IMG/VR virus record: IMGVR_UViG_3300043409_000868
Coordinates: 5,007-69,006 of that record
Reading direction: 5' to 3' (one strand)
Length of the DNA: 64,000 bases
Source of the DNA: a virus
Position numbers and translations under genes: made by a program. Numbering within the stretch: position 1 is the first letter of the stretch; each line of letters begins with the position of its first letter. The notes below the pieces were generated by a model, which ran no database searches, was not told the DNA's origin, and worked only from the letters and a program-made list of their open reading frames with translations. Positions 1 to 64,000 of this stretch are shown here, piece by piece.

Positions 1-611
1 CGGATCATAATTATAGTGCTACAACAACTCTTTTAGTTAATAAAAGTGATATCTTTAAAAACGGTATGTTAAAGGTAGACCAAGCACGTGTTTTATCTAG
101 ATTTAATAAATCAAATACCCGTGTCTATGTTAAACATGAAACAGTAGAAACAACTGCTGGATCTGATAGATACGTCATTACATTAGGTATTCAAGTACCT
201 AGGTTAAAGTCTATTGGTTATGCTAAAGTATTTAGAAAATGGAACAGTACAGCTGTATATCCAATAAGAGAATCAAATACAGCCGATACTGAGATTGATT
301 CTGGTCCTTGGAGTTTTGGAGATATTACTGCTGATTTTGCACGGAATATTGCTAGCCCTACCGAATCTTATGGTAGTTTAGCTGACTTAATTTCTCCTAA
401 CAATTATAATGATGCAAATCCAATTGTAGGTTCATCGGGAGTAGGAACTGGAACAGATACACAAATAATTTCAGGCCGTAATGAATGTGCTGTTAAATTT
501 ACTAGATTAGGTTTACCCACTAATCTTTGGATTCGTTTATCTGTCTTAAATACAGATGGATCTGTAGATTTTATAAACTATAGTGGTATGGATGTAAGTA
601 CTAACGAATAA
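1..611 (+). CDS. C-terminal part of a virion structural protein, truncated at the window edge (possibly the end of tail tubular protein B)
   Basis: Frame is open from position 3 to TAA at 611. The window ends in the N-terminus of tail tubular B, suggesting circular permutation. Confidence 0.5.
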   Translation, partial: DHNYSATTTLLVNKSDIFKNGMLKVDQARVLSRFNKSNTRVYVKHETVETTAGSDRYVITLGIQVPRLKSIGYAKVFRKWNSTAVYPIRESNTADTEIDSGPWSFGDITADFARNIASPTESYGSLADLISPNNYNDANPIVGSSGVGTGTDTQIISGRNECAVKFTRLGLPTNLWIRLSVLNTDGSVDFINYSGMDVSTNE

Positions 612-624
612 TAGGAGAATTACA

Positions 625-888
625 ATGGAAAAAAAGAATGATTTTGATAGACTTTTACAAATTGTACAACTCCTAGTTATTCTAGCTGGTGTTGGTGGTT
701 TTTTTATTGAGATAGGTAAGACTACAGCAATACTAAGTAGAACCACTAATGATATATCTGAGTTAAAGCTTATTGTCCAAGATTTATTAAAAGCCCAAAT
801 ACAAGTGTCTTCTACAGATGCAAGGCATAGTGCCATGCTCGAAGACCTAAAGCAAAGAGTTTTAGAATTAGAAAGAAGGAAACCATGA
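625..888 (+). CDS. Small membrane/coiled-coil protein, holin- or lysis-associated
   Basis: GGAG SD, one N-terminal hydrophobic helix followed by a coiled-coil, adjacent to the lysis genes. Confidence 0.5.
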   Translation: MEKKNDFDRLLQIVQLLVILAGVGGFFIEIGKTTAILSRTTNDISELKLIVQDLLKAQIQVSSTDARHSAMLEDLKQRVLELERRKP

Positions 889-1076
889 ATAATCGTAACA
901 CAACTATGGCAGGTATCGGTGCAATTATCGTAGCTATTGGTAGCGTTTTTGTAACCATGTTTGATGCAGACCCAGCAACCGTAGTAGATTTTGGTTCAGC
1001 TATTGCAGCTATTATTGCTGGAGTTGGATTGATCTTTGCTAAGGATGCCAAACCCCCGACTACTCCAAATGTTTGA
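885..1076 (+). CDS. Putative holin (2 TM)
   Basis: 63 aa with two hydrophobic segments and a C-terminal GLIFAKD motif typical of small phage holins. Confidence 0.6.
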   Translation: MNNRNTTMAGIGAIIVAIGSVFVTMFDADPATVVDFGSAIAAIIAGVGLIFAKDAKPPTTPNV

Positions 1077-1266
1077 TAGAATTTTAATGCAAATTGCAGT
1101 AGGATTATTTGATGTTTTACTTAAAAAAATTGAAGCAGGTAAAATGGCTGTCGATGCTGATGTTGATGTTGAGCGTTTGCGTCGTGCTGGTTCTAGGATT
1201 GATGAGTGGCTGCGGAAGCAGGACAGTCTTTATCCCAGACGAGAGTCCGATTCGGATAGGCCCTAA
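1069..1266 (+). CDS. Putative i-spanin (Rz-like)
   Basis: N-terminal hydrophobic stretch and helical C-terminus. Overlaps a lipoprotein gene in another frame. Confidence 0.45.
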   Translation: MFDRILMQIAVGLFDVLLKKIEAGKMAVDADVDVERLRRAGSRIDEWLRKQDSLYPRRESDSDRP

Positions 1267-1402
1267 TGCTAGAGTCTATGTATATACCCTACAACAAGGT
1301 CAATGGTTCCTCAGTAACAATACTGTAACCATTCCCGAAGGTTGGTACTGTGTACCCCCTTCCTATGTAAAAGACACTAGACCCCTAGGAGAAATAAAAT
1401 GA
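1154..1402 (+). CDS. Putative o-spanin lipoprotein (Rz1-like)
   Basis: Signal peptide MLMLMLSVCVVLVLGLMSG-C with lipobox and a Pro-rich mature part. Overlaps the previous gene. Confidence 0.55.
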   Translation: MLMLMLSVCVVLVLGLMSGCGSRTVFIPDESPIRIGPNARVYVYTLQQGQWFLSNNTVTIPEGWYCVPPSYVKDTRPLGEIK

Positions 1403-1620
1403 AAGAAAAGTTAAATGAAATGCAAGAGAAGTTATTAGACTGCTTAATTAGCGATCTCAGTGACACAGACCGCCGAACCCCTGGTCTTTATACCGTGGTA
1501 CGAGGCATCCTCAGCGACCACAAGGATAAGGTTAATACCATTCCAAACGAAGCCATTGAGGCTGTAGAGGCCGCTATGAAGGACTCAGTTCCTTTTAAGA
1601 TTAAGAAAGCAGCTTATTAA
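1399..1620 (+). CDS. Terminase small subunit (T7 gp18-like)
   Basis: 73 aa, immediately upstream of and coupled to the large terminase. Confidence 0.6.
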   Translation: MKEKLNEMQEKLLDCLISDLSDTDRRTPGLYTVVRGILSDHKDKVNTIPNEAIEAVEAAMKDSVPFKIKKAAY

Positions 1621-3281
1621 TGAAAGTTCCCCAAGAAGTAATCAATGATTTTAGAAACCATCTATATTTTTGCTTTAAGCATTTAGGACTTGGGGAACCC
1701 ACTAAGATACAATATGAATTAGCCAGAGAGATCCAAGAAGGGCAGTCAGATGCCATCATAGCCGCAGGACGCGGTACGGGTAAGTCTACCATTACAGCTT
1801 GCCTAGCGAGCTGGGAATGGCTCAGGGACCCCAATTTAACCTTCCTAGTATTGTCAAATACCCAGGGTAAAGCTATTGATTTTGTTTCTCAGGCTAGGAA
1901 GATCCTATCTGTAGTCCCTTATTGTCATTATATGATACCTCGGGACGAGGATAAAGACAATGCACTTGGTTTTAACCTAGCGGTTAGAACCAAGTTTACA
2001 CAAGATCTAAACTGTGCTGCTAGAGGCATCACAGGTCAGATCACAGGTTTACATGCTGACCGTGTAGTCCTAGACGACATTGAGATCTCGGGTAAGAATG
2101 AAACCCCAGTTGGTAAAGAAGCTTTACTTAAGAAGTTAGCAGAACTAGAAAGTATTAGGAATAAGAACTCTAGAGTAATCTTCTTAGGTACACCCCATTA
2201 TCAAGACTCTATTTACAATACATTAAAAGAATCATACCCTATGATTAAGTATCCTGCAGAGATGCCAGATACCTCTCTTCCCTATGAGGTAGAGGACGTG
2301 GCTCCTTGGGTCCTAGGATTGGATCTGGAGGCAGGGGAGGCAACACAACCCGAACGGTTCAATAAGGACGAGCTTGGCTCCAGACGGGCTAAAATCGGCC
2401 CTAGCCACTATGCCCTGCAGTACAAGCTGGTAACATCCCTAGCCGATGCGGATAGATACCCATTAAAGCTTAGGGATCTAATAGTCATGGATCTAGATCC
2501 TGAGCTTGGTCCAGATAAGATAATCTGGCAAGGGCAGAATCCAATGAGAGATGTTCCTAGCTTTGGTATGACTGGTGATCACATATGTGATCCTATGTTT
2601 ATTAGTAACAAATATATTAAATATCAACATAGTCATCTATGTATAGATCCTAGCGGCAGAGGAACTGATGAGACAGGCATATGTATTTCCTCTGTCTTAA
2701 GTGGAGTTATTTTTGTTCATGAGTTACTAGGTATCCAAGGTGGGTATGATGATCATGTCTTAGCTAAGATTGCTAAGTTAGTAAATGAATATCAGATTCC
2801 CTTAGTTAGAGTAGAATCTAATTTTGGTGATGGATTATTTACTAAGGTCCTTACTCCTTATTTAATAAATCATTGTGGTAAGGTTGGTATAGAAGAATAT
2901 AGAGTTAAGGGTCAAAAAGAATTAAGAATTATTTCAACCTTAGAACCTGTAATCTCTATGCATAGATTAGTCGTAGCTAGAAAAGCTATGAAAGATCAAA
3001 CAAATCAAATACAATTAACTAGATTACACTCTGGTCGTGGTGCTTTAAAGCATGACGATAGAGTAGACGTTCTTGCAGCAGCCGTAGAATTCTATAAGTC
3101 ACATATGTCTTTAGATACAGAGAGGGCTTCTGAAGACATTAAAGATAAAGAGTGGAAGAAAAGAATTCATGACTGGGCTAATAATTTTAGGGCTGGTGAC
3201 TATGCCCCAACTAGTGGTGCTACAAAGGTTGTTGCAACCAATCAAAAACAAAAATCAAAAAGAAACCAATGGGGTTGGTAA
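1620..3281 (+). CDS. terL: Terminase large subunit (T7 gp19-like)
   Basis: Walker A AGRGTGKS, Walker B VVLDDIE, nuclease motifs IDPSGRGTDET and HDDRVDVLA. Confidence 0.95.
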   Translation: MKVPQEVINDFRNHLYFCFKHLGLGEPTKIQYELAREIQEGQSDAIIAAGRGTGKSTITACLASWEWLRDPNLTFLVLSNTQGKAIDFVSQARKILSVVPYCHYMIPRDEDKDNALGFNLAVRTKFTQDLNCAARGITGQITGLHADRVVLDDIEISGKNETPVGKEALLKKLAELESIRNKNSRVIFLGTPHYQDSIYNTLKESYPMIKYPAEMPDTSLPYEVEDVAPWVLGLDLEAGEATQPERFNKDELGSRRAKIGPSHYALQYKLVTSLADADRYPLKLRDLIVMDLDPELGPDKIIWQGQNPMRDVPSFGMTGDHICDPMFISNKYIKYQHSHLCIDPSGRGTDETGICISSVLSGVIFVHELLGIQGGYDDHVLAKIAKLVNEYQIPLVRVESNFGDGLFTKVLTPYLINHCGKVGIEEYRVKGQKELRIISTLEPVISMHRLVVARKAMKDQTNQIQLTRLHSGRGALKHDDRVDVLAAAVEFYKSHMSLDTERASEDIKDKEWKKRIHDWANNFRAGDYAPTSGATKVVATNQKQKSKRNQWGW

Positions 3282-3292
3282 GGAGTTAATTC

Positions 3293-3991
3293 ATGGAACC
3301 AATGACAATTATGGCAATTGGTGGAGCTATTGCTGGTGGAGCAAGTTCAATCTTTGGTGGGCTAGCTAGAAAAGCCGAAATACAACAGGCTAACGATGCG
3401 GCTTATCGTCGATGGATTCAAAGTAATTCTCAAAAAACACTTTCTAATGCTAGAGAGCAATTCCAAGCATCTTATCTATATGCTCAACAATTAAAGAAAA
3501 ATGATGCAATAGCTAAATCTGCATATTCTTTTCAACGAGATAATAAAGAATCTTTAAATGATTCTACAAACTTCCAACAAAAAGAACTTTCAGATAGCCT
3601 TAGAAATCAAAAGAGTTCTTTATTAACCTCATTTGCTTTACGTGGTATATCTTCTAATAGTGGAATGTATGGAACACTGGCTGCTATGCAAGCTATAAGT
3701 GGATTAACAAATGCAGTTCAACTAGAAAAGAATAGATTAGCCCAAGCTAAGAACATTGATAATCAAACACAAAATATGCTTTCACAACAAACAGAAAATA
3801 TCTTTATGCCTAATATTCAATTGTATGATGAAGCACCCATATTAGGAGATGCTAATGCAGCTGCTACTGGTGGAATTGTTTCTGGTATGTTGCAAATTGG
3901 TGCTGGTATTGCTGGAGCAGCTACTAGTTATAGTGGAAATCCAACCTCTATAAGAACTCCAACTTTTATACCTGGTATGGGTCCAAACTAA
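3293..3991 (+). CDS. Internal virion (ejection) protein, gp14-like
   Basis: MEPMTIMAIGGAIAGG Gly/Ala-rich N-terminus, helical middle, Gly-rich C-terminus. First gene of the internal-protein block. Confidence 0.7.
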   Translation: MEPMTIMAIGGAIAGGASSIFGGLARKAEIQQANDAAYRRWIQSNSQKTLSNAREQFQASYLYAQQLKKNDAIAKSAYSFQRDNKESLNDSTNFQQKELSDSLRNQKSSLLTSFALRGISSNSGMYGTLAAMQAISGLTNAVQLEKNRLAQAKNIDNQTQNMLSQQTENIFMPNIQLYDEAPILGDANAAATGGIVSGMLQIGAGIAGAATSYSGNPTSIRTPTFIPGMGPN

Positions 3992-4002
3992 GGAAAAACA
4001 AT

Positions 4003-7000
4003 ATGTCACAAATGAATTCTTCAGATAATCCATTTTCATTGAAACGAATTGCCCCAAATACAGAAATCAATGCAACACAACCAAATTATAAGTCTTCTCA
4101 ACTAAGTGGAGGACAAATCCAACTTGGACAGACAGCCCAACAAGTTGCTGCGACTGGTGATGCGGCTATGTATGCAGGACTTGCAGAAATTGCTGGTGGC
4201 ATTGGTAAAGCAATTGATACCTTTGCTGATATTGGAAAAAGAGTAGATGAAGAAAAAATTAATATTGTTCAAATGAACTTTGATAAGTTAGATAACGATC
4301 CTACATTAACTCCAGAAGAAAAACAAAATCAACTTGATGCATCAATGAAAGATGTATGGACTCCAGTATTAGGAGATTCTTGGAAAGAAAAACTTAGTCT
4401 TTCTGTTAATAAAAAATGGTTATCTGACGAAGCTAGAAATACATTTGAACAAACTAGATATACAAAAGAATTGTCTAGTTTTTTAGATAGAAACCAAACT
4501 AGAACAGACTCACCTGAATTAATACAACAATTTAATAAAGAATATTCTAGTAAATTTCCAACAGCAAAATATAATGATTGGTTTAAGATAAAAAACTTTG
4601 AAACCAATTCTAAAATAAACCAAAAGACTGTAGATGATCAGCTAAGTATGGTTGAACTAGCAATAGTACAATCTATAGCAATACCATCACCAGAGTTTCA
4701 GAAAGCTGCTAGAGCTGGAGATCAAGCAGTTATAGGTAAATATAAACCTTTTTTTGACTTGGTAGATGATGCTAAGTTAGCTCCTGATTTAGAACATTTT
4801 TCGGGAACTGTTTATAACTTACTTCGAGAACAATTCCTTAATCCACTAGCTAAATCTCCAACTCCTATTGAAGTTGTACAAGAAATAACTAGAAGACTTC
4901 CAGAACTATCTACTAAAATATCTAAACAAATTTTTGACGCAGCTAACTTATTTAATTTAAACCAAGTGCAAGAAGATGCAGCTACTTCTTTGGTTTTAGG
5001 TCAATCAAACTTTAAAGATACTACTGATAAAATAGATGGTTTAGGTGTTTATTTAGATTTAATGACTAGACATCTTCCTACTGTGGATATGTCTAAATTA
5101 GAAAGAAGATCTCTAATTCAAAATACCATACCACTTGTTTATGAGCAATTTAGTTTGGCTATGGAAACTGGAACAGACCCAAGATTTCAGGAAAAATATC
5201 CAAATTGGTTTAATTTAACACCAATTGAAAAATTAGATATAGTAGAAAAAGAAATTAATATTTGGATGAGTAAAGGTAATAACGCAAATAACGTAGTAGC
5301 TTTAATGGGATTTTCTCCAGAAGAAATTAAAAATTCTAAACTTACAGCAAATCAACTAGCAGAAAAAATTATTATTCAAAATGGAAGAACTAATGTTTTA
5401 CTTTCTGAAAAAACAAGAAAAGAAATAAATCAAAATGCAGAAGATGCAATTGAAAATTTAGAAGTTAAAGTAGCATCATTTGACTTATATGGCGTGGAAA
5501 AAGATTTAAAAGAAAGTGTTGATTCTTCTTTACAAGTTATATCAACAAAACTTGGAGTTGATGTTAGTACTCTTAGGGATTTGTATTTAGAAGATAAAGA
5601 TAAAGGAATACCTAAATCAAAAATTAACTACGCAGAATGGTATAATTCTTTAACACCAGAAGCTCAGAAAAAAATGATTCATGATGGATTTACTTTAAAT
5701 AATTTTGAATTACTTAGAAAATATTCAACTGTTTCTAGTAAAATAGATTTAGCAGGTATTAAAAATGTCAAAAGAATACAAGAAGAAGAAGCGCGTTTAC
5801 AAGCAGAACAACTAAGACAAGAAATAGCAGCGGGAAAAGAAAGAACCGCAGAAGAAAAAGCAGCACTAGCAGAAAGAAAAGCTATATTAAAACTAGATAC
5901 TTTACTCCCACAAGCATCTAAATTTAATATGGGACCAGGTACTGGAAATGATAATGCTGCAAACGGTTCTATTCAAAGTGCAACATTAACAGGATCATTA
6001 TATAGTGGTGAAAATTCACAATATAAATCAGTATTACAAAATACAGTTCAAAGTTTAAAGACACTTAATGAATGGAAAAAACAAAATCCAGATGCAGAAT
6101 TTTCTTGGTCAACTTCAGAGGAAGTTCACGATGCAATTAGATTTATAAATATAATTAATGAAGATGCTCCTATTATGTTACAACATGCTCAAGCAATAGA
6201 TAATTTAAAGATTGAAATAGTAAACAATTTTTCAGAGGTTTGGTCAAATATTCCTTCATTAAACCCAGTGACACCAAAAACAGATACTCCACCTGCTACA
6301 TTAATTCGTAATTTTGCTAAACAAACTGATGATTGGATTAATGGTAAAATTAGTTTAGATGTTTCAAGAATTCCATCAAGTCCAATTGAAAATGAACAAT
6401 GGACTGCAGAATCTTTATTTACTTTTAGTCAAGTACAAGTAACTGGTCAATCTTTTTTAAAATCAGATTCTTCTATTGAAGATAAAAGATTTTTTGGTGG
6501 GATGTATTTAACTGTTTTAGAAAGAATAGGAAATGGTAACCAAGATTACCTTAAATCTGATATGGGTAAATACGATTTAACTTTACTATCTTTAATGGGT
6601 AAAGCTTATAAACGTGCTTACGATTCTACAGGAACACTACCTGAAATTCATGGAGTACCTTATTTAATAACAAGAGCATTAGTAGGTGCTAACTGGGCTG
6701 AAGAAACAAATGTTGAAGATATGATTGCTGGGATGAATGATCCAAAAGAAATAGAACGAGTACAGTCACAACTAGGAATTGTTATTGAATTAGCTAGACT
6801 TTCAGCTGGAGATAAACAACTAGCAGCTACTGCTACAGTAGGAGAAACAAATCCAAAAGACATTTTCTTTAAAAATAAAAATGCTATTATAATATCTTCG
6901 GCATTTGTAGCACAACCAACTTTTATACCATTAGCAATGGACCCTAATGTTAAATTAGCAGATGTACCAATTTCCCCAAGAAATAAAGCATGGAATCCTG

Positions 7001-8205
7001 ACACTTTAGTTGCTAGTATTAATAGAGTTTTTCAGGCGGACTACACTAAAGAAGATGTTGCTAATGTATTAGAACCTGTATTGCTTGCTAGTTTTCCAAT
7101 AGGAACTTTAGCAGACATGTCTCCAGAACAAAAACTTAAAATAAGTGCACAAATAATTGAAAGAGCAACTGAAAATAATCCAGTTTTATTTGAACTAGCT
7201 AATGAATTATTCTTTAATGGAATACACAATGGCACTATAAAGCCAAATAGTGATGCAGGTGAAACTTATTTTTCACTGTACGCTCATCATATAGATGTAG
7301 TTTTAGATATTGATTCTCAAGCAAATAAACCACAATCAGCTGGACATCGTATTGGAGTAAGTCCTGTTAATACTATGATTACATTTAGAGGAACTACAAT
7401 AGATGCAGATAATAATCAGTTTTTTGAGTTAGGAAACTCAGCAACTGTTTATGGAAATAATCCAGAATCAACATTCTCCCTTGCTTTAATAAATGACAGT
7501 CAAGATGCAGCAGCAAAACAGTTAGCTGCTTTACCAAGTATGGAGTTTAGTTGGGGAGGATGGTCTAGTCAAGAAACCACTAAAATGGGTTATCCTACTT
7601 ATGTAGCTGAACTTGAAAAAATATTTACACCAGCTAAACTAGTAGATTCAAACAATAATTCTATTGGTAAAGCCAATGGGCCGATGTTTGTTGTTGGTTC
7701 TGTAATTCTATCTGATTTATATTCGACAGATACGTATTTTAAGGCAGCACTTGATCCGTGGTTTAAGGCAAATGGAACAGACTCTCCTCCAATGAGAAAT
7801 ATTCCCGCAACTATACAAGAATGTATAGACAACAGATTATCGTTTTTTGATACTTTAGTAGCAATTAATAAAAAATACATAGAAGATGGCGGAACAATAC
7901 CATTTATGAAAAGTGAAGGTTTAGATAAAACAACTCCAGGTTTTTCTGAATTAAAACAAAACCTTACCTATAATAGAGATAAAAGAGCTAATTTACCAAC
8001 ATGGGATTTTGTTCACAGAGGTATGGACGGAGTTCCTTTATTATCTATAACCGATGCTTTTATGCTTATAGATCAAAAAAATGGCGAATCAGTTCCAGAA
8101 AACATCTATTCAGAAGATATAATAAATAAAATTAAAGATGAAGCAGCAAAACGATTTAAAGCAACCAAAGAAACTAAAGATTACACTCAAAGAAAACTCT
8201 ACTAA
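4003..8205 (+). CDS. Large internal virion protein, gp15-like (1400 aa)
   Basis: Position, size and helical composition. Confidence 0.55.
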   Translation: MSQMNSSDNPFSLKRIAPNTEINATQPNYKSSQLSGGQIQLGQTAQQVAATGDAAMYAGLAEIAGGIGKAIDTFADIGKRVDEEKINIVQMNFDKLDNDPTLTPEEKQNQLDASMKDVWTPVLGDSWKEKLSLSVNKKWLSDEARNTFEQTRYTKELSSFLDRNQTRTDSPELIQQFNKEYSSKFPTAKYNDWFKIKNFETNSKINQKTVDDQLSMVELAIVQSIAIPSPEFQKAARAGDQAVIGKYKPFFDLVDDAKLAPDLEHFSGTVYNLLREQFLNPLAKSPTPIEVVQEITRRLPELSTKISKQIFDAANLFNLNQVQEDAATSLVLGQSNFKDTTDKIDGLGVYLDLMTRHLPTVDMSKLERRSLIQNTIPLVYEQFSLAMETGTDPRFQEKYPNWFNLTPIEKLDIVEKEINIWMSKGNNANNVVALMGFSPEEIKNSKLTANQLAEKIIIQNGRTNVLLSEKTRKEINQNAEDAIENLEVKVASFDLYGVEKDLKESVDSSLQVISTKLGVDVSTLRDLYLEDKDKGIPKSKINYAEWYNSLTPEAQKKMIHDGFTLNNFELLRKYSTVSSKIDLAGIKNVKRIQEEEARLQAEQLRQEIAAGKERTAEEKAALAERKAILKLDTLLPQASKFNMGPGTGNDNAANGSIQSATLTGSLYSGENSQYKSVLQNTVQSLKTLNEWKKQNPDAEFSWSTSEEVHDAIRFINIINEDAPIMLQHAQAIDNLKIEIVNNFSEVWSNIPSLNPVTPKTDTPPATLIRNFAKQTDDWINGKISLDVSRIPSSPIENEQWTAESLFTFSQVQVTGQSFLKSDSSIEDKRFFGGMYLTVLERIGNGNQDYLKSDMGKYDLTLLSLMGKAYKRAYDSTGTLPEIHGVPYLITRALVGANWAEETNVEDMIAGMNDPKEIERVQSQLGIVIELARLSAGDKQLAATATVGETNPKDIFFKNKNAIIISSAFVAQPTFIPLAMDPNVKLADVPISPRNKAWNPDTLVASINRVFQADYTKEDVANVLEPVLLASFPIGTLADMSPEQKLKISAQIIERATENNPVLFELANELFFNGIHNGTIKPNSDAGETYFSLYAHHIDVVLDIDSQANKPQSAGHRIGVSPVNTMITFRGTTIDADNNQFFELGNSATVYGNNPESTFSLALINDSQDAAAKQLAALPSMEFSWGGWSSQETTKMGYPTYVAELEKIFTPAKLVDSNNNSIGKANGPMFVVGSVILSDLYSTDTYFKAALDPWFKANGTDSPPMRNIPATIQECIDNRLSFFDTLVAINKKYIEDGGTIPFMKSEGLDKTTPGFSELKQNLTYNRDKRANLPTWDFVHRGMDGVPLLSITDAFMLIDQKNGESVPENIYSEDIINKIKDEAAKRFKATKETKDYTQRKLY

Positions 8206-8220
8206 GGAAGCATTAAATTT

Positions 8221-11200
8221 ATGTCAACTTTTCAACAATTTAATATAGACAATTCTCCGTATAAGTCTAATAGAGAACAATTAACATTAGATAAAATTTC
8301 TTCTTTAGTAAATAAATCACAAAATTCTATTACAACCAAACCAGTATCTTTCAATTTACCTGGTTTACACCTTACAGATGAAGAAGTAAAAAAAGAAAAC
8401 GATACTTTTTTAGAGTTTCTAAAGGAAACAGAAGAACAAAGAAAATATATACCTGGTTCAGAATTAGAAGATATGGGTATTAAAGCTAAGAGTAGTTATT
8501 TAGATGATAAAGAAAAGTATATAGAAAGGCAAATGGGATCTAATCCTTCAGCAACTTCTAAGTTATTAGATAGTTGGAAAATTAATAGAGAAGATAGTCC
8601 ATTACTAAGTGTTGCATTGTTATCAGATTCTGTTGAATTCTTTCAACCCAAATCTGCAGCTAATAGTTTTTCAAGTGTATATAATATGAATTTTAGAGCT
8701 GCTTCTTTATGGGGTAAACTATTTGACAAAGAAGCAGCTGGACCACAATTTACAGAAGCATTAGGAAGAAATGCTCAAGCAAATGTAATTGCTGCTATTA
8801 GAGCACGTGGTGGAATTAAAGGTGAACTATGGGCTAATGCAGTAGCAAAAAGCACATACTTAAGGAATATGTTAACAGACACAGCTGAAACAGATCAAAA
8901 ATTAGAGAGTTGGATTAGAGGTTCTCCTTCTTTAATTAATTTAAAAGGATCAGTACCATTTAGTGCTTATGCTGGAGATACTGTATTAGATATTTTAGCA
9001 GATAGTGAAAAACCAGAATCATGGGACCCTAAAAGAGCAATAGAGGAATTACAAATTGCAGAACCTGGTTTACATAATTTATTATTTAATGAAATGCAAC
9101 TTAAACCAGAAGACGTAGAAAACGCAGCAAATACTCCACTACAATTTAAATATTTTATTGCGGATGCTATAGATCAATATGCATTTGGAGTTACAATAAA
9201 TGAGTACCAAAAACAAGCAGGTGGTTTAGAGTATTTTTTTGGGGCACAAGCTTTACCGTTAGTTGTAAATTCTTTTAATAGTAATGATCAATTAGCTGAA
9301 ATAGGGGTAACAGCTGCGTTAACCTTTTTTACTGGAGGCACCTATGGTGCAATAGGTGGAACTGCTTTATTAACAAAGAGATTAGCAAAATCTTCTTCAT
9401 TAATTAGAAAAGCATTAAAAACTGCTAACGCATTTGAAAGATTTGAATCTATTAGTGCAAGAGTAGCCCAAGTAAATAGATATTTATGGAAAGCCCAAAA
9501 GATACTTCCTAGCAATATAACTGAAACTATACTGCACAGTATGCCAGCTACTAGAGGTATTTTTATGGAAGCTAAAGCTGGTACTTCATTATTTAAAAAA
9601 ACTGTACAAAAATCTACAGCACTTTTTATTGGAGAAGCAGCACAAGGTATAGTAGAATCTGGTGTTCAACAATATGAAGCTATGTCAAATGGATTCCAAG
9701 AACACTTTAGTGCTTCAGCAATAGTTCAAAATGCTGTAGAAGAGGGTATTGGTGGTTTAGTTCTTGGTGGCCCAATTAGATTAATTGGTAAAGTAGGCGA
9801 AAGAGTTAGTACTACAAATATGGGTAAATACGTTAATAGACAAATAAACAAAGGTAAAGTAGGTTTATTAGGTTCTTTACCAGAATTAAAACCTAGTGTA
9901 GCAAGAGATATAGATTTAGCTACTAGGGTTATTATGGGTATACCAGATGGAGTTTCTTTTGAAGACTTTAAGGGTGCTCTATCAACACAAGCTAGATTAA
10001 ATATTCTTATGGATAAAATAGATAACCTTGGATTAGGTGATTTACTATCTGTCTCAAGCGAAAAAGCCAATAGAAATGAAAATCCTTTTATAGCAGAAGC
10101 AATTAGTATAATGTCTGGAGGAGACAAGAAACAAGAGTTTCGTGTTCGTGTTGATATGGCACAAAGATTATCTGCTTTAATGGACCATACAACTAACGAA
10201 GAAACTGGAGTATCTACTCTATCAAGAGATGATGTAGAAGCGGTTTTTTATTTAGCTGCTATGGATTCTATAGACCCAAGTTCTAGATCTTCTTCATCGC
10301 AAACAAATAGACTATTAGAAACATTATTAGAATCTGACCAAGCAAAAAAAGGAAAAACTATTGTAACTCAACATAGTGGTGGGGAATTCACACATACATC
10401 TAATTTTTATCAGGTTACTGATCAAGATTTAATTGATTTAGGTAATAAAATACAAGCACAAACTCAAGGTTTAGTCACTAAACTGGGTGCTGATTCTGTC
10501 TCAGAAATTAGTGATATCTTTGGTAAAAGTATTGGTCAAGAACAAATAGACCTAACAAATGATGTATTAGACGAAGCAGAAGCTGCTTTAGGAACTAATA
10601 ACAGAGGTGTTGGAGTTTCATTTTTAGGTCTTCCTTTACTTGGGATGTTTAGATCTAAACTATCTCCAAAGAAGGTTGATACTAGTACTGGGACTCCTCC
10701 TCCTGAAGCTGATATAGATGCTGAGGATGAAATTAAATCTGATGCGGCTGATGCGGCTGATGCTGATCGCGAAGAAGCTGCTGCGGCTCGCGAAGAAGCT
10801 GTTGCGGCTCGCGAAGAAGCTGCTGCGGCTCCTGAGGCTGCTCCTGCGGCTCCTAAGACTAACGCAGAAAAAGCAGCTGATGACCTTAAAAAGTTAGGGG
10901 ATATAGGTGTTGGGGCAGCTAAACAATTTAAAAACGATACAGCTAAGAGGTTGTCTAAAGTTCTTGATGGGAGTATGACTTTTGACGAATTTTTAATCGA
11001 TGCAGGAATTAAACCCAATGGTCAGTCAGGCCAGGACGCTCGAAAAGTATACGATCTTGCTAAACTAAAAGGTTTAACGTCCATAGATGGAGACACATAT
11101 ACAGCCCTTTTAGAGGAAGCAAATCAAGCTGCTGCGGCTCCTAAGGTTGCTACTGCGGCTCCAACACTAAGTGTTAAAGTTAGTGATAAAATTAAAGAAA

Positions 11201-11907
11201 AAGCCAATGAAATGGGAATATCTGAACTGCAACTTGAAAAAGCAGCAGAACTTGCCTCATCAATTGCTGATAATGATTGGCTTGGACTTCATCTTGTACA
11301 AGATGAGACACAAGATGAAGCTAATAAGCGAGCGCAAACACATATAGCTATTAAAGATAAATTTGAACACATATCTAATATTGATATTAGAACTAACGGA
11401 CATAAAGGATTAAGGGGTGTTATTGACTCAAGAGTATCTACAAAATCACTTGAACAAGCACTTACAGAATTAGATAAAATTCCTGAAGACGAACGTCACC
11501 AGCTTGATGTTCGATTTGTTGTACTTGGTTTAGCTGGAAAAGAGGTTACTATTGGTTTAGAAGTGGAAGGATATTCTCTTGAACTAATTCAAACCGAATT
11601 AGCAAAAAGAAAGGCTGCTGCGGCTGCTCCTACGGCTCCTGAGGCTGCTCCTGCAGCTCCTGAGGCTGCTCCTGCAGCTCCTGAGGCTGCTGCGGCTCTT
11701 AAGGCTGCTCCTGCAGCTCCTGAGGCTGCTACGGCTCCTAAGGCTGCTCCTGCAGCTCCTGAGGCTGCTGATAAATCTGTAGTAGAAATATCAAAAGATT
11801 TAGTTACCGCTTTTGATAAAGATTTAGATAGTGTAACAGATGTAGAACTAACACCAGAAGAAGCAGCCGATTTACTTGGTCGAGTTTGCTATAGAAAGGG
11901 TAAATAA
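8221..11907 (+). CDS. Large internal virion protein (1228 aa) with Ala/Pro/Glu repeats
   Basis: Gly-rich hydrophobic segments, AAPEAAP repeats, located in the internal-protein block. Confidence 0.55.
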   Translation: MSTFQQFNIDNSPYKSNREQLTLDKISSLVNKSQNSITTKPVSFNLPGLHLTDEEVKKENDTFLEFLKETEEQRKYIPGSELEDMGIKAKSSYLDDKEKYIERQMGSNPSATSKLLDSWKINREDSPLLSVALLSDSVEFFQPKSAANSFSSVYNMNFRAASLWGKLFDKEAAGPQFTEALGRNAQANVIAAIRARGGIKGELWANAVAKSTYLRNMLTDTAETDQKLESWIRGSPSLINLKGSVPFSAYAGDTVLDILADSEKPESWDPKRAIEELQIAEPGLHNLLFNEMQLKPEDVENAANTPLQFKYFIADAIDQYAFGVTINEYQKQAGGLEYFFGAQALPLVVNSFNSNDQLAEIGVTAALTFFTGGTYGAIGGTALLTKRLAKSSSLIRKALKTANAFERFESISARVAQVNRYLWKAQKILPSNITETILHSMPATRGIFMEAKAGTSLFKKTVQKSTALFIGEAAQGIVESGVQQYEAMSNGFQEHFSASAIVQNAVEEGIGGLVLGGPIRLIGKVGERVSTTNMGKYVNRQINKGKVGLLGSLPELKPSVARDIDLATRVIMGIPDGVSFEDFKGALSTQARLNILMDKIDNLGLGDLLSVSSEKANRNENPFIAEAISIMSGGDKKQEFRVRVDMAQRLSALMDHTTNEETGVSTLSRDDVEAVFYLAAMDSIDPSSRSSSSQTNRLLETLLESDQAKKGKTIVTQHSGGEFTHTSNFYQVTDQDLIDLGNKIQAQTQGLVTKLGADSVSEISDIFGKSIGQEQIDLTNDVLDEAEAALGTNNRGVGVSFLGLPLLGMFRSKLSPKKVDTSTGTPPPEADIDAEDEIKSDAADAADADREEAAAAREEAVAAREEAAAAPEAAPAAPKTNAEKAADDLKKLGDIGVGAAKQFKNDTAKRLSKVLDGSMTFDEFLIDAGIKPNGQSGQDARKVYDLAKLKGLTSIDGDTYTALLEEANQAAAAPKVATAAPTLSVKVSDKIKEKANEMGISELQLEKAAELASSIADNDWLGLHLVQDETQDEANKRAQTHIAIKDKFEHISNIDIRTNGHKGLRGVIDSRVSTKSLEQALTELDKIPEDERHQLDVRFVVLGLAGKEVTIGLEVEGYSLELIQTELAKRKAAAAAPTAPEAAPAAPEAAPAAPEAAAALKAAPAAPEAATAPKAAPAAPEAADKSVVEISKDLVTAFDKDLDSVTDVELTPEEAADLLGRVCYRKGK
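10740..10860 (+). repeat. Coding tandem repeats (REEAAAA / APEAAP)
   Basis: 21-nt units of CGCGAAGAAGCTG(C/T)TGCGGCT. Confidence 0.85.
11613..11770 (+). repeat. Coding tandem repeat (AAPEAAP)n
   Basis: About seven 21-nt units of GCTCCTGAGGCTGCTCCTGCA. Confidence 0.9.
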
Positions 11908-11910
11908 GTT

Positions 11911-14900
11911 ATGAGTACTAAGAGTTGCGATATTTCTGATTTTATAAAAAACCTAACAGAACAATTAAATCCCGATGGAACTAGAAAATTTACAGATGAC
12001 CAAATTAAGGGAAAACTAAAAGTTGCTTACAAAAAGGGATATATTAGCCGTGCTCAAATTATCGCAGCCTCTGGCAAAGAAGATACTCTTATTTCAGAAA
12101 CTGAATTTAAAGAATTAGAAACTTTGACTGATTTACTCGTTAGTTCTAATAAACCATTGTTTGATGTCTTTTCTCCAGAACAGGCTAAACGTTTATTAGA
12201 GTTAACAAATAAAGCAAAAAATTCGGTTGGTTATGGTGAAGAAGGTAGATTAAATCAATCAAGACTTCAAGAAATTATTAATTTAGCATCAGAACGAACA
12301 CCAGAAACTTCAATTAGTATCTTAACTTTAGTTGATGAATCTATTCAAAGAGCTGAAAATAACGGAGATAAGAAAAGAGCAGCAGAACTTAGAGACTTAA
12401 AAGTTAGATTTCAAAAGATGAACGACTTGTCATCTAAGTTAAAGATTGATTGGAATGCTATTGTAAAGACAAACAAACAATCAGATAAACTAACAGCTGA
12501 ATATGCAATTGTTAGATCAATTTTAGATGTAGGTGATAGAGAGACAGCTGAAAAAAGAACTGTATTAAGTCAAAAAATACTTGCTGTAGTAGACGAACAA
12601 AAAACTATAATAAAAGATACTACAATATCCGAAGAAGAAAAGGTTAAGCCAGTAGCTAAATTAGAGGCAGAAAAACAAAACTTAGTTACACAACTAGAAG
12701 AAATCACATCTAAAAAGTTTGCAGTAAATAGAAAAAAATTAGAAAAAAGATTAAAGACAATAACCCATGAACTTAGGCGATTACAGGATAACGCTCCTAA
12801 TTCATTCTTAAATAAAATTTTAGTTACTGTAAGCGGAATGGACCCAGAGTTTGTTGTTACTAGTTTAAGAGAATTAAAAGAACGACAATTAAAAGTTGAA
12901 GACGATATTAAGTTAGTAGAGAAAGTTATTGAGCAGTATCCAACTGACAAAGAATTTTCTTTTCCAGAGTTAGAAAACTTAATTGGCGACGATATCTCTA
13001 CAACAAAATCAATTAAAAGTTATTTTTATGAGATTGATTTAGATGCAGATGGAAAACCAAGATTAGATTCATCTCTTAGGCCAATGAAAAAAAGAAAAGA
13101 GAAAATTACCTTTAGTGATATGAAGGCTATTGTTGACATTTGGAAAACTATTAAACGAAATAATTCATATGATTCTACAATTACAAATGTTGAAGCAAAT
13201 ATGATTAGAAACGCTTTATTAAGCGGAGATCAGAAATTAGTTAGTGAAGTTGATCCAGCAGATCCTTTACCTATTTCTAGGACTAACGCAGAAAGAATAA
13301 CGTTAAAAGTTGGTAAACAATATGATCCTCGAAAACTAGAAGATAGGGTTTCTGCTATTAAAGATTTACATGTAGCTTTAAAACGATTAAGTTATATCTC
13401 TTCTTTAGCAAACAATTCAGGAGTTATTTCAAGTGGAATGTTAGTTGGAGTGTTAGGATCTAATGCACAAAGCCTTAGTCATAAATTTGATAGCGCATTA
13501 GCTGATGATTCTGAGTTAAGTAATCCTTATATTCCAGAAGGTGAAACAACAAATGAAGGTCGTAGAGCTGTGTTAAGAGGACAATTAACTGCTTTAGGTT
13601 ATTCTGATTCTGACATTAATGCTATGCCAGAAATGCGCAATGAATATCATGATGATTTTACTAAAATTCTGGCTTTTGATCTTGAATGGGAAAAAGGAAC
13701 AAACAATATTATTGCTATTTCAATAGTAGAATTACTTAATGGAGAACCTACTCCAGTAAACTCTAGGGTAATTTATTCTACCGCTGGAAAAGATAAAAAT
13801 TTTAGTAAGGAAGATGCAGAAGAATTTTTACAATTAATACATAGATATCAGAATGAAGGTTTTAAAGTAACTGGACATAATATTCTTGGATCAGACTCAG
13901 ACGTACAGAAATTAGTATCTGTTTCTAAGAATACTAAATTAGGAATGTCTATTGCACTGAGATCTCTTGATACTATGCTTTTAGCGTTTAGGAATGGAGA
14001 TAAAACGTCATTTAGTAGAAACTTTGGTCCATCTTTAGATAATTTAGCGAAAGCTTTTAAAGTAGGTAGTAAAGCTGGTACTGGTATTACAGGAGAATCT
14101 GCACATGGTGTTTGGAAAAGTGGAGATTACTCTAAGTTTGAGGAATATATTCAAGGTGATTCTATCTTAGCTGCTCGTATTCTTCAAGAAATGTCAAAGA
14201 ATGAAGGTAAAGATATTAAGGTAATGAATTCTAGGAAACAAGAACAAACACTGCATATACACGAAACAGTTCCTATTTGGTACGATACAGGAAAACCAGA
14301 AATGGGAAGAAACCAAAGATATACTGGAGTAAATGTATTATATGATATTCAATCTTTTAATAACCTAAGAGAAAATGCTCAACAAACCATTTATGATAAT
14401 ACCTTATACGATATAGCTAAAGTTAGAAATGTAATGACTAATATGGTTTTAGGTTTAATGCGTACTAACAATGCTAAAGATATTGATACTTTATTTTCGG
14501 CAATTAATGCTTCTGAAACAGATGCATTAGAGAATATTGATATGGTAATGTCTATTTCAAGAGTTAATCACGAAGCTTATTTACCTATTCTACAACAAGT
14601 TAGAAATAGTAATGGTAATAGATTCTTATCCAACGCAGCTAGAGAAGAAAATGGAGATATATCATATACATACTGTGATAATGGTACAGATTATGAAAAC
14701 CAAGTTATTGAAGAAATATTTAATACACTAAGTGCATATAATAGAAAAGCTGAAAAAACTATTACACGCTTTGCTGAATTAGTTGGGTTTAGGGGAATAG
14801 GTGAAACAGAAAACTTAATAGATTTTACAAAGGCTTTATTTAGTTTTTCTGCACAAAAATTTAATAATAAAGAGAGCATAAAAATACAAGACTTTGGTAA

Positions 14901-17900
14901 TGGTATTTTTGACTATGTTTCAGCAGTTCAACTGGGTCGTGGTTTTTCACAAATTATGCTTGGTCATGTTGAGGAAGGTTTAACTTTATCTCAAAATATT
15001 AAAACTCCTGTAGAAGAAATTGATCGTATACGAGAAGTAGCAAAAATTGATGGAGAAGAGATTGCAGGAGAAGATAGTAGAAACTTAGTAGAAAAAAGAG
15101 AATATTTACCTATTACAAGACAAAACGTTAGTTACTTTGCTCCACTTAGTATGTACGAACAAGAACGAGCTTATAATGATTTTGCCTTACGAGAGAGATT
15201 TCATTATATCTTAAATAAAGATATTACAGATGATGATGTTAGAGAGTTTGAAAAATGGGTAGGTACAAACAAGATTGTTGAATTTAAAAACAACATTAAG
15301 GATAGACTTCGTTTACATAAACTCTTTAGAGAGGGATTAATAAAAACAGTAAATGATGTAAAACTCTTTATGTATGATTTAGGAATAGAATCTTTTACGG
15401 GATATGATCCTATTAGTATTATTCTTAATAAGGATTTAAGTAAAGATGAAAAGGTTAAGTTATTCTATGATGGAGCTTCTTTTGCTAAAAATGAGTTAGC
15501 AACTTATATGAAGGAGTTAGATAGAACTAGATTAGAACAAGGAAGAGTTCAGAATTATAATATTCTAATGATTGCCAATAATAGAGATATTTATAATAGA
15601 ATCCCTACATTAGAAGAAGTTAAAGAAATGTCACTAGAGGTTGCATTAGATCTTCCTCAAATGGTTGCTACTTGGGTACATGATTCACACAATACTAGAC
15701 CAGAAGAGAGACGACATCTAGAAGAAAAGAATTATTGGGAGATGTCGGAATTATCTTCTGGTGGGCCAACAGGAGCTGCTCTTTTAAGTGGCATTTATCC
15801 ACAAATAGCTTGGTACATGAGTCATCCTGAAATAACAAGTGATCCTAAAGCTATGGAACAATTAGTTTATAAATCATTGCAAAATGGTATAGCTGGTGGA
15901 TCTAGGTTTTCTAGGTCTTCTTACTGGGACGATGTCCAAAGTGGACATCACCATATTGTGGCTCTTCAATGGGCTTATTTTCCTGATGAATCTCATGTTC
16001 AAGAGGGTGGTTTATTACAGATTCTTGATAACATTAAGACTGGAAATGTAGGTCGTAGTGATCTAAAAGACTACTACAATGAAACCGCAAATGAGTTTGC
16101 TAAAGCTTTAGGTGAATTAACAAATGCTGCTATTATGAGAGGTGGATCTGACTCTAGTACAAATCCTGAATTAGCTCAAATTGAAAGAATAAATAATGCT
16201 TTAAATAGGAGCAATGAATCAAGAGAATTCTTTAAGGGTGCCGTTATTCCCGTATTTTATAGTGCAGGATTTAATGGTGTTCTTAAAGGATTAAGAGATA
16301 AACAAAAGAAAATGCCTGGAGATCCTATTTCAGAATTAAATGATGAAGACATTCAATTTATTGCTGCAAAACTTACTGTAACTGGAGCAATTGGTACTGG
16401 ACGATTAATAGATACAATTCTTGGCATGGATACAGAAAAGTCTAGAGAAATAATTAAGTTATTTGGAGAAGGAACAAAAAGATTAACTTTTGATATGAGA
16501 AAAAGATGGATTGATATAATGAATTTAGATAAGGATCTTAAGAATAATTATATTTCTGAAGATGCTGCTAGAGCAGGAATTAATCTTAGACTTCGTATGA
16601 TTGCTGAACTAACATTACCAGCTAGATACGAAACAACTAGATTTGAAAGAGAAGAGTGGATTAAAGATAGAGTAAAATTACTTACTGAAAAATGGAATAA
16701 AAGAATTGAAAACGGAATGGAAATTATTAGAAAGTCTGGTAAAAAAGGAGTAGAAGTCGGAAGTCAATCAGAAAGAGACTTTCATGTTGCATTAGCAGGA
16801 AATGAATCAGCCTTTAAAACACAAATGTCATTAATGGCAATTAATCAAATGCAGAATTCTGGTCTTAAGTTAAATTCTTCTGATAGAGATATATTAGAAG
16901 CATCAGTTAGAACTGGTAGATATATTGCTGAAGGTGATTTAATGTATGCTAATAATGTAGTATTTACTACAGTTGGTTTTGGTAGTGGTAGTGCTCGCGC
17001 TCAATATGTTGGTAATTATTTAACAAACTTACATGGCTCAAGACTAAGCAAAGGAAACCGAACAGTCTATAACGATGATCATTCTATTAACTGGGATGAG
17101 ACAATTAAAAATAGTGCTTGGAGTCTAGAAGGAAATCCACTAACTGGTAAACCAAGAAATGAAGCTATTGCAGAAATAGATAAACTAGCAGTAAAACATT
17201 ATCTTTTACAGGTTGCTACTGATTATGCCCCAACTATGATTGGTTATAATCAAGAGAATGAAAGTAGATCTAATTTCTTTAATCAATGGAAAAATAGAAC
17301 AAAACAAGAACGTGAATATGACTACATGGGTCGTATGAACGATGTTGCAAAACTAAAAACACTATATGAAACAGAAGATCCAACAACAAAAAGAACATTA
17401 ACAGACGCAGAAATTGAACTATCTATTGCTAGTAACTCAACTCCAATTAATAAGAGAATTGGAACTAGAATTTTAGCTGGTGATTTTGCGTCTCCCCATG
17501 ACGAAACTGTAATGTCTATGTCAGATGCCAAGGGATTGGCTGCGTTTAGACCAAGATTGGCTGATGATGCTTTTGACGATAGAATAGTTCATGGTTTATA
17601 CTCTATTTACCAAGGAACAAAACAATTAAATCTTGGAGTAGGTCGATTTAGATCTGCTGTGCAAAAACTAAAAGAAGACAATACAACTCCTGAATCTATT
17701 CTGGATATGGAAAACTCAAGAGCAACTCAATACGACCCTGAAGAACTAGGAGTATACTTTCCTGAAATAGACTCTTCTTTAACCCAAGAAATATTTGGAC
17801 AAAGACCAACATTTAATCAAAAACTAAATAAAATGAGATTTTTATTAGATACTTTTGGTATGCAGCACGGTTTACAAGAATTAGTTAAAGCAAAAGAATA

Positions 17901-20900
17901 TACTCGTTTGTATCAAATTTATAAAGTTAGACAGGCAATGAAAAAGTTTGCATTACTTCTTGGTGAAAGTAAAGATTCTAAATGGGATATGAGATTCTTA
18001 CATAGACACTTTATTCAACAAGTATTTAGAATAACAAAAGCCCAAAGAGATGCAAGTAATTCTTCTAGAAATCTCTTAAATTTCCTTAAGTCAATTGGAA
18101 TTGATCCTAGTCTATTTAAAGATGGATTTGGTAATAATCTTCACTGGATTGATACTCTTGGCATACTTGCTGACATGGGTATTGAAGAACTTAGTACTCT
18201 TAAGTTTGGAATGTCTCCAGTAGAAATGTTAACAACATCAACAACAGAAACTCCAAGTATATTAAAAAGTGGATCTACTATTGTTATGCCTAATGTAATT
18301 CAGGGTGAAGATGTTTCAGTTATTATTCAGAGTATATGGGCAGATGTAAGGGTCCAACAGAAAGCTACTGAATATGCTGATAGATTAGTTAGTGAAGGTA
18401 CTTTAAGTTCATATGAAAAAGATCCAACAGGAAAATATATTTTACTTGCTGCTGTACCTAAGGATATTCAAGTACAGATTGCACAAACTATATTTACAGA
18501 TGATGAATTGATTATGGATGTTGCAGAAAATCTTGGTTTACATGTAACTTTAGAGTTTGTAGCTGGCGAAAATATGCTTAGATTACAAGGATCTAAACTA
18601 CATGCTTCATCTTTGGGAGCATATGTTGTTCCACGAAGAGGACTAGGTTTTCCTTCTGCTAATCGAACAGTACTTGGTGAAAGAGATGTTAAAACCTATT
18701 TAACTCCAGAGGCTGTTAAATCAATTCTTTATTCTGCAAAAAATGCTAAGTTTTTTAGTAGATTAGAGACTGCTGTACAAGTAGATAAATACTTGGGGCA
18801 AACAACTATTGTTGATAGATTACGACAACAACAATATGGAGAATATCTTGATAGACATTTAGAGCAGATAGCCGAAGAAACCGAACTTTTAGAGGCTCTT
18901 GAAGAAGGTAAACTACAGAAATTAAGAACTGAAAGAATGAGGGATGAATTAGGTGTTGAATTAAATTTATATGACGCTGAAGCATACTTTACCTCAGAAG
19001 ATGAAATAACTGGATTAACCCCATTTAAAAATGCTATGTCATTGGATATGAGAATTGCTTATGAAAGAGCAAAACAATATCCACTTTTACAAGATGAAGC
19101 TGAGACATTAAGGAAATTAACAACCAAAGTAGAACATGAAAAACTTTTTTTACAAATTTCCTTTATAACTTTTCTTAGAAATAACGTAAGTGGAAAAGAA
19201 CTAACAGATCCTCAATTACGAATGCTTGTAAATGAGCATTTTGGATCAGAACTCACTAATTCAGAGTTTGAAAGCCTTATGAAAAACGCTAATGAAATTA
19301 CTGAAATTATAGATAGAATTAATTTCTCTCCATTTAAAGGTAAAAATCCATATTTAGCACAAGCTGTAAAACATAGACAAATGCTGTTATATGATCCTGA
19401 TGTTTTAAATGTAACTAGTGGATATAGAAGTCAAAATGATATTATTAATTTTATGGAAGAATTTGATATTCCAAGTAAGGACTATGAAATAGCAGCACAA
19501 GCAGTTATTGAAGCATACGCAATTACTAATCGTTCTGTTGGTAACGCAGAAACATATTTAACTATTCCAAGCAGTGATCTAGTTAATATAGCATCTGATC
19601 CAGATGAATTTGCTAGGGTATTCCCTAGTGGAAGTCACATTAATTCTCAATTATCAAAATTAGTGAAAGATGGGGTTATTGACGGAGAAACTGAAATATT
19701 TTATCGCCTCTTAATTGGTAAAATTTTAAAACATAATCCAAACTTAGCAAAATTCTTATCTATTGAATGTGATGACTTAAGTACTTCTAGATCTGCAGAA
19801 GCTGTTAAAGAAGATGATAGATTTATAATAAAACTTAATACAAAGTTATTAAAAAATATGGGTAGAATTGATCAGACAAGGGTATTTGCACATGAGATTT
19901 CCCATATTGCTCGTTTAGCTTTTATTGCCGATAACAGTCCTGAATGGAGAAAAGTAGAGTCTTTATTTAGATCTAAAAAGGGAAGAGACAGTATTCCTAC
20001 TATGTTACTTATTATGAATAATAATAGTAAATATGAAGGGTTTGATCAAGATGTAAAATACTATACTGAAAACGTAGAAGAATTTCTTGCTCAATGGGGA
20101 TCGTGGATTTTATTAGAAAAAGTATTTAATAATCCAGCTGTAATGCAAGCAATACAATCCAGGAGTACGGCAGCTTTATTTGCAAGTAATGCTTATAAAT
20201 CTTCATTTTATAGGATGCGAGATGAAGTTCTTAGTATTACAACTGGTTTAGCTGAAGTAGACGAAGGTGTATTATCTAGTATTTTAGATATAACAGAGAG
20301 TATGTTTGGATTTACTTCTTCTGTAGAAAGAACAATTCACGTTACAAATGCAAATCAAAAACTAGGGATGATAAGTAGTTTTGATACGCCATTATCTAGT
20401 AGAGAAGGAGAAGTAGATAAACTATCTAGCTTACAAAACAAAGTAAATGTTTCTGGCATTTCTTCTTTGACTGTAATTGAGCAGGCAGAATATAAAATTT
20501 TAACAAATAAATATAGCGTTTCTCCATTAAAGAATTTAGATATTGTAACATATAAAAAACTTAGAAGCACACGAGAATCTAGACAAGGAACTTCATTAGC
20601 TCTTCCGCATGTAAGGTCTAGTTCAGGTAAATTTCTAAGTACACTTGATGATTTAAAAACTCCAGAAAAATTAGAATTGGCTAATACTATAATTCTTGAG
20701 TCTATTAAACGGGGTGGAAAATTAGCTAGAAATTTAGGAACTGTTGGTGGATTAGCCCGAGAACAATCGGAAAAAATGTTTGGTAAAAAAGCTACTGAGA
20801 TGTTTTTAGTTAGTAGATATTTATTAGGAACATGGGATTTAACTCAAGCAAGTAAAACACATCAAAGCCAGAATATTGTAGTAGCTTCTTTAATGCACAT

Positions 20901-23900
20901 TATTGGTGAAACATTTAATAATACTGAGAATCAATATCAACAACAAACTGGTGCTCGTAGTATTCGAGAAAACAGAGCTTATTCTCAACAATGGATTGAC
21001 AGAGTTTCTTATGAAGTTGGTCAATTAAGAATTGAAACTACAGATGATGAGTTTAAAACTTTATTAAAATATGCACAAGAAGTTGCAACAGGAATGGGTC
21101 CAGTAGATCCACCAGGTATCTCAGCTGAGAAAATAGATCAAGCTAAAAAAGTAGGTAAAACCACTTTAAAAAATTCTAGACAACTTAGATTCTTTATTTA
21201 CGGAAAACTTGCAAAACTTTTTGAAGAAATTCCAGTTCAATTAGATAAATCATTATTTGGATCTAGGCAAATTAGTTCAGATCCCAATAAACAATTAGGG
21301 TTTGAAAAAAATAGACAAGATCTAATAGATGCAACTGCTAAACAAATTATAGAAAATGTAGAAACAGGTTCAATAAACGGTGCTTTGTTTTATGCAAGTG
21401 GTTTAGGACCTAAAATTAATAGATATTATGGTTATGATGATAAAACAGATTCAATTGATCCAGAATTTATTACGGAAATGAAACGAGTTCAAAATTCAAA
21501 TCCAGCTACGTTTAGGATGATTTCAGAAATTGCTGTAAGACAACTAGCTAATAGAGATAATTTAACTGAGGCTGAAGCATATAGAAAATTAAATCAATCA
21601 ATAAGTGATGGTTCTTTTTTAATTAATGGTTCTCCAACAATGCATAAAATTTGGCATGAATCTGCTTTAAAATTCTATAGTTTAATTAGTACCTATAAAC
21701 ATATTAGTCATGTAAATGATGGTATCAATAAAATAGCTAAATCTAACACCTTTAGTACTATATCGTTGAAGTATCTTGGAGAATGGGCAGATGAAATAAA
21801 CATAACTATAAATTCAAATGATGAAATAAGAACAGCTGGTCCTTTATTTGTACCTAATGGAAATCAATTCCTTCCAGATGGTGTTTCTAGTGTTACTAAA
21901 AAATCTACAATGTTATTAACAGGACAGAAACAAACTAAAATAGCAGATATCATGGCTGGTTTATTTTGGTCTGAAATGGGAGAACAACCAGATTACCTTA
22001 GGACAAATGAAATTATTACTGGTGCGCATATGAGACAAAACGAAGATATCAGTAAATTCTTACAGAATAGACTAGATAGTGTACTTGCTGATGTAGAACG
22101 TTCCAAGGGTTTTAGAGCTGCTTCTCGTATTGCTATTCAAGATATTACTGGAATAACTGGTTATGATATATACGATCTTATTTCTTTATTTAAACAAATA
22201 AGTGATAACTTTGAACCAAAAGAAAGAACAGAACTTTTAGATTCTCTAAAGGTAATTGAGCAAAAACTTCAGATTGAGCAAGGAATGAGTGCTAGGGGAT
22301 TAAACGATGAGGACGATCTTTACACTAATTTCTTCCTTAAGTGGGGACCTGATGTTACTAGATTAGCCTATGGTTCTAACTTGAATACGGCATCTTTAGT
22401 TATGGAAGGTGCTCTTGGTGCGTTAATTACAACTCGTTATGGAGGTAATCCAGTAACATTCTTTACAGATTTATTTGGTAGTGTCTTTGGAAACTTACCT
22501 AAAGCACTCTTTGGAGGAAGTACATACAACCCAAGAGGAGTAGCTGTAAATATGATGCGTGGTTTAGAACACTCTACAAGAAACGCTAGAGAAGTTGCAA
22601 CTCAACAAACAAACTATGTAGCTGATGGTGCGTCTAGATGGGAAAGATATAAGGCAATGATGTCAAGAGTTAACAATTCTATATTTAATGGAATTGCTGA
22701 AGGAATGACAAATCAAGCGCAAAACATTATAATTGATCACCTTAATAATGGAAATTTGTTTAAGATCAGGGATATGTTAGGCAAAGAGACGTTAAATAAT
22801 ATGGATGAATTAAAGGCAGCTTTAAATAAATACAATATTATTGGTATTCTACCCCATATGGTATTTGAATTAAAACAAGCTGGTATCTTTGAACCAAAAA
22901 TTTTAGAAGCTTATCAGTATATGTTAAATAACGTAAAGAGTAAGAAAATAAATAATGGTACTTTAGATTTTATTGCTGCAAACGAATGGAATGAAACCCA
23001 AAAATGGAACATACTACTCACTCATAAATTAGGGTTTGATAGAAATACAGCTTATCGTGCTGTAGCTAGTATGTATGAAGCTACAAAAAACTTTAGAAAT
23101 ATTGTATTAGTTGAGAATAATCCTTGGGATAGTAATACACATAGTGGTGGATTACGATTCTTAATGTCATTTTATAGACAATACCCTAATTTATTCTTTT
23201 CTCAAAAAGTAATGAGATTGGCTAATAAGGTAGACACAGGTACGTTTGCTGCTATGCTTATTAGCACTACAATCTTAGATTTACTATATAATGCTCTTTT
23301 ATTAGTTGCTCTTGGTGCTATACCCCTAGCAGCTCTGTATCCATTCTCAGATGAGTTTTTATTTAAGAAGAATCCATTAGCTGCTACTAGATTAATTCTT
23401 GGAAGAAATCCAATTTTTGGTCTTACTGGTAACTTAATTTTTGGAGCTTTGACTACTGGCTATCAGAATTATTTATCTATTAACAATGCTTATGCTAGGA
23501 AAAATAGATTTCAAGCACTAAAAAAATCAATTAAAACAGGGATTGATCAAACTGATTTAAGTATTGTTCCACAGCAAGCTGCTGAAACTTTAATTAAAGA
23601 TCCTATAACTATGATTATTCTTGGTTTAATTGCTGGTGGGAATATAAATGAAAAAGAAACATATGATATGCAGAATGCTGCTATAAATACTGGATCTAGA
23701 GTACTTCCAATTTTTGGTGAAATGGTTGTTAGAATTGGAGCTACAAGGGTACTAATAGGAGAAAACCCAAATCTCAAGAAACGTAGTAAAGTATCTCCAG
23801 GTATCAAACCTAATACTAAACCTAAGGGTCCAATTCAAGGATTACAAGCACCAAAGATTTCGTCTGCTAGTACTAATCCACTAACACCACCCGATTCATT

Positions 23901-23910
23901 AATAACCTAA
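11911..23910 (+). CDS. Giant (3999 aa) putative virion-ejected protein: DEDDy 3'-5' exonuclease, single-subunit RNAP-like module, zincin motif and hydrophobic gp16-like C-terminus
   Basis: Exonuclease motifs FDLEW / GHNILGSDSD / YIQGD. Motif A-like WDDVQSGHHH, then DYY, then motif B REFFKGAVIPVFYS. HEISH...EEFLA zincin motif. Confidence 0.7.
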   Translation: MSTKSCDISDFIKNLTEQLNPDGTRKFTDDQIKGKLKVAYKKGYISRAQIIAASGKEDTLISETEFKELETLTDLLVSSNKPLFDVFSPEQAKRLLELTNKAKNSVGYGEEGRLNQSRLQEIINLASERTPETSISILTLVDESIQRAENNGDKKRAAELRDLKVRFQKMNDLSSKLKIDWNAIVKTNKQSDKLTAEYAIVRSILDVGDRETAEKRTVLSQKILAVVDEQKTIIKDTTISEEEKVKPVAKLEAEKQNLVTQLEEITSKKFAVNRKKLEKRLKTITHELRRLQDNAPNSFLNKILVTVSGMDPEFVVTSLRELKERQLKVEDDIKLVEKVIEQYPTDKEFSFPELENLIGDDISTTKSIKSYFYEIDLDADGKPRLDSSLRPMKKRKEKITFSDMKAIVDIWKTIKRNNSYDSTITNVEANMIRNALLSGDQKLVSEVDPADPLPISRTNAERITLKVGKQYDPRKLEDRVSAIKDLHVALKRLSYISSLANNSGVISSGMLVGVLGSNAQSLSHKFDSALADDSELSNPYIPEGETTNEGRRAVLRGQLTALGYSDSDINAMPEMRNEYHDDFTKILAFDLEWEKGTNNIIAISIVELLNGEPTPVNSRVIYSTAGKDKNFSKEDAEEFLQLIHRYQNEGFKVTGHNILGSDSDVQKLVSVSKNTKLGMSIALRSLDTMLLAFRNGDKTSFSRNFGPSLDNLAKAFKVGSKAGTGITGESAHGVWKSGDYSKFEEYIQGDSILAARILQEMSKNEGKDIKVMNSRKQEQTLHIHETVPIWYDTGKPEMGRNQRYTGVNVLYDIQSFNNLRENAQQTIYDNTLYDIAKVRNVMTNMVLGLMRTNNAKDIDTLFSAINASETDALENIDMVMSISRVNHEAYLPILQQVRNSNGNRFLSNAAREENGDISYTYCDNGTDYENQVIEEIFNTLSAYNRKAEKTITRFAELVGFRGIGETENLIDFTKALFSFSAQKFNNKESIKIQDFGNGIFDYVSAVQLGRGFSQIMLGHVEEGLTLSQNIKTPVEEIDRIREVAKIDGEEIAGEDSRNLVEKREYLPITRQNVSYFAPLSMYEQERAYNDFALRERFHYILNKDITDDDVREFEKWVGTNKIVEFKNNIKDRLRLHKLFREGLIKTVNDVKLFMYDLGIESFTGYDPISIILNKDLSKDEKVKLFYDGASFAKNELATYMKELDRTRLEQGRVQNYNILMIANNRDIYNRIPTLEEVKEMSLEVALDLPQMVATWVHDSHNTRPEERRHLEEKNYWEMSELSSGGPTGAALLSGIYPQIAWYMSHPEITSDPKAMEQLVYKSLQNGIAGGSRFSRSSYWDDVQSGHHHIVALQWAYFPDESHVQEGGLLQILDNIKTGNVGRSDLKDYYNETANEFAKALGELTNAAIMRGGSDSSTNPELAQIERINNALNRSNESREFFKGAVIPVFYSAGFNGVLKGLRDKQKKMPGDPISELNDEDIQFIAAKLTVTGAIGTGRLIDTILGMDTEKSREIIKLFGEGTKRLTFDMRKRWIDIMNLDKDLKNNYISEDAARAGINLRLRMIAELTLPARYETTRFEREEWIKDRVKLLTEKWNKRIENGMEIIRKSGKKGVEVGSQSERDFHVALAGNESAFKTQMSLMAINQMQNSGLKLNSSDRDILEASVRTGRYIAEGDLMYANNVVFTTVGFGSGSARAQYVGNYLTNLHGSRLSKGNRTVYNDDHSINWDETIKNSAWSLEGNPLTGKPRNEAIAEIDKLAVKHYLLQVATDYAPTMIGYNQENESRSNFFNQWKNRTKQEREYDYMGRMNDVAKLKTLYETEDPTTKRTLTDAEIELSIASNSTPINKRIGTRILAGDFASPHDETVMSMSDAKGLAAFRPRLADDAFDDRIVHGLYSIYQGTKQLNLGVGRFRSAVQKLKEDNTTPESILDMENSRATQYDPEELGVYFPEIDSSLTQEIFGQRPTFNQKLNKMRFLLDTFGMQHGLQELVKAKEYTRLYQIYKVRQAMKKFALLLGESKDSKWDMRFLHRHFIQQVFRITKAQRDASNSSRNLLNFLKSIGIDPSLFKDGFGNNLHWIDTLGILADMGIEELSTLKFGMSPVEMLTTSTTETPSILKSGSTIVMPNVIQGEDVSVIIQSIWADVRVQQKATEYADRLVSEGTLSSYEKDPTGKYILLAAVPKDIQVQIAQTIFTDDELIMDVAENLGLHVTLEFVAGENMLRLQGSKLHASSLGAYVVPRRGLGFPSANRTVLGERDVKTYLTPEAVKSILYSAKNAKFFSRLETAVQVDKYLGQTTIVDRLRQQQYGEYLDRHLEQIAEETELLEALEEGKLQKLRTERMRDELGVELNLYDAEAYFTSEDEITGLTPFKNAMSLDMRIAYERAKQYPLLQDEAETLRKLTTKVEHEKLFLQISFITFLRNNVSGKELTDPQLRMLVNEHFGSELTNSEFESLMKNANEITEIIDRINFSPFKGKNPYLAQAVKHRQMLLYDPDVLNVTSGYRSQNDIINFMEEFDIPSKDYEIAAQAVIEAYAITNRSVGNAETYLTIPSSDLVNIASDPDEFARVFPSGSHINSQLSKLVKDGVIDGETEIFYRLLIGKILKHNPNLAKFLSIECDDLSTSRSAEAVKEDDRFIIKLNTKLLKNMGRIDQTRVFAHEISHIARLAFIADNSPEWRKVESLFRSKKGRDSIPTMLLIMNNNSKYEGFDQDVKYYTENVEEFLAQWGSWILLEKVFNNPAVMQAIQSRSTAALFASNAYKSSFYRMRDEVLSITTGLAEVDEGVLSSILDITESMFGFTSSVERTIHVTNANQKLGMISSFDTPLSSREGEVDKLSSLQNKVNVSGISSLTVIEQAEYKILTNKYSVSPLKNLDIVTYKKLRSTRESRQGTSLALPHVRSSSGKFLSTLDDLKTPEKLELANTIILESIKRGGKLARNLGTVGGLAREQSEKMFGKKATEMFLVSRYLLGTWDLTQASKTHQSQNIVVASLMHIIGETFNNTENQYQQQTGARSIRENRAYSQQWIDRVSYEVGQLRIETTDDEFKTLLKYAQEVATGMGPVDPPGISAEKIDQAKKVGKTTLKNSRQLRFFIYGKLAKLFEEIPVQLDKSLFGSRQISSDPNKQLGFEKNRQDLIDATAKQIIENVETGSINGALFYASGLGPKINRYYGYDDKTDSIDPEFITEMKRVQNSNPATFRMISEIAVRQLANRDNLTEAEAYRKLNQSISDGSFLINGSPTMHKIWHESALKFYSLISTYKHISHVNDGINKIAKSNTFSTISLKYLGEWADEINITINSNDEIRTAGPLFVPNGNQFLPDGVSSVTKKSTMLLTGQKQTKIADIMAGLFWSEMGEQPDYLRTNEIITGAHMRQNEDISKFLQNRLDSVLADVERSKGFRAASRIAIQDITGITGYDIYDLISLFKQISDNFEPKERTELLDSLKVIEQKLQIEQGMSARGLNDEDDLYTNFFLKWGPDVTRLAYGSNLNTASLVMEGALGALITTRYGGNPVTFFTDLFGSVFGNLPKALFGGSTYNPRGVAVNMMRGLEHSTRNAREVATQQTNYVADGASRWERYKAMMSRVNNSIFNGIAEGMTNQAQNIIIDHLNNGNLFKIRDMLGKETLNNMDELKAALNKYNIIGILPHMVFELKQAGIFEPKILEAYQYMLNNVKSKKINNGTLDFIAANEWNETQKWNILLTHKLGFDRNTAYRAVASMYEATKNFRNIVLVENNPWDSNTHSGGLRFLMSFYRQYPNLFFSQKVMRLANKVDTGTFAAMLISTTILDLLYNALLLVALGAIPLAALYPFSDEFLFKKNPLAATRLILGRNPIFGLTGNLIFGALTTGYQNYLSINNAYARKNRFQALKKSIKTGIDQTDLSIVPQQAAETLIKDPITMIILGLIAGGNINEKETYDMQNAAINTGSRVLPIFGEMVVRIGATRVLIGENPNLKKRSKVSPGIKPNTKPKGPIQGLQAPKISSASTNPLTPPDSLIT

Positions 23911-24005
23911 GTAAATCGACTTAGGGGTCAGAAATTTTCGTGGGGGTCGGTAGCTTTAGCTAAAATAGCTTTACCCCCCGTACCCCCACCAACGAAAGGT
24001 CAGGT

Positions 24006-24116
24006 ATGAAAATTTTCTTGCTGATCAATACGTTCATGGTGGCACACAAGAACTATATTGCCTTCATTGGCAGTATACTTTGTGTGTCAGCATGGATCGT
24101 AAAGATCTATGGTTGA
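24006..24116 (+). CDS. Small hydrophobic early peptide (36 aa)
   Basis: MKIFLLINTFMVAHKNYIAFIGSILCVSAWIVKIYG. GAAAGGT upstream and a hairpin downstream. Confidence 0.45.
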   Translation: MKIFLLINTFMVAHKNYIAFIGSILCVSAWIVKIYG

Positions 24117-24151
24117 CAGCCAATCCCTCATGCTTTCGTAAGAGAGCATGA

Positions 24152-24197
24152 GGATGTTAGCTGTCGCTAACAAACGTACCTATGCGTTACATAGGAT
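24152..24197 (+). repeat. 46-nt intergenic direct repeat A, copy 1 (two hairpins)
   Basis: GGATGTTAGCTGT(C/T)GCTAACAAACGTACCTATGCGTTACATAGGAT, repeated at 24361-24406. Confidence 0.9.
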
Positions 24198-24211
24198 ACA
24201 GGAGATATGCC

Positions 24212-24328
24212 ATGACTTGGCTTATCTGTATCATCGGTGGACTCCTTATTGGAGTCTTATGTAGTCTCGCCTCTATCTTCAGCCGCTGGGCTGAAGAAGC
24301 CAGGAAGGCAGGTGCATACAAGAGATAA
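24212..24328 (+). CDS. Small membrane peptide (38 aa)
   Basis: AGGAG SD. MTWLICIIGGLLIGVLCSLASIFSRWAEEARKAGAYKR. Confidence 0.6.
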   Translation: MTWLICIIGGLLIGVLCSLASIFSRWAEEARKAGAYKR

Positions 24329-24360
24329 CACTCCGCCCCTTTGCTACGGCAAGGGGGCGG

Positions 24361-24406
24361 GGATGTTAGCTGTTGCTAACAAACGTACCTATGCGTTACA
24401 TAGGAT
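24361..24406 (+). repeat. 46-nt intergenic direct repeat A, copy 2
   Basis: One mismatch to copy 1. Confidence 0.9.
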
Positions 24407-24432
24407 TTTATAGTCTGAAAGGACTAGACAGT

Positions 24433-24681
24433 ATGAGCAAGACGAAGAAGAAGCTGATGATGAATATCATCGTCTGGTGGGTTATCCTGGTAGGAGGAAC
24501 ATGCGTTCTTTCGTACTTGACCTTTGTCATTGGGAAGTACGTGATGTGTGAGGCAACTCACCCAGCGGAGTGGATGTTGGTTGGGCTGTGTGTTGGTCTT
24601 CCGATCATGGGTGTGTACTTTCTTATTTGCATTGCAGATGAGATCAAGTCAGACATGATTCGTTTCCGCTTTATGAAGTAA
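24433..24681 (+). CDS. Small 2-TM membrane protein
   Basis: AAGGA SD and two hydrophobic helices. Confidence 0.65.
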   Translation: MSKTKKKLMMNIIVWWVILVGGTCVLSYLTFVIGKYVMCEATHPAEWMLVGLCVGLPIMGVYFLICIADEIKSDMIRFRFMK

Positions 24682-24734
24682 GTAGCTAAGAGGCTACCCA
24701 AGCTCCCTAGGGAAACCTAGGGAGCGAAGGGCTG
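24682..24734 (+). repeat. 53-nt intergenic direct repeat B, copy 1 (GAAA-tetraloop hairpin)
   Basis: GTAGCTAAGAGGCTACCCAAGCTCCCTAGGGAAACCTAGGGAGCGAAGGGCTG, repeated at 24967-25019. Confidence 0.9.
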
Positions 24735-24791
24735 TATCTTAACAGCACATGTGTACCTATGCACTACATAGGATATTTCAAGGAGATCCAA

Positions 24792-24974
24792 ATGGATCAG
24801 CCTAAGAAAACCACAACAAGGTATATTGTTGTGGACAACGTGTTTGGTGTGGATCTTGTTATCCATACCAATTTGAAAGAGGCCAACATTGATGCTGGCC
24901 TTTATCCTCAAACCCATATTGTTGTAGAAGTTACAACAGAATGGGAGAACGTTAAGACAATCTCTCGTAGCTAA
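24792..24974 (+). CDS. Small hypothetical early protein
   Basis: AAGGAG SD, flanked by the two repeat B copies. Confidence 0.6.
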   Translation: MDQPKKTTTRYIVVDNVFGVDLVIHTNLKEANIDAGLYPQTHIVVEVTTEWENVKTISRS

Positions 24975-25019
24975 GAAGCTACCCAAGCTCCCTAGGGAAA
25001 CCTAGGAAGCGAAGGGCTG
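24967..25019 (+). repeat. 53-nt intergenic direct repeat B, copy 2
   Basis: Two mismatches to copy 1. Confidence 0.9.
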
Positions 25020-25104
25020 CGTCGTAGCAGCAAACCCCTAAGGCATTGGGGGTGCCCTATTGAGGGCCTACTCATAACAGTGGCATAGCCACAAGGAGAG
25101 TTCA

Positions 25105-26928
25105 ATGCCCGTTTCTCTTGCTGGTCTTCCGACCAGCGAAAAGGTTAGTAAGTTTGTCCATGACTTGCTTGTCAAGTCTGGCGAACTGTCTAACCAGCCA
25201 TCCTTTGAGATGGCGATCAAGGTGGTGTGGGAGGACATCGTTGTCCCTGCACTGGACGCGGGTGACTTGGAAGTGATCCAAGTCGGCGACGAGAAGTGGA
25301 TTCGGAATACTTCGTCTAAAATGACGAAGGACAACCGAATCTGTTTGTCTCCGAGAACAATGCGGCACAACTGGGGCAGCAGCAAGATGAATCTTGAGTT
25401 GCCTCCGCGATACGCAGAAGAGCAGGAGACTCGCGCCAGTGTTCGCCTGACGATTAATCGCCCTATGTTGGCGATCATTCAGAAGGCGGCATTGGTTCCA
25501 GAGGTCGTCAAGAAGATCGGACAAGATCCTGCCGTTAATTTGGCAACGATGTTTGTGCGCAACGCAGACAAGGGTGGACAACCATTCTTTTACGTTGCAC
25601 CCTTCTTTGACAGCGTTGGACGCGAGTATGGGGAGGGTCTTTTGAGTTACACAGGTAACCAAATGGTCCGAAATCTCATTGAGTTTTACGACTCAGTGGA
25701 TTATAACCCCATCTTCGTGAAGGAGTTCATTGAACCCCTGGTCTACGAGTCCAGCGGCGTGAAGTTTGAGAACTTCCGTGAAGTGCTGGATCGGTGGGAG
25801 GACATCCTCCTCGACAAGTGGGCGTTCAAGAATCCGTGGCACACGCTTCGTATGGCGGTCTTCTACAACGAAGTCGTTACTCAGGGGTACTCTGGTGCCC
25901 ATCTTGAGTACGACTTTCGTACCAGTGGTCCGTTGATGCTTGGGCTTCTCTCGCGCGACCGAAACATGATGGCCGACACCAATATGTTCGGTGTCGATAA
26001 CCGTGATTGCCGCAACACTGTGGCAAGCTTGGTTGTTGTTCCTGCTGCTCTCAAGCAGTGGGAAGATCGCCTCAAGTCCAAGGATGTTGCCAAGCCTTTC
26101 GTGACTCAGACCACATACGGTCAAGGTCCGAAGGGTGCGGTGGCTGGCCTCTTCTGGAAGGATGCCAAGAAGGCTCCTGGGATGTGGCTCAACGGACTGG
26201 GAATGCCGCAAGAGGCATTTTTGGATGCTGTTCTCAAGCAGCAGCCAAACCTCTTCAACCCAGACTGGATCGAAATCATCCAATCTTTGGGTTGGATGAG
26301 TGCGTATTCAGCTTTCCACGACCTGTCTTCCTCTTACTACAATTCCTTCTGGGGTGCTTACAAGCACCTCAAGGGGTATTGTTTGAAGGTAGAGAAGGCA
26401 GGAATGGCCCAGATGGCAAGCACGGGCTGCAAGCCAGAGTTCACCAACATTGCTGGGTGGCGTTATTGCCACCACAAGTGGGAAGTGGAAGCAGGGGGAA
26501 AGGTGGTTCGTTTGCGTTATAACGGACCAGGTTGCTGGAAGGACTTTCCACGGGGGTTTGAAGTGTCAATCGGCAGCATGATTGACACGGCAGACCTCTA
26601 CAGTTTGGTTGTTAGGATGACACACCAAGCCGATGCGTGGATTCGCAACGATTCTCACTTCGCTATCCGCAAGGACCAGATGCGGTACTGGGGGCGATAC
26701 GTCGGACACATGGCAGTGCATGACGCACTCATCGTGCCAGTACGGCAGGGGGTGGGTTTCCACAAGGTGGTGAGGCCAGTCCTCCACCGCTTCGTGGAGA
26801 ATTACGTCCCGAGTGTGGACAAGTTCCTGAAGGACAATGGTCAGGAGCCGCCAACGGCCCTGAACAAGTCTCAGCAGGAACTCGTTCACTGGAGCATCGC
26901 CAACAACAAGAGGTGGCTCAACCTCTAA
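25105..26928 (+). CDS. Second, minimal T7/N4-type single-subunit RNA polymerase (607 aa)
   Basis: FDSVGREY (DxxGR), motif A YDFRTSG, motif B KDVAKPFVTQTTYG, THQADA and motif C AVHDAL, all in T7 order. AAGGAG SD. Confidence 0.8.
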   Translation: MPVSLAGLPTSEKVSKFVHDLLVKSGELSNQPSFEMAIKVVWEDIVVPALDAGDLEVIQVGDEKWIRNTSSKMTKDNRICLSPRTMRHNWGSSKMNLELPPRYAEEQETRASVRLTINRPMLAIIQKAALVPEVVKKIGQDPAVNLATMFVRNADKGGQPFFYVAPFFDSVGREYGEGLLSYTGNQMVRNLIEFYDSVDYNPIFVKEFIEPLVYESSGVKFENFREVLDRWEDILLDKWAFKNPWHTLRMAVFYNEVVTQGYSGAHLEYDFRTSGPLMLGLLSRDRNMMADTNMFGVDNRDCRNTVASLVVVPAALKQWEDRLKSKDVAKPFVTQTTYGQGPKGAVAGLFWKDAKKAPGMWLNGLGMPQEAFLDAVLKQQPNLFNPDWIEIIQSLGWMSAYSAFHDLSSSYYNSFWGAYKHLKGYCLKVEKAGMAQMASTGCKPEFTNIAGWRYCHHKWEVEAGGKVVRLRYNGPGCWKDFPRGFEVSIGSMIDTADLYSLVVRMTHQADAWIRNDSHFAIRKDQMRYWGRYVGHMAVHDALIVPVRQGVGFHKVVRPVLHRFVENYVPSVDKFLKDNGQEPPTALNKSQQELVHWSIANNKRWLNL

Positions 26929-26950
26929 CCTTGATCGCCATCACAACCTC

Positions 26951-26980
26951 GCACTCCCTAGGGGAAACCTTAGGGAGTGC
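26951..26980 (+). other. Strong hairpin (terminator or RNase III-like site)
   Basis: GCACTCCCTAGGG-GAAA-CCTTAGGGAGTGC, related to the repeat B core. No U-tract. Confidence 0.55.
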
Positions 26981-27067
26981 CTTGGGCATTTTGCCCACCT
27001 CGTCTACAGGAGTTCTCTGTAGAAGATACCTGTTTGTCTTAAAAACAGGCTATTAGGAGCATGTCAC

Positions 27068-27475
27068 ATGAGTGACATCAACGTTGGTTCGCGTCAGGTC
27101 ATCCGCAACTCCGAAGGCAAGGTTGTCGGGACTTTCCTCCCGTCAAAGAAACACTTCGGCAAGTTTGCGGTTACCACGTTCCTTCCGTCTGGCGAAGCGC
27201 ACACCACAATCAAGGGAGTATCTGATTGGGTCATGATCACGGAGCGCAACCCAGACTGGACATTCTCTCCGTCTTACTACACCGTTGCGTGTGGTAAGGA
27301 GGGTGATGAGGTGGTGATTGAACTGACGCACAACAGTGTTCCAGAGTGGAACACTACGTTTCGCGTGCCACACGCAATGAACTGGCAGGATTCGTTCCTG
27401 ATCTCGTTCCGCATGGGCATGATGTCTCTGGGTCGTGAGACGCACATCGGCAACTTTGTCGATCTCACGGTCTGA
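27068..27475 (+). CDS. Hypothetical early protein (135 aa)
   Basis: AGGAG SD, GC-rich codon usage like the adjacent RNAP. Confidence 0.7.
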   Translation: MSDINVGSRQVIRNSEGKVVGTFLPSKKHFGKFAVTTFLPSGEAHTTIKGVSDWVMITERNPDWTFSPSYYTVACGKEGDEVVIELTHNSVPEWNTTFRVPHAMNWQDSFLISFRMGMMSLGRETHIGNFVDLTV

Positions 27476-27638
27476 GAGACAAGTAAAACAAGTACGGAGC
27501 AACCCCCCTTGGGCAACCAAGGGGGCCTCTCCCTATTTGTTCTAGGTAATATGAGTTATTATATACTCTAGACTATTTGTAACCATAGACTATGGAGTAG
27601 TTATAGACTATAGGCATATCATTATACCCAGGTCAGTA

Positions 27639-27682
27639 CCATACCATACCCATACCATACCCATACCATACCCATACCATAC
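27639..27682. repeat. (CCATACCATAC)x4 tandem repeat
   Basis: Four exact 11-nt units in a non-coding region. Confidence 0.95.
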
Positions 27683-27820
27683 CCCTACCCAGCTTATAGA
27701 ATGCCGTAGCGGTCATCCTAGGGCCATTTCCTGCCATTCTACAAGGTATATCCAGCAGCTATCTATAAAAAATGCGTATAACTGTGGAATGCCCTGCTAA
27801 TTTCCCATATTATACTTATT

Positions 27821-27847
27821 TATCGTCCCCTTCGGGGACCGTGGTGG
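27821..27847 (+). promoter_or_regulatory. Candidate phage promoter, hairpin motif copy 1
   Basis: TATCGTCCCC-TTC-GGGGACCGTGGTGG. Confidence 0.7.
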
Positions 27848-27928
27848 AAATTGAGTAGTACTCAAGCCCAGATATAATATAGATCAGAGCGTAAACTATC
27901 TATAGATATATCTGAATTAGGAGACAAC

Positions 27929-28192
27929 ATGTCTGATCCCAATACGCCTGACATCTCCGTTGATCCCATCGCAGCTGTTTTTCCTGTTGATCCCGTTGCT
28001 ACAATGCTTCGGACTGGCCAAATTCTCATCACTCTCAAAGGTGAGTCAAATTGGCCTGGGAATTACAAGAACCTGAATGACCGTCAAATCATGAATTTGA
28101 TCAAGATGGTTCAAGAAGGTCGAGCTAACAAGCCAGAGACGGTCAAGGCTATCCTGCGGGAAGCGTTGGATCGTCAACTCATCTCGCCATGA
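27929..28192 (+). CDS. Hypothetical protein (87 aa)
   Basis: AGGAG SD, located between motif copies 1 and 2. Confidence 0.7.
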   Translation: MSDPNTPDISVDPIAAVFPVDPVATMLRTGQILITLKGESNWPGNYKNLNDRQIMNLIKMVQEGRANKPETVKAILREALDRQLISP

Positions 28193-28193
28193 G

Positions 28194-28220
28194 TATCGTC
28201 CCCTAAGGGGACCGTGGTGG
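28194..28220 (+). promoter_or_regulatory. Candidate phage promoter, hairpin motif copy 2
   Basis: TATCGTCCCC-TAA-GGGGACCGTGGTGG. Confidence 0.7.
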
Positions 28221-28250
28221 TCTATAGGGAAACCTATAGATCATCTTTCA

Positions 28251-28336
28251 GGTCTATCAAGAGCCTATACATAAATCTTGGTGCAAACATCAACTAGGTA
28301 GCCAATCTGGAGGCTAAGTAGTGCTCTTAATGATGT
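28251..28336 (+). ncRNA. Hatchet-like ribozyme candidate
   Basis: UC|U, P1 TATCAAGA/TCTTGGTG, CAA linker, P2 ACATCA/TGATGT, P3 ACTA/TAGT, P4 TAGCC/GGCTA and 3' TAGTGC..TTAA. Lacks the G-rich strand expected between P2 and P3. Confidence 0.35.
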
Positions 28337-28365
28337 AGCTTATAGTGTAGCTTACTATAAGTATT

Positions 28366-28458
28366 CACCTAAGCATGTGTTTAAACTGCTTACGCTGTCC
28401 AAGAACGGTAGTCATAAGTTTCTTGGTATTCACCTAAGCAATGTGCCTAAACTGCTTA
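28366..28458 (+). repeat. Two tandem copies of a compact pseudoknot motif (further copies at 28880-28905 and 28964-28991)
   Basis: CAC-CTAAGCA-(A)TGTG-NNTAAAC-TGCTTA. Confidence 0.75.
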
Positions 28459-28576
28459 CTTTGTTAACTACTGGCTGTGCCAGAGTTTGGTACCACAATG
28501 TCCGCCAAAAACCTATAATAGGGCGGTATAAAAATACTATACCATTACGGTACATAGGTAAATTGCGTATACCGCG

Positions 28577-28647
28577 ACTCAACTAGATGAGTATAAATAG
28601 GGTTTAAGTCTAGTGCGCCCCCTTCCATTTTACGATGGGGGGTACCC
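28577..28647 (+). ncRNA. Pistol self-cleaving ribozyme
   Basis: P1 ACTCA/TGAGT, loop ACTAGA pairing with TCTAGT, ATAAAT linker, P2 GGGT/ACCC, TTAAG, GCG, P3 CCCCC/GGGGG. GU cleavage site at 28642-28643. Confidence 0.85.
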
Positions 28648-29046
28648 AGCGAGGGTAACAATAATTGAATCATACCTCAACTCTTCTGTTGACATCCATT
28701 CAATTTTAGAAGTATTGTTATCTAGACTAAACAGCAATTGTTAAGTTTGCCGAGTCACACAATTGCTGGGATCAATAAACTCGGATCTTCCTACACAAAG
28801 GGGCACCTTTGTATAGGAGTTTACCGCAAGCAACCTAGCCCATAGGCGGTATATAAATAGTGGGACATTATACTGTGTAGACCTAAGCATGTCAAAAAAA
28901 GGCTTTGGATTTAGGGTATGATAAGACTATCCTAGCATATCACCTAAGGTATGTATAACTTTCACACCTGAATATGTGTTTAAACTATTTACAGATTACA
29001 ATACACCTAGGCGTACTAGGTATTACTTTATTGGAGATATATTTAA

Positions 29047-29298
29047 ATGACTGATTCAGGTATCCGTATTGCGCTTTGGGAAGTCAACAGTGAGAATCCC
29101 AACAGCCCTAAGTTCAATGGTATTGTTACTATTGATGGTAAGGAGCACAAGGTATCCCTTTGGGATAATTCGGCAGCTACGCACCCTAAAGCCCCAAGGC
29201 TTAAGGGAAAGACGAGCCGACCAAGTCCAAAGGTTGAAGAAGAGTCCATGATTACTGAGATTATCTGTGTCCCTATGGGCACGAATCTCCCCTTCTAA
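29047..29298 (+). CDS. Small DUF736-like putative ssDNA-binding protein
   Basis: N..SPKFNG.VTIDGKEHKVSLW pattern and C-terminal LPF. Confidence 0.5.
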   Translation: MTDSGIRIALWEVNSENPNSPKFNGIVTIDGKEHKVSLWDNSAATHPKAPRLKGKTSRPSPKVEEESMITEIICVPMGTNLPF

Positions 29299-29302
29299 TC
29301 AG

Positions 29303-29336
29303 GGGGTACTTAGGGAAACCTAAGTACCCCTTTTTT
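29303..29336 (+). terminator. Rho-independent terminator
   Basis: GGGGTACTTAGG-GAAA-CCTAAGTACCCC followed by T6. Confidence 0.9.
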
Positions 29337-29339
29337 CCG

Positions 29340-29458
29340 AATACCCTAGTATATAGCTAGGGTTTAACCTTAGGTTTATCACCTAAGAATAACCTAAGAT
29401 ACTTAGGTTATATAGTATTATTATTATAGTATTATATCACCTAAGTATTAACCTAAGA
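29340..29458. repeat. ACCTAAG short-repeat, AT-rich cluster (candidate origin)
   Basis: ACCTAAG x4 plus inverted CTTAGGT copies around TATAGTATTATTATTATAGTATTATAT. Confidence 0.55.
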
Positions 29459-29465
29459 GGGATAT

Positions 29466-29864
29466 ATGTCACACGAAATTGTTGAAGAAGTTGCTAAAAG
29501 GTTAGATGCTAAGGTTCTTATAAGATTTGAAGACAGCAATGGTTACCAAGGTGTAATCTATTATGTCTTAAGTAAGAGTAATACTTACTCTATTGTATCT
29601 GTTCACTACGGGACCTGTGCTCTTTGTGATTTTCAACTTGGTTTGATTGAAGAATACCGAGAAATGTGGCCTGATGTTAATAATGAGATTCCCCTTAGTG
29701 CTTTCGAGCCTATGATTCAATCTCTTTTTAAAGATGTTGAAGAGTTTGGATTCCATTCAGTTGAAGACCTTATCACTAAATTTGATATGATCTTTGGTGT
29801 TGGCTACAGTGAAGAACTTGTTCGTGAAGAAGTACTTAAGTATCTTCTTCGTAATTGTCTATAG
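29466..29864 (+). CDS. Hypothetical protein
   Basis: ORF with a GAGGG SD. Confidence 0.7.
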   Translation: MSHEIVEEVAKRLDAKVLIRFEDSNGYQGVIYYVLSKSNTYSIVSVHYGTCALCDFQLGLIEEYREMWPDVNNEIPLSAFEPMIQSLFKDVEEFGFHSVEDLITKFDMIFGVGYSEELVREEVLKYLLRNCL

Positions 29865-29874
29865 GAGAATAATT

Positions 29875-30240
29875 ATGGGTCTTGATACTTATGCTGTATA
29901 CTCTAGTAAACATCCTAATTATACTCAGGATGGGGATAACTCCATACCTGACACATTGTTCCCCGATAACAACCTGTGTGGTGGGATGTTTAGTGGAATG
30001 GGTGCCTCATTTCGAGGCAAACGTTACAATGACTATGTAGAATGGGCAACTGGGGTTTCCCTTTATGATCGTTTAATTGATTCAGAAGTTGTCCAAGATA
30101 TGTATATCTCACTAAAGAATGCTGACTTTAGGCAGTATCGTGGTGATAATTGGGGTATTACTAAAGAAGAAACAAAACAACTAACGGAATGGTTCCGTGT
30201 AGTTAGTGAAGAAAATGGCTCTATTGCAGGATGGTGGTAA
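29875..30240 (+). CDS. Hypothetical protein (MGLD... family)
   Basis: AGGAG SD, MGLDTY start and WW end typical of phage early proteins. Confidence 0.7.
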   Translation: MGLDTYAVYSSKHPNYTQDGDNSIPDTLFPDNNLCGGMFSGMGASFRGKRYNDYVEWATGVSLYDRLIDSEVVQDMYISLKNADFRQYRGDNWGITKEETKQLTEWFRVVSEENGSIAGWW

Positions 30241-30241
30241 C

Positions 30242-30613
30242 ATGTATACAGTTGATATGTCTATTGTTAATAAGAAGGTTCAACAGCGTGTAGAGAAGAT
30301 CCAAACTGTAGCTAACGCTAAGAAGATTCCTTTGATTGCTGCTGCTATGTGGGTAGACCAGAATGGTCCCGAGAGCACCAATAAGAAGATGTTGGCTGAG
30401 ATTGGTATGAACTTTGATGAGGTTACATTGGATAACTACAAGGATGTTCTTGTTGGTCTTGAGTGTATCAATGTCAAGGTTGTATGGCAAGAGAATCATC
30501 CTCTTACCCGTGTTGTTGAGCAACTCAATGAAGTAATTAATGAAACAATTACTGAGTGTTGGGGTGGCGAAGACATGCAAGAGTTTATTGAACTTACTCC
30601 TATCTTCGAGTGA
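30242..30613 (+). CDS. Hypothetical protein
   Basis: ORF coupled to the previous gene. Confidence 0.65.
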   Translation: MYTVDMSIVNKKVQQRVEKIQTVANAKKIPLIAAAMWVDQNGPESTNKKMLAEIGMNFDEVTLDNYKDVLVGLECINVKVVWQENHPLTRVVEQLNEVINETITECWGGEDMQEFIELTPIFE

Positions 30614-30637
30614 AGGTACACAAAATACGGATAATCT

Positions 30638-30895
30638 ATGTCTGAATCAAAATCTTTAGTCGCATTCAGTGGCTATCACGCTAAGATTAATCCAACCCTT
30701 AGCGTTAACTTTAATAGTTCTTATCGCAGTGAAGATAAGCATAACTATAAGTGTACATATGAGGTTGTTGTTGATGGTAATGCTGCTTGGCTTACCATTG
30801 AAGAAATTTATTCTCTTGTAAATCATTTACAAAAGATTCTTTCTATTTCTAATCAAATCCCACACATTGGTAATGTAAATGTTTACCCTTCCTGA
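30638..30895 (+). CDS. Hypothetical protein
   Basis: ORF within the operon. Confidence 0.55.
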   Translation: MSESKSLVAFSGYHAKINPTLSVNFNSSYRSEDKHNYKCTYEVVVDGNAAWLTIEEIYSLVNHLQKILSISNQIPHIGNVNVYPS

Positions 30896-30954
30896 TGATG
30901 AGTTTAATTGGTTGTTCTCTTATAACACGGATGGTGGACGAGTAGTCCATCAAG

Positions 30955-31155
30955 ATGATGAGGAACGAGATGAATATGGAAATCAACCGTCTGAAGTCGA
31001 GACTGATCCTCAATACGGATGCCTCGACCGCTGGTCGAATTAATGAGTTGTTTGAGCGAGGAATCATAGCTGATTTCTCTGAAGATGGATGGGTACTTTA
31101 CCATAAAGAGTGGTATCCATTCAACACTTTCCTTGAAAGGATTAAGTATGTCTAG
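30955..31155 (+). CDS. Hypothetical protein
   Basis: ORF overlapping the next start. Confidence 0.55.
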   Translation: MMRNEMNMEINRLKSRLILNTDASTAGRINELFERGIIADFSEDGWVLYHKEWYPFNTFLERIKYV

Positions 31156-32110
31156 TGTGTTTAATTTTGTTGGTGCTACAGTCGAGGGTCTTTCTCTCGA
31201 AAAGGCAACCAGTCTAGCTGAGATGAATTGGAGCGTAAGTAAGCGTCCTATTTATGTCTCAGATATTTCTGAAGGAAAGAATAGCAATGAACTATTCTCT
31301 ACGAGTAAGTTCTTTGCTACTACTAGGGATGATACAAATCAAATCCTTGGTATCGTTGGACCTGATTATCAGGTTGTTCAAAACAGCGAGCTTGCCTATA
31401 TGTGTGAGCGTCTTCAGGGATCTGATGTAAAGATTGAGACTGCTGGTATCCTTGATAACGGTCGCCGAGTCTTTATTCAGATGCGTGGAAATCCATTTGA
31501 TGTTGGTCCTAAGCACGATACCAACATCCCTTATACCTTGTTCACTAATGGACATGATGGACAATGGCCCCTTAGTTCGTTGCCTACTTCTTATCGAGTG
31601 ATCTGTCAGAATACTCTGAACATGGCACTACAGAATGGTAGCAAGACTAATATGATTATCAGTATCCGACATACTGGTAACATGCAAGATCGTCTTGAGT
31701 CTATGTTCCAATCAATTCAGAATTGGAAGGATCGTACTGTTACTTTCCAGAATCAAGTAGAACTACTTGCTCGTAAGGAAGTTAATACCGAGCTTGTCCA
31801 AAGCTTCTGGACTAATCTCTATGTAAATTTGTTTGGAGATATCCATGAAAATCCTACTACAGAGGAACATTTGGACAATAACAAATCCGCAATGTCAACA
31901 ATGACTACGTGGAGTAATACATTTGACTCCGAGGTTAAGTTGAGTGGTGCTAACATGTGGACTGCAGCTAATGCAGTTACTTCATGGTTGGATCACAACC
32001 AAATCTATCGTGGTGTAAAGAAGAATGAAAACAGGTTCAATGATACGCTCTTTGGCACTGGTGCCAAGGAGAAGGTTCGTACTATGAACTATGCTCTGAC
32101 TGCTATCTAA
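31148..32110 (+). CDS. DUF932 / LGT_TIGR03299-family protein
   Basis: LGIVGPDYQVVQN, IETAGILDNGRRVF, TNGHDG, RVICQNTL, IRHT motifs. Confidence 0.85.
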   Translation: MSSVFNFVGATVEGLSLEKATSLAEMNWSVSKRPIYVSDISEGKNSNELFSTSKFFATTRDDTNQILGIVGPDYQVVQNSELAYMCERLQGSDVKIETAGILDNGRRVFIQMRGNPFDVGPKHDTNIPYTLFTNGHDGQWPLSSLPTSYRVICQNTLNMALQNGSKTNMIISIRHTGNMQDRLESMFQSIQNWKDRTVTFQNQVELLARKEVNTELVQSFWTNLYVNLFGDIHENPTTEEHLDNNKSAMSTMTTWSNTFDSEVKLSGANMWTAANAVTSWLDHNQIYRGVKKNENRFNDTLFGTGAKEKVRTMNYALTAI

Positions 32111-32114
32111 TTAT

Positions 32115-32153
32115 AGGGTAACCTAGGAAGTAATTCCTAGGTTACCCTTTTTT
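32115..32153 (+). terminator. Rho-independent terminator
   Basis: AGGGTAACCTAGGAA-GTAA-TTCCTAGGTTACCCT followed by a T-tract. Confidence 0.9.
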
Positions 32154-32228
32154 ATTTTACTATGAAAAAAATTATTGATGTTACTGTTCGTATAATTTTA
32201 TATGATCAACTCAATGTTATAGATACAT

Positions 32229-32708
32229 ATGAGGAAAGGAAGTGTACTGTCCTTGAAGATTCACCTAATTGTTTATCGATTACAGAATGTAATAGATCCT
32301 TTGTCAACCATGTATCAACGAGTCTTCTCAACATGGAACCACTGTGCGATACAAGTTGATGATATTGTCATACATTTCTATGATGATTTACCTTTACCTA
32401 GGTGGACAGAACTAAATGTAGATGTTAAACTTCCACATTGTAGAACATCTATAGATCTTGGTGAAACTACTAAGACTTGGCAGGAGATACGAGAGTTCAC
32501 AAATAATCTACCTAACATGCGTACTATAGATTATATAGTTAGATATCTCTCTCCCCTAACTCTTTTTAAATTTCCAAAAAAACATAATGATTGTATACAC
32601 AAATGCAGTCAAACCTTACAATTTATGTTTGGGTGTGATATAATAACATCTACCCCAGATAAACTCCTAGAATACATGAAAGAATTTAATGATAAAAGTA
32701 GGCACTAA
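32229..32708 (+). CDS. Hypothetical protein (start uncertain)
   Basis: ORF between the terminator and thyX. Confidence 0.5.
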   Translation: MRKGSVLSLKIHLIVYRLQNVIDPLSTMYQRVFSTWNHCAIQVDDIVIHFYDDLPLPRWTELNVDVKLPHCRTSIDLGETTKTWQEIREFTNNLPNMRTIDYIVRYLSPLTLFKFPKKHNDCIHKCSQTLQFMFGCDIITSTPDKLLEYMKEFNDKSRH

Positions 32709-33414
32709 AGGATTTGTAACTTTAATTGAGACTCTTGGTTCTGATTTAACTATTGTTAATGCAGCTAGGGTTTCATTTAATAAAATTAGTAAGTGGGATG
32801 AAGATGCATCCCTTGTAGACAATAATGGATTGCTTGATGTTACGTATAAATTAAATGATAAAGATAAACATCTTATTCATTACTTGGCAAAGCATGATCA
32901 CTGGACTCCCTTTGCACATCCTCAGATTTGTTTACATATTAAGGCACCTATCTCTATTCGTACACAATTCTTTAAGCATAAGGTAGGATTTGTAGAAAAT
33001 GAATTGTCTCGTCGTTATGTTGATGAAGAACCAGAATTCTTCTATCCTGAGTGGTCATCTAGACCTACAGGATCTATGAAGCAGGGTGCTGGTGACAACC
33101 TAGATAATAATGATTCAAATCGTGCTGTATATTTCTATGATTATGCAGTTAAAGCTGCTAAGTCAGCCTATGATGATCTTATTAAGCTTGGCGTAGCCCC
33201 AGAACAAGCAAGATTTGTTCTACCTCAAGGTACTTATACCGAATGGTATTGGACTGGTAGTCTTGCTGCTTATGCAAGGTTTTATAAACAACGATCTAAC
33301 TCTCACGCTCAAGCAGAAATTAGAGACTATGCAGATGTAATTAGTACAATTATTAAGCCTTTGTTTCCCATTAGTTGGAATGCGCTTACTAATACTTTTG
33401 TAACTCCTCAGTAA
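32689..33414 (+). CDS. thyX: Flavin-dependent thymidylate synthase
   Basis: IVNAARVSF, HWTPF, KHK..ENELSRRY, PEQARFVLP, HAQAEIR. Confidence 0.95.
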   Translation: MIKVGTKGFVTLIETLGSDLTIVNAARVSFNKISKWDEDASLVDNNGLLDVTYKLNDKDKHLIHYLAKHDHWTPFAHPQICLHIKAPISIRTQFFKHKVGFVENELSRRYVDEEPEFFYPEWSSRPTGSMKQGAGDNLDNNDSNRAVYFYDYAVKAAKSAYDDLIKLGVAPEQARFVLPQGTYTEWYWTGSLAAYARFYKQRSNSHAQAEIRDYADVISTIIKPLFPISWNALTNTFVTPQ

Positions 33415-33446
33415 CCACGCTTGTAGCTATGCTACACTCAAAAAAT

Positions 33447-33470
33447 TATCGTCCCCTTCGGGGACCATTG
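33447..33470 (+). promoter_or_regulatory. Candidate phage promoter, hairpin motif copy 3 (directly upstream of the main RNAP)
   Basis: TATCGTCCCC-TTC-GGGGACCATTG. Confidence 0.7.
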
Positions 33471-33487
33471 TGACACAAAGGAGAACA

Positions 33488-35923
33488 ATGCTAGAATCTT
33501 GGCATAAATTAAGTGTGGAAGAAAAGTCTCGTAGAACAACAATGCAAAAGATCTACGAGGAAGAGTTGCTTGAAAATGGTGTTGAAAAATATTGGAAAGA
33601 GTATGGTAGGTCACCTGATGAAGGTAAGCCAGAACAACTGCTACTTGAATCAGCTGTAATACATCTCACTCCTTATTACCAAAAATGGATTGATGAATGT
33701 TGTAGTAATCGTAAGTCACCTGATTGGCTAGCACCTTTACTTAGTATTGGTGCAGCTAAGATGGCAGATATTACTCTTCGATCAATGATGAGATTGTTTC
33801 TAACAAGAAATACAATCCAAAGTTTTGATGATACAATGGGTATCCCAGCTAATGCTCCTGTTGCTCAACAAGTAGCAAAGCTTATCTCTGAGGATGTTGT
33901 ATCTATTGTTGCTTATCAACAAGCAAAGAAACGATTCTCTGAAGATTGGCGTAAGCAATCTAAGTTCATTAAGAACTGGACTGTTAAGCGGTGCAAAGCA
34001 TTTACATCTAAAGTTGCTAAGATCCCTAAGCTAAGGCCTAAGGAGAAAGAAGACTTTGGTCACAACATGCTTAGAGTTGCCCTCTCTAGTGATATCCTCA
34101 CTAGTAGGATTCATTGGAATGGTAAAAATAAAAAGTCATTACTAGTATCTTTCTCTCCTTGGATCTTATGTGAAATCCAAAAGAGACATGAGCTACTAGA
34201 GACAGCTTGCCTTGTTTACAGGCCAATGATCTCACCACCCATCCCACATACAACTAAAGAAGATGGTGGGTTTCTCAGCCCCTGGGTGCGTAAGAAGATG
34301 ATCAAGAGATATCATCCTGTTGGAGCAGATCCAAAGGAGTGGGACTCAAGACCATCCCCTATGGTTCTTAAAGGTCTTAATGCTTTAATGGAAACAGAGT
34401 GGTCAGTTAACACTCAAGTCTACCAAGTCATGAAGACTATGTTTGAGAATGATTATAAGGCTGCTAACATTCCTGCATACACATTCAGAGACTATGCTTT
34501 CTCTAGGGAGTATCCCATTGATGGGACCAAAGAAGAGAAAGCTAAGTGGATGCAAGAATCTAATGAAGCATGGGGCGAGTGGTATAAGGAAGAACAATCA
34601 CGATCTAGAATGATCGTTAGATTAGAGTTGGCAAGAAAGATGATTCAATGGAACTTCTTTTATATGCCATACACCCTTGACTTTAGAGGACGTACCTATT
34701 CGGTATGTGAACTTCTATCTCCTCAAGGTATTGACTTTGATCGAGGACTTGTTCACTTTGGAATGCCACGTAAACAAACTAAAGAAGGTTTGTATTGGTT
34801 GTATGTCCATGTAGCAAATCTATTTGATCAAGACAAGAAACCATTTGACCACCGTGTTAAATGGGTTAAAGATAATATGGATCTCTTCCTCCGTATTGCT
34901 GATGATCCATATGCTAATAAAGAATGGATTGATCCAAGTAAGAAGAAGAATAAATCATTTCAAAGATTGGCTGCTATCTTTGAGGTATGCAGGACAGATG
35001 GACTAACACAACTCCCTGTTCAAATGGATGGTGCAAATAATGGTGGTCAACATTGGGCTGCTATTATGCGTAATAAGAAACTTGGTATCCTAACTAATCT
35101 TATTAAAACAGAAAAGCCACAAGATCTCTATCAGTATGTAGCTGATGCTGCTACTGAGTTTATGAAAGAGAATCCAACTAATAGATGGTATCCTGCATTT
35201 CTAGAGTATTGGGATAATAGACTTCCTCGTAGTGTAACTAAGCGTTCTACTATGTGTGATGCTTATGGTCTTACATTCTATGGTATGCAGAAATATGTCA
35301 AGCAAGAGGGTCATGTAGATTGGGTAAGTAAAGAACAAAGAGGTGGAGCTGTAGTAGAACTAGCTCGCGCTATCCAAGTTGGCCTAGGTGAGACAATGCA
35401 ATCGCCTAACCTAGGCAAAGTTTGGCTACGAGAAGTAGCTACTATTCTTAACTCTTTAAACAAACCTTTTGTATGGACTACACCTAGTGGCTTTGAGGTA
35501 CATCATGTTTATAATCAAATACTTGAACGAGTCAGTTATGCTGAGTTGTTTAATCGTCAGCAACTTGTTTTCAGCACTGTTACGGAAGACCTTAATGGTA
35601 AAGCACAATATCTTGCAATTTCTCCAAACTATATCCATTCGCTAGATGCTGCTCATATGTTTATGACAATTTCTAGGATGTTAGATACAGGTATGAGTGC
35701 CTTTTCATTTGTCCATGATTCTTATGGAACATATGCACCTGACATTCCTGTCATGCATAAGCTATTGCGAGAAGAATTCATCAAGATTCATAAGGAGAAT
35801 CAACTTGAAAACCTCAAAAAAGAAATTGAAAAAAGATATGGAATCTATCTCCCCGAAGTCCCCACCCAAGAAGAAGGTTTTGACCTCCAAGAAGTCGTTG
35901 AATCAGAATACTTCTTCGCTTAA
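33488..35923 (+). CDS. T7-like single-subunit DNA-directed RNA polymerase
   Basis: DFRGR, motif A MDGANNGGQH, motif B RSVTKRSTMCDAYG, PNYIHSLDAAH, motif C VHDSY. AAGGAG SD before ATG 33488. Confidence 0.97.
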   Translation: MLESWHKLSVEEKSRRTTMQKIYEEELLENGVEKYWKEYGRSPDEGKPEQLLLESAVIHLTPYYQKWIDECCSNRKSPDWLAPLLSIGAAKMADITLRSMMRLFLTRNTIQSFDDTMGIPANAPVAQQVAKLISEDVVSIVAYQQAKKRFSEDWRKQSKFIKNWTVKRCKAFTSKVAKIPKLRPKEKEDFGHNMLRVALSSDILTSRIHWNGKNKKSLLVSFSPWILCEIQKRHELLETACLVYRPMISPPIPHTTKEDGGFLSPWVRKKMIKRYHPVGADPKEWDSRPSPMVLKGLNALMETEWSVNTQVYQVMKTMFENDYKAANIPAYTFRDYAFSREYPIDGTKEEKAKWMQESNEAWGEWYKEEQSRSRMIVRLELARKMIQWNFFYMPYTLDFRGRTYSVCELLSPQGIDFDRGLVHFGMPRKQTKEGLYWLYVHVANLFDQDKKPFDHRVKWVKDNMDLFLRIADDPYANKEWIDPSKKKNKSFQRLAAIFEVCRTDGLTQLPVQMDGANNGGQHWAAIMRNKKLGILTNLIKTEKPQDLYQYVADAATEFMKENPTNRWYPAFLEYWDNRLPRSVTKRSTMCDAYGLTFYGMQKYVKQEGHVDWVSKEQRGGAVVELARAIQVGLGETMQSPNLGKVWLREVATILNSLNKPFVWTTPSGFEVHHVYNQILERVSYAELFNRQQLVFSTVTEDLNGKAQYLAISPNYIHSLDAAHMFMTISRMLDTGMSAFSFVHDSYGTYAPDIPVMHKLLREEFIKIHKENQLENLKKEIEKRYGIYLPEVPTQEEGFDLQEVVESEYFFA

Positions 35924-36185
35924 GAATGTATCTTATCCAGCTAGTATTCCTCGTCTAGTCAAGGTAACTTGGGTAGACGCTATGACTGTTGGAGGAGCTG
36001 AGTGGTTAGGTAAGGAAGAAGCTAAGACTTCCGCTAAAGAACCATTACCAATGATGTTAACAGTAGGGTTTGTTCTACATAATGATGATGAACAAATCTC
36101 TTTAACTGCTACCATTGGACCATGTGAGACTGCTCAAGTAAATAAAATACCAAAGAGAATGATTATTAAAATTGAGGAAGTGTAA
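35838..36185 (+). CDS. Hypothetical phage protein (V.V.W.DA...TVGF family), start uncertain
   Basis: LVKVTWVDA, TVGF and IPKRMI pattern. Confidence 0.6.
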   Translation: MESISPKSPPKKKVLTSKKSLNQNTSSLKNVSYPASIPRLVKVTWVDAMTVGGAEWLGKEEAKTSAKEPLPMMLTVGFVLHNDDEQISLTATIGPCETAQVNKIPKRMIIKIEEV

Positions 36186-36322
36186 TGGCAGAGCAGAAAA
36201 ATATACGTAAGAAAGATATCCGTGAGTTTAATCCAGAGAAGTATAAAAGAGAACAGGATAAGAAACGAAGACAACTACAACGCCGAGAGGCTAGGAGTAA
36301 GAGTCATGAACCAAACATATGA
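36185..36322 (+). CDS. Small basic protein (45 aa)
   Basis: GAGGA SD, TAATG coupling, MAEQKNIRKKDIREF... Confidence 0.5.
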   Translation: MAEQKNIRKKDIREFNPEKYKREQDKKRRQLQRREARSKSHEPNI

Positions 36323-36491
36323 CAAATCGTCCCCTACGGGGACCGCTGTAGATCATTTAAATATCTACCAACAAATGCATTTACAAGGTACTTTTAATGT
36401 ATACGAACCTATTGAACAGATTAATGGAGATCCTTTGCCACCACTAGCTGTACAATGGAAGGAAGACGCAAAGCGTAGATGGGGTAGATAA
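36306..36491 (+). CDS. Hypothetical protein
   Basis: ORF coupled to the phosphoesterase. Confidence 0.45.
   Translation: MNQTYDKSSPTGTAVDHLNIYQQMHLQGTFNVYEPIEQINGDPLPPLAVQWKEDAKRRWGR
36325..36346 (+). promoter_or_regulatory. Candidate phage promoter, hairpin motif copy 4
   Basis: AATCGTCCCC-TAC-GGGGACCGC. Confidence 0.65.
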
Positions 36492-37144
36492 TGAAAACAT
36501 TAGTAATTGGTGACTTGCATTGTCCAGCAGACCATGAAGACTATTTTAAATTCTGTAAGGACATGCAGAAAAAATATAAAACAAACAATACTGTATTCAT
36601 TGGTGACATTATTGATCACGAATCAATCTCAGCACACGATAAGAATCCTTCATTGCCAGGAGCATTAGATGAGTTTCAACAAGCAGTAAGTCGTGTCCGT
36701 AGATGGTACGATGCATTTAAATATGCATCTGTATGCATTGGTAATCATGATGCCAGAGTACATAAGAAAGCAATAAAGAATGGCATTCCTGAAATTTATA
36801 TTAAGACTTATTCAGATATTTATAGCACTCCTAATTGGAAGTGGGATTATAATCATGACTATAGTGGTGTGTTTTATACTCATGGTGATGGTTGGGGTGG
36901 TCAGTATCCTGCTTTCAATGCTTCCAAGGCAAGACTTCAATCAGTAGTATGCGGACATCATCATAGTCTAGCTTCTATCAATTGGATTAAAGGCCCGACA
37001 ACCATGTATTTTGGTATGAATGTAGGCTGCGGTGTTGATCAAAGACACGCGGCCTTCGCATATTCAAAACCACATCTTAAGAGAGCCGTCCTTAGTTGTG
37101 GTATAGTAATCGACGGCGTTCAACCCTATTTGGAGATCATGTAA
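36491..37144 (+). CDS. Calcineurin-like metallophosphoesterase
   Basis: GDLH, GDIID, GNHD, THGD and GHHH motifs. Confidence 0.9.
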   Translation: MKTLVIGDLHCPADHEDYFKFCKDMQKKYKTNNTVFIGDIIDHESISAHDKNPSLPGALDEFQQAVSRVRRWYDAFKYASVCIGNHDARVHKKAIKNGIPEIYIKTYSDIYSTPNWKWDYNHDYSGVFYTHGDGWGGQYPAFNASKARLQSVVCGHHHSLASINWIKGPTTMYFGMNVGCGVDQRHAAFAYSKPHLKRAVLSCGIVIDGVQPYLEIM

Positions 37145-37323
37145 TGAGTGACAACCAAGAGAAACAAGTACCAGCTGTACCTACGGAAGCAGTTGTGGCT
37201 TATCTATCTGACCTATATCGGCAGCTAGATGCAATCAGTTTTAATATCCGTACAAACATTTCAAATATCCTACCCAAAGTAGAAGGAGAAGTAACTAATG
37301 CCAGTAGCGAACAACAAGTCTAA
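37144..37323 (+). CDS. Small hypothetical protein
   Basis: TAATG coupling. Confidence 0.55.
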   Translation: MSDNQEKQVPAVPTEAVVAYLSDLYRQLDAISFNIRTNISNILPKVEGEVTNASSEQQV

Positions 37324-37786
37324 ATACGCAAAATCTTTTGTGACAGGTAATGTAGTTGTCAAGTGGTCACACTTGATGGCACCAGATGATAAGTTCGGAA
37401 ACCCAAATCATTCCGTAACTGTTGAGCTTACACCTGAACTGCATAAGCAGATTCAATCATCTGTTAAAGAACTAGGTGGCAAGAAAATCAATGGCTTTAA
37501 GGATCAAGATGGACTTAAGACAATTAAGTTTAAGAATGTTCTTAAGGCTAAGGAAGGTGTTAAGGTATTCCCTGTGATCGGACCTGATACTAAACCATCA
37601 GAGACGATTCCCTTTGGTACTGATGTGGTTAGGGTTAAGGTAACCCCTGCTTTGATTAGTCGTGATGATTCTGTTTCATTCTATATGGAATCAATTCAAC
37701 TAATTGAACGTAACTATATTAGTACTGGGTCTGAGTTTACTGATGTAAGTAATACTCCTATCAGTAATAGTGATATCCCCTTCTAA
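37298..37786 (+). CDS. ssDNA-binding protein (T7 gp2.5-like)
   Basis: WSHL..PDDKF N-terminus, SIQLIE, acidic DIPF C-terminus. Confidence 0.8.
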   Translation: MPVANNKSKYAKSFVTGNVVVKWSHLMAPDDKFGNPNHSVTVELTPELHKQIQSSVKELGGKKINGFKDQDGLKTIKFKNVLKAKEGVKVFPVIGPDTKPSETIPFGTDVVRVKVTPALISRDDSVSFYMESIQLIERNYISTGSEFTDVSNTPISNSDIPF

Positions 37787-37796
37787 GGAGTAATGC

Positions 37797-38189
37797 ATGA
37801 TGGAGTATAAGTTCCCAATAAACCCAGTAGCTGCATCCCGACCAAGGATCAGTAAATTCGGCGCGTATTTTACGGGACCTTATAAGAAGTTTCGTTCAGC
37901 AGCGGCTATGGTTATTAACCAAGTCCTTGGGCGAAACTTCGCTCCATTGAGCAATAAACTTGCAGTTGATATTAGATGCTATGTTACAAGACCAAAGTCA
38001 ACTAAGTTAGAATATCCTAGAGCTGATGTAGATAACTACAGCAAAGGTATTTTAGATTCGTTGAATGGTAAATTGTGGGTAGATGATTCACAAATCTGGG
38101 CTTTGTTCATTTCAAAAGAATGGGCAGAACCTGGTGAAGCTGGATACTTTATTGTATCATTAGAGGAAATCAAAGTTGGACATCGCTAA
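37797..38189 (+). CDS. rusA: RusA-family Holliday junction resolvase
   Basis: PVAASRPR and DVDNYSKGILDSLNG..WVDDSQI. Confidence 0.9.
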   Translation: MMEYKFPINPVAASRPRISKFGAYFTGPYKKFRSAAAMVINQVLGRNFAPLSNKLAVDIRCYVTRPKSTKLEYPRADVDNYSKGILDSLNGKLWVDDSQIWALFISKEWAEPGEAGYFIVSLEEIKVGHR

Positions 38190-38547
38190 GTATCGTGATA
38201 TCGCATATAAGGAATTTCAAAACATCAATCAACACCGTAGCCACAATCATGTATCTTTAATTCTACAAGGAGGTAAGTTACATGGTATTGGAACTAACAA
38301 GAGGAAAACCCATCCGTTAGCCATGAAATATGGCTATCGGAGCTGTGAACTCCACAGTGAACTCGATGCCCTCATCCAAATTCCAAGATGGGATCGGAAT
38401 GATTTGCTTTTGATTAACTTTAGGTTTGGTCCAAAGGGAGATATGAAACTTTCCAAGCCTTGCGCTTTATGCCTACCTTGGTGTATACAAGCGTTTGATG
38501 AAATTTATTATTCAGTACCCGATGGACTTGTTCAGTTGGAGTATTAA
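38176..38547 (+). CDS. Zn-dependent cytidine/dCMP deaminase-fold protein
   Basis: HSE...SKPCALC motifs. Confidence 0.75.
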   Translation: MDIAKYRDIAYKEFQNINQHRSHNHVSLILQGGKLHGIGTNKRKTHPLAMKYGYRSCELHSELDALIQIPRWDRNDLLLINFRFGPKGDMKLSKPCALCLPWCIQAFDEIYYSVPDGLVQLEY

Positions 38548-38553
38548 GGTTAA

Positions 38554-38642
38554 GCTATTGACTGGTGTCAATTATACCTAGCATGTTCGCAGACGTGTTA
38601 ACTATATGTGGTATAATGGAGGTTCGATTCCTCCAAGTAGCT
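38554..38642 (+). ncRNA. tRNA-like element (acceptor and T-arm, no canonical D or anticodon arm)
   Basis: GCTATT/AGTAGC acceptor, GGAGG-TTCGATT-CCTCC T-arm, long ATTATACC/GGTATAAT arm. Confidence 0.5.
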
Positions 38643-38648
38643 TTCTAT

Positions 38649-38722
38649 GGAAGGGTGCCTGAACTGGAGGAAGGCCGTGACTTATAATCGCGTACATGTG
38701 GGTTCGAGTCCCACCCCTTCTA
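38649..38722 (+). tRNA. tRNA-Ile(UAU)
   Basis: Cloverleaf with anticodon arm CGTGA-CTTATAA-TCGCG and T-loop TTCGAGT. No encoded CCA. Confidence 0.88.
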
Positions 38723-38775
38723 CTTTATGGGGAGACGTTCTCCCCTGTTTTTATCGCAAAAGACTGTGAGGTCAC

Positions 38776-39057
38776 ATGGACCTAGAAGATGACACACACA
38801 TGAGTAATGTAACTCAAGACACAACTATTGTAAATATCCCTGTTAACCTTACCCCCCAACTAATGGAAGCACTTGTTGATGCTTTGCTAGCAAGTAAGTT
38901 TTTTAAGACAACAATCAACAACTCTCTTGATGATTATTTCCGTCATGAATTTGATATCAATGATCACATGGGTAGCTTTGAATTCAGCGATCTTAAGGAT
39001 GATCTTCTTGATGGATTGGTTGAAGATGTAATTTCAAATATTAAGGATCGACTTTAA
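38776..39057 (+). CDS. Acidic hypothetical protein
   Basis: GAGGT SD. Confidence 0.65.
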   Translation: MDLEDDTHMSNVTQDTTIVNIPVNLTPQLMEALVDALLASKFFKTTINNSLDDYFRHEFDINDHMGSFEFSDLKDDLLDGLVEDVISNIKDRL

Positions 39058-39530
39058 TGAAGAAAATGATTATGAAGAAGTGGGTTAAGGCTCTTCGTTC
39101 TGGCAACTACAAGCAGTGCAAAGAAGACCTATGTCAAGTAGATGATAAGGGTAACCTTAGTTACTGCTGCCTTGGTGTACTTACTCAACTGTATATCAAT
39201 GAACGTAAGCGACAAAAGAAGGGTAATAACATTGAGGGGTTTGTTCACATGGGTAACTATGAAGAAACCTATGGCTATTCCCCTGATATAAATAGTGAGG
39301 GTACTCCTGCTTGGTACATTAATGAAGAAACTGGACTACTTCCAAACGAAGTTGCTAAGTGGGCAGGATTTGATATGCTTCGTCCAGGATGGGGAGCAGG
39401 TAGTATTCATGGATTCCATGAAGACAGAAGCCTTAGTACCATGAATGATGGATACAAAGCTGTGTATCTTGAGCCTAAGTCTTTCAAGCAAATTGCAAAC
39501 ATTATCGAAAAGAATTACACAAACATTTAA
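39057..39530 (+). CDS. Phage hypothetical protein (KWVKALRSG.Y.Q...YCCLGV family)
   Basis: Recurrent phage motifs KWVxALRSGxYxQ, CCLGV, ND...SFxxIA. Confidence 0.75.
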   Translation: MKKMIMKKWVKALRSGNYKQCKEDLCQVDDKGNLSYCCLGVLTQLYINERKRQKKGNNIEGFVHMGNYEETYGYSPDINSEGTPAWYINEETGLLPNEVAKWAGFDMLRPGWGAGSIHGFHEDRSLSTMNDGYKAVYLEPKSFKQIANIIEKNYTNI

Positions 39531-39536
39531 TCACAA

Positions 39537-39610
39537 ATCCTCATAGCTCAACTGGATAGAGCAACAGCCTTCTAAGCTGTAGGTTGCTGGTTCGATTCCA
39601 GCTGAGGATG
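39537..39610 (+). tRNA. tRNA-Arg(UCU)
   Basis: ATCCTCA/TGAGGAT acceptor, anticodon arm ACAGC-CTTCTAA-GCTGT. Confidence 0.95.
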
Positions 39611-39633
39611 TATTTAATTTAAGGAACACACCT

Positions 39634-40068
39634 ATGCACCCAACAATCTATTCTCTTATCGCTATTACTATAATTACTATTCTTAACACTTGGTTGTGGT
39701 ACTCAATGTACAAGAAGATGTTATGTATTAATCAAAAATGCAATGATCTAACTAATCGTTGTGATGCCCTATGTAGACATGTTCAAACTCTAGATAGGAG
39801 TTTTTCAGACTTTACTCATATGTTAGTACACAGAGTAGAGAAAATGGAACTTCAATGTCATGACTTTGAAATTCGAGATGAGTTCAGTGAAGCTGATGTC
39901 TATTCTCTTCAAGATGAAATCTCACAACTACAAAGTGATGTTAAGTTTTTTAGTCCATTGACTACACTTGTTACTAAGTATAGCATTAAAGAACAAATTG
40001 TAGAAAATACAAAGAAGTTAAATGAGTTAAAGGCTAAGCTAAAGGAGATTGAGCGTGAACTCAAATGA
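39634..40068 (+). CDS. Membrane-anchored coiled-coil protein
   Basis: N-terminal TM segment followed by a heptad pattern. Confidence 0.65.
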   Translation: MHPTIYSLIAITIITILNTWLWYSMYKKMLCINQKCNDLTNRCDALCRHVQTLDRSFSDFTHMLVHRVEKMELQCHDFEIRDEFSEADVYSLQDEISQLQSDVKFFSPLTTLVTKYSIKEQIVENTKKLNELKAKLKEIERELK

Positions 40069-40261
40069 ATTACTTTTATTACTTGAAAATGCAATCGACA
40101 CTTCGGTACATAGTGACTACCACTCTGGCTACACAGCCAAAGAAATTCACCGTAAATGTATTGCCCATATTAAACTTTTGGATAAAGCCATCCAAACATT
40201 GACAGACGCGCGCAATAGCCAACCATATAGCTTAGGTTGGGGAAAAGGTAAAGATGAATAA
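40049..40261 (+). CDS. Hypothetical protein
   Basis: ORF within the operon. Confidence 0.5.
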   Translation: MSVNSNELLLLLENAIDTSVHSDYHSGYTAKEIHRKCIAHIKLLDKAIQTLTDARNSQPYSLGWGKGKDE

Positions 40262-40399
40262 TCAATTAACAGTTGAAGAACAGTATATGATTGATCATGG
40301 TATGCGTCAATGTGGTCTTTGTGGTTGTTGGGATTATGTAGATAGCCACCACGGAGATTGTAAAATTTGTTCAACAGCACAATATGGAGCTGATTAAGA

Positions 40400-40762
40400 A
40401 TGCTTAATAAAGTCAATGAAACATTTAAAATTATATACAATTCTATAGATGAAATGGAAGCAACTATTAATGAACAACGCGCTGAGATTAAACGACTTCG
40501 TGAGCAGCGTGACGAGGCTCAAGTTGATCAACAATTGATTGAGGAACTGTGGGAGCGGCGAACAGATGCAAGCGAGGCGAACGCAAAGATTCGCCAACTG
40601 TTAGGAGATACCGAACAGTTGCTCAAAGAGCGCGACGAGGCGCGGCGTGAAGTGTGTCGGCTAATTGGTGGACACATAGACGAAAACAATAATCTAATTG
40701 GCAACGAGAATGATTGTGCTTTGTGGCGCGGTTGGGACTGCTACAAGGAGGAATCACCATGA
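40400..40762 (+). CDS. Coiled-coil protein (ERDEARR type)
   Basis: RDEA repeats, GWDCY end, GC-richer patch. Confidence 0.65.
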   Translation: MLNKVNETFKIIYNSIDEMEATINEQRAEIKRLREQRDEAQVDQQLIEELWERRTDASEANAKIRQLLGDTEQLLKERDEARREVCRLIGGHIDENNNLIGNENDCALWRGWDCYKEESP

Positions 40763-41037
40763 GTCCAGAAGCACAAAAGATTGCAATTGCTACAGCGTGT
40801 GGAACAATGCAATGGGGTTACGCATGTGTGCCGCATAAAATTGTGCATTGCGATGTCCCAGATTATCTCAACGATCTCAACGCTATGTACAGAGCGGAAG
40901 AGACGCTGAATAGCAACCAATGGGAAACTTGGCATCGCATTGTCGGAAACTGGACTACTGACAGAGCGCACCTAACTGCCGCTCAACGAGCGGAGGCGTT
41001 CCTGCGGACGCTTGGACTGTGGGAGGAGAAACCATGA
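40759..41037 (+). CDS. Hypothetical phage protein (PDYLNDLNAM...TAAQRAEAFL)
   Basis: GGAGG SD and a recurrent phage motif. Confidence 0.7.
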   Translation: MSPEAQKIAIATACGTMQWGYACVPHKIVHCDVPDYLNDLNAMYRAEETLNSNQWETWHRIVGNWTTDRAHLTAAQRAEAFLRTLGLWEEKP

Positions 41038-41094
41038 CAGAAATAGAAGAAGCAGACTATTGGAATAATTATTTCAAGTCACATTACAAATAAC

Positions 41095-41118
41095 TAGCGT
41101 CCCCTAACGGGGACCATT
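41095..41118 (+). promoter_or_regulatory. Candidate phage promoter, hairpin motif copy 5 (upstream of the tRNA pair and DNA replication genes)
   Basis: TAGCGTCCCC-TAAC-GGGGACCATT. Confidence 0.65.
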
Positions 41119-41120
41119 TT

Positions 41121-41202
41121 GGCTTCGTGGCGGAATCGGCATACGCAGCGGACTTAAAATCCGTAGCCGCAAGGCGTGGGGGTTCAAGTCCCCCCGAAGC
41201 TA
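41121..41202 (+). tRNA. tRNA-Leu(UAA)
   Basis: GCGGA-CTTAAAA-TCCGT anticodon arm and long variable arm. Confidence 0.95.
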
Positions 41203-41205
41203 TTC

Positions 41206-41278
41206 GGTTTCTTAGCTCAGTTGGTAGAGCAACCGACTTTTAATCGGTTGGTCGTGGGTTCGACCCCCACAGGAACCA
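41206..41278 (+). tRNA. tRNA-Lys(UUU)
   Basis: ACCGA-CTTTTAA-TCGGT anticodon arm. Confidence 0.95.
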
Positions 41279-41280
41279 TT

Positions 41281-41571
41281 ATGAATTTTCCTTGTACATC
41301 ATGCGGATCTTGTTGTCGTAGAGCACACTTAGTTGATATCTTTCCACGGGAGTGGGTTTCTAAAGATGGATCATGTATCCATTTAGAAAATAATCAATGT
41401 AATATCTACGAAACTAGACCTGATTATTGTAGAGTTGGTTATAACTTAGTTAAGTCAGGCTTAACTAAAGAAGAGTATTTCAAACGGACTGCCATAATTT
41501 GTAATCATTTTATGAAACAGGACGGAATTGTGGATAAATTTATTCCACTAACAATCTTTCAAACGGAGTGA
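41281..41571 (+). CDS. YkgJ-like cysteine-cluster protein
   Basis: CTSCGSCC, CIHL..C.IYETRP..CR. Confidence 0.85.
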   Translation: MNFPCTSCGSCCRRAHLVDIFPREWVSKDGSCIHLENNQCNIYETRPDYCRVGYNLVKSGLTKEEYFKRTAIICNHFMKQDGIVDKFIPLTIFQTE

Positions 41572-41572
41572 T

Positions 41573-43288
41573 ATGGAAACGGAATCAAAAGTAGTATCTC
41601 GTAAACGCTGTCCCAAATGTGCAGCACAGGGAAACGATACATCAGGTAACAACCTAGCAATGTATGATGACGGTCACAGTTATTGTTATGCATGTGAATT
41701 TTACATTAAAGGAACCAAACCAATGGAATCAGTAGTAGATGAAACACCCGTTTATATTACAGAAAAGTTTCGTACTGGTGAGATTCAGGCTTTACCACAT
41801 CGACGAATTAACGAGAAGACTGCTCGTCAATATGGGTACGCAACAACAGCAAACGGAGCTGAGATTGAAAATTTCTACGGTGCGAATGGTGTACTACAAG
41901 CTCAACACATTCGATATGACGGGAAGAAGTTTGCGTGGATTGGGGACACATCAGGACTCAAGTTCTACGGTCAAGATCTTTTCTCTAGTGGTGGCAAAAG
42001 GATTCTCATTACAGAAGGAGCAATTGATTGCCTAACTATGGCTCAATTGTTTGATAATAAATATCCAGTTGTCTCTATCCCTAGCGGCGTAGGATCAGCA
42101 GTTAAATGTGTCAAAGAAAACTATGAGTACTTAGCCTCCTTTGAGACTATTGTTCTTTGCTTTGACATGGATGAAGCAGGTCAAAAAGCAGCGGCTGATG
42201 TAGCAGAGATCTTACCTCCAGGCAAGGTAAAGATTATGTCCTTGCCTCGTAAGGACCCTAATGAGATGCTTGTAAACGCTGAGGCAGCTCAGTTACTACA
42301 AGCATACTGGAATGCTCGGACATACTCTCCAGATTCTATCTTACACATTAGTCAAGTAGTATCTCAAACAGATCAACATTTAAATGTATACGAGTATCCT
42401 TGGGATTCACTAACTACATTTATGATTGGTCAAGACTCTGGTAGATTAAATCTATGGACTTCAGCTACTGGTCATGGTAAGTCTACCATTATTCGTGAAT
42501 TGGTTGTAGATCATCTTAACCAAGGCCGCACAGTTGGTGCTGTGTTCTTAGAAGAATCACCAGAGCAAACAGTAGATGATCTTATCTCTCTTATTGTAGG
42601 TAAACCTGTTCGTAAAATTATGTCACAACGACAACTCAATGACCTACGAAGAACAACTAATAAATCTGTTGTAGATATGGTCGAGGATAATTTAACTGAT
42701 GAAGAATATAACAACGCTAAAGCAGAAATTGCAAAGAAACCTTTGTATCTTTATGATCACATTGGCAACACTAACATTTCTAATATCATCAATCGTCTTG
42801 AGTATATGGCTGTTGGTCTTGATTGTAAAGTCATCTTCCTTGATCATATTACTTTGCTCGGTAATATGCTCTTATCTAGCGGTTCTGATTTTGGAAACGA
42901 TGAAAGATTAGTTCTTGATTCTGTAATGAAGAAACTACGAGAACTTGTAGAACGTACTAAGATTACTCTACATGTTGTAGCTCACATTAAGAAGACAGAA
43001 AAGAATGTTGATGAGGGTGATCGTATCAACCTTAATGACCTTCGTGGCTCAGGATCTCTTGCTCAGATCTCAGATAATGTCTTTGCTCTAGAACGCAATG
43101 CACAACATCCTGATCTAACAACAGCCAATACAACAAACATCCGTGTGCTTAAGAACCGCAAGGGTGGTCGTAGAGGAATTGCAACCGCATTGTTCTACAA
43201 TGACCAGACAGCCAAGCTTATGGATGTGCCATTTGTTATTACCCCCGAAGGAGAGGTGCTTTATCGCTACGATAAAATTGGTGTTTGA
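41573..43288 (+). CDS. Primase-helicase (T7 gp4-like)
   Basis: Zn finger CPKC/CYAC, TOPRIM ITEGAID/FDMD, Walker A SATGHGKST, DLRGSGSLAQ. Confidence 0.95.
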   Translation: METESKVVSRKRCPKCAAQGNDTSGNNLAMYDDGHSYCYACEFYIKGTKPMESVVDETPVYITEKFRTGEIQALPHRRINEKTARQYGYATTANGAEIENFYGANGVLQAQHIRYDGKKFAWIGDTSGLKFYGQDLFSSGGKRILITEGAIDCLTMAQLFDNKYPVVSIPSGVGSAVKCVKENYEYLASFETIVLCFDMDEAGQKAAADVAEILPPGKVKIMSLPRKDPNEMLVNAEAAQLLQAYWNARTYSPDSILHISQVVSQTDQHLNVYEYPWDSLTTFMIGQDSGRLNLWTSATGHGKSTIIRELVVDHLNQGRTVGAVFLEESPEQTVDDLISLIVGKPVRKIMSQRQLNDLRRTTNKSVVDMVEDNLTDEEYNNAKAEIAKKPLYLYDHIGNTNISNIINRLEYMAVGLDCKVIFLDHITLLGNMLLSSGSDFGNDERLVLDSVMKKLRELVERTKITLHVVAHIKKTEKNVDEGDRINLNDLRGSGSLAQISDNVFALERNAQHPDLTTANTTNIRVLKNRKGGRRGIATALFYNDQTAKLMDVPFVITPEGEVLYRYDKIGV

Positions 43289-44987
43289 TGTTGAAGCTAA
43301 TGGGCTTCATGAAGTTATCTCTGGAAAGAAAGATTCATATCTTCCAGAGGCTACAAAGATCTGGTGTATGTCTGTCATGAATATTGAAACCAAAGAGATC
43401 TTTCTTTTTGAACAAGATAACATGAAAGATGGAGTTCAGATGTTACGAGAGGCTGATTTAATTATTGGCCATAACATCTATGGATTTGATATCCCATTGA
43501 TTGAAAGATTGTTTGGTTCTCTAGATAAGAAACCAGAACAAATCATGGATACCTTGATTCTATCTCGGCTTATCTATGGTGATGCCCCACCAACAGAAAG
43601 TCAATCCCATTCTCTAATGGCATGGGGTATCTATCTTAACTCGGTTAAGGGTGATTATAAGGGTGGTTGGGATAACTACACAGCTGAGATGGGAATCTAC
43701 TGTCTACAAGATTCAATTATTACTGATAAACTTTGGAGTCACTTTTCCAAGTTAGATTACTTAGTAACATATAATCGTGCTATTCGTATGGAACATGTCG
43801 TTGCTGATATGATCAAACGACAAGTCGAAGCTGGTTTTGGATTTGATCTAAAGCTTGCTGAAAATCTTGAAATGGAACTACTCATTGAGAAATCAACAAT
43901 TGAAGACCAATTCCACAAAATCTTCCCAACCAAAATCATTGTTAGACATTCTGAGAAAACAGGCAAGAGACTCAAAGATAAGATCGAAGTCTTTAACCCA
44001 GGTTCTAGACAACAGATTGCCGAACGACTCTTTGAGAAGTATGGATGGCAAGGACCAATCACCGACAAGGGAAACCCCAAGGTGGACCATGAAGTTCTAT
44101 CTAACCTAAGCTTTGAAGAAGCACAACATCTATGTCGTTACTTTGATCTTGTTAAATTAATTAGTCAAGTATCGGACTGGATTGGTCGTTCTAAGATATC
44201 GCGTGATGGTCGTATTCATGGGTTCATTAATACCCTAGGTGCAGTAACTGGTCGTATGTCAAGTAAGGAACCAAATATCCAACAGGTTCATTCAGATGAC
44301 CGAGCGCGTAAGTTATTTATTCCTAAAGATAAATGGTCACTTGTTGGTTCTGATCTTAAGGGTCTAGAGCTACGAATGTTAGCCCATTATCTTTACCCGT
44401 TTGATGGTGGTGCTTATGCTAAGGAAGTTTGTGATGGAGACATTCACACACACAATCAAAAAGCTATGGACCTAGACTCTAGAACCACAGCTAAGACTGC
44501 TATCTACTGCTTCCTTTATGGTGGTGGAGATGAAAAGTTTGGTAAGACTATTGGATGCTCCACTTACAAAGCAAAGCAAACAAAGAACAAACTACTAAGT
44601 AATATCCCTGGGCTTAAGAAGTTAATTGAGAATTGTCGATTTGATACTCTTGATAAAGGTTATGTAAAGCCTTTCAATTGGCGACCTGTCTTTGTTCGTA
44701 AAGAACACGCTGCTCTTAATACTCTATTACAATCTTCTGGAGCACACATTGCCAAGGCATGGGCTTGTGTAGCTGATCAACGACTTCGTTTAGAAGTTGG
44801 TCAAGAAAAGTTTAATTGGGTTGCATCAGTACATGATGAACTACAACTCGAATGCCACCCTGATGTAGCTAATAAAATTGGTAAGATCCTCTGCGAATCT
44901 GCAACCACTGCTGGAGAACTCCTGAAGTGTTCTTGTAAGATAGAAGCAGAATATAAAGTAGGAACTAATTGGTCGGAGACACACTAA
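43272..44987 (+). CDS. DNA polymerase family A (T7 gp5-like), start codon uncertain
   Basis: FDVEANG exonuclease motif, DLKGLELR, RTTAKTAIYCFLYG, VHDE. Confidence 0.95.
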   Translation: MKLVFDVEANGLHEVISGKKDSYLPEATKIWCMSVMNIETKEIFLFEQDNMKDGVQMLREADLIIGHNIYGFDIPLIERLFGSLDKKPEQIMDTLILSRLIYGDAPPTESQSHSLMAWGIYLNSVKGDYKGGWDNYTAEMGIYCLQDSIITDKLWSHFSKLDYLVTYNRAIRMEHVVADMIKRQVEAGFGFDLKLAENLEMELLIEKSTIEDQFHKIFPTKIIVRHSEKTGKRLKDKIEVFNPGSRQQIAERLFEKYGWQGPITDKGNPKVDHEVLSNLSFEEAQHLCRYFDLVKLISQVSDWIGRSKISRDGRIHGFINTLGAVTGRMSSKEPNIQQVHSDDRARKLFIPKDKWSLVGSDLKGLELRMLAHYLYPFDGGAYAKEVCDGDIHTHNQKAMDLDSRTTAKTAIYCFLYGGGDEKFGKTIGCSTYKAKQTKNKLLSNIPGLKKLIENCRFDTLDKGYVKPFNWRPVFVRKEHAALNTLLQSSGAHIAKAWACVADQRLRLEVGQEKFNWVASVHDELQLECHPDVANKIGKILCESATTAGELLKCSCKIEAEYKVGTNWSETH

Positions 44988-45208
44988 TGGCTAGAGATTA
45001 CAAAGACGAGTATAGTAAATTTCAATCTTCTGATGAAGAAAAAAAGAACCGAGCTAAACGAAATAAAAATCGTAGAGCAGCTACTAAAGCAAAGCGAGTT
45101 AGTAAAGGTGATGGAAAAGATATTGATCACAAAGATGGTAATCCACAAAACAATTCAGCTAAGAATCTTAGGGTTGTACCTAAGGGAGTTAACCGAGGTA
45201 AACATTAA
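44987..45208 (+). CDS. Small HNH-motif protein
   Basis: DIDHKDGNPQNNSAKNL. Confidence 0.8.
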   Translation: MARDYKDEYSKFQSSDEEKKNRAKRNKNRRAATKAKRVSKGDGKDIDHKDGNPQNNSAKNLRVVPKGVNRGKH

Positions 45209-45431
45209 TGCTTAATAAGGTTATTTTAATTGGTTCTTTGTTTTTCCTTGCCCTCAGTATCTACGGTATGTTTAACTATCTGTGGGGTAACAGTGATGAG
45301 TGAAGCAGTTTCTTTTATGCGCCAGATAAACGACTTTATAGCAAACAACCCAGATCATCAGTTTGTTGTTTTATACAACAATGGTGAGATAGGTTTAGGT
45401 TACATCATTAGACATTGGAAGGAAATTTCAC

Positions 45432-46073
45432 ATGAGAATTGTACAAATTAGTGGAAAGGGGAGAGTAGGAAAGACTACTCTTGCTAATCTAATTGCAAAG
45501 TATTCATTTAATCTTGGATACATTCCAGTTATTCTTCCCTTTGCTCAAGCTATAAAAGATCTTGCGGGTCAACAAGGAATTACTAAAGAACAAGACTCTT
45601 CAAAGTATAGAGAGTTTTGTCAGCTACTTGGTGCTGAGAAACGAAAACAAGAAGAAGATTACTGGGTTACCCGTACTTATGATAAGATCCAAGAATTTAT
45701 GCTTCAAGAAATTAATAATAAAATTGAAGACAAAAGATTCTGGGAGTTTGTTATTATTCAGGATGATGTTCGATACATGAACGAACTTGCTCTTGGTAGG
45801 GACCTAGCTGCTACTCAAATCTTTCTTGATTCTTCTTTACGAAAGTTAGAAGAGAATGATGCTGAGTGGCGTAAACACGAAAGTGAATTACTTGCTACTA
45901 AAATTGAAAACTCATTAGATCAAATCAATTCAGAGTATGAACATTTGTTTGATGTTGTCATTGATAATGGTTATTCTCTTAAGGAACTAGAAGAAGAAGT
46001 TAGTAATAATCTTAAAGAGTGGCTGGAAGAAGGCTACTTAGAACTAGAGGAATACATTGAAGAAACCAAATGA
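45432..46073 (+). CDS. Deoxynucleoside monophosphate kinase
   Basis: GKGRVGKTT, FA..IK, DDVRYMNE, HESE. Confidence 0.85.
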   Translation: MRIVQISGKGRVGKTTLANLIAKYSFNLGYIPVILPFAQAIKDLAGQQGITKEQDSSKYREFCQLLGAEKRKQEEDYWVTRTYDKIQEFMLQEINNKIEDKRFWEFVIIQDDVRYMNELALGRDLAATQIFLDSSLRKLEENDAEWRKHESELLATKIENSLDQINSEYEHLFDVVIDNGYSLKELEEEVSNNLKEWLEEGYLELEEYIEETK

Positions 46074-46866
46074 AGTAATTCTTGATGGAGATATCATTGC
46101 CTATAGGGCTGCGTTCTGGGCTGACGCTGAGGGTGTTGAAGATATCCCCCAGCGTATTGCACAGGACATCAAGAACTGGACACCTGTTGGGTGTGAGAAT
46201 GTTTACATTGCTATGTCTTGCCCTAGGTCAAAGAACTATCGTAAGATCTTCTGGCCTGAGTACAAGCGTCATCGGGAGGACTTTAAAACCCCTGACTCTA
46301 TGCCTTACGTCTTAGAGGAAATCTATCGTAGCTTCTCCCTACCTCGTTGTGTAGATCGTCTAGAGGCTGATGACCTAATTGGTATGTTGGTATCCTCTGG
46401 TAAGGCAATTGGGGTTACAGTTGATAAAGATCTACGTCAGGTTCCAGGATGGCATTGGAATCCTGATAAGGAAGATGCCCCAATAGAGGTAACTAAAGAT
46501 GATGCTAATAGTTACTTTTACCAGCAATGGATGACTGGAGACACGACTGATAACATTTGGGGTCTTTGGAAGGTGGGTCCTGTAAAGGCTAAGAAGATCC
46601 TACAGAACACACCTATTGAGTTATGGGATCAAACTATTCTTGAAATGTATCAGGAAGAAGACTGGGCTAAACGCCCTGAGAATAAACGTCCTTTAGATAT
46701 GATTCGTAAAGAGTTTGCTTTGTCGCAAGCTAGGTGCGTCCGTATCCTACAAGAGGGTGATTATAATCTACAAACAAATAGTATTAACCTTTGGTGTCCA
46801 AATAACCACGGAGTTAGAAACATTTTAGACCTAGATAAGGGAGAAATTTATGAGCAAAGTATTTGA
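46057..46866 (+). CDS. 5'-3' exonuclease (T7 gp6-like)
   Basis: DGDIIAY, LEADD, DKDLRQVPG, GDTTDNI.G. Confidence 0.93.
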   Translation: MKKPNEVILDGDIIAYRAAFWADAEGVEDIPQRIAQDIKNWTPVGCENVYIAMSCPRSKNYRKIFWPEYKRHREDFKTPDSMPYVLEEIYRSFSLPRCVDRLEADDLIGMLVSSGKAIGVTVDKDLRQVPGWHWNPDKEDAPIEVTKDDANSYFYQQWMTGDTTDNIWGLWKVGPVKAKKILQNTPIELWDQTILEMYQEEDWAKRPENKRPLDMIRKEFALSQARCVRILQEGDYNLQTNSINLWCPNNHGVRNILDLDKGEIYEQSI

Positions 46867-48763
46867 AGATTTTGTCGCAGTAGATAAGTATTGCCGTTGG
46901 TTACCAGAACAAAGCCGTAGAGAGACATGGGAGGAAGCCGTAGATCGTTACTTTGATTACCTTATTAATCGTTTAGATCTTAAAACTAAGCTTCCTGCTG
47001 AAAAAATGGGAGATATTGACCTTGCTCGTAAAATGATGAAAGACCGAGAAGTCTTTGGTTCTATGAGAACCTTAATGACGGCAGGTCCTGCCCTTGACAA
47101 AGATGATGTAGCAGCTTATAATTGTTGTTATATTGCCATTAATACTACTCAAGACCTAGGTAATATCCTGTATGCACTGGCGTGTGGCACAGGTGTTGGG
47201 TTTTCAGTTGAAAAGAAGAATGTTAATAACCTTCCTCTTATTCCTGAATCTTTTACTAAGGGTTTAATTTATAAAGTAGCTGATTCCCGAGAAGGATGGG
47301 CTGATGCTTATGTTGAGTTTGTTAATGCTTTATATGCAGGTAAACATTACGAGATTGATTGTTCAAATATTCGCCCAGCTGGGGCTAGGCTAAAGACCTT
47401 TGGTGGTCGAGCATCTGGTCCAGAACCCTTTATTAGATTAATCAAGTTCACGGCTAACATCTTTAATGCGGCCCGTGGACGTAAGCTTAAGCCATTAGAA
47501 GTACATGACCTTGTATGTCAAATTGCAGATTCTATTGTTTCTGGTGGAGTTAGACGCTCTGCCTTAATCAGTCTATCTGATTTATCTGATTATGAAATGG
47601 CTCATGCCAAAAGTGGACCTTGGTGGGAAAGGAATGGACATCGTGCTCTTGCAAACAACTCTGTTGTGTACGAAACAAAGCCAGACATGGGTTCCTTTAT
47701 GCGGGAATGGTCATCTCTATACAACTCACGATCAGGTGAACGTGGGATTTGTAATAGAGAAGCAATGCGTCTTATTGCAAAGCGTGCTGGTAGAAAGGAA
47801 GAGTACGAATTTGGGACTAATCCCTGTTCTGAAATCATCCTACGACCAAATCAATTCTGTAATCTGTCCACGATTGCTGTACGGCCTGAAGACCAGGCCC
47901 CCCAACTCATTAATAAGATTAGGTTGGCGACTATTCTGGGAACGTTACAGAGTGCGCTTACCAACTTCTCGTATTTTGAGTCCAATAATAATTCCTCTTT
48001 CAAAAATAATTGTGAAGAAGAAAGATTACTTGGCGTTAGTATGACTGGTATCTTTGACAATAACCTAACCAATGGTGGTGATGGTCCAGAAGAACTACAG
48101 AAATTACTAGGAGTCTTAAAATTTGTTTCCCATAAAACTAATGAAGAATGGGCTAATTATATTGGAATTAATCCCTCCGTATCTATTACCTGTATTAAAC
48201 CTGAAGGTACTACTAGCTGTGTTGCTGGTACTGCTTCTGGATTACATCCAAGGTTTAGTAAGTTCTATATCCGACGTATACGCATGGCTAAGAACTCACC
48301 AATGGCAAGATTTATGATTGATTCAGGAGTTCCTAATGAAGATTGTGTAATAAAAGCAGAACAAACTACAATATTCTCTTTCCCTATTAAGGCAGACTTT
48401 GGTGTTACAGAGTCTCAGATCAATGCTCTTGGTCATCTTAATTTGTGGTTAGCATATCAACTTTGGTACTGTGATCACAAGCCAAGCATTACTGTTAACT
48501 ATAGTGACTCTGATTTCCTAGCTATTGGGGATTGGGTATGGAAACACTGGGAAGCAATTTCTGGTATTTCTTTCTTACCGAGGGATAACCATGTATATCA
48601 GCAAGCACCCTTTGAAATGATTACTGAAGAACAGTATGATAAAATGCAGAGTACTATGCCAACCAGCGTTGATTTTAGTCTTCTCTCACAATATGAGTTA
48701 GAGGATGGCACCACAAATGCTCGCGCCCTTGCTTGTACAGCAGGTGGTTGTGAGGTAAGTTAA
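46850..48763 (+). CDS. nrdJ: Class II (AdoCbl) ribonucleotide reductase
   Basis: RRETWEE, YNC, TFGGRASGP, GTNPCSEI, C-terminal CTAGGC. No nrdB nearby. Confidence 0.9.
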   Translation: MSKVFEDFVAVDKYCRWLPEQSRRETWEEAVDRYFDYLINRLDLKTKLPAEKMGDIDLARKMMKDREVFGSMRTLMTAGPALDKDDVAAYNCCYIAINTTQDLGNILYALACGTGVGFSVEKKNVNNLPLIPESFTKGLIYKVADSREGWADAYVEFVNALYAGKHYEIDCSNIRPAGARLKTFGGRASGPEPFIRLIKFTANIFNAARGRKLKPLEVHDLVCQIADSIVSGGVRRSALISLSDLSDYEMAHAKSGPWWERNGHRALANNSVVYETKPDMGSFMREWSSLYNSRSGERGICNREAMRLIAKRAGRKEEYEFGTNPCSEIILRPNQFCNLSTIAVRPEDQAPQLINKIRLATILGTLQSALTNFSYFESNNNSSFKNNCEEERLLGVSMTGIFDNNLTNGGDGPEELQKLLGVLKFVSHKTNEEWANYIGINPSVSITCIKPEGTTSCVAGTASGLHPRFSKFYIRRIRMAKNSPMARFMIDSGVPNEDCVIKAEQTTIFSFPIKADFGVTESQINALGHLNLWLAYQLWYCDHKPSITVNYSDSDFLAIGDWVWKHWEAISGISFLPRDNHVYQQAPFEMITEEQYDKMQSTMPTSVDFSLLSQYELEDGTTNARALACTAGGCEVS

Positions 48764-48773
48764 GGAGTACACT

Positions 48774-49001
48774 ATGTCTCAGATGTATGTTGAAACAGAG
48801 TATGATATGGACATGGCGTTAGCCGAAACTATTAAATTAGCGAAACTAACCAATTGTCAATTGGATGTTGGTTTCAATAACATGAAAATGGTGCACATTT
48901 TCTTGGATAATCTCCAAGAACAACTAGTAGAAAATAAAATAAATCCTAATAAAAAGGACTTTCACCTTAATATAATGGTAAAAACAAATGAACAAGCTTG
49001 A
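48774..49001 (+). CDS. Hypothetical protein
   Basis: AAGGAG SD. Confidence 0.65.
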   Translation: MSQMYVETEYDMDMALAETIKLAKLTNCQLDVGFNNMKMVHIFLDNLQEQLVENKINPNKKDFHLNIMVKTNEQA

Positions 49002-49096
49002 AATTTTATTAAAGAAGTGGAAGGCAGGGTCCATTAGGGACCCTGACCTTTCGTTGTGTCTTAGTTACATAAATGGTTTATTACTAGAGAGATCAA

Positions 49097-49279
49097 ATGA
49101 AAGAACAGTTGAACATAAACAAGGACCTGATTCAGTATCTGGAGAAAGCGATATCCCTGCAACCAAGCGACTTAAAATTAAAGGATTACGAGAGGGGATT
49201 TAAAGCTGGTCAATTAGAAGTTATCTCAAAATTACGTACTTTATTTGAACAACAGGAAAGGAGAAACGGTTATGCCTAA
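49097..49279 (+). CDS. Small protein (T7 gp6.5-like position)
   Basis: LIQYLE...F.AGQ..VI..L pattern, located before the portal block. Confidence 0.55.
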   Translation: MKEQLNINKDLIQYLEKAISLQPSDLKLKDYERGFKAGQLEVISKLRTLFEQQERRNGYA

Positions 49280-49673
49280 TTTTTTAATGATGTCTGAACT
49301 AAAACAATTACCTGAAATAAAGAAATATAAAGGTGGTGGTGGTGGCGGAAACATTGATGTTGCTGGACAAATGCGTCAACAAGAAGAAATGATGGGTAGA
49401 CAAATGGCTATGCAACAACAATACCAGATTGACGCTGAATCTCGCTTTCGTGCTGAGTCTGATCGTCAACGTAATTTAGAATATCTAAATAGGCAAACAG
49501 CAGCAGCCGCTAAAGAAGAGAGATATAAGAAACAACAACAACAAGAAACAGCACTTGTTAGTGAAATGACTGGTCAATCAAAGTCAGAGTCTAATGACTT
49601 TGGTGGTGGTTTTAACCTAGCAATGCCAACAATCGAACGACCAGGATATGAAAGTATTAGTCGTCCAATATAA
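49272..49673 (+). CDS. Virion assembly protein (gp6.7/7.3-like position)
   Basis: KGGGGGG, Gln-rich, immediately before the portal. Confidence 0.55.
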   Translation: MPNFLMMSELKQLPEIKKYKGGGGGGNIDVAGQMRQQEEMMGRQMAMQQQYQIDAESRFRAESDRQRNLEYLNRQTAAAAKEERYKKQQQQETALVSEMTGQSKSESNDFGGGFNLAMPTIERPGYESISRPI

Positions 49674-49682
49674 GGAGAGAAT

Positions 49683-51293
49683 ATGAAAGCTGAAAAGACT
49701 ATTAAGGATAGATGGTTTACTCTAAATGCAAAACGCGAATCAAAATTAAACAAGTCCCGAGCTTGTTCTGCATTAACTGTACCGACTCTATTACCATATC
49801 AATCTCTATCTGGAGAGGATAATCTTGTTCAGACTTATTCATCTGTACAATCGAGGGGTGTTACATCTCTTGCTAGTAAAATTCTTAGTGTGTTAATTCC
49901 ATTAAATGATACTCCCTTTTTTACATTTGGTCTTCGTAATGGTAGAGAACCAGAAGCCGAAGTGGGTGAGTACTTAAGTAAACTATCTTTTCAAGTATAT
50001 AAAAAACTTATTTCTAATAACCTACGAGAGATATCTTACTTAGCTATTCAACATTTAGTTGTTATTGGCGATGTATTAATTGTAATGGAAAATGATTTTT
50101 CTTTCCGTGTTATTCGATTAGATCAATTTGTCGTTCGTCGAGATGTAAATGGTTCTATTAAAGAATTTATTTATCTTGAATACATTTCTCCTAGTAACGA
50201 GGAGGCTGCAAGTGCGTATGACTTCCTTTCGGGTGAAGAAAAACAAACTGGTTATAAGACGGTATATATCCGAGTCTCGCAAAGCCCTGATCTATCGTGG
50301 CAAGTTGAAAAAGAACTTGACGGAACGATCATTGATACGGGATACTATACTGTTCTTCCTTATATTATCCTTCGTTGGGCTAGTGTTGCTGGTGAAGACT
50401 ATGGTCGAAGCCATGTAGAAGATATCTATTCTGATATTAGAACCTTAGAATCATATAGTCGTGCTATGATTCAAGGCATGGCAGCAGCCTCTACATTCTT
50501 TATGGGTGTAGATCCAGCTGGTATCTCTGAAATTGATGATCTTTCTGTAGCACAGAACGGACAATGGGTTGGTGCAAGAAAACAAGATATCTTTGTCATT
50601 ACCCCAGGAGACACTATTAATCCTCAGTTGCAAGCGTGTGCTGCGGCTGTAGATGCTATGCGTAAAGAGGTAGGTCAAGGGTTCTTACTACAGACCTCAG
50701 CCATGCCTACAGGTGACAGAGTTACTGCTACTGCTGTTAGAGCCGTAGGTAATGAATTAGAAACAATCTTAGGTGGTACATTCTCGTCTATTGCTAGAGA
50801 CTTTATGATTCCAATTGTTCGTAGAACAATCTATTTAATGATTGAAAATAATGAAGTTGATCAAAGAATGAAAGAACAATTTGATGAGAATAATGGTATT
50901 CTTAATATTGAAATCTTAACTGGTCTACAATCTCTATCTAGAGAATCTGATATTACTAAGTTACTACAGATGGGTGAAATGGTTCGCAATCTTCCTCCAG
51001 AAGCTGCTTCTAGTTTTAAATGGGAAGCATATGCTAGAGCCTTAATTACATCTATGGGATTTGATGCAAACAATTGGGTACGTAGTGCAGAAGAAATTGC
51101 AGAAGAAAAGCAGAAACTAGCTCAACAACAACAGCAGATGGAAATGCAAAAGATGTTTGCACAAGGTTCTGCTAATGCTATGAGTGGTGCTGCTCAAGCA
51201 GATCTACAAGAGACAGGTGGTCAAAATATCCCACCTGAAATGGCACAACAAGCTATGCAACTAATGGGTCAAGGAGGTATGCCTAATGGCTAA
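49683..51293 (+). CDS. Portal / head-tail connector (T7 gp8-like)
   Basis: YSSVQSRGVTSLASK, GEDYGRS, RVTATAV. Confidence 0.95.
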   Translation: MKAEKTIKDRWFTLNAKRESKLNKSRACSALTVPTLLPYQSLSGEDNLVQTYSSVQSRGVTSLASKILSVLIPLNDTPFFTFGLRNGREPEAEVGEYLSKLSFQVYKKLISNNLREISYLAIQHLVVIGDVLIVMENDFSFRVIRLDQFVVRRDVNGSIKEFIYLEYISPSNEEAASAYDFLSGEEKQTGYKTVYIRVSQSPDLSWQVEKELDGTIIDTGYYTVLPYIILRWASVAGEDYGRSHVEDIYSDIRTLESYSRAMIQGMAAASTFFMGVDPAGISEIDDLSVAQNGQWVGARKQDIFVITPGDTINPQLQACAAAVDAMRKEVGQGFLLQTSAMPTGDRVTATAVRAVGNELETILGGTFSSIARDFMIPIVRRTIYLMIENNEVDQRMKEQFDENNGILNIEILTGLQSLSRESDITKLLQMGEMVRNLPPEAASSFKWEAYARALITSMGFDANNWVRSAEEIAEEKQKLAQQQQQMEMQKMFAQGSANAMSGAAQADLQETGGQNIPPEMAQQAMQLMGQGGMPNG

Positions 51294-51582
51294 AACAACA
51301 AATAAAGAATCTATGCCGTGTAATCAACCAAAGAAATCAACTTCTCCTGGAAAGAAGAAGATGGTTAAAGCATGTGCTAATGGACAAGAAAAAATCATTC
51401 ACTTTGGAGCTACAGGTTATGGTAACAACTATAGTGCGGAAGCTCGCAAATCTTTCAAAGCACGGCATAACTGCGACTCTGCGGATAATAAACTAAGTGC
51501 TAAATACTGGGCTTGTAAGAATCTATGGGCTGGGCCTGGGGGTGCTAAAACACCATGTCCAAAAAATAGGAAGTGCAAATGA
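51286..51582 (+). CDS. Small basic conserved phage protein
   Basis: IIHFG..GY, RKSFKARHNC, SAKYWA motifs common in aquatic phages. Confidence 0.7.
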   Translation: MAKTTNKESMPCNQPKKSTSPGKKKMVKACANGQEKIIHFGATGYGNNYSAEARKSFKARHNCDSADNKLSAKYWACKNLWAGPGGAKTPCPKNRKCK

Positions 51583-53243
51583 CAGACCGTAAACAATCAG
51601 CCCACGCACGCCGTGAAGATCGAAAATTACAAGGTACAACAAGTGCTACTGACAGTAATACTATAGTTAACCTTAATACTTTTGTTGAACAGACAACTCA
51701 AAATCTAGCTACTATTGGTAATACCTTAGGTAATGTATCTACTCAGACTGATTCAACTACTATTCTTCTAAACCAACAACTAGATGTAACCAATATAACC
51801 TCTTGGGAAGCTAGAATTCAAGATTTAGAAAATAATCCAGTAGGTGGTGGCGGTGGAGGTATAGATCCAAGTGATCCAGATCAACCAGTAATTATTGTCG
51901 ATAATTATATTAGACAACCCAATGGTGATGCTGCTGGAACACTTTCTCTTTATCTATACCCATATGGTAATACTACAGTATTAAATTCATTTTCTCTTCC
52001 TATTTTTTTTGTTGAATCTGAGGTAGATCATCCTGGAATCATGGGATTTAGATTCCCTAATTATAGCACTGGCCCATATGCTTTAGCCTTAGGTGCAACA
52101 GTAACAGCTGATATATGTAAATTTCTTGATGTAAACACAGTATATTATATAATAAAAACACCAGCAACTTTATTTCACTCAATTAGAATAGGTTTTAAAG
52201 ATGATTATGGAACTGATATTACAACCAATGGTATATTCTTTGAAAGGTTAATGGGAGAAGCTAATATTAGTATTGTTACTAGATCTGGTGGAACTCAAAC
52301 AAAAACATCTAGTGGTATTGCATACTCTGCTAATACTTGGTATATATTTAAAATTGCCAGAACATTGACAAATACTGTAGATTTTACTATTAATACAACT
52401 ACAATTAACCAAACTACTAATATACCAACAGGATTTCTTAATGTTGGTATACAACTCCTTAGTGATGGTACTAGCAATACCGCTGATGAAGATTTTAAAA
52501 TAGATTTTTTTAGTCTTAAATTAGGTGATGTTGCTGCAGTATTGCCAACAGGAACCACAGTAGTAGGTACGGCTGGTGAAGTTGAAGTAACTACAGTTGG
52601 ATCTGTTATTACTGTAGGATTACCTAGCTCAGTACTGATTAATACAACATTAACTTCCCTTGCTAATAACGATGTACTACAATGGAACACAACAGAGTGG
52701 GTCAATAGATCACTATCATCAGCTGGTATAGCCGCTGCTACCCATACTCATGTAATAGCAGATATAACATCTATACCACAAATGAGATTACTTGGTAGAT
52801 GGAATGCAGGAGGAACTGGAGTAGGTCAACACATTACTATTGGCAACGGTCTTAAACTATCCGCTCTTGGTGAATTAGCTACCATAGCTAATTCACCTGT
52901 TCCAGACACTTTAGCTTTAACAGCAGGACTAGGTTTAACAGGTGGTGGAGATTTATCTGCTAATAGAACATTTGCTGTAAATTTTGTTACTTCGGGTGTT
53001 AGTAATGCAACTCAAGTAGTAAGAGCAGATGATTCAAGATTATCTAACTCTAGAACCCCTACTAGCCATACTCATGCCCTCAGTGATCTTACACAAACAG
53101 GTGCTACTTTAAATCAAGTTATTCAATGGAATAATACGGCATGGGTCCCTGCTACAATTTCTGGTGGTTCAGATTTTATTGATGGGGGATTCCCTAGTGA
53201 TAATTACAGTAACATTGCAACTATAGATGGAGGAACACCTTAA
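51579..53243 (+). CDS. Tail fibre/spike protein
   Basis: Lectin-like beta region, HTH repeats, [17 protein letters not shown]. Confidence 0.7.
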
Positions 53244-54412
53244 TGGCATCTAAGATACAAATACGAAGAGGTACTGCTGCACAATGGACTGCGGCTAATC
53301 CTATTTTAATTATAGGTGAGTTAGGATTTGAAACTGACACAAATTTAATTAAAGCTGGTAACGGTAGTACAGCATGGACATCTCTTCCTTATTACACTGG
53401 TGCTGTTGGTCCTACGGGTGCTACAGGTGCTACGGGTGCTACAGGAGCACAAGGAATTCAGGGCATCCAAGGTGCTACTGGTGCTACTGGTGCTACTGGT
53501 GCTACTGGTGCTACTGGTGCTACTGGTGCTGCTAGTACTGTTGCAGGTCCTACGGGACCTACAGGACCTACAGGTCTTACGGGACCTACAGGTCCAGCAG
53601 GAACCAATGGAACTAATGGAACAAATGGTGCACAAGGTATCCAAGGCGATACAGGATTAACAGGTCCAACTGGACCTACAGGAGCACAAGGAATTCAAGG
53701 CATCCAAGGTGCTACAGGATTAACAGGTGCTACAGGTGCTGCTAGTACTGTAGCAGGACCTACAGGTCCTACGGGTCCAACAGGTCCTACGGGTCCTGCA
53801 GGAACTAATGGCACAAACGGAGCGCAGGGAATTCAGGGTAATACAGGATTGACAGGTGCTACGGGTGCTACAGGTGCAGCAAGTACCGTTGCGGGTCCAA
53901 CTGGACCTACGGGTCCGACAGGCGCAACAGGCGCGGCAGGAACAAACGGCACAAACGGCGCGCAGGGCATCCAAGGTGCTACGGGCGCGACGGGCGCGAC
54001 TGGTCCCGCAGGAACAACGCTCGCATCAGGTCTGACAGGCACAACGCTTGCATCCAATGTCGTCGCATCTAGCCTGACATCGGTAGCAGCGTTAACCGCT
54101 GACGCATACGCGCTGTCCTCAAGCGGCATCAGCACGAAGACGGCAAGTTACACGCTCGTAGCAGGTGACAACGGAAAAATTATTACAATGAATGTGGCAT
54201 CAGCAAACACGCTAACCGTTCCAGCATCGCTTGCTGTTGGGTTTAATTGCACAATTATACAGCTTGGCGCAGGACAAACAACAATTACAGCATCTGGTAC
54301 TACTTTAAATTCATATCAAGGTTATTTAAAAATTAGTGGACAACATGGATCAGCTAGTATAATTAGTTATGTATCTAATGTTTACAATATAGCAGGGAGT
54401 TTAAGCGCATGA
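53243..54412 (+). CDS. Collagen-like tail fibre with Mtd/hyaluronidase-type N-terminal domain
   Basis: [11 protein letters not shown]...GELGFETDT...GNG..AW..LPY and a long Gly-X-Y tract. Confidence 0.85.
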
Positions 54413-55158
54413 TTATTCCATCTCAACATGCCAGTCGAGTTGCTAGGGCTGCTGCTGCCGCGCCTCCTGCGGGTAGCGCGTTTACGGCGGGAGAGTTCAA
54501 CTTTAATGACCAGTACGGTCTGACTTCAAATCAGGGATACACGACAAACATTGTCACAATGCCGCACGGTGGAACATTGGCTGTCTACTGCAACAATGTT
54601 ACCGATGGTGGTGGGTACATCTACAAGAACGGAGTGGCGCAGACCGCGTACACCACATCCGCTATGGTTTCATCTGGCTTCTATGCGTACTCAGCGCAGT
54701 ACGCGCAGTTTGCAGTTGCAACTGGCGACCAAGTATATTTTCAGTACGCAGGGTTTCCGTTCGGAAATGTTATCTTAACTATTGAAGTGCGAAACGCTAC
54801 TTTTGTTGGGACTCTAATTGATACTCATCAGGTCGAGTTTACTGGCGAATGTTTCCTGACTACAGCGGTAGTCGCACGCATGGGTGGCGTTGACAACGGA
54901 CCAGAACTCACCGCTATGCGAATGCTGCGTGAGCATTACCGTTCGACTCAGGGCTACGCAGAAGAGATCCAAGACTACTACACCCACTCCCCGCTCATTG
55001 TAAATGCGATCAACAACTCGCCTGACAAAGATGCGATCTACCTAGAGATCTATGCAGTAGTAAAGGCTTGCGAGTCATTTGTAATGGCGGGTGAATGGGA
55101 ACAAGCGCACGACCAATACATGACCATGTACCTAAACTTAAAAGGGAGATTTATTTAA
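54409..55158 (+). CDS. Fibre-associated protein with C-terminal CFI-box-CTERM-like domain
   Basis: ECFLTTAV...[16 protein letters not shown]. Confidence 0.65.
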
Positions 55159-55904
55159 TGAAGTTACAACATCAACTTAAATTGTTTTTTATCTCATTAA
55201 TATGTTTAACTAACACAACCTCTGCACAAATTGACCCTACAGCCAAGCTCAACCTATCCCTAGTGGCCCCACAACAGGCTGTGGCACTAGATGATATCAT
55301 TGAGGTACAGCTCATGGTATCAGCCGAGAATGCCCCACAAAGGTTTGTAGTGGCTGATGTACCCTTTGGATGGAATAATACCAAACTACAACTCCTAGGA
55401 GTATCCTTAGTTGAATCTCATGTTGGGGTTATGTCTGGATACTCTACTTTTCCTAATAATGATTATACCTTATGCAATGAAGTAGTTCCTCCACAAGATG
55501 GTAATGGAATGTTTTATTGCTATGGAGTACTAGGTTACCAATGGATTGTAACCACAGAGCCAGCCCAGATGTGTAAGTTTGTCTTTAAAGTAATAGGATT
55601 AGGTCAATCAGAGATTATCCTATATGACAACCTACCCCTTAATCCACAATACCCAGCAGAATGTATTGTATACGGTTGTTGTGTAGGTGGAAACATTGTT
55701 ACTGGGTCTTTAACCAATACAACTGTTGGTCTTGCTTTACAGGGTGATTTTAATAATGATGGTTTAGTAACAGCTCAAGACATGGGTGAACTCCTAGCCG
55801 ACTGGGGATCTACTAGTTTTAAACCTAATCCACATGACATTAACGGAGACGGCACAGTAAACTCACAGGACTTAGCCTTACTGGTTAATAACTGGACTCA
55901 ATAA
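55158..55904 (+). CDS. Secreted cohesin-like plus dockerin-like (EF-hand) protein
   Basis: Signal peptide, beta-sandwich, paired DFNNDGLV..QD..LLADWG / DINGDGTVNSQDLALLVNNW. Confidence 0.75.
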   Translation: MKLQHQLKLFFISLICLTNTTSAQIDPTAKLNLSLVAPQQAVALDDIIEVQLMVSAENAPQRFVVADVPFGWNNTKLQLLGVSLVESHVGVMSGYSTFPNNDYTLCNEVVPPQDGNGMFYCYGVLGYQWIVTTEPAQMCKFVFKVIGLGQSEIILYDNLPLNPQYPAECIVYGCCVGGNIVTGSLTNTTVGLALQGDFNNDGLVTAQDMGELLADWGSTSFKPNPHDINGDGTVNSQDLALLVNNWTQ

Positions 55905-56105
55905 ACCCACCCAATCTGCAGTGTTCTAGTTAAATCTATTGAACCTCAGATTGTTTTTTAGGTATCTCTTCCTACCTAAATCAACCATTACTATTAATAG
56001 AATCCTGTAATCTACTAATGTGTGGTTGGTGGGACAAATATTCAACAAATAACCTAGGAGTTAGAATCTTTAACTAAAGACGCAACAAAAAAGGAGGCAA
56101 ATTAA

Positions 56106-56219
56106 ATGCCAAAAGTAGGTAAAAAATCATTTCCTTATACAGCAAAAGGCAAAGCCGATGCAAAAGTAGAAGCTAAGAAATCTGGTAAGAAAATGTCAAT
56201 GAAGAAAGGCTATAAATAA
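56106..56219 (+). CDS. Tiny basic protein (MPKVGKK.FPYT.KG family)
   Basis: AGGAGG SD and a motif typical of aquatic podoviruses. Confidence 0.7.
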   Translation: MPKVGKKSFPYTAKGKADAKVEAKKSGKKMSMKKGYK

Positions 56220-56283
56220 TGACTAAGAAAAAATCAACAACTAAAAAGAAACCCAAGATGTCTTGTGGTTGCGGAGGTAAGAA

Positions 56284-57081
56284 ATGATTCCAGCATCAGG
56301 TTCAATTAACGTATTAAGTACAACTACTTTAGGAACATCAGCATTAACTGGAACCTTAACTGGAACTACCGTTGCAGGTAGTAGATTACTAATTGTTACA
56401 AGTACTCCACCAAGTGCTTTAGATGGTATTAGAACAACAGCTGGTTTATTTTTAGGAAACGTAACAAACTTTCCAGTTGGATGTAGGGTAATTGCTCAAC
56501 AAAGCCCTGTTAGTTATGCTTATGTTGGTGTATCTCATGCAGCTGGTACAGCTACTCTTAGTGTTGCTACTATGCCTTTTGCTTCTGTATCAGGACAAAC
56601 TTTTACTGTAACAGGAGCAACTAATTCTGCATTAAATGGAACATATGTAACTACTGCAACAGGAAGTACAACTACTTTTGTATTTGCTTTAGCAGCAGAT
56701 CCTTTAACTGGTTTTACTGGATGTTCAGTAACTCCAGGTATTATCAACAGTGTAGCTGGAACATCAAGTGGTTGTGTCGGTTATTATACAATTAATATGC
56801 CAGCTACAACTACTGTTAATGCCGCTTCATTAAGTACTGCTACTTGGACTCCATTTGTATTACCAGCTAGTACAACACATGTAATTAGTACTGCAGTTAC
56901 TGCTACAAACACATTTGCTAATCTTATTTTAGATGGTGTGGGTTCTGTTACCCTTCCTTGTTTAGACATTGTTTGTTTTAAGAATCTATTTGCTGGTAGT
57001 TACGTTATGGCAAATGGAGGAGCAGCAACAGATGTAAGTAAACTTGTCTTTTGTACAGTCAACCCTAATGGAAGAAATTAA
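56284..57081 (+). CDS. Thr/Ser-rich beta structural protein
   Basis: Composition and position in the structural block. Confidence 0.65.
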   Translation: MIPASGSINVLSTTTLGTSALTGTLTGTTVAGSRLLIVTSTPPSALDGIRTTAGLFLGNVTNFPVGCRVIAQQSPVSYAYVGVSHAAGTATLSVATMPFASVSGQTFTVTGATNSALNGTYVTTATGSTTTFVFALAADPLTGFTGCSVTPGIINSVAGTSSGCVGYYTINMPATTTVNAASLSTATWTPFVLPASTTHVISTAVTATNTFANLILDGVGSVTLPCLDIVCFKNLFAGSYVMANGGAATDVSKLVFCTVNPNGRN

Positions 57082-57102
57082 TTAAAATTGGAGGACTAAT
57101 CA

Positions 57103-58518
57103 ATGCCAGCTATTTCATTTCCACAAGCACTAGCTCTTGCTAAAGGTGCTAATTATAATTTTCCAGGTAAATTTCCTGGCATTAATTTAGCTACATTGCT
57201 GAGTACTGCAACACCCATTAGACTAAATCAACCATCGTTTGTACTTAGTAACTCTGCACCTAATGCATTAAATTCTGCGGCTGTTTTATACACCCTTGCT
57301 TCTAGCACTACTGTTAATGATTCAAAATTAGTATATAAAACTGGTGGTAATTTAGTAGATACTGCTATGAAATGGACTAATGGAAAAAACTTGGGAAATT
57401 GGTATGAAATCCAAAGACATGCTGGTACTCCAACTGGTGGAACAGTATCTTCTGATGGTACAAAGTTAAAAATAACTTGTGGACCTGGTTTATCTAGTGT
57501 GACTCGTAGTCTAATACATGATACTCTTTATGATAGAAATGGAGTTTTAATAAATCCTTCTTCATCAAGCACAGTAATAGGATGGTTATATTTTTCAGAT
57601 AAAGCAAATGCTACTATGTACTATAAAGGTTATGTAGAAAAAAATGATTTTCTTGCTGAAAATGGAACTATAGATTCAGCTAAAACACGACAAAAAACTT
57701 TTTTTGTTGGTTATACATATAATCACCTTTTTGAAATAATAGATCCAACTTTAAACATATTAGTAGGTTCGCAGCATGGTTTTGGTTTTATTCCAGTTCA
57801 AGCTATAGGTGGACAAAATTATACATGGTACGCTGTTGTAAAAGCTAATAACGCTTTAACTGACACTGTTGAATATCTATATAGCTTTAATACAAATCTT
57901 TCGGCTTTTTCTTCACAAAAATTAAAAGTTAATTTTACTGATGGAGTAGTTACTTTTTATGCTAATGATATGGTAACTCCTGTTGCTACAGTAACTGTAG
58001 CTGATATACCTAACATTTTCATAGTAAACTCAGCTAACGCTATGTATGCTGGTGTATTATCACAAAAAGGTGGAGATATTTCAGGAACACATATAGCTGG
58101 AGTTGGTTCTATATATGTAGAAGAAGCAGCTTCTTGGAGACAATTACCAGCTGGTGGTAAGGGTGGTTTAATTGCTACTTTAAGTCTTGCAACTAATGTT
58201 GTTACTTTAACTACTGGTACTACAACTGGACTTAGTGTTGGTATGCGCTTAGAAAAAACAAGTACTGGAGGTGGTGCTTTTAATGCTCTTACAAGCACAA
58301 CAGGAGTATTTATTGGAGCAATTACTAACTCAACAACTTTTACTGTTGTTAATAGTATTTACACTACAGCAGCTAACCATGCTACTGCTGGTTCCATTAC
58401 ATTTGATGCTGGTTTACTTTTTGGTGCTAATAATTATGAAGATACAAATACTGAAATTACCTCTTCAGATACTCAATATCACAATACTGGTATCCAAATC
58501 CTTAAAAAATTAAAGTGA
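57103..58518 (+). CDS. Virion structural protein, paralog 1
   Basis: N-terminus ISFPQALALAKGAN, C-terminus YHNTGIQILKKLK. Confidence 0.7.
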   Translation: MPAISFPQALALAKGANYNFPGKFPGINLATLLSTATPIRLNQPSFVLSNSAPNALNSAAVLYTLASSTTVNDSKLVYKTGGNLVDTAMKWTNGKNLGNWYEIQRHAGTPTGGTVSSDGTKLKITCGPGLSSVTRSLIHDTLYDRNGVLINPSSSSTVIGWLYFSDKANATMYYKGYVEKNDFLAENGTIDSAKTRQKTFFVGYTYNHLFEIIDPTLNILVGSQHGFGFIPVQAIGGQNYTWYAVVKANNALTDTVEYLYSFNTNLSAFSSQKLKVNFTDGVVTFYANDMVTPVATVTVADIPNIFIVNSANAMYAGVLSQKGGDISGTHIAGVGSIYVEEAASWRQLPAGGKGGLIATLSLATNVVTLTTGTTTGLSVGMRLEKTSTGGGAFNALTSTTGVFIGAITNSTTFTVVNSIYTTAANHATAGSITFDAGLLFGANNYEDTNTEITSSDTQYHNTGIQILKKLK

Positions 58519-58525
58519 GGTAATT

Positions 58526-59698
58526 ATGCAAGTATCCTATCCCCAATTACTAGCTCTTGCTAGGGGTGCTAATTTTTTTTATAACTTCCTTCCTAATAGG
58601 GGAATTAAGTATAGTACATTAACAGCTTCTAGTGGTTTTCGTTTTAAAGATCGACCATATAATGGAGCTGCACTTGATCCAGATTATGCTATTGGTTTAG
58701 CATCTTCAGGTACAATAGTTTATAATAAAAGTACTAGCACTGATTTATTAAACTCACAATTAATTTATAAATATGGCGGTAACTTAAGTGATACATCTAA
58801 TTTTTCGTTAGGAATGAAATCAACTACAACTACATATGTTCCAGGAACTACCAATGCAATTATTAAAATAGGTGATTGGTTACTTGTTCAAGCTACAGCT
58901 AGTGCGCCAAGAGAAACTGGATTATTTAAACTTACAAATAAATTTGTTACTTTATCAACCAATTCTACAATGACCGTTAGCAGTAGAATTATGTTAACGT
59001 CAGCTTGGAAAGATTATAGTAATACTACTACTAATTATACATACCAATCTAGTGTTCAAGGAAATATAGCTACAAGTACAAGTAATACATATGATTTAAC
59101 TTTTACTGGTTTTTTAAATCCATTAGAAGGTAATAATACGTATTCGGATTGTAGATTTATAGTTGGTTATTTTAGGGAACATGGTCCTCAAATTGTAAAT
59201 GTTTTATATAATCCATCAGGAAGTGGCATTATGGCAAGATTATCAGGAAATATGATTGGATTTCATCCATTCTATGTAAGCGGACAATGGACTTGGTATG
59301 CAATTATAATAGGTCTTAGATCTAGTACTGGTCTTAAAGACGTTTTTCTCTCTACAACAACAGGTTTAAATGCCCATGTTAGTCAACAGCTTAGAGTAGT
59401 TTGGGCTGGAACTACAATTACATGGTATGCTAATGGAACTAGTATAGCATCTATAGATTATTCTTCTATTGCTGATTTTGAATTAGATGAAGTAGCATTA
59501 AATGCTGGTTGCGCCCTTAGAGAACAAAGATCTACTAGTGATTCTTTACCTAATAATGTACCTACTTTTCCATGTACAATGACGGTAGAAAAGTTAGTTT
59601 TACTTCCAAATCCATATATCTCAACAGCAACAACTTTAGATGACAAAGAAATTAGTTATCACAATACGGGTCTTATCTTATTAAAAAAATTAAAGTGA
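58526..59698 (+). CDS. Virion structural protein, paralog 2
   Basis: N-terminus VSYPQLLALARGAN, C-terminus YHNTGLILLKKLK. Confidence 0.7.
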   Translation: MQVSYPQLLALARGANFFYNFLPNRGIKYSTLTASSGFRFKDRPYNGAALDPDYAIGLASSGTIVYNKSTSTDLLNSQLIYKYGGNLSDTSNFSLGMKSTTTTYVPGTTNAIIKIGDWLLVQATASAPRETGLFKLTNKFVTLSTNSTMTVSSRIMLTSAWKDYSNTTTNYTYQSSVQGNIATSTSNTYDLTFTGFLNPLEGNNTYSDCRFIVGYFREHGPQIVNVLYNPSGSGIMARLSGNMIGFHPFYVSGQWTWYAIIIGLRSSTGLKDVFLSTTTGLNAHVSQQLRVVWAGTTITWYANGTSIASIDYSSIADFELDEVALNAGCALREQRSTSDSLPNNVPTFPCTMTVEKLVLLPNPYISTATTLDDKEISYHNTGLILLKKLK

Positions 59699-59706
59699 GG
59701 TAAAAA

Positions 59707-60135
59707 ATGGCATTAACAACAATTCAACAAGCTTATGCTTTAGCTTATGGAGTATACGTAGAATTTGATAATTCTCCGTTAAAGAATAGAGGCACCTTAT
59801 CAAGTTCTGGTATAGTAACTAGAGCTGCATCTTTAAAAACAAATAGATTAGATGCGTTTTTAGTATCTGCAAGAAATACAGCTGTTTTAAATTTAAACGT
59901 TATTACATATGTTAATAAAGATACAGGAGCTAGTAGTACTATACTAGCTAATGCAGATAATCCAGATGATAATACATATACTTTAGTTACATCAACCACC
60001 GATCAAAATTCTAATAGTATTTTTGATTACATAGAAGGTAGTTGTTCTATAGATTCTACTAATGGTGTCTTATCGACATTTGAAGCAAATTTACATAAAA
60101 CTGGTAAATTAATTTTTAACAAACTTAAGAAATGA
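59707..60135 (+). CDS. Virion structural protein, paralog 3 (short)
   Basis: N-terminus TIQQAYALAYG, C-terminus LHKTGKLIFNKLKK. Confidence 0.65.
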   Translation: MALTTIQQAYALAYGVYVEFDNSPLKNRGTLSSSGIVTRAASLKTNRLDAFLVSARNTAVLNLNVITYVNKDTGASSTILANADNPDDNTYTLVTSTTDQNSNSIFDYIEGSCSIDSTNGVLSTFEANLHKTGKLIFNKLKK

Positions 60136-60143
60136 GATAAACA

Positions 60144-60311
60144 ATGAGCAGATTACAACAAATGATGGGTGGTATGGGTGGTATGCCAACAGGCATGGGT
60201 CCTGGATCAATGGAATCACAAATGGGGGGGCAAATGCCTCAAGAACAACCAATGCCTAAAAAGAAAGCCCCAGTTAAGAAGAAGGCTGGAAAGAAGATGA
60301 AGAAGAAATGA
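60144..60311 (+). CDS. Small Met/Gly-rich protein with Lys-rich tail
   Basis: MSRLQQMMGGMGGMP...KKKAPVKKKAGKKMKKK. Confidence 0.55.
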   Translation: MSRLQQMMGGMGGMPTGMGPGSMESQMGGQMPQEQPMPKKKAPVKKKAGKKMKKK

Positions 60312-60455
60312 ATAATAAACACACAAAAACAGATTTAGATTATGTCAAGAATCGTACTGGACCTAAGCCAGATACAAAAAAACCAAACCCAAATTTACCT
60401 AAGAAAACTAAGACTCGTTCACGATAACGAATAATCTTAAAGGAGAGTTATATAA

Positions 60456-61382
60456 ATGCCAGAAATTAATAATGCTGAACAATCTCAACCTGTAGGGACT
60501 CAGCCAGATTTAGCAACACCAATTCAAACAGAAGATCCAGTTACAACACACGAACGTGCAATGTTCATGAAGTACGTTCAAGATCAGGGACAAAAGATCC
60601 CTAGTAACTTCAAATCATCTGATGCTTGGTTCAATAGCCTTCTTGAAGCCCGTAAAGGATTCACTCAGGCTAAACAGGAAAATGCATCATTAAAAAAACA
60701 ATACAATCAAAATGGGGTGATCAATCCTGATTATAAGGACTCACCCCCCGTTGCTCAGGCAGTACCTGAGGTAGTAGAGGATTTATCAGGCATTCCTGAA
60801 GATCTAAAAATAGTTGCATCTACAATTCCACAATCAGTCTCTAATAAGATTAGCGCAGAAGATTGGGTCCGCTGGGGTAAAGAAATTGACTCAGCAGATT
60901 CCGTAAGTGACGCTACTCGAAAAGAAATTAGAGAGAAAATGGGTGCAGATGAAATTATTATTGAGCAGTTAATTAGAGGTAGAAAAGCTTTAGCAAAGCA
61001 ATCATGGGACGATGCGGCTTCGGTTGTCGGAGGCAATGACAATCTAAAGCGCATGTTCAAGTGGGCACAGGACAACCTGACTGCTGAAGAAGTTTCTGCT
61101 ACTAATCGCGCTCTACAGACAAATGCTTATAAGAATATTCTCCTAGGACTTAAGGCACGCTACGAGCAACAAAACCCACCAAAGGCCCCTTCACAGGAAC
61201 CTAGACCAATGGACAATCGGGTTAATCAATCTCAGGTTCCACAATCCGTACAGGTGTTTAATAGTTTTGCTGAACAACAAGCTGCTTTACGAGATCCACG
61301 ATTTCGGGTAGACTCTGCATATAGAAATGCAGTAGAAGCAATGACAATTAATACATCTCGGTACGGTTTTAGAAATCGTTAA
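60456..61382 (+). CDS. Capsid scaffolding protein (T7 gp9-like)
   Basis: VGG......WA..NL and DPRF..D.AYR..VE, located upstream of the MCP. Confidence 0.9.
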   Translation: MPEINNAEQSQPVGTQPDLATPIQTEDPVTTHERAMFMKYVQDQGQKIPSNFKSSDAWFNSLLEARKGFTQAKQENASLKKQYNQNGVINPDYKDSPPVAQAVPEVVEDLSGIPEDLKIVASTIPQSVSNKISAEDWVRWGKEIDSADSVSDATRKEIREKMGADEIIIEQLIRGRKALAKQSWDDAASVVGGNDNLKRMFKWAQDNLTAEEVSATNRALQTNAYKNILLGLKARYEQQNPPKAPSQEPRPMDNRVNQSQVPQSVQVFNSFAEQQAALRDPRFRVDSAYRNAVEAMTINTSRYGFRNR

Positions 61383-61489
61383 CTCTGTATAATCTTAGTA
61401 ACAAATACTAGGACACAGAACAATTAAGGTTTTCTCCTTTGTTTTATAATTTTTAAATAACAATAGTTTCTTTATAAGGAGAAACAAAT

Positions 61490-62815
61490 ATGCCAGAAAA
61501 TTTATCAGCAGGACAACTTTACCCCGCACCTTCGCAAACCTACGGTTGGATTGGTGGCGGTGCGGCAGCAAATACTACCTCAGTAACTCCAGGAGCAACT
61601 GGAAACGATCAATATTGGCTTCCAGTATGGTCTGGCGAAGTTCTCAATGCTTACGATCAATACAATATTTTTGAACCTATGGTAACTACACAAACCATTG
61701 AATCAGGCACCACTAAACGATTTCCTGTTACTGGAACCGTTGGTCATAAGGGTGTTTGGAAAGCTGGTGAAGAACTTTTAGGAGATTCTACTGCAACAGC
61801 GGCTGGTTTCTTTGACATCTCACTAGATCAGCGTCCAATGGCATCATTCTTTGAATTAGACGACATTTCCCTTATGATTACTCAATGGGATTATCGTTCA
61901 GAACTAGCCCGTCAAGCTGGTTTACAACTTAGTTATATTCGTGATAAGCAAATTGCTTCCATGATTGCATTAGGTTCTGTAACTGCTGCTCGTAATCCAT
62001 TTTCATCTAGTTATCAGGGTATGTGTGTAGATGAAACTATTCTCCCAGCAGCTAATGCTTTTAACATGTTAGGTTTAAGAGGAGCTAGTGCAACTGAACG
62101 AGCTGATGCTGCGCTTCTTCTTCTTGATTATTTAGAGCGTTATATGGTTCGTCTTTCTGAAATTGACGCTACCCTTACTGGTGTATACTGTGCAGTGACT
62201 CCACAGGCTTTCCATGACATCCGTGCTCTTGGTATTGCCCGTGACTCTACTGGCCTTGTAGGTGGTGCTGGTCGCCCATTCTTTGGCGGCGTAGCAGAAG
62301 CTGGTGGACTTGGTAGTCCACTAAGTAAGAGTATGTTTAATCTCCCAGATACTCTTGAGTATATGGGTGTTAAGATTGTAAAATCTAACCATCTTCAGCA
62401 ACTTGATCATCAACGAGTAATTAGTGATGACGGTACTGGTGGTGCTAATACTCCACAAGGAGCTGTATCCGCTACTACTGGTAGAATAGCTGGAGGAATT
62501 AACGTTGGCCTAACTAAAGATTTAGGTGACGCTAAGTATAACTTTAACTGGTATGATGGCACTAATACTGTTTCATCTGTATCTCCAGTTACTGGTGCTG
62601 GCCTTGCTGTACAGGGTGCTACTCTAAAACCAGTTAAGGCTCTTATTTGGCAACAGTCAGCTATTTGTTCCCTACGTTTACAAGGTATGAAGGTTGAGAC
62701 AGTCAAAGATGTCCGTAGAGGCACATTCTTTACTGTTGCTAGCATCATGGGTGGTGCTGGTGTCCTTCGTCCAGAACTTTGCGCTACAATCAGAGGTAGT
62801 TACCCAGCAGCTTAA
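61490..62815 (+). CDS. Major capsid protein (T7 gp10-like)
   Basis: VWSGEVLNAY, SGTTKRFP, G.GVLRPE. Confidence 0.95.
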   Translation: MPENLSAGQLYPAPSQTYGWIGGGAAANTTSVTPGATGNDQYWLPVWSGEVLNAYDQYNIFEPMVTTQTIESGTTKRFPVTGTVGHKGVWKAGEELLGDSTATAAGFFDISLDQRPMASFFELDDISLMITQWDYRSELARQAGLQLSYIRDKQIASMIALGSVTAARNPFSSSYQGMCVDETILPAANAFNMLGLRGASATERADAALLLLDYLERYMVRLSEIDATLTGVYCAVTPQAFHDIRALGIARDSTGLVGGAGRPFFGGVAEAGGLGSPLSKSMFNLPDTLEYMGVKIVKSNHLQQLDHQRVISDDGTGGANTPQGAVSATTGRIAGGINVGLTKDLGDAKYNFNWYDGTNTVSSVSPVTGAGLAVQGATLKPVKALIWQQSAICSLRLQGMKVETVKDVRRGTFFTVASIMGGAGVLRPELCATIRGSYPAA

Positions 62816-62834
62816 TAGTAATTAATCATTAACC

Positions 62835-62870
62835 ACCTAGGGGGTCGAAAGGCCCCCTAGGTATTTTTTT
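62835..62870 (+). terminator. Tphi-like terminator after the MCP
   Basis: ACCTAGGGGGTC-GAAA-GGCCCCCTAGGT followed by a T-tract. Confidence 0.9.
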
Positions 62871-62883
62871 CTCAGGAGACTTT

Positions 62884-63054
62884 ATGCCACTAAAACCATT
62901 TAATCCAATTTCCCCACACCAAAGAGGCTTAGGAGATACAGTAGCTAAAGTTGCTAGTGCATTAAACATTAAACCAACCAAAGATTGTGGTTGTGAAAAA
63001 CGTCAAGAGTTGTTAAATAAATTGGTTCCATATCCAAAGAAAGGAGCTAGATAA
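62884..63054 (+). CDS. Small protein (GLGDTVAK...CGC..RQE.LN family)
   Basis: AGGAG SD, 56 aa, coupled to tail tubular A. Confidence 0.7.
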   Translation: MPLKPFNPISPHQRGLGDTVAKVASALNIKPTKDCGCEKRQELLNKLVPYPKKGAR

Positions 63055-63728
63055 TGGGTTTATATAGTTACACAGATGCTATAAATCATATGTTGTTATC
63101 GTCAGGTGAACATTTGATTGTAGATCTAGATCAGGACGCTGGTGTTGATACCAGTGTTGCTCAGTTCATTCTTAAACAGACCATTAAAGCTGCTATGATG
63201 AGAGGCGTAGCTAATAATAGATTTGTAAATACCTATACGCTAGAAGCTAACGGTACTATTCTTTTGCCATCTACTGCTTGTTATGCTCAAGTTATTGAAC
63301 CATTGTTTGATCCAACGACGGGGGAGGTGATCCAAACAACTATTAAGTCCAATCCAACAAGGTTATTCAATATCACCAAGCAGACTGATGTTTTTTCTAC
63401 CTACACTAGTGGTCTTAAAATTGAAGTAATTGTTATGTTAGGCATTGAAGGCAATAGTCCACCATATGGTTGGAATGATATTGACTCTGCCCTACAACGT
63501 GGTATTATGGAGTCAGCAGCCAGAGAATATCAAATGATTACCCAAGGTGATCTAGATATCGATAAACGTATGGCTATGCGAGAAAGCTACCATTACTCTA
63601 GAGGACGTGCTGCTGATATGCAAAAAAAGAATAGATCAATTTTCCTAGGGGATATAGGAACTAGAACAGCAGTTGATAGGCGTGGTATACTAAGTAACGA
63701 TGCCTACTTTACAAGAACGAGGTTTTAA
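63054..63728 (+). CDS. Tail tubular protein A (T7 gp11-like)
   Basis: DAINHMLLSSGE N-terminus, located after the MCP. Confidence 0.85.
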   Translation: MGLYSYTDAINHMLLSSGEHLIVDLDQDAGVDTSVAQFILKQTIKAAMMRGVANNRFVNTYTLEANGTILLPSTACYAQVIEPLFDPTTGEVIQTTIKSNPTRLFNITKQTDVFSTYTSGLKIEVIVMLGIEGNSPPYGWNDIDSALQRGIMESAAREYQMITQGDLDIDKRMAMRESYHYSRGRAADMQKKNRSIFLGDIGTRTAVDRRGILSNDAYFTRTRF

Positions 63729-64000
63729 TGACACTTGCAAGACTCTCAATTAATTCATTAAGCGGAGGAGTAGGTAGACAAGCTCCAACAAAAAGATTAG
63801 TAACTGAATCAGAAAACATTGATAATTGTTTAGTTACTATTGAGAAGTCTGCCGAAAAAAGAGCACCACTAAGTTATGTTGCTTCGGGTGCAAGTACTAC
63901 CTATTTAGATGTACTCAATCTCAATCCAAGTACAACATTTGCTCCGTCTGGAGCAGCAACTAACTTTAATACAGATAATTTATATTTTCATTGGTTAGAT
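63728..64000 (+). CDS. Tail tubular protein B (T7 gp12-like), 5' part
   Basis: MTLARLSINSLSGGVGRQ resembles the T7 gp12 start (SIKNLKGGISQQ). Truncated by the window end. Confidence 0.85.
   Translation, partial: MTLARLSINSLSGGVGRQAPTKRLVTESENIDNCLVTIEKSAEKRAPLSYVASGASTTYLDVLNLNPSTTFAPSGAATNFNTDNLYFHWLD

Follow-up and report, generated by a model that had tools for sequence, protein, structure and literature searches.

Two single-subunit RNA polymerases and a probable third, within a giant predicted virion protein, in a freshwater T7-like podophage

Genome organization and predicted ejection proteins

The stretch of DNA analyzed here (64,000 nucleotides, hereafter the window) covers most of the complete 69-kb genome of an uncultured podophage from freshwater that belongs to the T7 supergroup. 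Its genes are all encoded on the same strand, and all coordinates below refer to the plus strand of the window. A GC-rich early block is followed by genes for nucleotide metabolism, transcription and replication, by the structural genes and the terminase, and finally by four cysteine-poor proteins, the last of which is a giant. A preliminary description of this DNA had proposed a T7-like backbone, which was confirmed: the phage encodes a T7-type RNA polymerase (RNAP), a primase-helicase, a family-A DNA polymerase that includes its own exonuclease, a scaffold protein, a major capsid protein, and a portal sharing ~30% identity with Autographiviridae portals. Identity to cultured T7-like phages was only 26–31%.

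The first gene after the terminase (3293..3991) encodes a cysteine-free protein of 232 aa, which by its position alone is a candidate small internal or ejection protein. Two larger candidate ejection proteins with one cysteine each follow. The 1400-aa protein (4003..8205; possible analogue of T7 gp14/gp15 or N4 gp52/gp51) has a single hydrophobic segment (aa 961–979), and the 1228-aa protein (8221..11907) has Ala/Pro/Glu-rich repeats near its C-terminus (10736–11791). None of these three proteins matched a PHROG. The late block is closed, 3′ of the terminase and these two very large proteins, by the giant gene (11911..23910), whose extent and product of 3999 aa agree with the preliminary description. 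The product is a predicted virion (polyvalent) protein. It contains three cysteines (0.08%, versus 1–2.6% in the cytoplasmic enzymes of the phage). Cysteine depletion is likewise reported for the N4 virion RNAP (vRNAP; PMC3821669), and according to PMC13434306 the third ejection protein of N4-like phages is the vRNAP. Homologues of the giant form 16 clusters (4000–4107 aa), and those of a sister clade (~3950 aa) are 26% identical (E = 6e-103).

Several regions of the giant resemble enzymatic or membrane-associated elements. Motif strings in the translation outline a DEDD-type 3′-5′ exonuclease-like region (13666..14190; approximately aa 585–760); its match to Pfam DNA_pol_B_exo2 was below threshold and not significant (E = 0.12), and the homologue P0008 carries a precomputed PF10108 match. 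At an HExxH zincin-like metallopeptidase motif (19816..19926; aa 2636–2672), the alignment columns of the two histidines and the glutamate hardly vary across the family. Matches of this region to Pfam SprT-like (E = 0.0075) and Peptidase_M48 (E = 0.055) fell short of the cut-off, and its PDB match was HtpX (3cqb, E = 0.13). A Kyte-Doolittle scan revealed a hydrophobic, membrane-span-like segment near the C-terminus (23245..23352; aa 3779–3814).

Between the giant gene and the gene of a 607-aa protein lie hairpin stacks (24152..25032) made up of three copies of a 46-nt repeat and two copies of a 66-nt repeat, which are candidate early promoters or RNA elements. No strong sigma-70-like site was found on the plus strand at 23900–25100. 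The GC content around the 607-aa gene is 51–57%, versus 31–39% elsewhere, and the gene lies next to a region poor in ORFs and rich in structure. A contig from an RNA library, belonging to a 90–95% relative, covers positions 27568–28300, which is no proof of transcription. The hairpin GTCCCC-N3-GGGGAC occurs four times (at 27825, 28198, 33451 and 36329, spanning 27825..36343; none expected from 100 shuffles), with one copy (33451) directly 5′ of the gene for an 817-aa RNAP, and is found at matching places in the relatives G001 and G005.

Minimal and full-size RNA polymerases

The 607-aa protein (25105..26928) is encoded by the first large gene of the GC-rich early block. It had been described as a minimal RNAP, and this was borne out at the family level only: the sequence by itself gave no Pfam or PHROG match and no meaningful PDB match. 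A HMMER search of 1.84 billion representatives retrieved 23 relatives (E ≤ 1e-3), mostly of 575–607 aa, and an alignment of 20 sequences contained the invariant residues R173, D270, G275, K330, Y338, H539 and D540. The family profile matched mitochondrial RNAP (1.2e-26) and T7 RNAP (3.4e-22) in the PDB and, collinearly, both subunits of N4 RNAPII (RNAP2, 7e-7; RNAP1, 1.5e-6), and nine of the 20 members matched Pfam RNA_pol. In HHalign, residues 93–605 of the family aligned with T7 RNAP residues 306–882 (Prob 99.8%, E = 1.5e-29 against a T7-type alignment), which points to a one-chain RNAP that lacks the T7 N-terminal domain. Judged from these profiles, the 607-aa protein is certainly a bona fide single-subunit RNAP (ssRNAP) with thumb, palm and fingers, devoid of the T7 N-terminal promoter-binding domain. 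By size and layout it is a one-chain counterpart of the N4 RNAPII heterodimer (PDB 6DT7; 269 + 404 aa versus 607 aa), which also lacks this domain: family residues 155–198 correspond to the C-terminus of gp15 and residues 213–343 to the N-terminus of gp16. Unlike N4 RNAPII, it forms one polypeptide and belongs to a phage outside the N4-like group, and the similarity of its family to N4 RNAPII (E ~1e-6) is much weaker than that to T7 RNAP.

The 817-aa protein (33470..35923) is certainly a full-size T7-type RNAP (Pfam RNA_pol, E = 4.7e-82; PHROG 414 over the full length, E = 3.6e-150), with 28% identity to its best cultured relative, LUZ100. The preliminary description recognized it as canonical but placed its start at 33488, which is an internal ATG; the ORF starts with GTG at 33470.

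A search of related metagenomic phages recovered the order of giant, ~600-aa RNAP and ~810-aa RNAP genes in two further genomes. One complete (G008, 67 kb) and one 91% complete genome (G006) encode a ~3950-aa giant, then an RNAP of 586–596 aa, then one of ~810 aa, and the fragments G001, G002+G005, G007 and G009 fit this order. The position of the 607-aa gene as the first large early gene, 5′ of the main RNAP, is kept in two clades. No cultured phage with the trio was found, and no described phage with this combination was present in the sequence collections and literature searched, in agreement with the initial impression that it was unfamiliar.

RNA polymerase-like module in the giant protein

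The central region of the giant contains a motif A-like element (D1340, G1345, H1347 and H1348, D-x4-G-x-H-H; 15928..15954; invariant in 18/18 sequences) and a fingers-like segment (16063..16401; aa 1385–1497) with D1387-x-Y1389 and the motif B-like element R1438-x3-K1442-x7-Y1450-x2-G1453 (16222–16269). All of these residues are among the 62 of 1051 columns that are invariant in 18 sequences from two clades. G1669, R1670, D1676 and R1696 (16915..17001) are also invariant (18/18), and D1676 is a candidate for the motif C aspartate at its canonical position. An invariant His-Asp-Ser (aa 1257–1259; 15679..15687; 18/18 sequences, two clades) resembles motif C of ssRNAPs; it precedes motif A, however, and no profile alignment paired it with motif C. 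A T/DxxGR-like string (aa 1207–1212) is missing from the sister clade.

The top HHalign matches fell on homologous motifs. For motif B they were to the families of the N4 vRNAP and the 607-aa protein and for motif A, with the 18-sequence profile, to that of T7 (score 27.2, P = 0.065), and aa 1669–1696 aligned weakly (scores 22–25) with the T/DxxGR region of T7 and N4. Probabilities were 0.3–4%, and 2 of 24 controls with reversed profiles likewise attained scores of 30–35, while the true homologues T7 RNAP and N4 vRNAP scored 50 over 304 columns. By sequence statistics alone, the motif strings do not exceed chance. Neither the giant in Pfam, PHROG and PDB sequence searches nor its family profile against the PDB matched a polymerase.

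The two sources of independent support are a partial structural match and a protein-language-model lead. The structural match begins at aa 1386 (T7 568), in agreement with the sequence alignment that pairs D1387 with T7 D569. In a second fold search against 48,161 chains, ranks 1–4 were ssRNAPs; the best matches were the T7, mitochondrial and N4 RNAPs, and no family-A DNA polymerase was among the 50 matches listed. The ESM Atlas neighbours of aa 1150–1950 were RNA_pol and N4 vRNAP clusters (0.83–0.86), whereas a control region (aa 2900–3700) had no neighbours of either kind. The preliminary reading of the giant as an RNAP is thus upheld in its motifs A and B, conserved in 18 homologues, and in a fingers-like fold partially matching T7. 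It is not upheld by the four N4 vRNAP Pfam families, none of which matches the genome even at E ≤ 10, nor by a palm: neither of the two poor models (mean pLDDT 50 and 55.5; motif A region <52 in both, motif B 46–68) contained a palm beta-sheet or gave a Foldseek match. We consider it likely that aa ~1200–1720 form a third, hyper-divergent ssRNAP-like module, whose conserved catalytic residues resemble motifs A and B and whose fingers resemble those of T7 and N4 in fold. This module probably sits in a polyvalent virion protein together with the exonuclease-like motifs, the HExxH motif and the C-terminal hydrophobic segment.

It is possible, if rather unlikely, that the phage possesses two RNAPs only and that the giant serves as an ejection or polyvalent protein without a polymerase, analogous to T7 gp16 with added enzymatic and structural domains. 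In that case, chance, convergence or a dead remnant would account for the motif-like strings and for the helical match, and the host RNAP would transcribe the early genes including that of the 607-aa RNAP, as in T7, leaving middle and late genes to be split between the phage RNAPs. The lack of significant sequence or profile similarity to any polymerase, the missing vRNAP domains and modeled palm, the negative Foldseek searches, a T/DxxGR string that is not kept across clades and a motif C that profile alignments failed to place agree with this reading. It is harder to reconcile with polymerase-type catalytic residues that stay invariant over two clades at 26% identity, with the ssRNAPs heading the second fold search, with an ESM RNA_pol signal specific to the central region and, depending on the host, with the absence of a strong sigma-70-like promoter upstream of the 607-aa gene.

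Family-A DNA polymerases share the motif B pattern R-x3-K-x7-Y-G, and the DEDD-like motifs, with their subthreshold DNA_pol_B_exo2 match and the PF10108 match of P0008, precede the polymerase-like module by ~600 residues, in the order known from Pol I. The module could hence be a family-A (Pol I-like) DNA polymerase or related nucleotidyl transferase that is coupled to the exonuclease and, once injected, repairs, primes or modifies incoming DNA instead of transcribing it. This appears highly improbable given a motif A of the RNAP form D-x4-G-x-x-H that aligns to T7 RNAP, the RNAPs as best structural matches with no family-A DNA polymerase among the 50 listed, and a phage already equipped with its own DNA polymerase and exonuclease. 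We also regard it as improbable that the 607-aa enzyme is a specialized RNAP without a stage-specific role, producing, for example, replication primers or the structured, abundant non-coding RNAs at 27.6–29 kb. Its missing promoter-binding domain, the adjoining structure-rich region and the RNA-library contig would suit such a role, but the phage has a primase-helicase, the early position of the gene is kept in two clades, and N4 RNAPII, the closest layout analogue, is a middle-gene transcriptase according to PMC13434306.

Comparison with known phages and a proposed transcription cascade

Phage N4 (Schitoviridae) employs an injected vRNAP (gp50), RNAPII (gp15 + gp16) and then the host RNAP. 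Like N4, the phage encodes a giant (3500–4000 aa) cysteine-poor virion protein (here predicted) at the end of a series of large ejection proteins, has a minimal ssRNAP that lacks the N-terminal domain of T7 RNAP among its earliest genes, and carries hairpin-rich early DNA. Unlike N4, it has a T7-like backbone, a one-chain minimal RNAP with better scores against the T7 and mitochondrial RNAPs than against gp15/gp16, and its own full-size T7-type RNAP, proposed to serve the last stage in place of the host enzyme; its giant lacks all four vRNAP Pfam domains of gp50 and any significant sequence similarity to it. T7-like phages (Autographiviridae) have one RNAP and the ejection proteins gp14/gp15/gp16. 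They share with this phage the single coding strand, a T7-type RNAP and the replication and structural proteins listed above, but their genomes measure ~37–46 kb. The ejection-protein block 3′ of the terminase (~6860 aa in total), the extra RNAP upstream of the main one and the GC-rich early block also set the phage apart from them. The giant further resembles the multi-domain, virion-delivered polyvalent proteins of phages (its delivery being predicted), whose recurrent parts, according to Iyer et al. 2017 (PMC5512222), include a virion polymerase domain resembling that of N4, a processing peptidase of the zincin-like type and LPD domains. It has the HExxH motif and ESM neighbours with LPD38/LPD39 on a minority of members; unlike the proteins of that study, it contains no such domain at the curated threshold, and its polymerase-like module is far more divergent.

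Two RNAPs are thus certain and a third is fairly likely, and from the gene order, the cysteine depletion and the analogy with N4 we infer their order of use and a possible independence from host RNAP. Like N4 gp50, and in the position of T7 gp16, the giant would be packaged in the virion and leave it together with the DNA. It would transcribe the hairpin-repeat-filled, GC-rich left-end block, yielding the minimal RNAP along with small early proteins. The minimal RNAP would transcribe the middle genes including that of the 817-aa RNAP, probably assisted by early cofactors that make up for its missing N-terminal promoter-binding domain, and the 817-aa RNAP would then drive the late genes. We hold this explanation as a whole, with two RNAPs, a probable giant-borne third and a staged cascade, with moderate confidence. 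By analogy with N4, the trio suggests that this phage may follow a staged transcription programme, possibly starting without the host RNAP.

Genome setting and the full-size RNA polymerase

The virus record comprises 69,006 bp with direct terminal repeats and a completeness rating of 100%, and its bases 5007–69006 make up the window. All large ORFs obtained by an ORF scan of the window lie on the plus strand. In the gene layout, which was derived from PHROG and Pfam scans, the terminase large subunit gene (1620–3281; PHROG and Pfam) is followed by four ORFs of 232, 1400, 1228, and 3999 aa without a PHROG or Pfam family (3293–23910), a GC-rich block containing small ORFs and a 607-aa ORF (24.0–27.5 kb), ThyX, an RNA polymerase (RNAP) of 817 aa recognized by Pfam and PHROG (33470–35923), a metallophosphoesterase, and four tRNAs. 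The latter are Ile-TAT (38649–38723), Arg-TCT (39537–39610), Leu-TAA (41120–41203), and Lys-TTT (41206–41278). Primase-helicase, DNA polymerase, and ribonucleotide reductase genes come next, and the genes of the portal, tail fibres, scaffold, and major capsid protein are the last in the layout. The portal protein and the RNAP are related to their counterparts in cultured Autographiviridae at only 26–31% identity. Together with the T7-style gene set, this relationship supports the T7-like backbone proposed in the preliminary description, and judged from its sequence the phage is an enlarged, deep-branching member of the T7 supergroup. DNA almost identical to that of the phage was found in freshwater metagenomes, where one run, possibly the source of the record, contained 0.99 of the sampled words, and a freshwater-sediment run from a separate study contained 0.93.

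Several further features of the genome were recorded. A 341-aa protein of PHROG 1221 (function unknown; E = 1.8e-45) is encoded at 31085–32110, between the early block and ThyX. Two adjacent ORFs without a PHROG match, at 57103–58518 (471 aa) and 58526–59698 (390 aa), have common repeat segments (families D11, D15, and D16) at their starts and ends and are likely paralogous structural genes. The 1228-aa protein has Ala/Pro/Glu-rich sequence in its C-terminal part, encoded by periodic repeats of 9–21 nt (10736–11791), and a 389-aa tail fibre contains collagen-like Gly-X-Y repeats (53397–54025).

The 817-aa protein matched the Pfam family RNA_pol (PF00940) over the polymerase domain with 276.6 bits (E = 4.7e-82; cut-off 22) and PHROG 414 over its full length (E = 3.6e-150). 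The canonical T7-type RNAP that had been noted at 33488–35923 is thus confirmed without reservation.

The minimal RNA polymerase and conservation of the gene trio

The 607-aa ORF (25105–26928, plus strand) had been described as a minimal RNAP with a full motif set. Its reality needed checking because it is located in a GC-rich region (51–57% GC) with several antisense ORFs. The protein alone had no match in Pfam, PHROGs, PDB sequences, or 50,697 phage records. A HMMER search of 1.84 billion representatives retrieved 23 relatives at E ≤ 1e-3, 13 of them at ≤1e-30, and nearly all were 575–607 aa long. R173 of T/DxxGR, D270 and G275 of motif A, K330 and Y338 of motif B, and H539 and D540 of motif C are invariant in the 20-sequence family alignment, with the four catalytic motifs in canonical order and aligned to those of T7. 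Searched against the PDB, the family profile matched human mitochondrial RNAP (1.2e-26), T7 RNAP (3.4e-22), and, in a collinear manner, N4 RNAPII (6DT7 chain A, 1.5e-6; chain B, 7e-7). Nine of the 20 family members, not including the sequence from the window, reached Pfam RNA_pol unaided. HHalign against a six-sequence T7-type alignment gave 99.8% probability (E = 1.5e-29) over 459 columns and placed residues 93–605 on T7 residues 306–882, with only about 92 residues before. Therefore, the protein comprises the core of thumb, palm, and fingers, and the T7 N-terminal domain is missing. These family-level comparisons bear out the minimal enzyme, which by sequence is a single-subunit RNAP (ssRNAP) core with shortened thumb and fingers.

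In size and layout the protein amounts to N4 RNAPII in a single chain, and both lack the T7 N-terminal promoter-binding domain. However, N4 RNAPII is a heterodimer split between T/DxxGR and motif A, whereas the 607-aa ORF is uninterrupted and each of the 20 aligned relatives likewise consists of one chain (574–607 aa). By score, the protein is nearer to the T7 and mitochondrial enzymes than to N4 RNAPII, and its phage is not N4-like. N4 RNAPII requires the cofactors gp1 and gp2 and single-stranded templates.

Related metagenomic phages were screened for the trio of a giant protein, a ~600-aa RNAP, and a ~810-aa RNAP in this gene order. Within the clade of the window, a 33.8-kb fragment (G001) encodes the giant protein followed by a homologue of the 607-aa protein. 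Another contig (G002) continues from the giant gene into the 607-aa gene, where it ends, and a contig from the same metagenome (G005) starts within the 607-aa gene and carries an 818-aa T7-type RNAP downstream. Two contigs that end just past the giant gene (G003 and G004) are uninformative on the RNAP order. In a sister clade, whose minimal RNAPs share only 16–21% identity with that of the window, the whole trio was found in two genomes, G008 (67 kb, terminal repeats, 100% complete) and G006 (62 kb, 91%). Both encode a ~3950-aa giant protein, a 586–596-aa RNAP 0.9–1.6 kb downstream, and a ~810-aa RNAP 6–7 kb further. Of the other sister-clade contigs, G009 contains both RNAPs and G007 contains the giant gene with a minimal RNAP at the contig end. 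PF00940 was matched in all four sister-clade records. The trio is therefore present in related phages, completely in two genomes and partly in the others.

No cultured phage possessed the 607-aa protein or the central region of the giant protein (50,697 phage records searched), and none matched the minimal RNAP of the sister clade over its whole length. In the publications searched, including passages of PMC3821669, PMC5512222, PMC13434306, and PMC8386662, no phage with the trio was described, and the "second RNA polymerase" of PMC8386662 belongs to another, unrelated Klebsiella phage. Within this scope, the combination is, as had been supposed, not known from described phages.

A probable RNA polymerase-like module in the giant protein

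The terminase is followed by four successive ORFs that are poor in cysteine, the last of which encodes the 3999-aa giant protein (11911–23910, plus strand). These ORFs (232, 1400, 1228, and 3999 aa) encode 0, 1, 1, and 3 cysteines, respectively, compared to 1–2.6% cysteine in the cytoplasmic enzymes of the phage. For the virion RNAP (vRNAP) of N4, cysteine depletion was noted to be consistent with transit across tail and periplasm (PMC3821669), and PMC13434306 describes an N4-like ejection operon of three proteins that are analogous to T7 gp14, gp15, and gp16, the third being the vRNAP. Like N4 gp50, the giant protein is cysteine-poor and encoded with candidate ejection proteins. It further contains DEDD exonuclease-like strings near aa 590–760 (Pfam DNA_pol_B_exo2, E = 0.12, below the cut-off), an HExxH motif near aa 2660 (SprT-like, E = 0.0075, and M48, E = 0.055, both below the cut-off), and a hydrophobic segment at aa 3779–3814. 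ESM Atlas neighbours of aa 2900–3700 were unnamed viral clusters, a few of which carried LPD39 on 16% or LPD38 on 28% of their members. The sub-threshold HExxH motif and these minority neighbours may fit the "polyvalent proteins", a class of giant virion proteins that combine a zincin-like peptidase with LPD domains and to which N4-like virion polymerases belong (Iyer 2017; PMC5512222). The family comprises 16 clusters (4000–4107 aa) and three sister-clade sequences (~3950 aa; 26% identity to the giant protein of the window over 1832 columns, E = 6e-103), and could not be extended further.

The preliminary description had reported motifs A and B in this protein. Across 18 sequences from two clades, 62 of 1051 columns in aa 1050–2100 are invariant. 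They include the motif A-like residues D1340, G1345, H1347, and H1348 (D-x4-G-x-x-H, as in T7 motif A), D1387 and Y1389, and the motif B-like residues R1438, K1442, Y1450, and G1453 (R-x3-K-x7-Y-x2-G). The spacing from A to B is 102 aa, compared to 94 in T7 and 111 in N4. Thus, the key residues of both motifs proved fully conserved, but no sequence or profile search became significant. No polymerase was matched in Pfam or PHROG sequence searches, in the PDB by sequence or family profile, or by tblastn in the 50,697 phage records. The four N4 vRNAP Pfam families (PF21769, PF21894, PF21624, and PF21867) were all absent from the genome at E ≤ 10; among the matches listed, 120 of 120 N4 gp50 relatives contained all four.

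HHalign placed aa 1382–1528 on mini-vRNAP 605–748 including motif B (score 35, P = 0.01), motif B on that of the 607-aa family, and, with the 18-sequence profile, motif A on T7 motif A (score 27.2, P = 0.065). Top scores of reversed-profile controls in 24 comparisons were 14–33, two of them above the real score of 30.4, and known homologues reached 50 over 304 columns (T7 family against the N4 vRNAP family) and 49 (607-aa family against N4 vRNAP). Cropped local alignments were collinear through the GR, A, D-x-Y, and B elements, with scores of 30.6 for N4, 21.4 for T7, and 21.7 for the 607-aa family (reversed-profile nulls 10.6–13.8), but are not independent evidence because the crop was picked from the motif hypothesis; in global mode, the cropped profiles yielded nothing useful. 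ESM Atlas neighbours of aa 1150–1950 were RNA_pol and N4 vRNAP clusters (0.83–0.86), which by the tool's own rating is a lead only, and the control region aa 2900–3700 had no such neighbours.

Two template-free AlphaFold models (aa 1100–2000 and 1165–1800), both of poor overall quality (mean pLDDT 50.4 and 55.5), share a better-predicted helical segment at aa ~1385–1497. For both, the top-ranked structure among 48,161 PDB representatives was T7 RNAP (3e2e_A) residues 567–690, the fingers with motif B, and the position at which the match begins (aa 1386 on T7 568) is in agreement with the pairing of D1387 and T7 D569 in the sequence alignment. The structural check that had been suggested thus recovered the fingers segment but not the palm, which is not folded in either model. 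The pLDDT was <52 in the motif A stretch and only 46–68 in motif B itself, and Foldseek against the PDB returned nothing at E ≤ 0.001 for either model, with no RNAP among the matches listed.

The remaining catalytic elements are more ambiguous. A T/DxxGR-like string at aa 1207–1212 (GR at 1211–1212) is invariant in the clade of the window and absent in the sister clade. No motif C could be assigned at the canonical place after motif B. The His-Asp-Glu at aa ~1861 proposed in the preliminary description was rejected as unconserved, as were Thr-Asp-Tyr 1770–1772 and Asp-Ala-Lys-Gly 1872. Asp-Asp 1722–1723 is a weak candidate, and D1676 is invariant in all 18 sequences but in an atypical context. 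Upstream of motif A, the motif C-like His-Asp-Ser 1257–1259 is likewise invariant (18/18), and aa ~1690–1760 repeatedly gave weak HHalign matches to the T/DxxGR region of T7 and N4 (scores 22–25). Hence, a rearrangement of the module is possible, as is an error in some of the assignments.

Considering the invariant motif residues and the fingers match alongside the insignificant searches, we regard the central module (about aa 1200–1720) as probably a true ssRNAP homologue; that it is active as a polymerase appears somewhat less probable. A two-barrel RNAP of the crAss gp66 type is not indicated because no DxDxD column is present in at least three of the 13 family members. A more far-reaching reading is that the giant protein would be an injected ssRNAP of a new class. 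The His-Asp-Ser hairpin would then be motif C, giving a palm of the order C-A-B, which is known from birnavirus-type RNA-dependent RNA polymerases. The same chain would also contain, fused to this module, a DEDD exonuclease and a peptidase for self-processing. Together, the giant, minimal, and full-size enzymes would form a cascade of three phage-encoded ssRNAPs in a T7-supergroup lineage that never needs the host RNAP. We consider this complete scenario unlikely.

The GC-rich early block and a putative transcription cascade

A block with elevated GC content starts directly after the giant gene (24000–27500; 48–57% GC, compared to 31–39% elsewhere in the window). The same jump was seen in G001 (52–60% vs. 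33–40%) and G008 (50–55% vs. 36–41%), so that the early block with the minimal RNAP gene is elevated by 12–20 percentage points in three genomes from two clades. In loci from relatives, the block was recorded at 8401–12600 (L006) and 9001–13000 (L029). The four phage tRNAs read only A/T-rich codons (AUA, AGA, UUA, and AAA), and the early genes may therefore be adjusted to a host with higher GC for the period before phage tRNA synthesis, a testable idea on host tuning of early genes.

Upstream of the 607-aa gene, 24152–25032 contains a 46-nt repeat in three copies and a 66-nt repeat in two copies, each built of stacked hairpins and located between tiny ORFs. No strong sigma-70-like site was found on the plus strand between the giant and 607-aa genes. 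The hairpin GTCCCC-N3-GGGGAC (6-bp stem, 3-nt loop) occurs four times in the window, with none expected (27825, 28198, 33451, and 36329), one copy adjoining the start of the 817-aa RNAP. Two relatives, G001 and G005, carry it at corresponding positions, with copies at 12689 and 13134 in L006 and at 2181 and 5146 in L007, and the sister-clade loci lack it. N4 vRNAP uses small hairpins as promoters. PMC13434306 mentions single-stranded hairpin promoters that supercoiling extrudes. The hairpin elements would be in line with the proposed cascade, but a role as terminators or in RNA processing is equally conceivable. Just 3' of the early ORFs, at 27624–27689, lies a tandem repeat of 11 nt (ATACCCATACC-like) in about 4–6 copies.

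In a lake-water metatranscriptome, a contig of 1072 letters from a 90–95% relative covered the ORF-poor region 27568–28300 (word depth ~60), and smaller contigs from the same run covered 23900–24229; none covered the 607-aa gene. The run is a small-share one, so that its contigs show neither transcription nor its absence, and because DNA can occur in RNA libraries they are no proof of transcription.

T7 and N4 represent the two textbook strategies for the use of ssRNAPs. T7 relies on one RNAP with a host-dependent start, and N4 on an injected RNAP, a split middle RNAP, and the host RNAP late in infection. For the phage studied here, the assignment of two phage-encoded RNAPs was right and a third in the giant protein is plausible. 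By analogy with N4, the best available reading is a putative N4-like cascade on a T7-like chassis, and the lineage appears to combine both strategies. The one-chain RNAPs of ~600 aa are compact candidates as orthogonal transcription tools. The module of the giant protein, if active, would be among the most divergent ssRNAPs and could reveal what in the right-hand fold can be lost or moved. If this reading is true, the divergence of ssRNAPs would extend beyond the reach of current sequence profiles, and the injected-polymerase strategy would not be confined to the Schitoviridae.

What the first reader, a model, noticed from the sequence alone, without database searches (positions are those of the whole stretch)
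15520..17510. Hidden RNAP-like module in the 3999 aa virion protein, with motif C possibly permuted
Seen: WDDVQSGHHHI (Asp codon 15928) aligns with T7 motif A FDGSCSGIQHF. KDYY follows like T7 QDIY, and REFFKGAVIPVFYSAG (16222-16269) fits motif B RxxxKx7Y. EQGRVQ upstream resembles the T/DxxGR motif. No clear motif C lies at the normal distance. Candidates are SPHDET (~17491, far downstream) or WVHDSH (15673-15690), which is UPSTREAM of motif A. Inference: a highly diverged virion RNAP, a circularly permuted palm, or an inactive RNAP-derived scaffold.
Basis: partly seen in the sequence, partly recalled or inferred. Interest (0 to 1): 0.85.

Follow-up and report, generated by a model that had tools for sequence, protein, structure and literature searches.

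The report
Reordered RNA polymerase in giant phage protein
A 3999-residue protein of an uncultured 69-kb T7-like phage hides a T7/N4-type RNA polymerase core whose conserved catalytic blocks are all present but encoded in an unusual order, which suggests a new kind of injected "starter" polymerase.

Summary
In 47 homologues of about 4000 aa at roughly 20% identity, H1257-D1258 (VHDS), D1340/G1345 (motif A), D1387 (DYY), K1442 (motif B) and R1696 never change. SPHDET is not conserved. EQGR is conserved only in the close subgroup.

An AlphaFold model of residues 1196-1990 (pLDDT 74.9) puts H-D at the tip of a beta-hairpin, D1340 at the end of a strand and K1442 in a helix. A fold search of 48,161 chains gave only T7 RNAP (Z 9.6) and human mitochondrial RNAP (Z 9.2) at Z>=8, both aligned from motif A onward.

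Profile comparison finds T7's conserved blocks in the order C, A-B, AINxxQN, T/DxxGR-NPQG. T7 has AINxxQN, T/DxxGR, A-B, C. This is a block rearrangement, not a simple circular permutation.

Three hairpin repeats lie just downstream of the gene. They recur with a compensatory change in two relatives and resemble N4 early promoters.

Best reading, 0.6: an active virion RNA polymerase with reordered motifs that starts a cascade through the phage's own T7-like RNAP. No model coordinates were available, so closeness of the two aspartates in 3D is not shown.

The parts
11911..23910 (+). Giant ORF, 3999 aa, holding the module
   Evidence: About 4000-aa homologues only in metagenomes. No tblastn match in 50,697 phage records for residues 1-1200, 1204-1867 or 2401-3999.
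15496..17880 (+). RNAP-like module as modelled (residues 1196-1990)
   Evidence: AlphaFold2 model m0965c3cc84e0: pLDDT 74.9, pTM 0.67. VIA-align hits to T7 RNAP, POLRMT and yeast mtRNAP at Z 8.2-10.2.
15649..15711 (+). Motif-C-like beta-hairpin, residues 1247-1267 (LDLPQMVATWV-HD-SHNT). H1257-D1258 are at codons 15679-15684.
   Evidence: H and D invariant in 47 of 47 rows. Model strands 58-61 and 64-67 flank H62-D63, block pLDDT 77-79. hhalign to T7 803-821: E 0.028 forward, 0.025 reverse over the whole protein family.
15916..15957 (+). Motif A, residues 1336-1349 (SSYWDDVQSGHHHI). D1340 is at 15928-15930.
   Evidence: D1340 and G1345 invariant, H1347 39 of 40. Model strand 143-145 then a helix. 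Structural alignments begin at model 140-143 ~ T7 531-535.
16069..16077 (+). DYY, residues 1387-1389, matching T7 QDIY and N4 D610-x-Y612
   Evidence: D1387 invariant in A4. Aligned to N4 DLY. N4-like family invariants D610 and Y612.
16222..16269 (+). Motif B, residues 1438-1453 (R-x3-K-x7-Y-x2-G)
   Evidence: K1442 43 of 43, Y1450 Y 39 / F 3 of 42, G1453 37 of 41. In model helix 242-254, pLDDT 81-91. N4 motif-B sub-profile finds 1437-1462 as best hit in the whole protein, E 0.018. The T7 motif-B sub-profile alone does not find it.
16825..16914 (+). 'AINxxQN' block, residues 1639-1668 (MSLMAINQMQNSGLKLN...), matching T7 315-342
   Evidence: hhalign E 1.1e-4 forward, 1e-4 reverse. 0 of 13 null templates reach the score.
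16954..17082 (+). T/DxxGR + NPQG-like block, residues 1682-1724. R1696 is at 16996-16998.
   Evidence: R1696 invariant in 47 of 47. hhalign to T7 412-446 E 3.8e-4 and to N4 413-444 E 4.8e-3. Reverse searches both E 2.4e-4. Model strands 488-495 and 502-505.
15535..15552 (+). Rejected as the family motif.
   Evidence: Conserved only in the close subgroup. Distant homologues are alignable only from about residue 1216-1225 on.
17488..17505 (+). Rejected.
   Evidence: Not conserved in 13 rows. Nearby D1885 is D in only 27 of 38.
24152..24197 (+). Hairpin repeat 1 (GTTAGC..GCTAAC, then CCTATG-N5-CATAGG), followed by AGGAG and a small ORF. Candidate vRNAP promoter.
   Evidence: ssDNA fold -10.8 kcal/mol, z -4.25
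24361..24406 (+). Hairpin repeat 2
   Evidence: z -3.95
24729..24774 (+). Hairpin repeat 3. The first hairpin has a different sequence (GCTGT..ACAGC); the second is conserved.
   Evidence: z -2.41
33470..35923 (+). The phage's own canonical T7-like RNAP (817 aa). Proposed second stage of the cascade.
   Evidence: phrog_414, E 3.6e-150. Canonical DFRGR / DGANNGGQH / R..K..Y-G / VHDSYGT in normal order. Present in 5 of 5 related complete genomes at 64-82% identity.

Best explanation
Residues ~1196-1990 of the 3999-aa protein form a catalytically competent, very diverged member of the T7/N4 single-subunit (Pol I-type, right-hand) RNA polymerase superfamily. Its palm elements are encoded in a non-canonical order. 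The motif-C hairpin (H1257-D1258) comes first. Next come motif A (D1340), the fingers with DYY and motif B (R1438/K1442/Y1450). After that come the 'AINxxQN' block and the T/DxxGR-NPQG hairpin (R1696).

Inferred mechanism, by analogy with N4 gp50: the giant protein is packaged in the capsid and ejected with the DNA. It then transcribes the first genes from three hairpin-type promoters that lie immediately downstream of its own gene. The phage's canonical T7-like RNAP, encoded ~9.6 kb further on, takes over afterwards. The phage would then not need host RNA polymerase.

What is shown: the fold of the motif A-to-fingers part, the invariance of the catalytic-type residues, and the block order.

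What is inferred: that the two aspartates come together in 3D, that the enzyme is active, that it is packaged in the virion, and that the hairpins are promoters.
For: (1) Invariance. H1257, D1258, D1340, G1345, D1387, K1442 and R1696 are unchanged in 47 of 47 sequences that are only ~20% identical to the window's protein (counts).

(2) Model. Residues 1196-1990 give pLDDT 74.9 and pTM 0.67. H-D sits at a beta-hairpin tip, D1340 ends a strand that is followed by a helix, K1442 lies in a helix, and R1696 lies between strands.

(3) Fold search. Of 48,161 chains only T7 RNAP 3e2e_A (Z 9.6, rmsd 3.6, 128 aligned, model 143-310 ~ T7 534-690) and POLRMT 9mn4_E (Z 9.2, 153 aligned) reach Z>=8. N4 mini-vRNAP scores Z 5.5. 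In the second look, rows 1-11 are all single-subunit RNAPs (Z 8.2-10.2) and the next row is Z 5.3.

(4) hhalign against a 9-sequence T7-like profile. The four top local hits are four conserved T7 blocks: 1682-1724 ~ T7 412-446, 1639-1668 ~ T7 315-342, 1337-1464 ~ T7 535-653, and 1247-1267 ~ T7 803-821. 0 of 13 null templates reach the real score for each block. In reverse searches over the whole ~4000-column family profile, 4 of 5 T7 blocks and 2 of 5 N4 blocks land on the same places.

(5) Spacing. The spacing matches the N4-like invariants D559/G564, D610-x-Y612 and R666-K670-Y678-G681. Ours are D1340/G1345, D1387-x-Y1389 and R1438-K1442-Y1450-G1453.

(6) Context. TerL, portal, scaffold and capsid genes are T7-like. 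The giant gene is the last of three very large genes after TerL.

(7) Hairpin repeats. Three CCTATG-N5-CATAGG hairpins are found where 0.13 are expected. Each sits upstream of an RBS, a small ORF and a terminator-like hairpin. The same element occurs 3 and 4 times downstream of the giant gene in two relatives, with an A-T to G-C compensatory change (60 of 60 cells paired; 2 of 500 shuffles reach the score).

(8) A natural precedent for splitting the fold. N4 RNAPII is split between the DX2GR part and the A-B-C part, so the fold tolerates a break there (PMC4496689, passages read).
Against: - No sequence method links the protein to any RNAP at conventional significance. There is no Pfam, PHROG or PDB-sequence hit for the module.
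- The hhalign E-values are single-comparison values of 1e-4 to 0.03, with probabilities of 56% or less.
- Foldseek found nothing. T7 RNAP was at rank 34 with E 1.9.
- The C block alone is weak: E 0.025-0.028 against T7, and no hit against the N4 profile.
- The T7 motif-B sub-profile, and the N4 A, C and block-1 sub-profiles, do not find their places when used alone.
- The structural alignments cover only motif A through the fingers. No coordinates were available, so the D1258-D1340 distance and the make-up of the palm sheet were not measured.
- A palindrome with symmetric changes could equally be the operator of a dimeric repressor.
- In 5 more distant genomes, hairpin-bearing repeats were seen downstream of the giant gene in 3 (with other sequences) and not in 2.
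- Virion packaging is unsupported by any direct data.
Confidence: 0.6

Rival explanations
1. It is an RNAP-type module in canonical order. The true motif C would lie downstream of motif B (for example D1501 in 'LIDTILG' or D1676), and the upstream H-D hairpin would have another role.
For: D1501 is D in 36 of 39 and D1676 in 35 of 37. The 'LIDTILG' region 1497-1518 is the second-best hit of the T7 motif-C sub-profile.
Against: That second hit has E 0.91, against 0.025 for the H-D hairpin. Neither Asp is invariant, whereas H1257-D1258 are 47 of 47. In the model D1501 sits in a short helix and D1676 in a turn before the strands, not on a hairpin. Even with this choice of motif C, the T/DxxGR block still lies after motif B, so the order would still be non-canonical.
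Confidence: 0.12
2. It is an RNAP-derived but catalytically dead structural or ejection module (a scaffold) that kept the fold only.
For: No activity data exist. The motif order is unusual. The giant protein evolves fast: the module is ~20-25% identical between genomes whose T7-like RNAP is 64-82% identical.
Against: Against that fast divergence, exactly the residues that are catalytic in T7/N4 are the invariant ones: both Asp, Lys and Tyr of motif B, and Arg of T/DxxGR. The exonuclease-like motifs of the same protein have decayed in one lineage, which shows that unused motifs are not kept.
Confidence: 0.12
3. It is a family A-type DNA polymerase or primer-extending enzyme, not an RNA polymerase. 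A DEDDy-like exonuclease domain lies upstream, as in Pol I.
For: Exo I/II/III-like motifs are at residues 589-750. One homologue carries PF10108. The Pol I-type palm and fingers are shared by both enzyme classes.
Against: The best structural matches are RNAPs only. No DNA polymerase I-type chain is among the 50 rows shown in either list. The profile matches are to RNAP-specific blocks: T/DxxGR-NPQG, AINxxQN and D-x3-SG-x2-H. The phage has a separate family A DNAP at 43143..44987. The exo motifs are lost in P0011 while the polymerase motifs stay.
Confidence: 0.08
4. The motif resemblances are chance, or the H-D...D...H pattern marks an HD-domain phosphohydrolase or another unrelated helical domain.
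For: Individual motif matches are short. Sequence searches give no significant hit. The model is largely helical, and for helical models a middling Z is common (note).
Against: The top 11 rows are all single-subunit RNAPs, separated by a gap (Z 8.2 versus 5.3) from everything else, and they align from the invariant Asp onward. Four independent blocks each beat 13 of 13 nulls. The H-D lies on a predicted beta-hairpin, not in a helix as in HD domains. SAMHD1 appears only at rank 47, Z 3.2, on another segment.
Confidence: 0.05

Closest known systems
Coliphage N4 virion RNA polymerase gp50 (mini-vRNAP, PDB 2PO4/3Q0A/9PNQ; Schitoviridae)
   Same: A giant (~3500 versus 3999 aa) phage protein with a central, very diverged T7-type polymerase core. 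Motif spacing is the same: D/G, D-x-Y, R-x3-K-x7-Y-x2-G. There are three hairpin elements at the start of the early region. A second, T7-like RNAP is encoded by the phage (N4 RNAPII; PMC4496689).
   Different: - No detectable sequence homology by HMMER or tblastn.
- Structural Z only 5.1-5.5.
- N4 has the canonical order T/DxxGR-A-B-C; this protein has C-A-B-block1-T/DxxGR.
- N4's 'ExDGxxxG' reads Y-x-D-x4-G here.
- The phage backbone is T7-like, not N4-like.
- Extra exonuclease-like and HExxH segments are present.
T7 RNA polymerase and mitochondrial RNAPs (POLRMT, Rpo41)
   Same: These are the best structural matches (Z 8.2-10.2) from motif A through the fingers. The best profile matches are for AINxxQN, T/DxxGR-NPQG, D-x3-SG-x2-H and HDS.
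   Different: The block order is rearranged. Only ~15 residues separate the AINxxQN block from the T/DxxGR block, where T7 has its ~80-residue thumb (T7 numbering). There is no Pfam PF00940 hit. The module is embedded in a 3999-aa protein.
N4 RNAPII (gp15 + gp16), a naturally split T7-like RNAP
   Same: It shows that the N-terminal/thumb/DX2GR part and the palm-fingers A-B-C part can be separate polypeptides (PMC4496689, passages). That is the same boundary at which the order differs here.
   Different: N4 RNAPII is two proteins of 269 and 404 aa in canonical gene order. Here the parts are one chain with the DX2GR part after the A-B part and motif C in front.
Permuted C-A-B palm of birnavirus and permutotetravirus RNA-dependent RNA polymerases (recalled from the literature, not from a call)
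   Same: The motif C hairpin is encoded upstream of motif A, while the palm is thought to keep its 3D arrangement.
   Different: That is an unrelated polymerase class (RdRp, RRM-type palm of RNA viruses). No such permutation turned up in my searches for Pol I-type DNA-dependent RNAPs.
Other virion RNAPs fused to giant proteins: crAss-like phi14:2 gp66 and Thermus phage P23-45 tape-measure-fused RNAP (seen as search listings and abstracts)
   Same: A giant, virion-delivered protein with a hidden polymerase that transcribes pre-early genes, followed by a second phage RNAP.
   Different: Those are two-barrel (multisubunit-type, DFDxD) polymerases. This one is a right-hand Pol I-type enzyme.

Membership tests
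T7-like single-subunit RNA polymerase superfamily | Motif A: strand ending in the catalytic Asp, followed by x3-SG-x2-H | tested here: met
   D1340 and G1345 are invariant in 47 of 47. Structural alignments start at model 140-143 ~ T7 531-535. hhalign 1337-1403 ~ T7 534-585, E 7.7e-3.
T7-like single-subunit RNA polymerase superfamily | Motif B: R-x3-K-x7-Y-G on the O-helix | tested here: met
   R/K1438, K1442 43 of 43, Y1450 39 Y + 3 F of 42. In a helix with pLDDT 81-91. The N4 motif-B sub-profile hits 1437-1462, E 0.018. The T7 motif-B sub-profile alone missed it.
T7-like single-subunit RNA polymerase superfamily | Motif C: H-D at the tip of a beta-hairpin, next to the motif A Asp in the palm | tested here: inconclusive
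   Invariant H1257-D1258 on a predicted hairpin. Best match to T7 802-821, E 0.025-0.028. Closeness to D1340 in 3D could not be measured because no coordinates were available.
T7-like single-subunit RNA polymerase superfamily | T/DxxGR motif followed by NPQG | tested here: met
   R1696 is invariant. 1682-1724 ~ T7 412-446, E 3.8e-4. Reverse searches with T7 and N4 sub-profiles both give E 2.4e-4.
T7-like single-subunit RNA polymerase superfamily | Canonical collinear order T/DxxGR - A - B - C | tested here: not met
   The order here is C (1247-1267), A (1336-1349), B (1438-1453), AINxxQN (1639-1668), T/DxxGR (1682-1724). It is the same in all 47 aligned sequences.
T7-like single-subunit RNA polymerase superfamily | Recognised by the curated family model (Pfam RNA_pol) or by PDB sequence search | tested here: not met
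   No Pfam family at E<=1 other than a weak SprT-like match elsewhere in the protein. No PHROG. No RNAP in PDB sequence searches with the protein or the profile.
T7-like single-subunit RNA polymerase superfamily | DNA-templated RNA synthesis | not testable with these tools
   Needs a biochemical assay.
N4-like virion RNA polymerase (Schitoviridae gp50) | Sequence homology to mini-vRNAP, and the 'ExDGxxxG' motif used to define the family (PMC10654107, passage) | tested here: not met
   tblastn and HMMER give no link. Whole-profile hhalign is only E 0.0025, and that hit is on the T/DxxGR block. Motif A reads Y-W-D-D-V-Q-S-G here.
N4-like virion RNA polymerase (Schitoviridae gp50) | N4-type genome backbone (N4 TerL, portal and so on) | tested here: not met
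   TerL matches T7-type terminases at 36-38% identity (Autographiviridae and relatives). The portal is phrog_449.
N4-like virion RNA polymerase (Schitoviridae gp50) | Packaged in the virion and injected; transcribes early genes from DNA hairpin promoters | not testable with these tools
   Only indirect evidence: position in the late gene block, and three hairpin repeats downstream of the gene with compensatory change in relatives.
Family A DNA polymerase | Pol I-type motifs (DYSQIELR-type A, HDE-type C) and structural match to Pol I-type DNAPs | tested here: inconclusive
   No DNA polymerase I-type chain is among the 50 rows shown, and the motifs are of the RNAP type. No DNAP profile was compared directly.

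The most novel reading that the evidence does not exclude
This would be the first natural Pol I-type (right-hand) DNA-dependent RNA polymerase whose palm is assembled from sequence blocks in rearranged order (C - A - B - AINxxQN - T/DxxGR). It would define a new, so far uncultured clade of giant virion RNA polymerases. These would have replaced the host-RNAP-dependent early promoters of a T7-like phage with hairpin promoters of their own, giving a fully host-independent two-polymerase cascade.
Probability: 0.5. Interest if true: 0.88.

Novelty: new variant of a known kind. Interest (0 to 1): 0.8.

Why it matters
Single-subunit RNAPs (T7, mitochondrial, N4) are textbook enzymes and major biotechnology tools, and all described members share one motif order.

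- A natural family with the blocks reshuffled would show how much topological freedom the right-hand fold has. It would also suggest an evolutionary route, namely splitting as in N4 RNAPII followed by re-fusion.
- It would add a very divergent polymerase-promoter pair to the orthogonal transcription toolbox.
- Biologically, it would mean that a whole clade of ~67-70 kb T7-like environmental phages injects its own starter polymerase. That strategy is so far known for N4-like, crAss-like, phiKZ-like and P23-45-like phages, but not for T7 relatives.
- It also shows that motif-order-dependent or HMM-based screens miss such enzymes. The N4-like survey read here filtered on ExDGxxxG.

Tried and rejected
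- SPHDET as motif C: rejected as not conserved.
- EQGRVQ as the family's T/DxxGR: conserved only in the close subgroup.
- D1885 ('PRLAD') as motif C: D in only 27 of 38.
- Simple circular permutation: the observed order is not a rotation of the T7 order.
- HD-domain reading: the H-D is on a predicted hairpin and the fold hits are RNAPs.
- Direct sequence links: Pfam, PHROGs and PDB phmmer/hmmsearch gave nothing for the module.
- tblastn against phage records: no match for three parts of the protein.
- Foldseek against PDB: no match at E<=0.001.
- First AlphaFold job (residues 800-1990, 10 rows): too poor to use, pLDDT 52.5.
- Whole-family alignment A4: too large for the fold server and too divergent for locus finding. 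Sub-family alignments were used instead.
- Single-protein locus search with P0032: found nothing.
- T7 motif-B sub-profile, and N4 block-1, A and C sub-profiles, searched alone over the full-length family: did not hit the proposed places.
- Sigma-70 promoter scan of 23850-25250: 1 site against 2.5 expected.
- The CCTRTG hairpin sequence was not seen in five more distant genomes. Three of them have other hairpin-bearing repeats and two have none evident.
- Literature searches for a permuted single-subunit RNAP, or for this phage group, found nothing relevant.
- Supplementary files of papers were not consulted, so the supplementary tables of the N4-like survey (PMC10654107) could list related contigs that I could not see.
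Full report
**Setting.** The window is bases 5007-69006 of a 69,006-bp IMG/VR virus record rated complete. All long ORFs are on the + strand. PHROG matches give the following:
- a T7-type large terminase (1620-3281)
- a T7-type portal (49683-51293)
- scaffold and major capsid genes (60456-62815)
- a primase-helicase, a family A DNA polymerase and a ribonucleotide reductase
- a canonical 817-aa T7-like RNA polymerase (33470-35923; phrog_414, E 3.6e-150)

TerL is 36-38% identical to terminases of T7-like podophages. After TerL come ORFs of 232, 1400, 1228 and 3999 aa. The 3999-aa ORF (11911-23910) holds the finding.

**Observation.** Translation confirms every string at the stated coordinates. 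The whole protein has no Pfam, PHROG or PDB-sequence match in the region of interest. The only hits are a weak HExxH (HtpX/SprT-like) match near residue 2661. tblastn of residues 1204-1867, 1-1200 and 2401-3999 against 50,697 phage records found nothing.

**Family.**
- A word-indexed search found 10 proteins at E<=0.001 among 1871 scored candidates. Nine are about 4000 aa.
- A profile of residues 800-1990 searched against 1.84 billion cluster representatives found 47 proteins at E<=1e-3 (34 at E<=1e-30). Most are about 4000 aa.
- Two further searches added ten more.
- The contigs reach 66-70 kb.
- Distant members conserve residues ~1205-1990 and a separate block at ~820-1120.

In a 47-row alignment the window's module is only ~18-26% identical to the distant rows. 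The invariant columns are P1249, H1257, D1258, G1284, D1340, G1345, D1387, K1442, R1696 and G1875.

Counts from an independent HMM-based alignment:

| Residue | Count |
|---|---|
| H1257 | 39 of 39 |
| D1258 | 39 of 39 |
| D1340 | 40 of 40 |
| K1442 | 43 of 43 |
| Y1450 | 39 Y + 3 F of 42 |
| D1387 | 38 D + 2 E of 40 |
| D1501 | 36 of 39 |
| D1676 | 35 of 37 |
| D1885 | 27 of 38 |

EQGR is kept only in the close subgroup.

**Structure.** A first model (residues 800-1990, 10 rows) was poor, with pLDDT 52.5. I gathered sub-ranges from 29 further loci plus 12 full-length homologues. The second model, of residues 1196-1990, reached pLDDT 74.9 and pTM 0.67.

In this model (model residue = protein residue minus 1195):
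- Strands 58-61 and 64-67 form a hairpin with H62-D63 at the tip.
- Strand 143-145 ends at D145 (D1340) and is followed by a helix.
- K247 (K1442) lies in helix 242-254.
- R501 (R1696) lies between strands 488-495 and 502-505.

Fold searches:
- Foldseek against the PDB gave no match at E<=0.001.
- VIA-align against 48,161 representative chains gave exactly two chains with Z>=8. They are T7 RNAP 3e2e_A (Z 9.6, rmsd 3.6, 128 aligned, model 143-310 ~ T7 534-690) and human mitochondrial RNAP 9mn4_E (Z 9.2, rmsd 4.7, 153 aligned).
- In the same search N4 mini-vRNAP scored Z 5.5, N4 gp50 Z 5.1 and yeast mtRNAP Z 4.9.
- In the second look at Foldseek's 808 alignable candidates, rows 1-11 are all single-subunit RNAPs: eight T7 entries at Z 9.6-10.2, two yeast mtRNAP entries at 9.6, and POLRMT at 8.2. 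The next row is Z 5.3.

All these alignments start at the motif A strand and run through the fingers. The model is largely helical and 795 residues long, so by the tool's own notes a Z near 10 is not overwhelming. What persuades me is the clean separation from unrelated rows and the register on the invariant Asp.

**Block order.** I built two comparison profiles:
- N4-like: N4 plus six Schitoviridae mini-vRNAP segments.
- T7-like: T7, LUZ100, HTVC142P, H4/4, Spp16, P-SCSP1p, YZ2, vB_Pae_S1 and the window's own RNAP.

Both were compared with a 30-row alignment of the module. Against the T7-like profile, the four best local alignments are four conserved T7 blocks:

| Window protein | T7 residues | Block | E (sub-profile) |
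|---|---|---|---|
| 1682-1724 | 412-446 | T/DxxGR plus NPQG | 3.8e-4 |
| 1639-1668 | 315-342 | 'AINxxQN' | 1.1e-4 |
| 1337-1464 | 535-653 | motif A through B | 7.7e-3, for 1337-1403 |
| 1247-1267 | 803-821 | motif C, 'hHDS' | 0.028 |

Against the N4-like profile:
- The A-B segment aligns over 127 columns (1332-1461 ~ N4 548-689, E 6.6e-3).
- The T/DxxGR block aligns 1684-1718 ~ N4 413-444 (E 4.8e-3).

Controls:
- For each of the four blocks, 0 of 13 reversed or column-shuffled T7-like templates reach the real score.
- With N4-like templates this holds for three blocks. The C block fails (1 of 13).

Reverse searches, using T7 or N4 sub-blocks against the ~4000-column full-length family profile:
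- 4 of 5 T7 blocks land on the same places. Block 1 gives E 1e-4, T/DxxGR 2.4e-4, A 0.041 and C 0.025. Motif B alone missed.
- 2 of 5 N4 blocks land there. T/DxxGR gives 2.4e-4 and B 0.018. Block 1, A and C missed.

These E-values are for single comparisons and the hhalign probabilities stay at or below 56%. Each block alone is suggestive, and the set together with the fold result is what carries the argument.

The resulting order is C, A, DYY, B, AINxxQN, T/DxxGR. T7 and N4 have AINxxQN, T/DxxGR, A, D-x-Y, B, C. This is not a rotation of the canonical order. It amounts to exchanging the two palm hairpins around the A-fingers unit.

The window's own T7-like RNAP has the canonical order and serves as an internal control.

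N4 RNAPII is naturally split between the DX2GR part (gp15) and the A-B-C part (gp16) (PMC4496689, passages read). A break at that boundary is therefore tolerated. A route through splitting and re-fusion is conceivable, but that is my inference.

**Catalytic readiness.** The spacing of the invariant residues matches the invariants of the N4-like family:

| N4-like family | This family |
|---|---|
| D559 / G564 | D1340 / G1345 |
| D610-x-Y612 | D1387-x-Y1389 |
| R666-K670-Y678-G681 | R1438-K1442-Y1450-G1453 |
| R424, then N432-P433-Q434 ... K437 ... R440 | R1696, then a P-x-G-S-x-L-S segment |

In N4, K437 and R440 bind the initiating nucleotide. Exactly these residues resist change while the rest of the module has drifted to ~20% identity, which argues for an active enzyme. 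By contrast, the exonuclease-like motifs of the same protein are lost in one lineage.

**Context and proposed mechanism.** The 1.2 kb just downstream of the giant gene has no long ORF. It contains three copies of a 46-nt element (24152, 24361, 24729) with two tandem hairpins.
- The second hairpin, CCTATG-N5-CATAGG, occurs three times where 0.13 are expected. 0 of 100 shuffles reach three.
- As single-stranded DNA the elements fold at -10.8, -10.8 and -8.9 kcal/mol (z -4.25, -3.95 and -2.41).
- Each is followed by a Shine-Dalgarno-like sequence, a small ORF and a terminator-like hairpin.
- Only one sigma-70-like site was found, against 2.5 expected.
- Relatives whose giant protein is ~50% identical carry 3 (L002) and 4 (L003) copies of the same element, again just downstream of their giant gene. 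Half of the ten copies read CCTGTG...CACAGG.
- All 60 of 60 stem cells pair. One pair shows a double change in 5 of 10 copies. 2 of 500 shuffles reach the covariation score.

This mirrors the three hairpin promoters used by N4 vRNAP, but a palindromic operator would show the same symmetry. Five more distant complete genomes do not have this sequence. Three have other hairpin-bearing repeats in the same place and two have none evident.

All five of those genomes carry the T7-like RNAP 8-11 kb downstream of the giant gene, at 64-82% identity.

I therefore propose the following:
1. The giant protein is packaged and ejected.
2. It transcribes the early region from the hairpin elements.
3. Transcription is then handed over to the T7-like RNAP.

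Packaging, activity and promoter function are inferences.

**Comparison and novelty.**
- It works like N4 gp50, but it fails the N4 membership tests: sequence homology, the ExDGxxxG motif and the N4 backbone.
- It shares fold and motifs with T7-type RNAPs, but it fails canonical order and curated-model recognition.
- The N4-like metagenome survey I read in passages filtered on N4 hallmarks and ExDGxxxG.
- My literature searches found no report of a reordered single-subunit RNAP or of this phage group. Supplements were closed.
- The C-A-B permutation of birnavirus RdRps is a recalled analogy, not a tested one.

**Limits.**
The indirect evidence is invariance, hairpin geometry and the profile match.

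Noticed in passing
window 13675-14163 (residues 589-751 of the giant protein): There is a DEDDy-type 3'-5' exonuclease-like segment: FDLEW, GHNILGSDSD, YIQGD. The motifs are kept in 8 of 9 close homologues and lost in P0011. One homologue (P0010) carries Pfam PF10108. An exonuclease upstream of a Pol I-type core recalls family A DNA polymerases.
   Followed up: partly
window 19885-19914 (residues 2659-2668): The zincin-like HExxH motif (FAHEISHIAR) is invariant in 9 of 9 close homologues, with weak HtpX/SprT/M48-like matches. In one distant subfamily the consensus reads FAEELVHIAR, so the first His is not kept.
   Followed up: partly
window 27820-27846, 28193-28219, 33446-33472, 36324-36350: There are four copies of a 27-nt element with a GTCCCC-TTCG-GGGGAC hairpin. 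The third copy ends at the GTG start of the T7-like RNAP gene. They could be promoters, processing sites or terminators of the second transcription stage.
   Followed up: no
window 24001-28000: A GC-rich island (GC 0.48-0.51, against 0.31-0.42 elsewhere) holds a 607-aa ORF (25105-26928) with no Pfam or PHROG match and many overlapping antisense ORFs.
   Followed up: no
window 27624-27689: An 11-nt tandem repeat (ATACCCATACC-like, about 6 units) lies in the early region.
   Followed up: no
window 24682-24747 and 24967-25032: Two copies of a 66-nt element hold several hairpins, including CTCCCTAGG-GAAA-CCTAGGGAG. They sit after the second and third small early ORFs and look like terminators.
   Followed up: no
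window 10736-11791 (in the 1228-aa ORF) and 53397-54025 (389-aa tail fibre ORF): The protein just upstream of the giant gene has Ala/Pro/Glu-rich 9-12-nt periodic repeats. The tail fibre gene has collagen-like Gly-X-Y repeats.
   Followed up: no
L053-L057 versus L015, L025, L026, L035, L037: Across five complete related genomes the T7-like RNAP is 64-82% identical to the window's, while the polymerase module of the giant protein is only ~20-25% identical. The putative virion enzyme evolves far faster than the second-stage enzyme.
   Followed up: partly
window 14368-15270 (residues ~820-1120): A second block is conserved across the whole family (DFGNGxFDY, QLGRGFxQ, PLSxxEQER) upstream of the polymerase module. 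It was modelled at pLDDT 70-85 in places but has no assigned fold. It might supply the thumb or a promoter-binding domain.
   Followed up: no

Follow-up and report, generated by a model that had tools for sequence, protein, structure and literature searches.

The window analysed here is a 64,000-nucleotide (64-kb) stretch of the 69,006-bp record of an uncultured freshwater phage whose replication and structural genes are T7-like. Two genes for single-subunit RNA polymerases are found on its plus strand. The larger one (33488..35923) encodes a canonical T7-like RNA polymerase of 811 aa (phrog_414, E 3.6e-150; PF00940, E 4.6e-82). The smaller one (25105..26928) lies within a GC-rich island and encodes a minimal RNA polymerase of 607 aa, which is detected by neither Pfam nor PHROGs. 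Its alignment to T7 RNA polymerase begins only at about residue 284. The 607-aa enzyme is a T7-family polymerase of which only the catalytic core remains, starting at the DxxGR motif; it lacks any counterpart of the N-terminal domain with which T7 polymerase binds and opens the upstream duplex. On the same strand, a 135-aa ORF (27068..27475) and an 87-aa ORF (27929..28192) complete a three-gene module, in which no transposase or nuclease is recognisable.

A motif scan of the window for GTCCCC-N3/4-GGGGAC gives five exact matches, starting at 27825, 28198, 33451, 36329 and 41099, with the loops TTC, TAA, TTC, TAC and TAAC. No match of any kind occurs in 100 dinucleotide-preserving shuffles. The scan of the whole 69,006-bp record leaves the total at the same five copies, and the reversed-pattern control finds none there. 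The window holds 20 GC-rich 6-bp hairpins with 3–4-nt loops, whereas 200 shuffles average 2.8 and never exceed 9, and the five copies are the sole recurring family among them. The five hairpins of the initial annotation are therefore real in start and loop, and their gene placements hold with two refinements. Its remark that no copy precedes the structural genes agrees with both the window and the whole-record scan. Since the motif is missing before the late genes, its inference of a separate late promoter class stands.

The five copies span 13 kb of the plus strand and lie at gene borders, co-oriented with transcription. Copy 1 (cassette A, 27821..27847) is located 897 nt 3' of the mini-polymerase gene and about 90 nt upstream of the 87-aa ORF. 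Copy 2 (cassette B, 28194..28220) directly follows the stop codon of that ORF, so that the ORF sits between the two cassettes. Directly 3' of copy 2 are found a second hairpin and a non-coding array of about 0.85 kb with a pistol ribozyme; the loop at this site is TAGC, TGAC or TTC in relatives. Copy 3 (cassette D, 33447..33473) lies 22 nt 5' of the ATG (33488) of the 811-aa polymerase gene and is an insertion relative to cassette-free relatives. Copy 4 (cassette E, 36325..36351) lies 3' of a small basic ORF (36185-36322; stop codon 36320-36322) and forms a 27-nt in-frame insertion within the first codons of ORF 36306-36491, so transcripts starting from it would lack the start codon of the latter. 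Copy 5 (cassette G, 41095..41122) is found 6 nt 5' of tRNA-Leu (41121). Compared with close relatives, copies 3, 4 and 5 each represent 27–38 nt of inserted or replaced sequence. The RNA data consist of assembled metatranscriptome contigs, which cross copies 1–4; one of them begins upstream at 27568. Such contigs are evidence of read-through RNA or of DNA carry-over and do not document initiation.

Because the stem is palindromic, orientation is defined by the flanks. Each of the five window copies carries a 5' flank (T/A)A(T/G)C and a 3' flank C-(G/A)-N-K-(G/T)-T-R-(G/A) on the plus strand, so the element is an oriented cassette of about 27 nt (TATC, then the hairpin, then CGNKGTRG) and more than a 15-nt palindrome. 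Across relatives, 19 distinct cassette variants were collected. Their stem is invariant and shows no co-variation within the family. Conservation of the 5' TATC is T17, A19, T16, C19, and that of the 3' box is C19, G14/A5, N, K, G17, T17, R, G18. The loop measures 3 or 4 nt in the window copies and in the variants of relatives, always within perfect arms. Its first base is T in 19/19 variants, its last base is C in 17/19 and its middle is variable. On the template strand these ends read G-N-A or G-N-N-A closed by a C:G pair (17/19 variants). The remaining two, window copy 2 included, have TAA (template TTA). Unrelated IMG/VR sequences that match this stem lack such a loop bias. Nearest-neighbour DNA energies give no basis for telling the strands apart. 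The conserved R-G falls at +14/+15 from the loop centre, which at copy 5 is the first base of tRNA-Leu. No T-run follows any of the five copies on the coding strand, so they are not intrinsic terminators; in one relative (L008) a terminator-like hairpin with a T-run is observed directly after one cassette copy.

The cassette and the mini-polymerase gene are linked across relatives. Among close homologues of the mini-polymerase (61–84% identity), a cassette is found at +865 to +895 in 9/9 informative rows, which need at least 865 nt downstream and represent 8 distinct contigs of about four lineages; the other four close-homologue rows stop too early to be informative. Remote copies, 6–14 kb away, are observed solely in module-bearing genomes (the window, L195 and L008), and none occurs in loci without a close mini-polymerase homologue. 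All three module genes are present in both cassette-bearing records that cover the region (G002 and G010). None of them is found by tblastn, nor the polymerase by profile search, in the complete 69,421-bp relative G006, which has the large T7-like polymerase and no cassette. Three further records also have no cassette. A distant relative (L031) encodes a 23%-identical polymerase homologue; immediately 5' of it, a related cassette occurs twice, with one additional compensated G:C pair in its stem. No recognisable cassette family is found beside the remote polymerase homologues of L011, L030 and L035, and a repeated hairpin in L033 has a stable-type loop (GCAA) on the coding strand. The 135-aa ORF adjoins the mini-polymerase gene in every locus searched (9/9, tblastn). 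Its model has a pLDDT of 75.6 and its best PDB fold match reaches only E 0.13; the protein is possibly a cofactor. The 87-aa ORF is found in 7/9 loci; the contigs of L191 and L192 stop before its position, and in L193 the match is truncated where the contig ends.

The 811-aa polymerase was considered as the reader of the cassettes and rejected. Its specificity-loop region is invariant across the clade, no alignment column separates the large polymerases of five cassette-bearing phages from those of six close cassette-free ones, and G006 carries the enzyme without a single copy. The nearest relatives of the cassette-bearing large polymerases are themselves cassette-free (90.8% and 90.4% identity). 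The polymerases implied by the initial annotation are thus not supported: the giant ORFs give no RNA polymerase signal and the 811-aa enzyme does not co-vary with the cassette. The likely reader, the 607-aa polymerase, goes unnamed there. The kind of element that it proposed, an N4-type template-strand hairpin promoter, remains the best reading.

We favour, at about an even chance, the reading that the cassettes are hairpin promoters of the 607-aa mini-polymerase. We infer promoter function, hairpin form, start site and the timing of the enzyme. The GC-rich 6-bp inverted repeat would be extruded or exposed as a hairpin of the template (minus) strand, with a G-N(N)-A loop closed by C:G. The 607-aa enzyme would read the invariant stem and the single-stranded flanks and start at the G of the conserved G-T-R-G box, about 11–15 nt beyond the loop centre. 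Transcription from the cassettes would cover the small early ORF, the non-coding array with the ribozyme, the gene of the large T7-like polymerase, the DNA-metabolism block and the tRNA/primase block. The enzyme might act early after host transcription or be carried in the virion. We argue that the cassette works as a folded hairpin and not as a duplex site, because the loop varies between 3 and 4 nt in perfect arms, the loop ends are largely fixed and unrelated matches have no such bias. The N4-type reading is strengthened by the loop-length variation, by the 17/19 template loops and by the linkage to a polymerase without an N-terminal domain. Several points stand against it. The linkage is to a three-gene module, so either small protein, of 135 or 87 aa, is an equally good candidate for the partner, at the DNA or the RNA level. 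The template TTA loop of two variants lacks the 5' G needed by N4, and the -11 and -8 contacts of N4 are not kept. Also adverse are the position of copy 4 inside an ORF, the hairpins directly after copy 2 and after one L008 copy, the remote homologues without a cassette family, the coding-strand GCAA loop in L033, the unrelated hairpin of other relatives at the tRNA-Leu site and the DNA energies, which favour neither strand.

The strongest rival reading is a role in RNA, which we regard as rather unlikely. The transcript hairpin and its flanks would be bound by a small module protein or a host factor. They might stabilise polycistronic RNA or serve in its processing, for instance through protection of a 3' end after the RNase P cut before a tRNA, or modify elongation in the style of nut or put sites. 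The co-orientation of all copies with transcription and their location at gene borders fit this role, as does their presence in metatranscriptome contigs; copy 4, in frame in an ORF, is certainly transcribed and translated through. Copies adjoin tRNAs at two sites, and at the tRNA-Leu site other, cassette-free relatives hold an unrelated hairpin, as a generic RNA hairpin would allow. The phage is also rich in RNA hairpins, including GAAA-tetraloop stems and ribozymes, and the cassette is as tightly linked to the 135-aa and 87-aa ORFs as to the polymerase. However, the evident RNA hairpins have GNRA loops on the coding strand, while the RNA-strand loops of the cassette would be UNC and UNNC, which are not stable RNA loop types. 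A stem without co-variation in 19 variants points to sequence-specific recognition, not to a generic barrier. The fold search gives the 135-aa protein no RNA-binding fold support, and the polymerase lacking the N-terminal domain would be left without any candidate promoter.

It is improbable that the cassette is a selfish or recombination-prone palindrome that spreads through gene conversion or a module function and has no dedicated regulatory role. REP and MITE elements and the promoter-stem-loop cassettes of T4-type phages are likenesses for it. The 27–38-nt insertions or replacements, the in-frame copy and the patchy site occupancy among phages with 82–90% identical core genes would agree with mobility, which is itself compatible with promoter function. 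Strict orientation, the restriction to gene-block starts in the early-middle region, the selective constraint on loop ends and flanks and the lack of a recognisable transposase or nuclease in the module argue against it. Even less probable are priming or replication-initiation sites, where the mini-polymerase would lay primers at exposed single-stranded hairpins, comparable to the action of mitochondrial RNA polymerase at the light-strand origin. The phage encodes its own primase/helicase (41573-43288), and the five copies head gene blocks in the direction of transcription within 13 kb and occur nowhere else. We give the least credence, very little, to a duplex site, either a promoter of the 811-aa polymerase starting from GGGG, which the initial annotation had offered as its alternative, or an operator for a dimeric DNA-binding protein. 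The former would fit a conserved element some 27 bp long that is AT-richer upstream and has a G-run where T7-group promoters start; the latter would fit a perfect dyad. Both are disfavoured, since a 3/4-nt loop displaces the half-sites relative to each other and the asymmetric conserved flanks are unlike a symmetric operator. For the polymerase, close and complete relatives are cassette-free despite the invariant specificity loop, and late genes have no copy.

Comparison with known systems draws on two published reports. T7-group promoters are fixed duplexes from -17 to +6, read by a full-length polymerase (PMC4496689). The cassettes resemble them as short, autonomous, one-orientation repeats heading gene blocks in a phage with its own single-subunit polymerase. 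They differ in their variable internal spacing, their perfect dyad, their lack of co-variation with the full-length enzyme, their absence before late genes and their absence from close relatives with the same full-length enzyme.

The N4 early promoters P1–P3 are read by the virion RNA polymerase; hairpin extrusion needs a 5' G and a 3' A in the template loop and a C:G closing pair, and the enzyme contacts a purine at -11 and G at -8 (PMC4496689). The cassettes share with them a short inverted repeat, a 3-nt loop with template 5' G and 3' A, the C:G closure, sequence information in the stem, a G at a fixed distance downstream and a T7-family reader, here a candidate. Unlike in N4, a 4-nt loop also occurs and the -11 and -8 contacts are not conserved: only 2/5 copies have a purine as the central loop base (a template pyrimidine is found in copies 2 and 4), and the -8-equivalent base is C, not G. 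The earlier statement that three of the five copies match N4 exactly thus holds for the G-N-A loop and the closing pair and fails for the other contacts.

In Pseudomonas phage LUZ7, the middle promoters form GC-rich hairpins (stem of 6 bp or more, loop of 3–4 nt), lie about 15 bp upstream of a starting G and are read by a small heterodimeric T7-like RNAPII together with the ssDNA-binding protein Drc (PMC9163698). N4 RNAPII totals 673 aa (PMC4496689). The GC-rich hairpin geometry, the conserved G at loop centre +14/+15 and a minimal T7-family reader, proposed here as the 607-aa enzyme, are all similar to LUZ7. Starts are mapped in LUZ7, and the start position proposed here is a prediction. We detect no virion polymerase and identify no Drc-like cofactor in our phage. 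If our reading is true, a hairpin-promoter design whose mapped examples so far all come from N4-like phages would be present in a T7-like phage, together with a second, very small RNA polymerase gene missed by standard annotation. Compared with LUZ7, the mini-polymerase is a single chain that escapes Pfam and PHROGs, the cassette has an invariant stem sequence and conserved flanks, and the phage combines T7-like replication and structural genes with an additional, full-length T7-like polymerase.

A pattern scan for GTCCCC-N3/4-GGGGAC finds exactly five occurrences in the window, starting at 27825, 28198, 33451, 36329 and 41099 and carrying the loops TTC, TAA, TTC, TAC and TAAC in that order. 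None of 100 dinucleotide-preserving shuffles contains the motif, which is real and non-random. The flanks give it an orientation, with (T/A)A(T/G)C before the hairpin and C-(G/A)-N-K-G-T-R-G (the 3′ box) after it, forming a cassette of about 27 nt. Copy 1 (cassette start 27821) lies upstream of a small ORF and copy 2 (28194) ahead of a non-coding stretch of about 0.85 kb with a pistol ribozyme. Copy 3 (33447) lies 22 nt ahead of the ATG of the 811-aa RNA polymerase. Copy 4 (36325) is located past the stop codon that closes a small basic ORF, in frame within the first codons of the next ORF, and copy 5 (41095) lies 6 nt ahead of a tRNA-Leu. No copies are found ahead of the late genes. The full 69,006-bp IMG/VR virus record, which has terminal repeats and of which the window is bases 5007–69006, holds the same five copies and no additional ones, so that the absence of copies before the structural genes, already reported in the initial annotation, is borne out by both the window and the whole-record scans. 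Cassette-bearing records of 12–47 kb likewise have no copies beyond the early-middle region.

All genes are located on the + strand. PHROG and Pfam scans reveal a T7-like phage with the 811-aa single-subunit RNA polymerase (33488–35923, + strand), replication genes (primase/helicase, DNA polymerase, exonuclease and ribonucleotide reductase) and structural genes (portal, scaffold, major capsid protein, tail tube and terminase), all + strand, and four tRNAs and one pistol ribozyme are present in the window. The nearest GenBank phage match to the 811-aa polymerase has 28% identity, and there is no cultured close relative. A search of IMG/VR with this enzyme gives 45 loci at 27–100% identity. Family cassettes are found in nine of them (L005–L008, L013–L015, L019 and L038), 34 have no cassette and two have off-family matches.

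Comparison of the large polymerases shows that the segment aligned to the specificity loop of T7 hardly varies within the clade. No alignment column separates five cassette-bearing enzymes from six close cassette-free ones, and the nearest relatives of the cassette-bearing enzymes are cassette-free (90.8% and 90.4% identity). A complete cassette-free relative of 69,421 bp (G006) and three partial records contain no copy anywhere, and the large polymerase of G006 is 82% identical and does not differ in its specificity loop. Allowing up to two stem mismatches, no convincing degenerate cassette is found in cassette-free relatives. The nearly invariant specificity loop, the lack of a separating column, the cassette-free near and complete relatives and the absence of copies outside the early-middle region show that the cassette is dispensable and does not serve the 811-aa enzyme as its specific promoter.

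Our search for a clade-wide promoter of the 811-aa enzyme, using k-mers shared by 12 loci, direct repeats and inspection of late intergenic regions, gave only coding-derived words; AAGAATGT, considered as such a word, proved to be coding. A 12-nt stretch in the hairpin before the tRNA-Leu of three loci (L016, L017 and L038), which we take to resemble the T7 promoter core, was considered as a T7-promoter-like core and dropped. It occurs once per locus, at the orthologous site only, and its loop varies. Five copies of TCACCTAAG are all located within 28.36–29.45 kb, with no late copies, and GTATAWAAATAG was rejected since its count is no better than chance and its words are pistol-type ribozyme cores. 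A sigma-70 scan gives 48 sites, in line with the 46 expected from shuffles. Directly past copy 1, a sigma-70-like site TTGAGT-16-TATAAT (27851–27878) matches at 10 of 12 positions and may be a host early promoter.

Comparison of all window proteins with five related records identifies three adjacent ORFs, at 25105–26928 (607 aa), 27068–27475 (135 aa) and 27929–28192 (87 aa), which occur in the cassette-bearing records spanning this region (G002 and G010) and are absent from the complete cassette-free G006. Neither tblastn nor a profile finds a homologue of the 607-aa ORF, the mini-polymerase, in G006. The module lies in an island of 48–51% GC, while the rest of the genome has 31–44% GC. With the mini-polymerase alignment as query, IMG/VR and contigs of JGI metagenomes give 13 rows. 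In all nine rows with at least 865 nt downstream of the mini-polymerase gene a cassette is found at +865 to +895; these rows represent eight distinct contigs (L189 and L198 are the same contig) and about four lineages with 61–84% identity, and the other four rows end 2–823 nt past the gene and are not scorable. In the window the first cassette lies at +897 from this gene. Further cassettes are observed before and after the large polymerase gene in L195, and at two further sites in L190, which is the locus L008.

The 607-aa ORF has no match in sequence searches of Pfam, PHROGs, NCBIfam and PDB, and a search of PDB sequences with the mini-polymerase alignment profile also gives no match. It nevertheless contains, in order, the motifs DxxGR (169–173), A (D270), B (K330 and Y338-G339) and C (H539-D540). 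Residues D169-G172-R173, D270, K330, Y338-G339 and H539-D540, which include the catalytic Asp, Lys and Tyr, are invariant in 13 homologues with 51–100% identity, and in BLASTP and hhalign alignments the motifs line up with their counterparts in the 811-aa enzyme and T7 RNA polymerase. The hhalign score of the mini-polymerase alignment against T7-like enzymes (E 0.0074, probability 5%) is suggestive only. An AlphaFold model (pLDDT 75.1, pTM 0.69) matches T7 RNA polymerase in Foldseek with an E value of 4.7e-12, among 77 matches at E ≤0.001, and its fold is closest to this RNA polymerase family. In the best structural alignment, model residues 89–605 superpose on T7 residues 284–882; thus most of the T7 N-terminal domain has no equivalent in the mini-polymerase. 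This domain bears the AT-rich recognition loop and the intercalating hairpin (see PMC4496689). A profile search of 1.84 billion protein representatives gives 39 clusters at 50% identity, mostly of 520–640 aa. Neither the 607-aa ORF nor any of its nine closest representatives matches Pfam PF00940, and the cut-off of this family is reached by 22 of the 34 scanned representatives found with the mini-polymerase profile, from which membership of the 607-aa ORF follows transitively. The 607-aa ORF is a T7-like single-subunit RNA polymerase.

Remote mini-polymerase homologues, with 22–36% identity, are present in L031, L033, L030, L035, L011, L021 and L026. Just upstream of the homologue in L031 there are two copies of a related cassette with the same 5′ TC, the stem with one compensated G:C pair added and a similar 3′ TG-GG. 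In L033, a 10-bp hairpin with GCAA in its loop occurs four times (52, 243, 560 and 1083) upstream of the homologue; a second hairpin follows each, and one copy has a compensatory stem change. No comparable repeated hairpin family is found in L011, L030 and L035.

The clade as a whole contains 19 distinct variants of the cassette, and the stem is invariant in all of them. The loops are TTC (9 variants), TAC (4), TAA (2), TAAC (2), TAGC (1) and TGAC (1), so the first base is T in all 19, the last is C in 17, and the middle is free. In contrast to these, unrelated IMG/VR sequences matching the same stem, taken as a control, show loops of every kind. TAA loops are present at two independent sites. 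Read on the template strand, 17 of the 19 variants give a G-N-A or G-N-N-A loop with a C:G closing pair. For the window the template loops are GAA, TTA, GAA, GTA and GTTA, four of which have 5′ G and 3′ A with C:G closure; the stem has 6 bp in all five copies, and the loop has 3 nt in four and 4 nt in one. The conserved R-G of the 3′ box lies at +14/+15 from the loop centre, with G at box position 8 in 18 of 19 variants, and at copy 5 the first base of tRNA-Leu is located at this R-G position.

We propose that the cassette is the promoter of the mini-polymerase encoded 0.9 kb upstream of copy 1, with the template-strand hairpin probably the form that is recognised, and we give this reading an even chance. 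The hairpin promoter mechanism put forward in the initial annotation is supported in kind, while the polymerases it implied are not. The linkage to the cassette is as tight for the 135-aa and 87-aa ORFs as for the polymerase, and the element could instead act at the RNA level and be recognised by a module protein. The 135-aa ORF has no significant match in NCBIfam or PHROGs, and its structure model has no fold match. The calculated DNA energies of the two strands (−5.2 versus −5.6 kcal/mol) include no loop-specific terms and do not distinguish the strands. We consider the RNA-level reading unlikely, though the likeliest of the rivals. An intrinsic terminator was rejected: the hairpins are followed by CGTGGTGG, CATTGTGA, CGCTGTAG or CATTTTGG, and without a T-run after the copies on the coding strand they are not intrinsic terminators. 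On the + strand the terminator scan lists only copy 5, and on the minus strand, which has no genes, it lists three copies. In L008 one cassette directly precedes a terminator-like hairpin.

At the sites of copies 3 and 4, 27–38 nt are missing in cassette-free relatives, the copy 4 insertion keeps the reading frame in three different variants, and at the copy 5 site cassette-free relatives have an unrelated hairpin overlapping the upstream stop codon. A mobile palindromic cassette without a dedicated role would also be inserted in this way; we find it improbable. A priming site is a shade less probable still. A duplex promoter or operator ranks last and is very doubtful: a 3- or 4-nt loop within perfect arms favours a folded form and disfavours a rigid duplex site. 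In particular, the T7-like duplex promoter initiating at GGGG, offered in the initial annotation as the alternative, does not agree with the variable internal length, the absence from G006 and the lack of late copies.

Parts of the region are contained in 11 RNA runs from lake and freshwater metatranscriptomes, as assembled Logan contigs. Contigs from four runs cover the stretch that begins at 27568 and run across copies 1–4; being assembled, they do not allow transcript starts and ends to be read. Among the four runs mapped, no RNA contig covers 25268–27169. Contig breaks near 36207–36317 coincide with the position at which the cassette insertion distinguishes strains. The terminase gene is followed by three giant ORFs in a row (1400, 1228 and 3999 aa; 4003–23910), which were considered as a giant virion-carried polymerase of the kind that reads the N4 early promoters. 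Pfam, PHROG, PDB-sequence and phage tblastn searches find no match and the motif check no collinear polymerase motifs, and at the sequence level this candidacy gains no support. For the C-terminal half of the largest giant ORF the Atlas look-alikes are unnamed clusters, a few with LPD (large polyvalent protein) domains.

Several other elements are observed nearby. The pistol ribozyme (28577–28647) scores 50 bits in Rfam against a gathering score of 34.5. A 45-nt element (28823–28867), 88–100% identical in relatives whose polymerase is only 64–72% identical, consists of a hairpin and then a AUAUAAAUAG-type core resembling the pistol consensus and so could be a variant pistol, the second in this region; near 28500–28560 there is a third look-alike. 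In the equivalent early non-coding region of L030, two repeat copies (2059–2089 and 2541–2571) contain CTGATGAG, the hammerhead core word. The early region of the clade seems to accumulate self-cleaving ribozymes. Hairpins with a GGGAAACC loop (GAAA tetraloop) and co-varying stems occur at 24708, 24993, 26962, 28225 and 29311 and in many relatives; some precede T-runs and are terminator-like (for example 29305–29345), and further likely terminators are found at 32115–32148, 38729–38745 and near 62834, past the capsid gene. The 22-nt unit GTACCTATGCGTTACATAGGAT (24176–24197, 24385–24406 and 24753–24774; two exact, one with two mismatches) directly precedes ribosome-binding sites belonging to small ORFs. 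Of these ORFs, at least two resemble membrane proteins and may be lysis genes, and the unit is a candidate for a separate regulatory signal. Between the module and copy 1, four tandem repeats of the 11-nt unit CCATACCATAC (27639–27683) may mark a genome end or origin region. The hairpin TGTAGC-TAT-GCTACA (33420–33445), past the stop codon of thymidylate synthase and ahead of the polymerase gene, is present in most relatives and is replaced in some by TATAGC-ATA-GCTATA, a compensatory change which indicates that the structure is conserved. A degenerate tRNA-like element (38556–38640) with the T-arm-like GGTTCGATTCC lies directly ahead of tRNA-Ile, and in L008 and L013–L015 a cassette is inserted between the two.

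A broader proposal, which we put forward tentatively and rate below an even chance, is that the locus is a self-contained, portable transcription module that would spread and seed promoters. It would pair a 607-aa T7-family RNA polymerase with no N-terminal promoter-binding domain, the smallest such single-chain enzyme so far tied to a defined signal, with its own 27-nt hairpin promoter cassette. The module would travel between freshwater T7-like phages as a GC-rich island, and would seed promoters by insertion of cassettes ahead of core genes, even in frame within a gene. Insertion before the resident full-length polymerase gene would then rewire a two-polymerase cascade. If the hairpin promoter reading is right, recognition of promoters by their structure would be commoner among minimal T7-family enzymes than thought and could occur in one genome together with a classical T7-like polymerase. 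Polymerases of about 520–640 aa would make up a family whose closest members are missed by Pfam and PHROG annotation, the compact polymerase and its candidate 27-nt signal could be tested as an orthogonal expression pair, and the cassettes would provide a concrete case of promoter spread via small insertions.

In the excerpts of PMC4496689 and PMC9163698, hairpin-type promoters are mapped only in N4-like phages. Our literature searches listed nothing on hairpin promoters or an additional small polymerase in T7-like phages, although this does not prove that none exist. A T7-group duplex promoter has a fixed length, always accompanies its cognate polymerase and stands before late genes; the cassette does none of these, and its internal length varies. 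Like the early promoters of N4 vRNAP, the cassettes have a stem within 5–7 bp and mostly a 3-nt loop, and most of their template loops share the 5′ G, the 3′ A and the C:G closure. Hairpin extrusion and stability in N4 require a G:C closing pair and a loop with 5′ G and 3′ A, according to the excerpt of PMC4496689. Transcripts from N4-type hairpin promoters begin at a fixed distance past the loop. The N4 vRNAP contacts (−11 purine and −8 G) are, however, not conserved: with the equivalent positions numbered from the excerpt of PMC4496689, the loop-centre base is a purine in two of four triloops, and every copy has C as its third stem base counted from the loop. The LUZ7 middle promoters, as described in the excerpt of PMC9163698, are hairpins rich in GC, with stems of 6 bp or more and loops of 3–4 nt, located about 15 bp upstream of a G start and read by the small RNAPII. 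The cassettes share this stem, loop and GC richness, and among the sources excerpted here this is the closest description to the cassette (PMC9163698). LUZ7 RNAPII is a heterodimer with a ssDNA-binding cofactor, whereas the mini-polymerase is a single chain; a minimal polymerase is present and linked to the cassette, and the linked 135-aa ORF has no recognisable fold. Recognition of a template-strand hairpin, as in N4 and LUZ7, is what we propose here.
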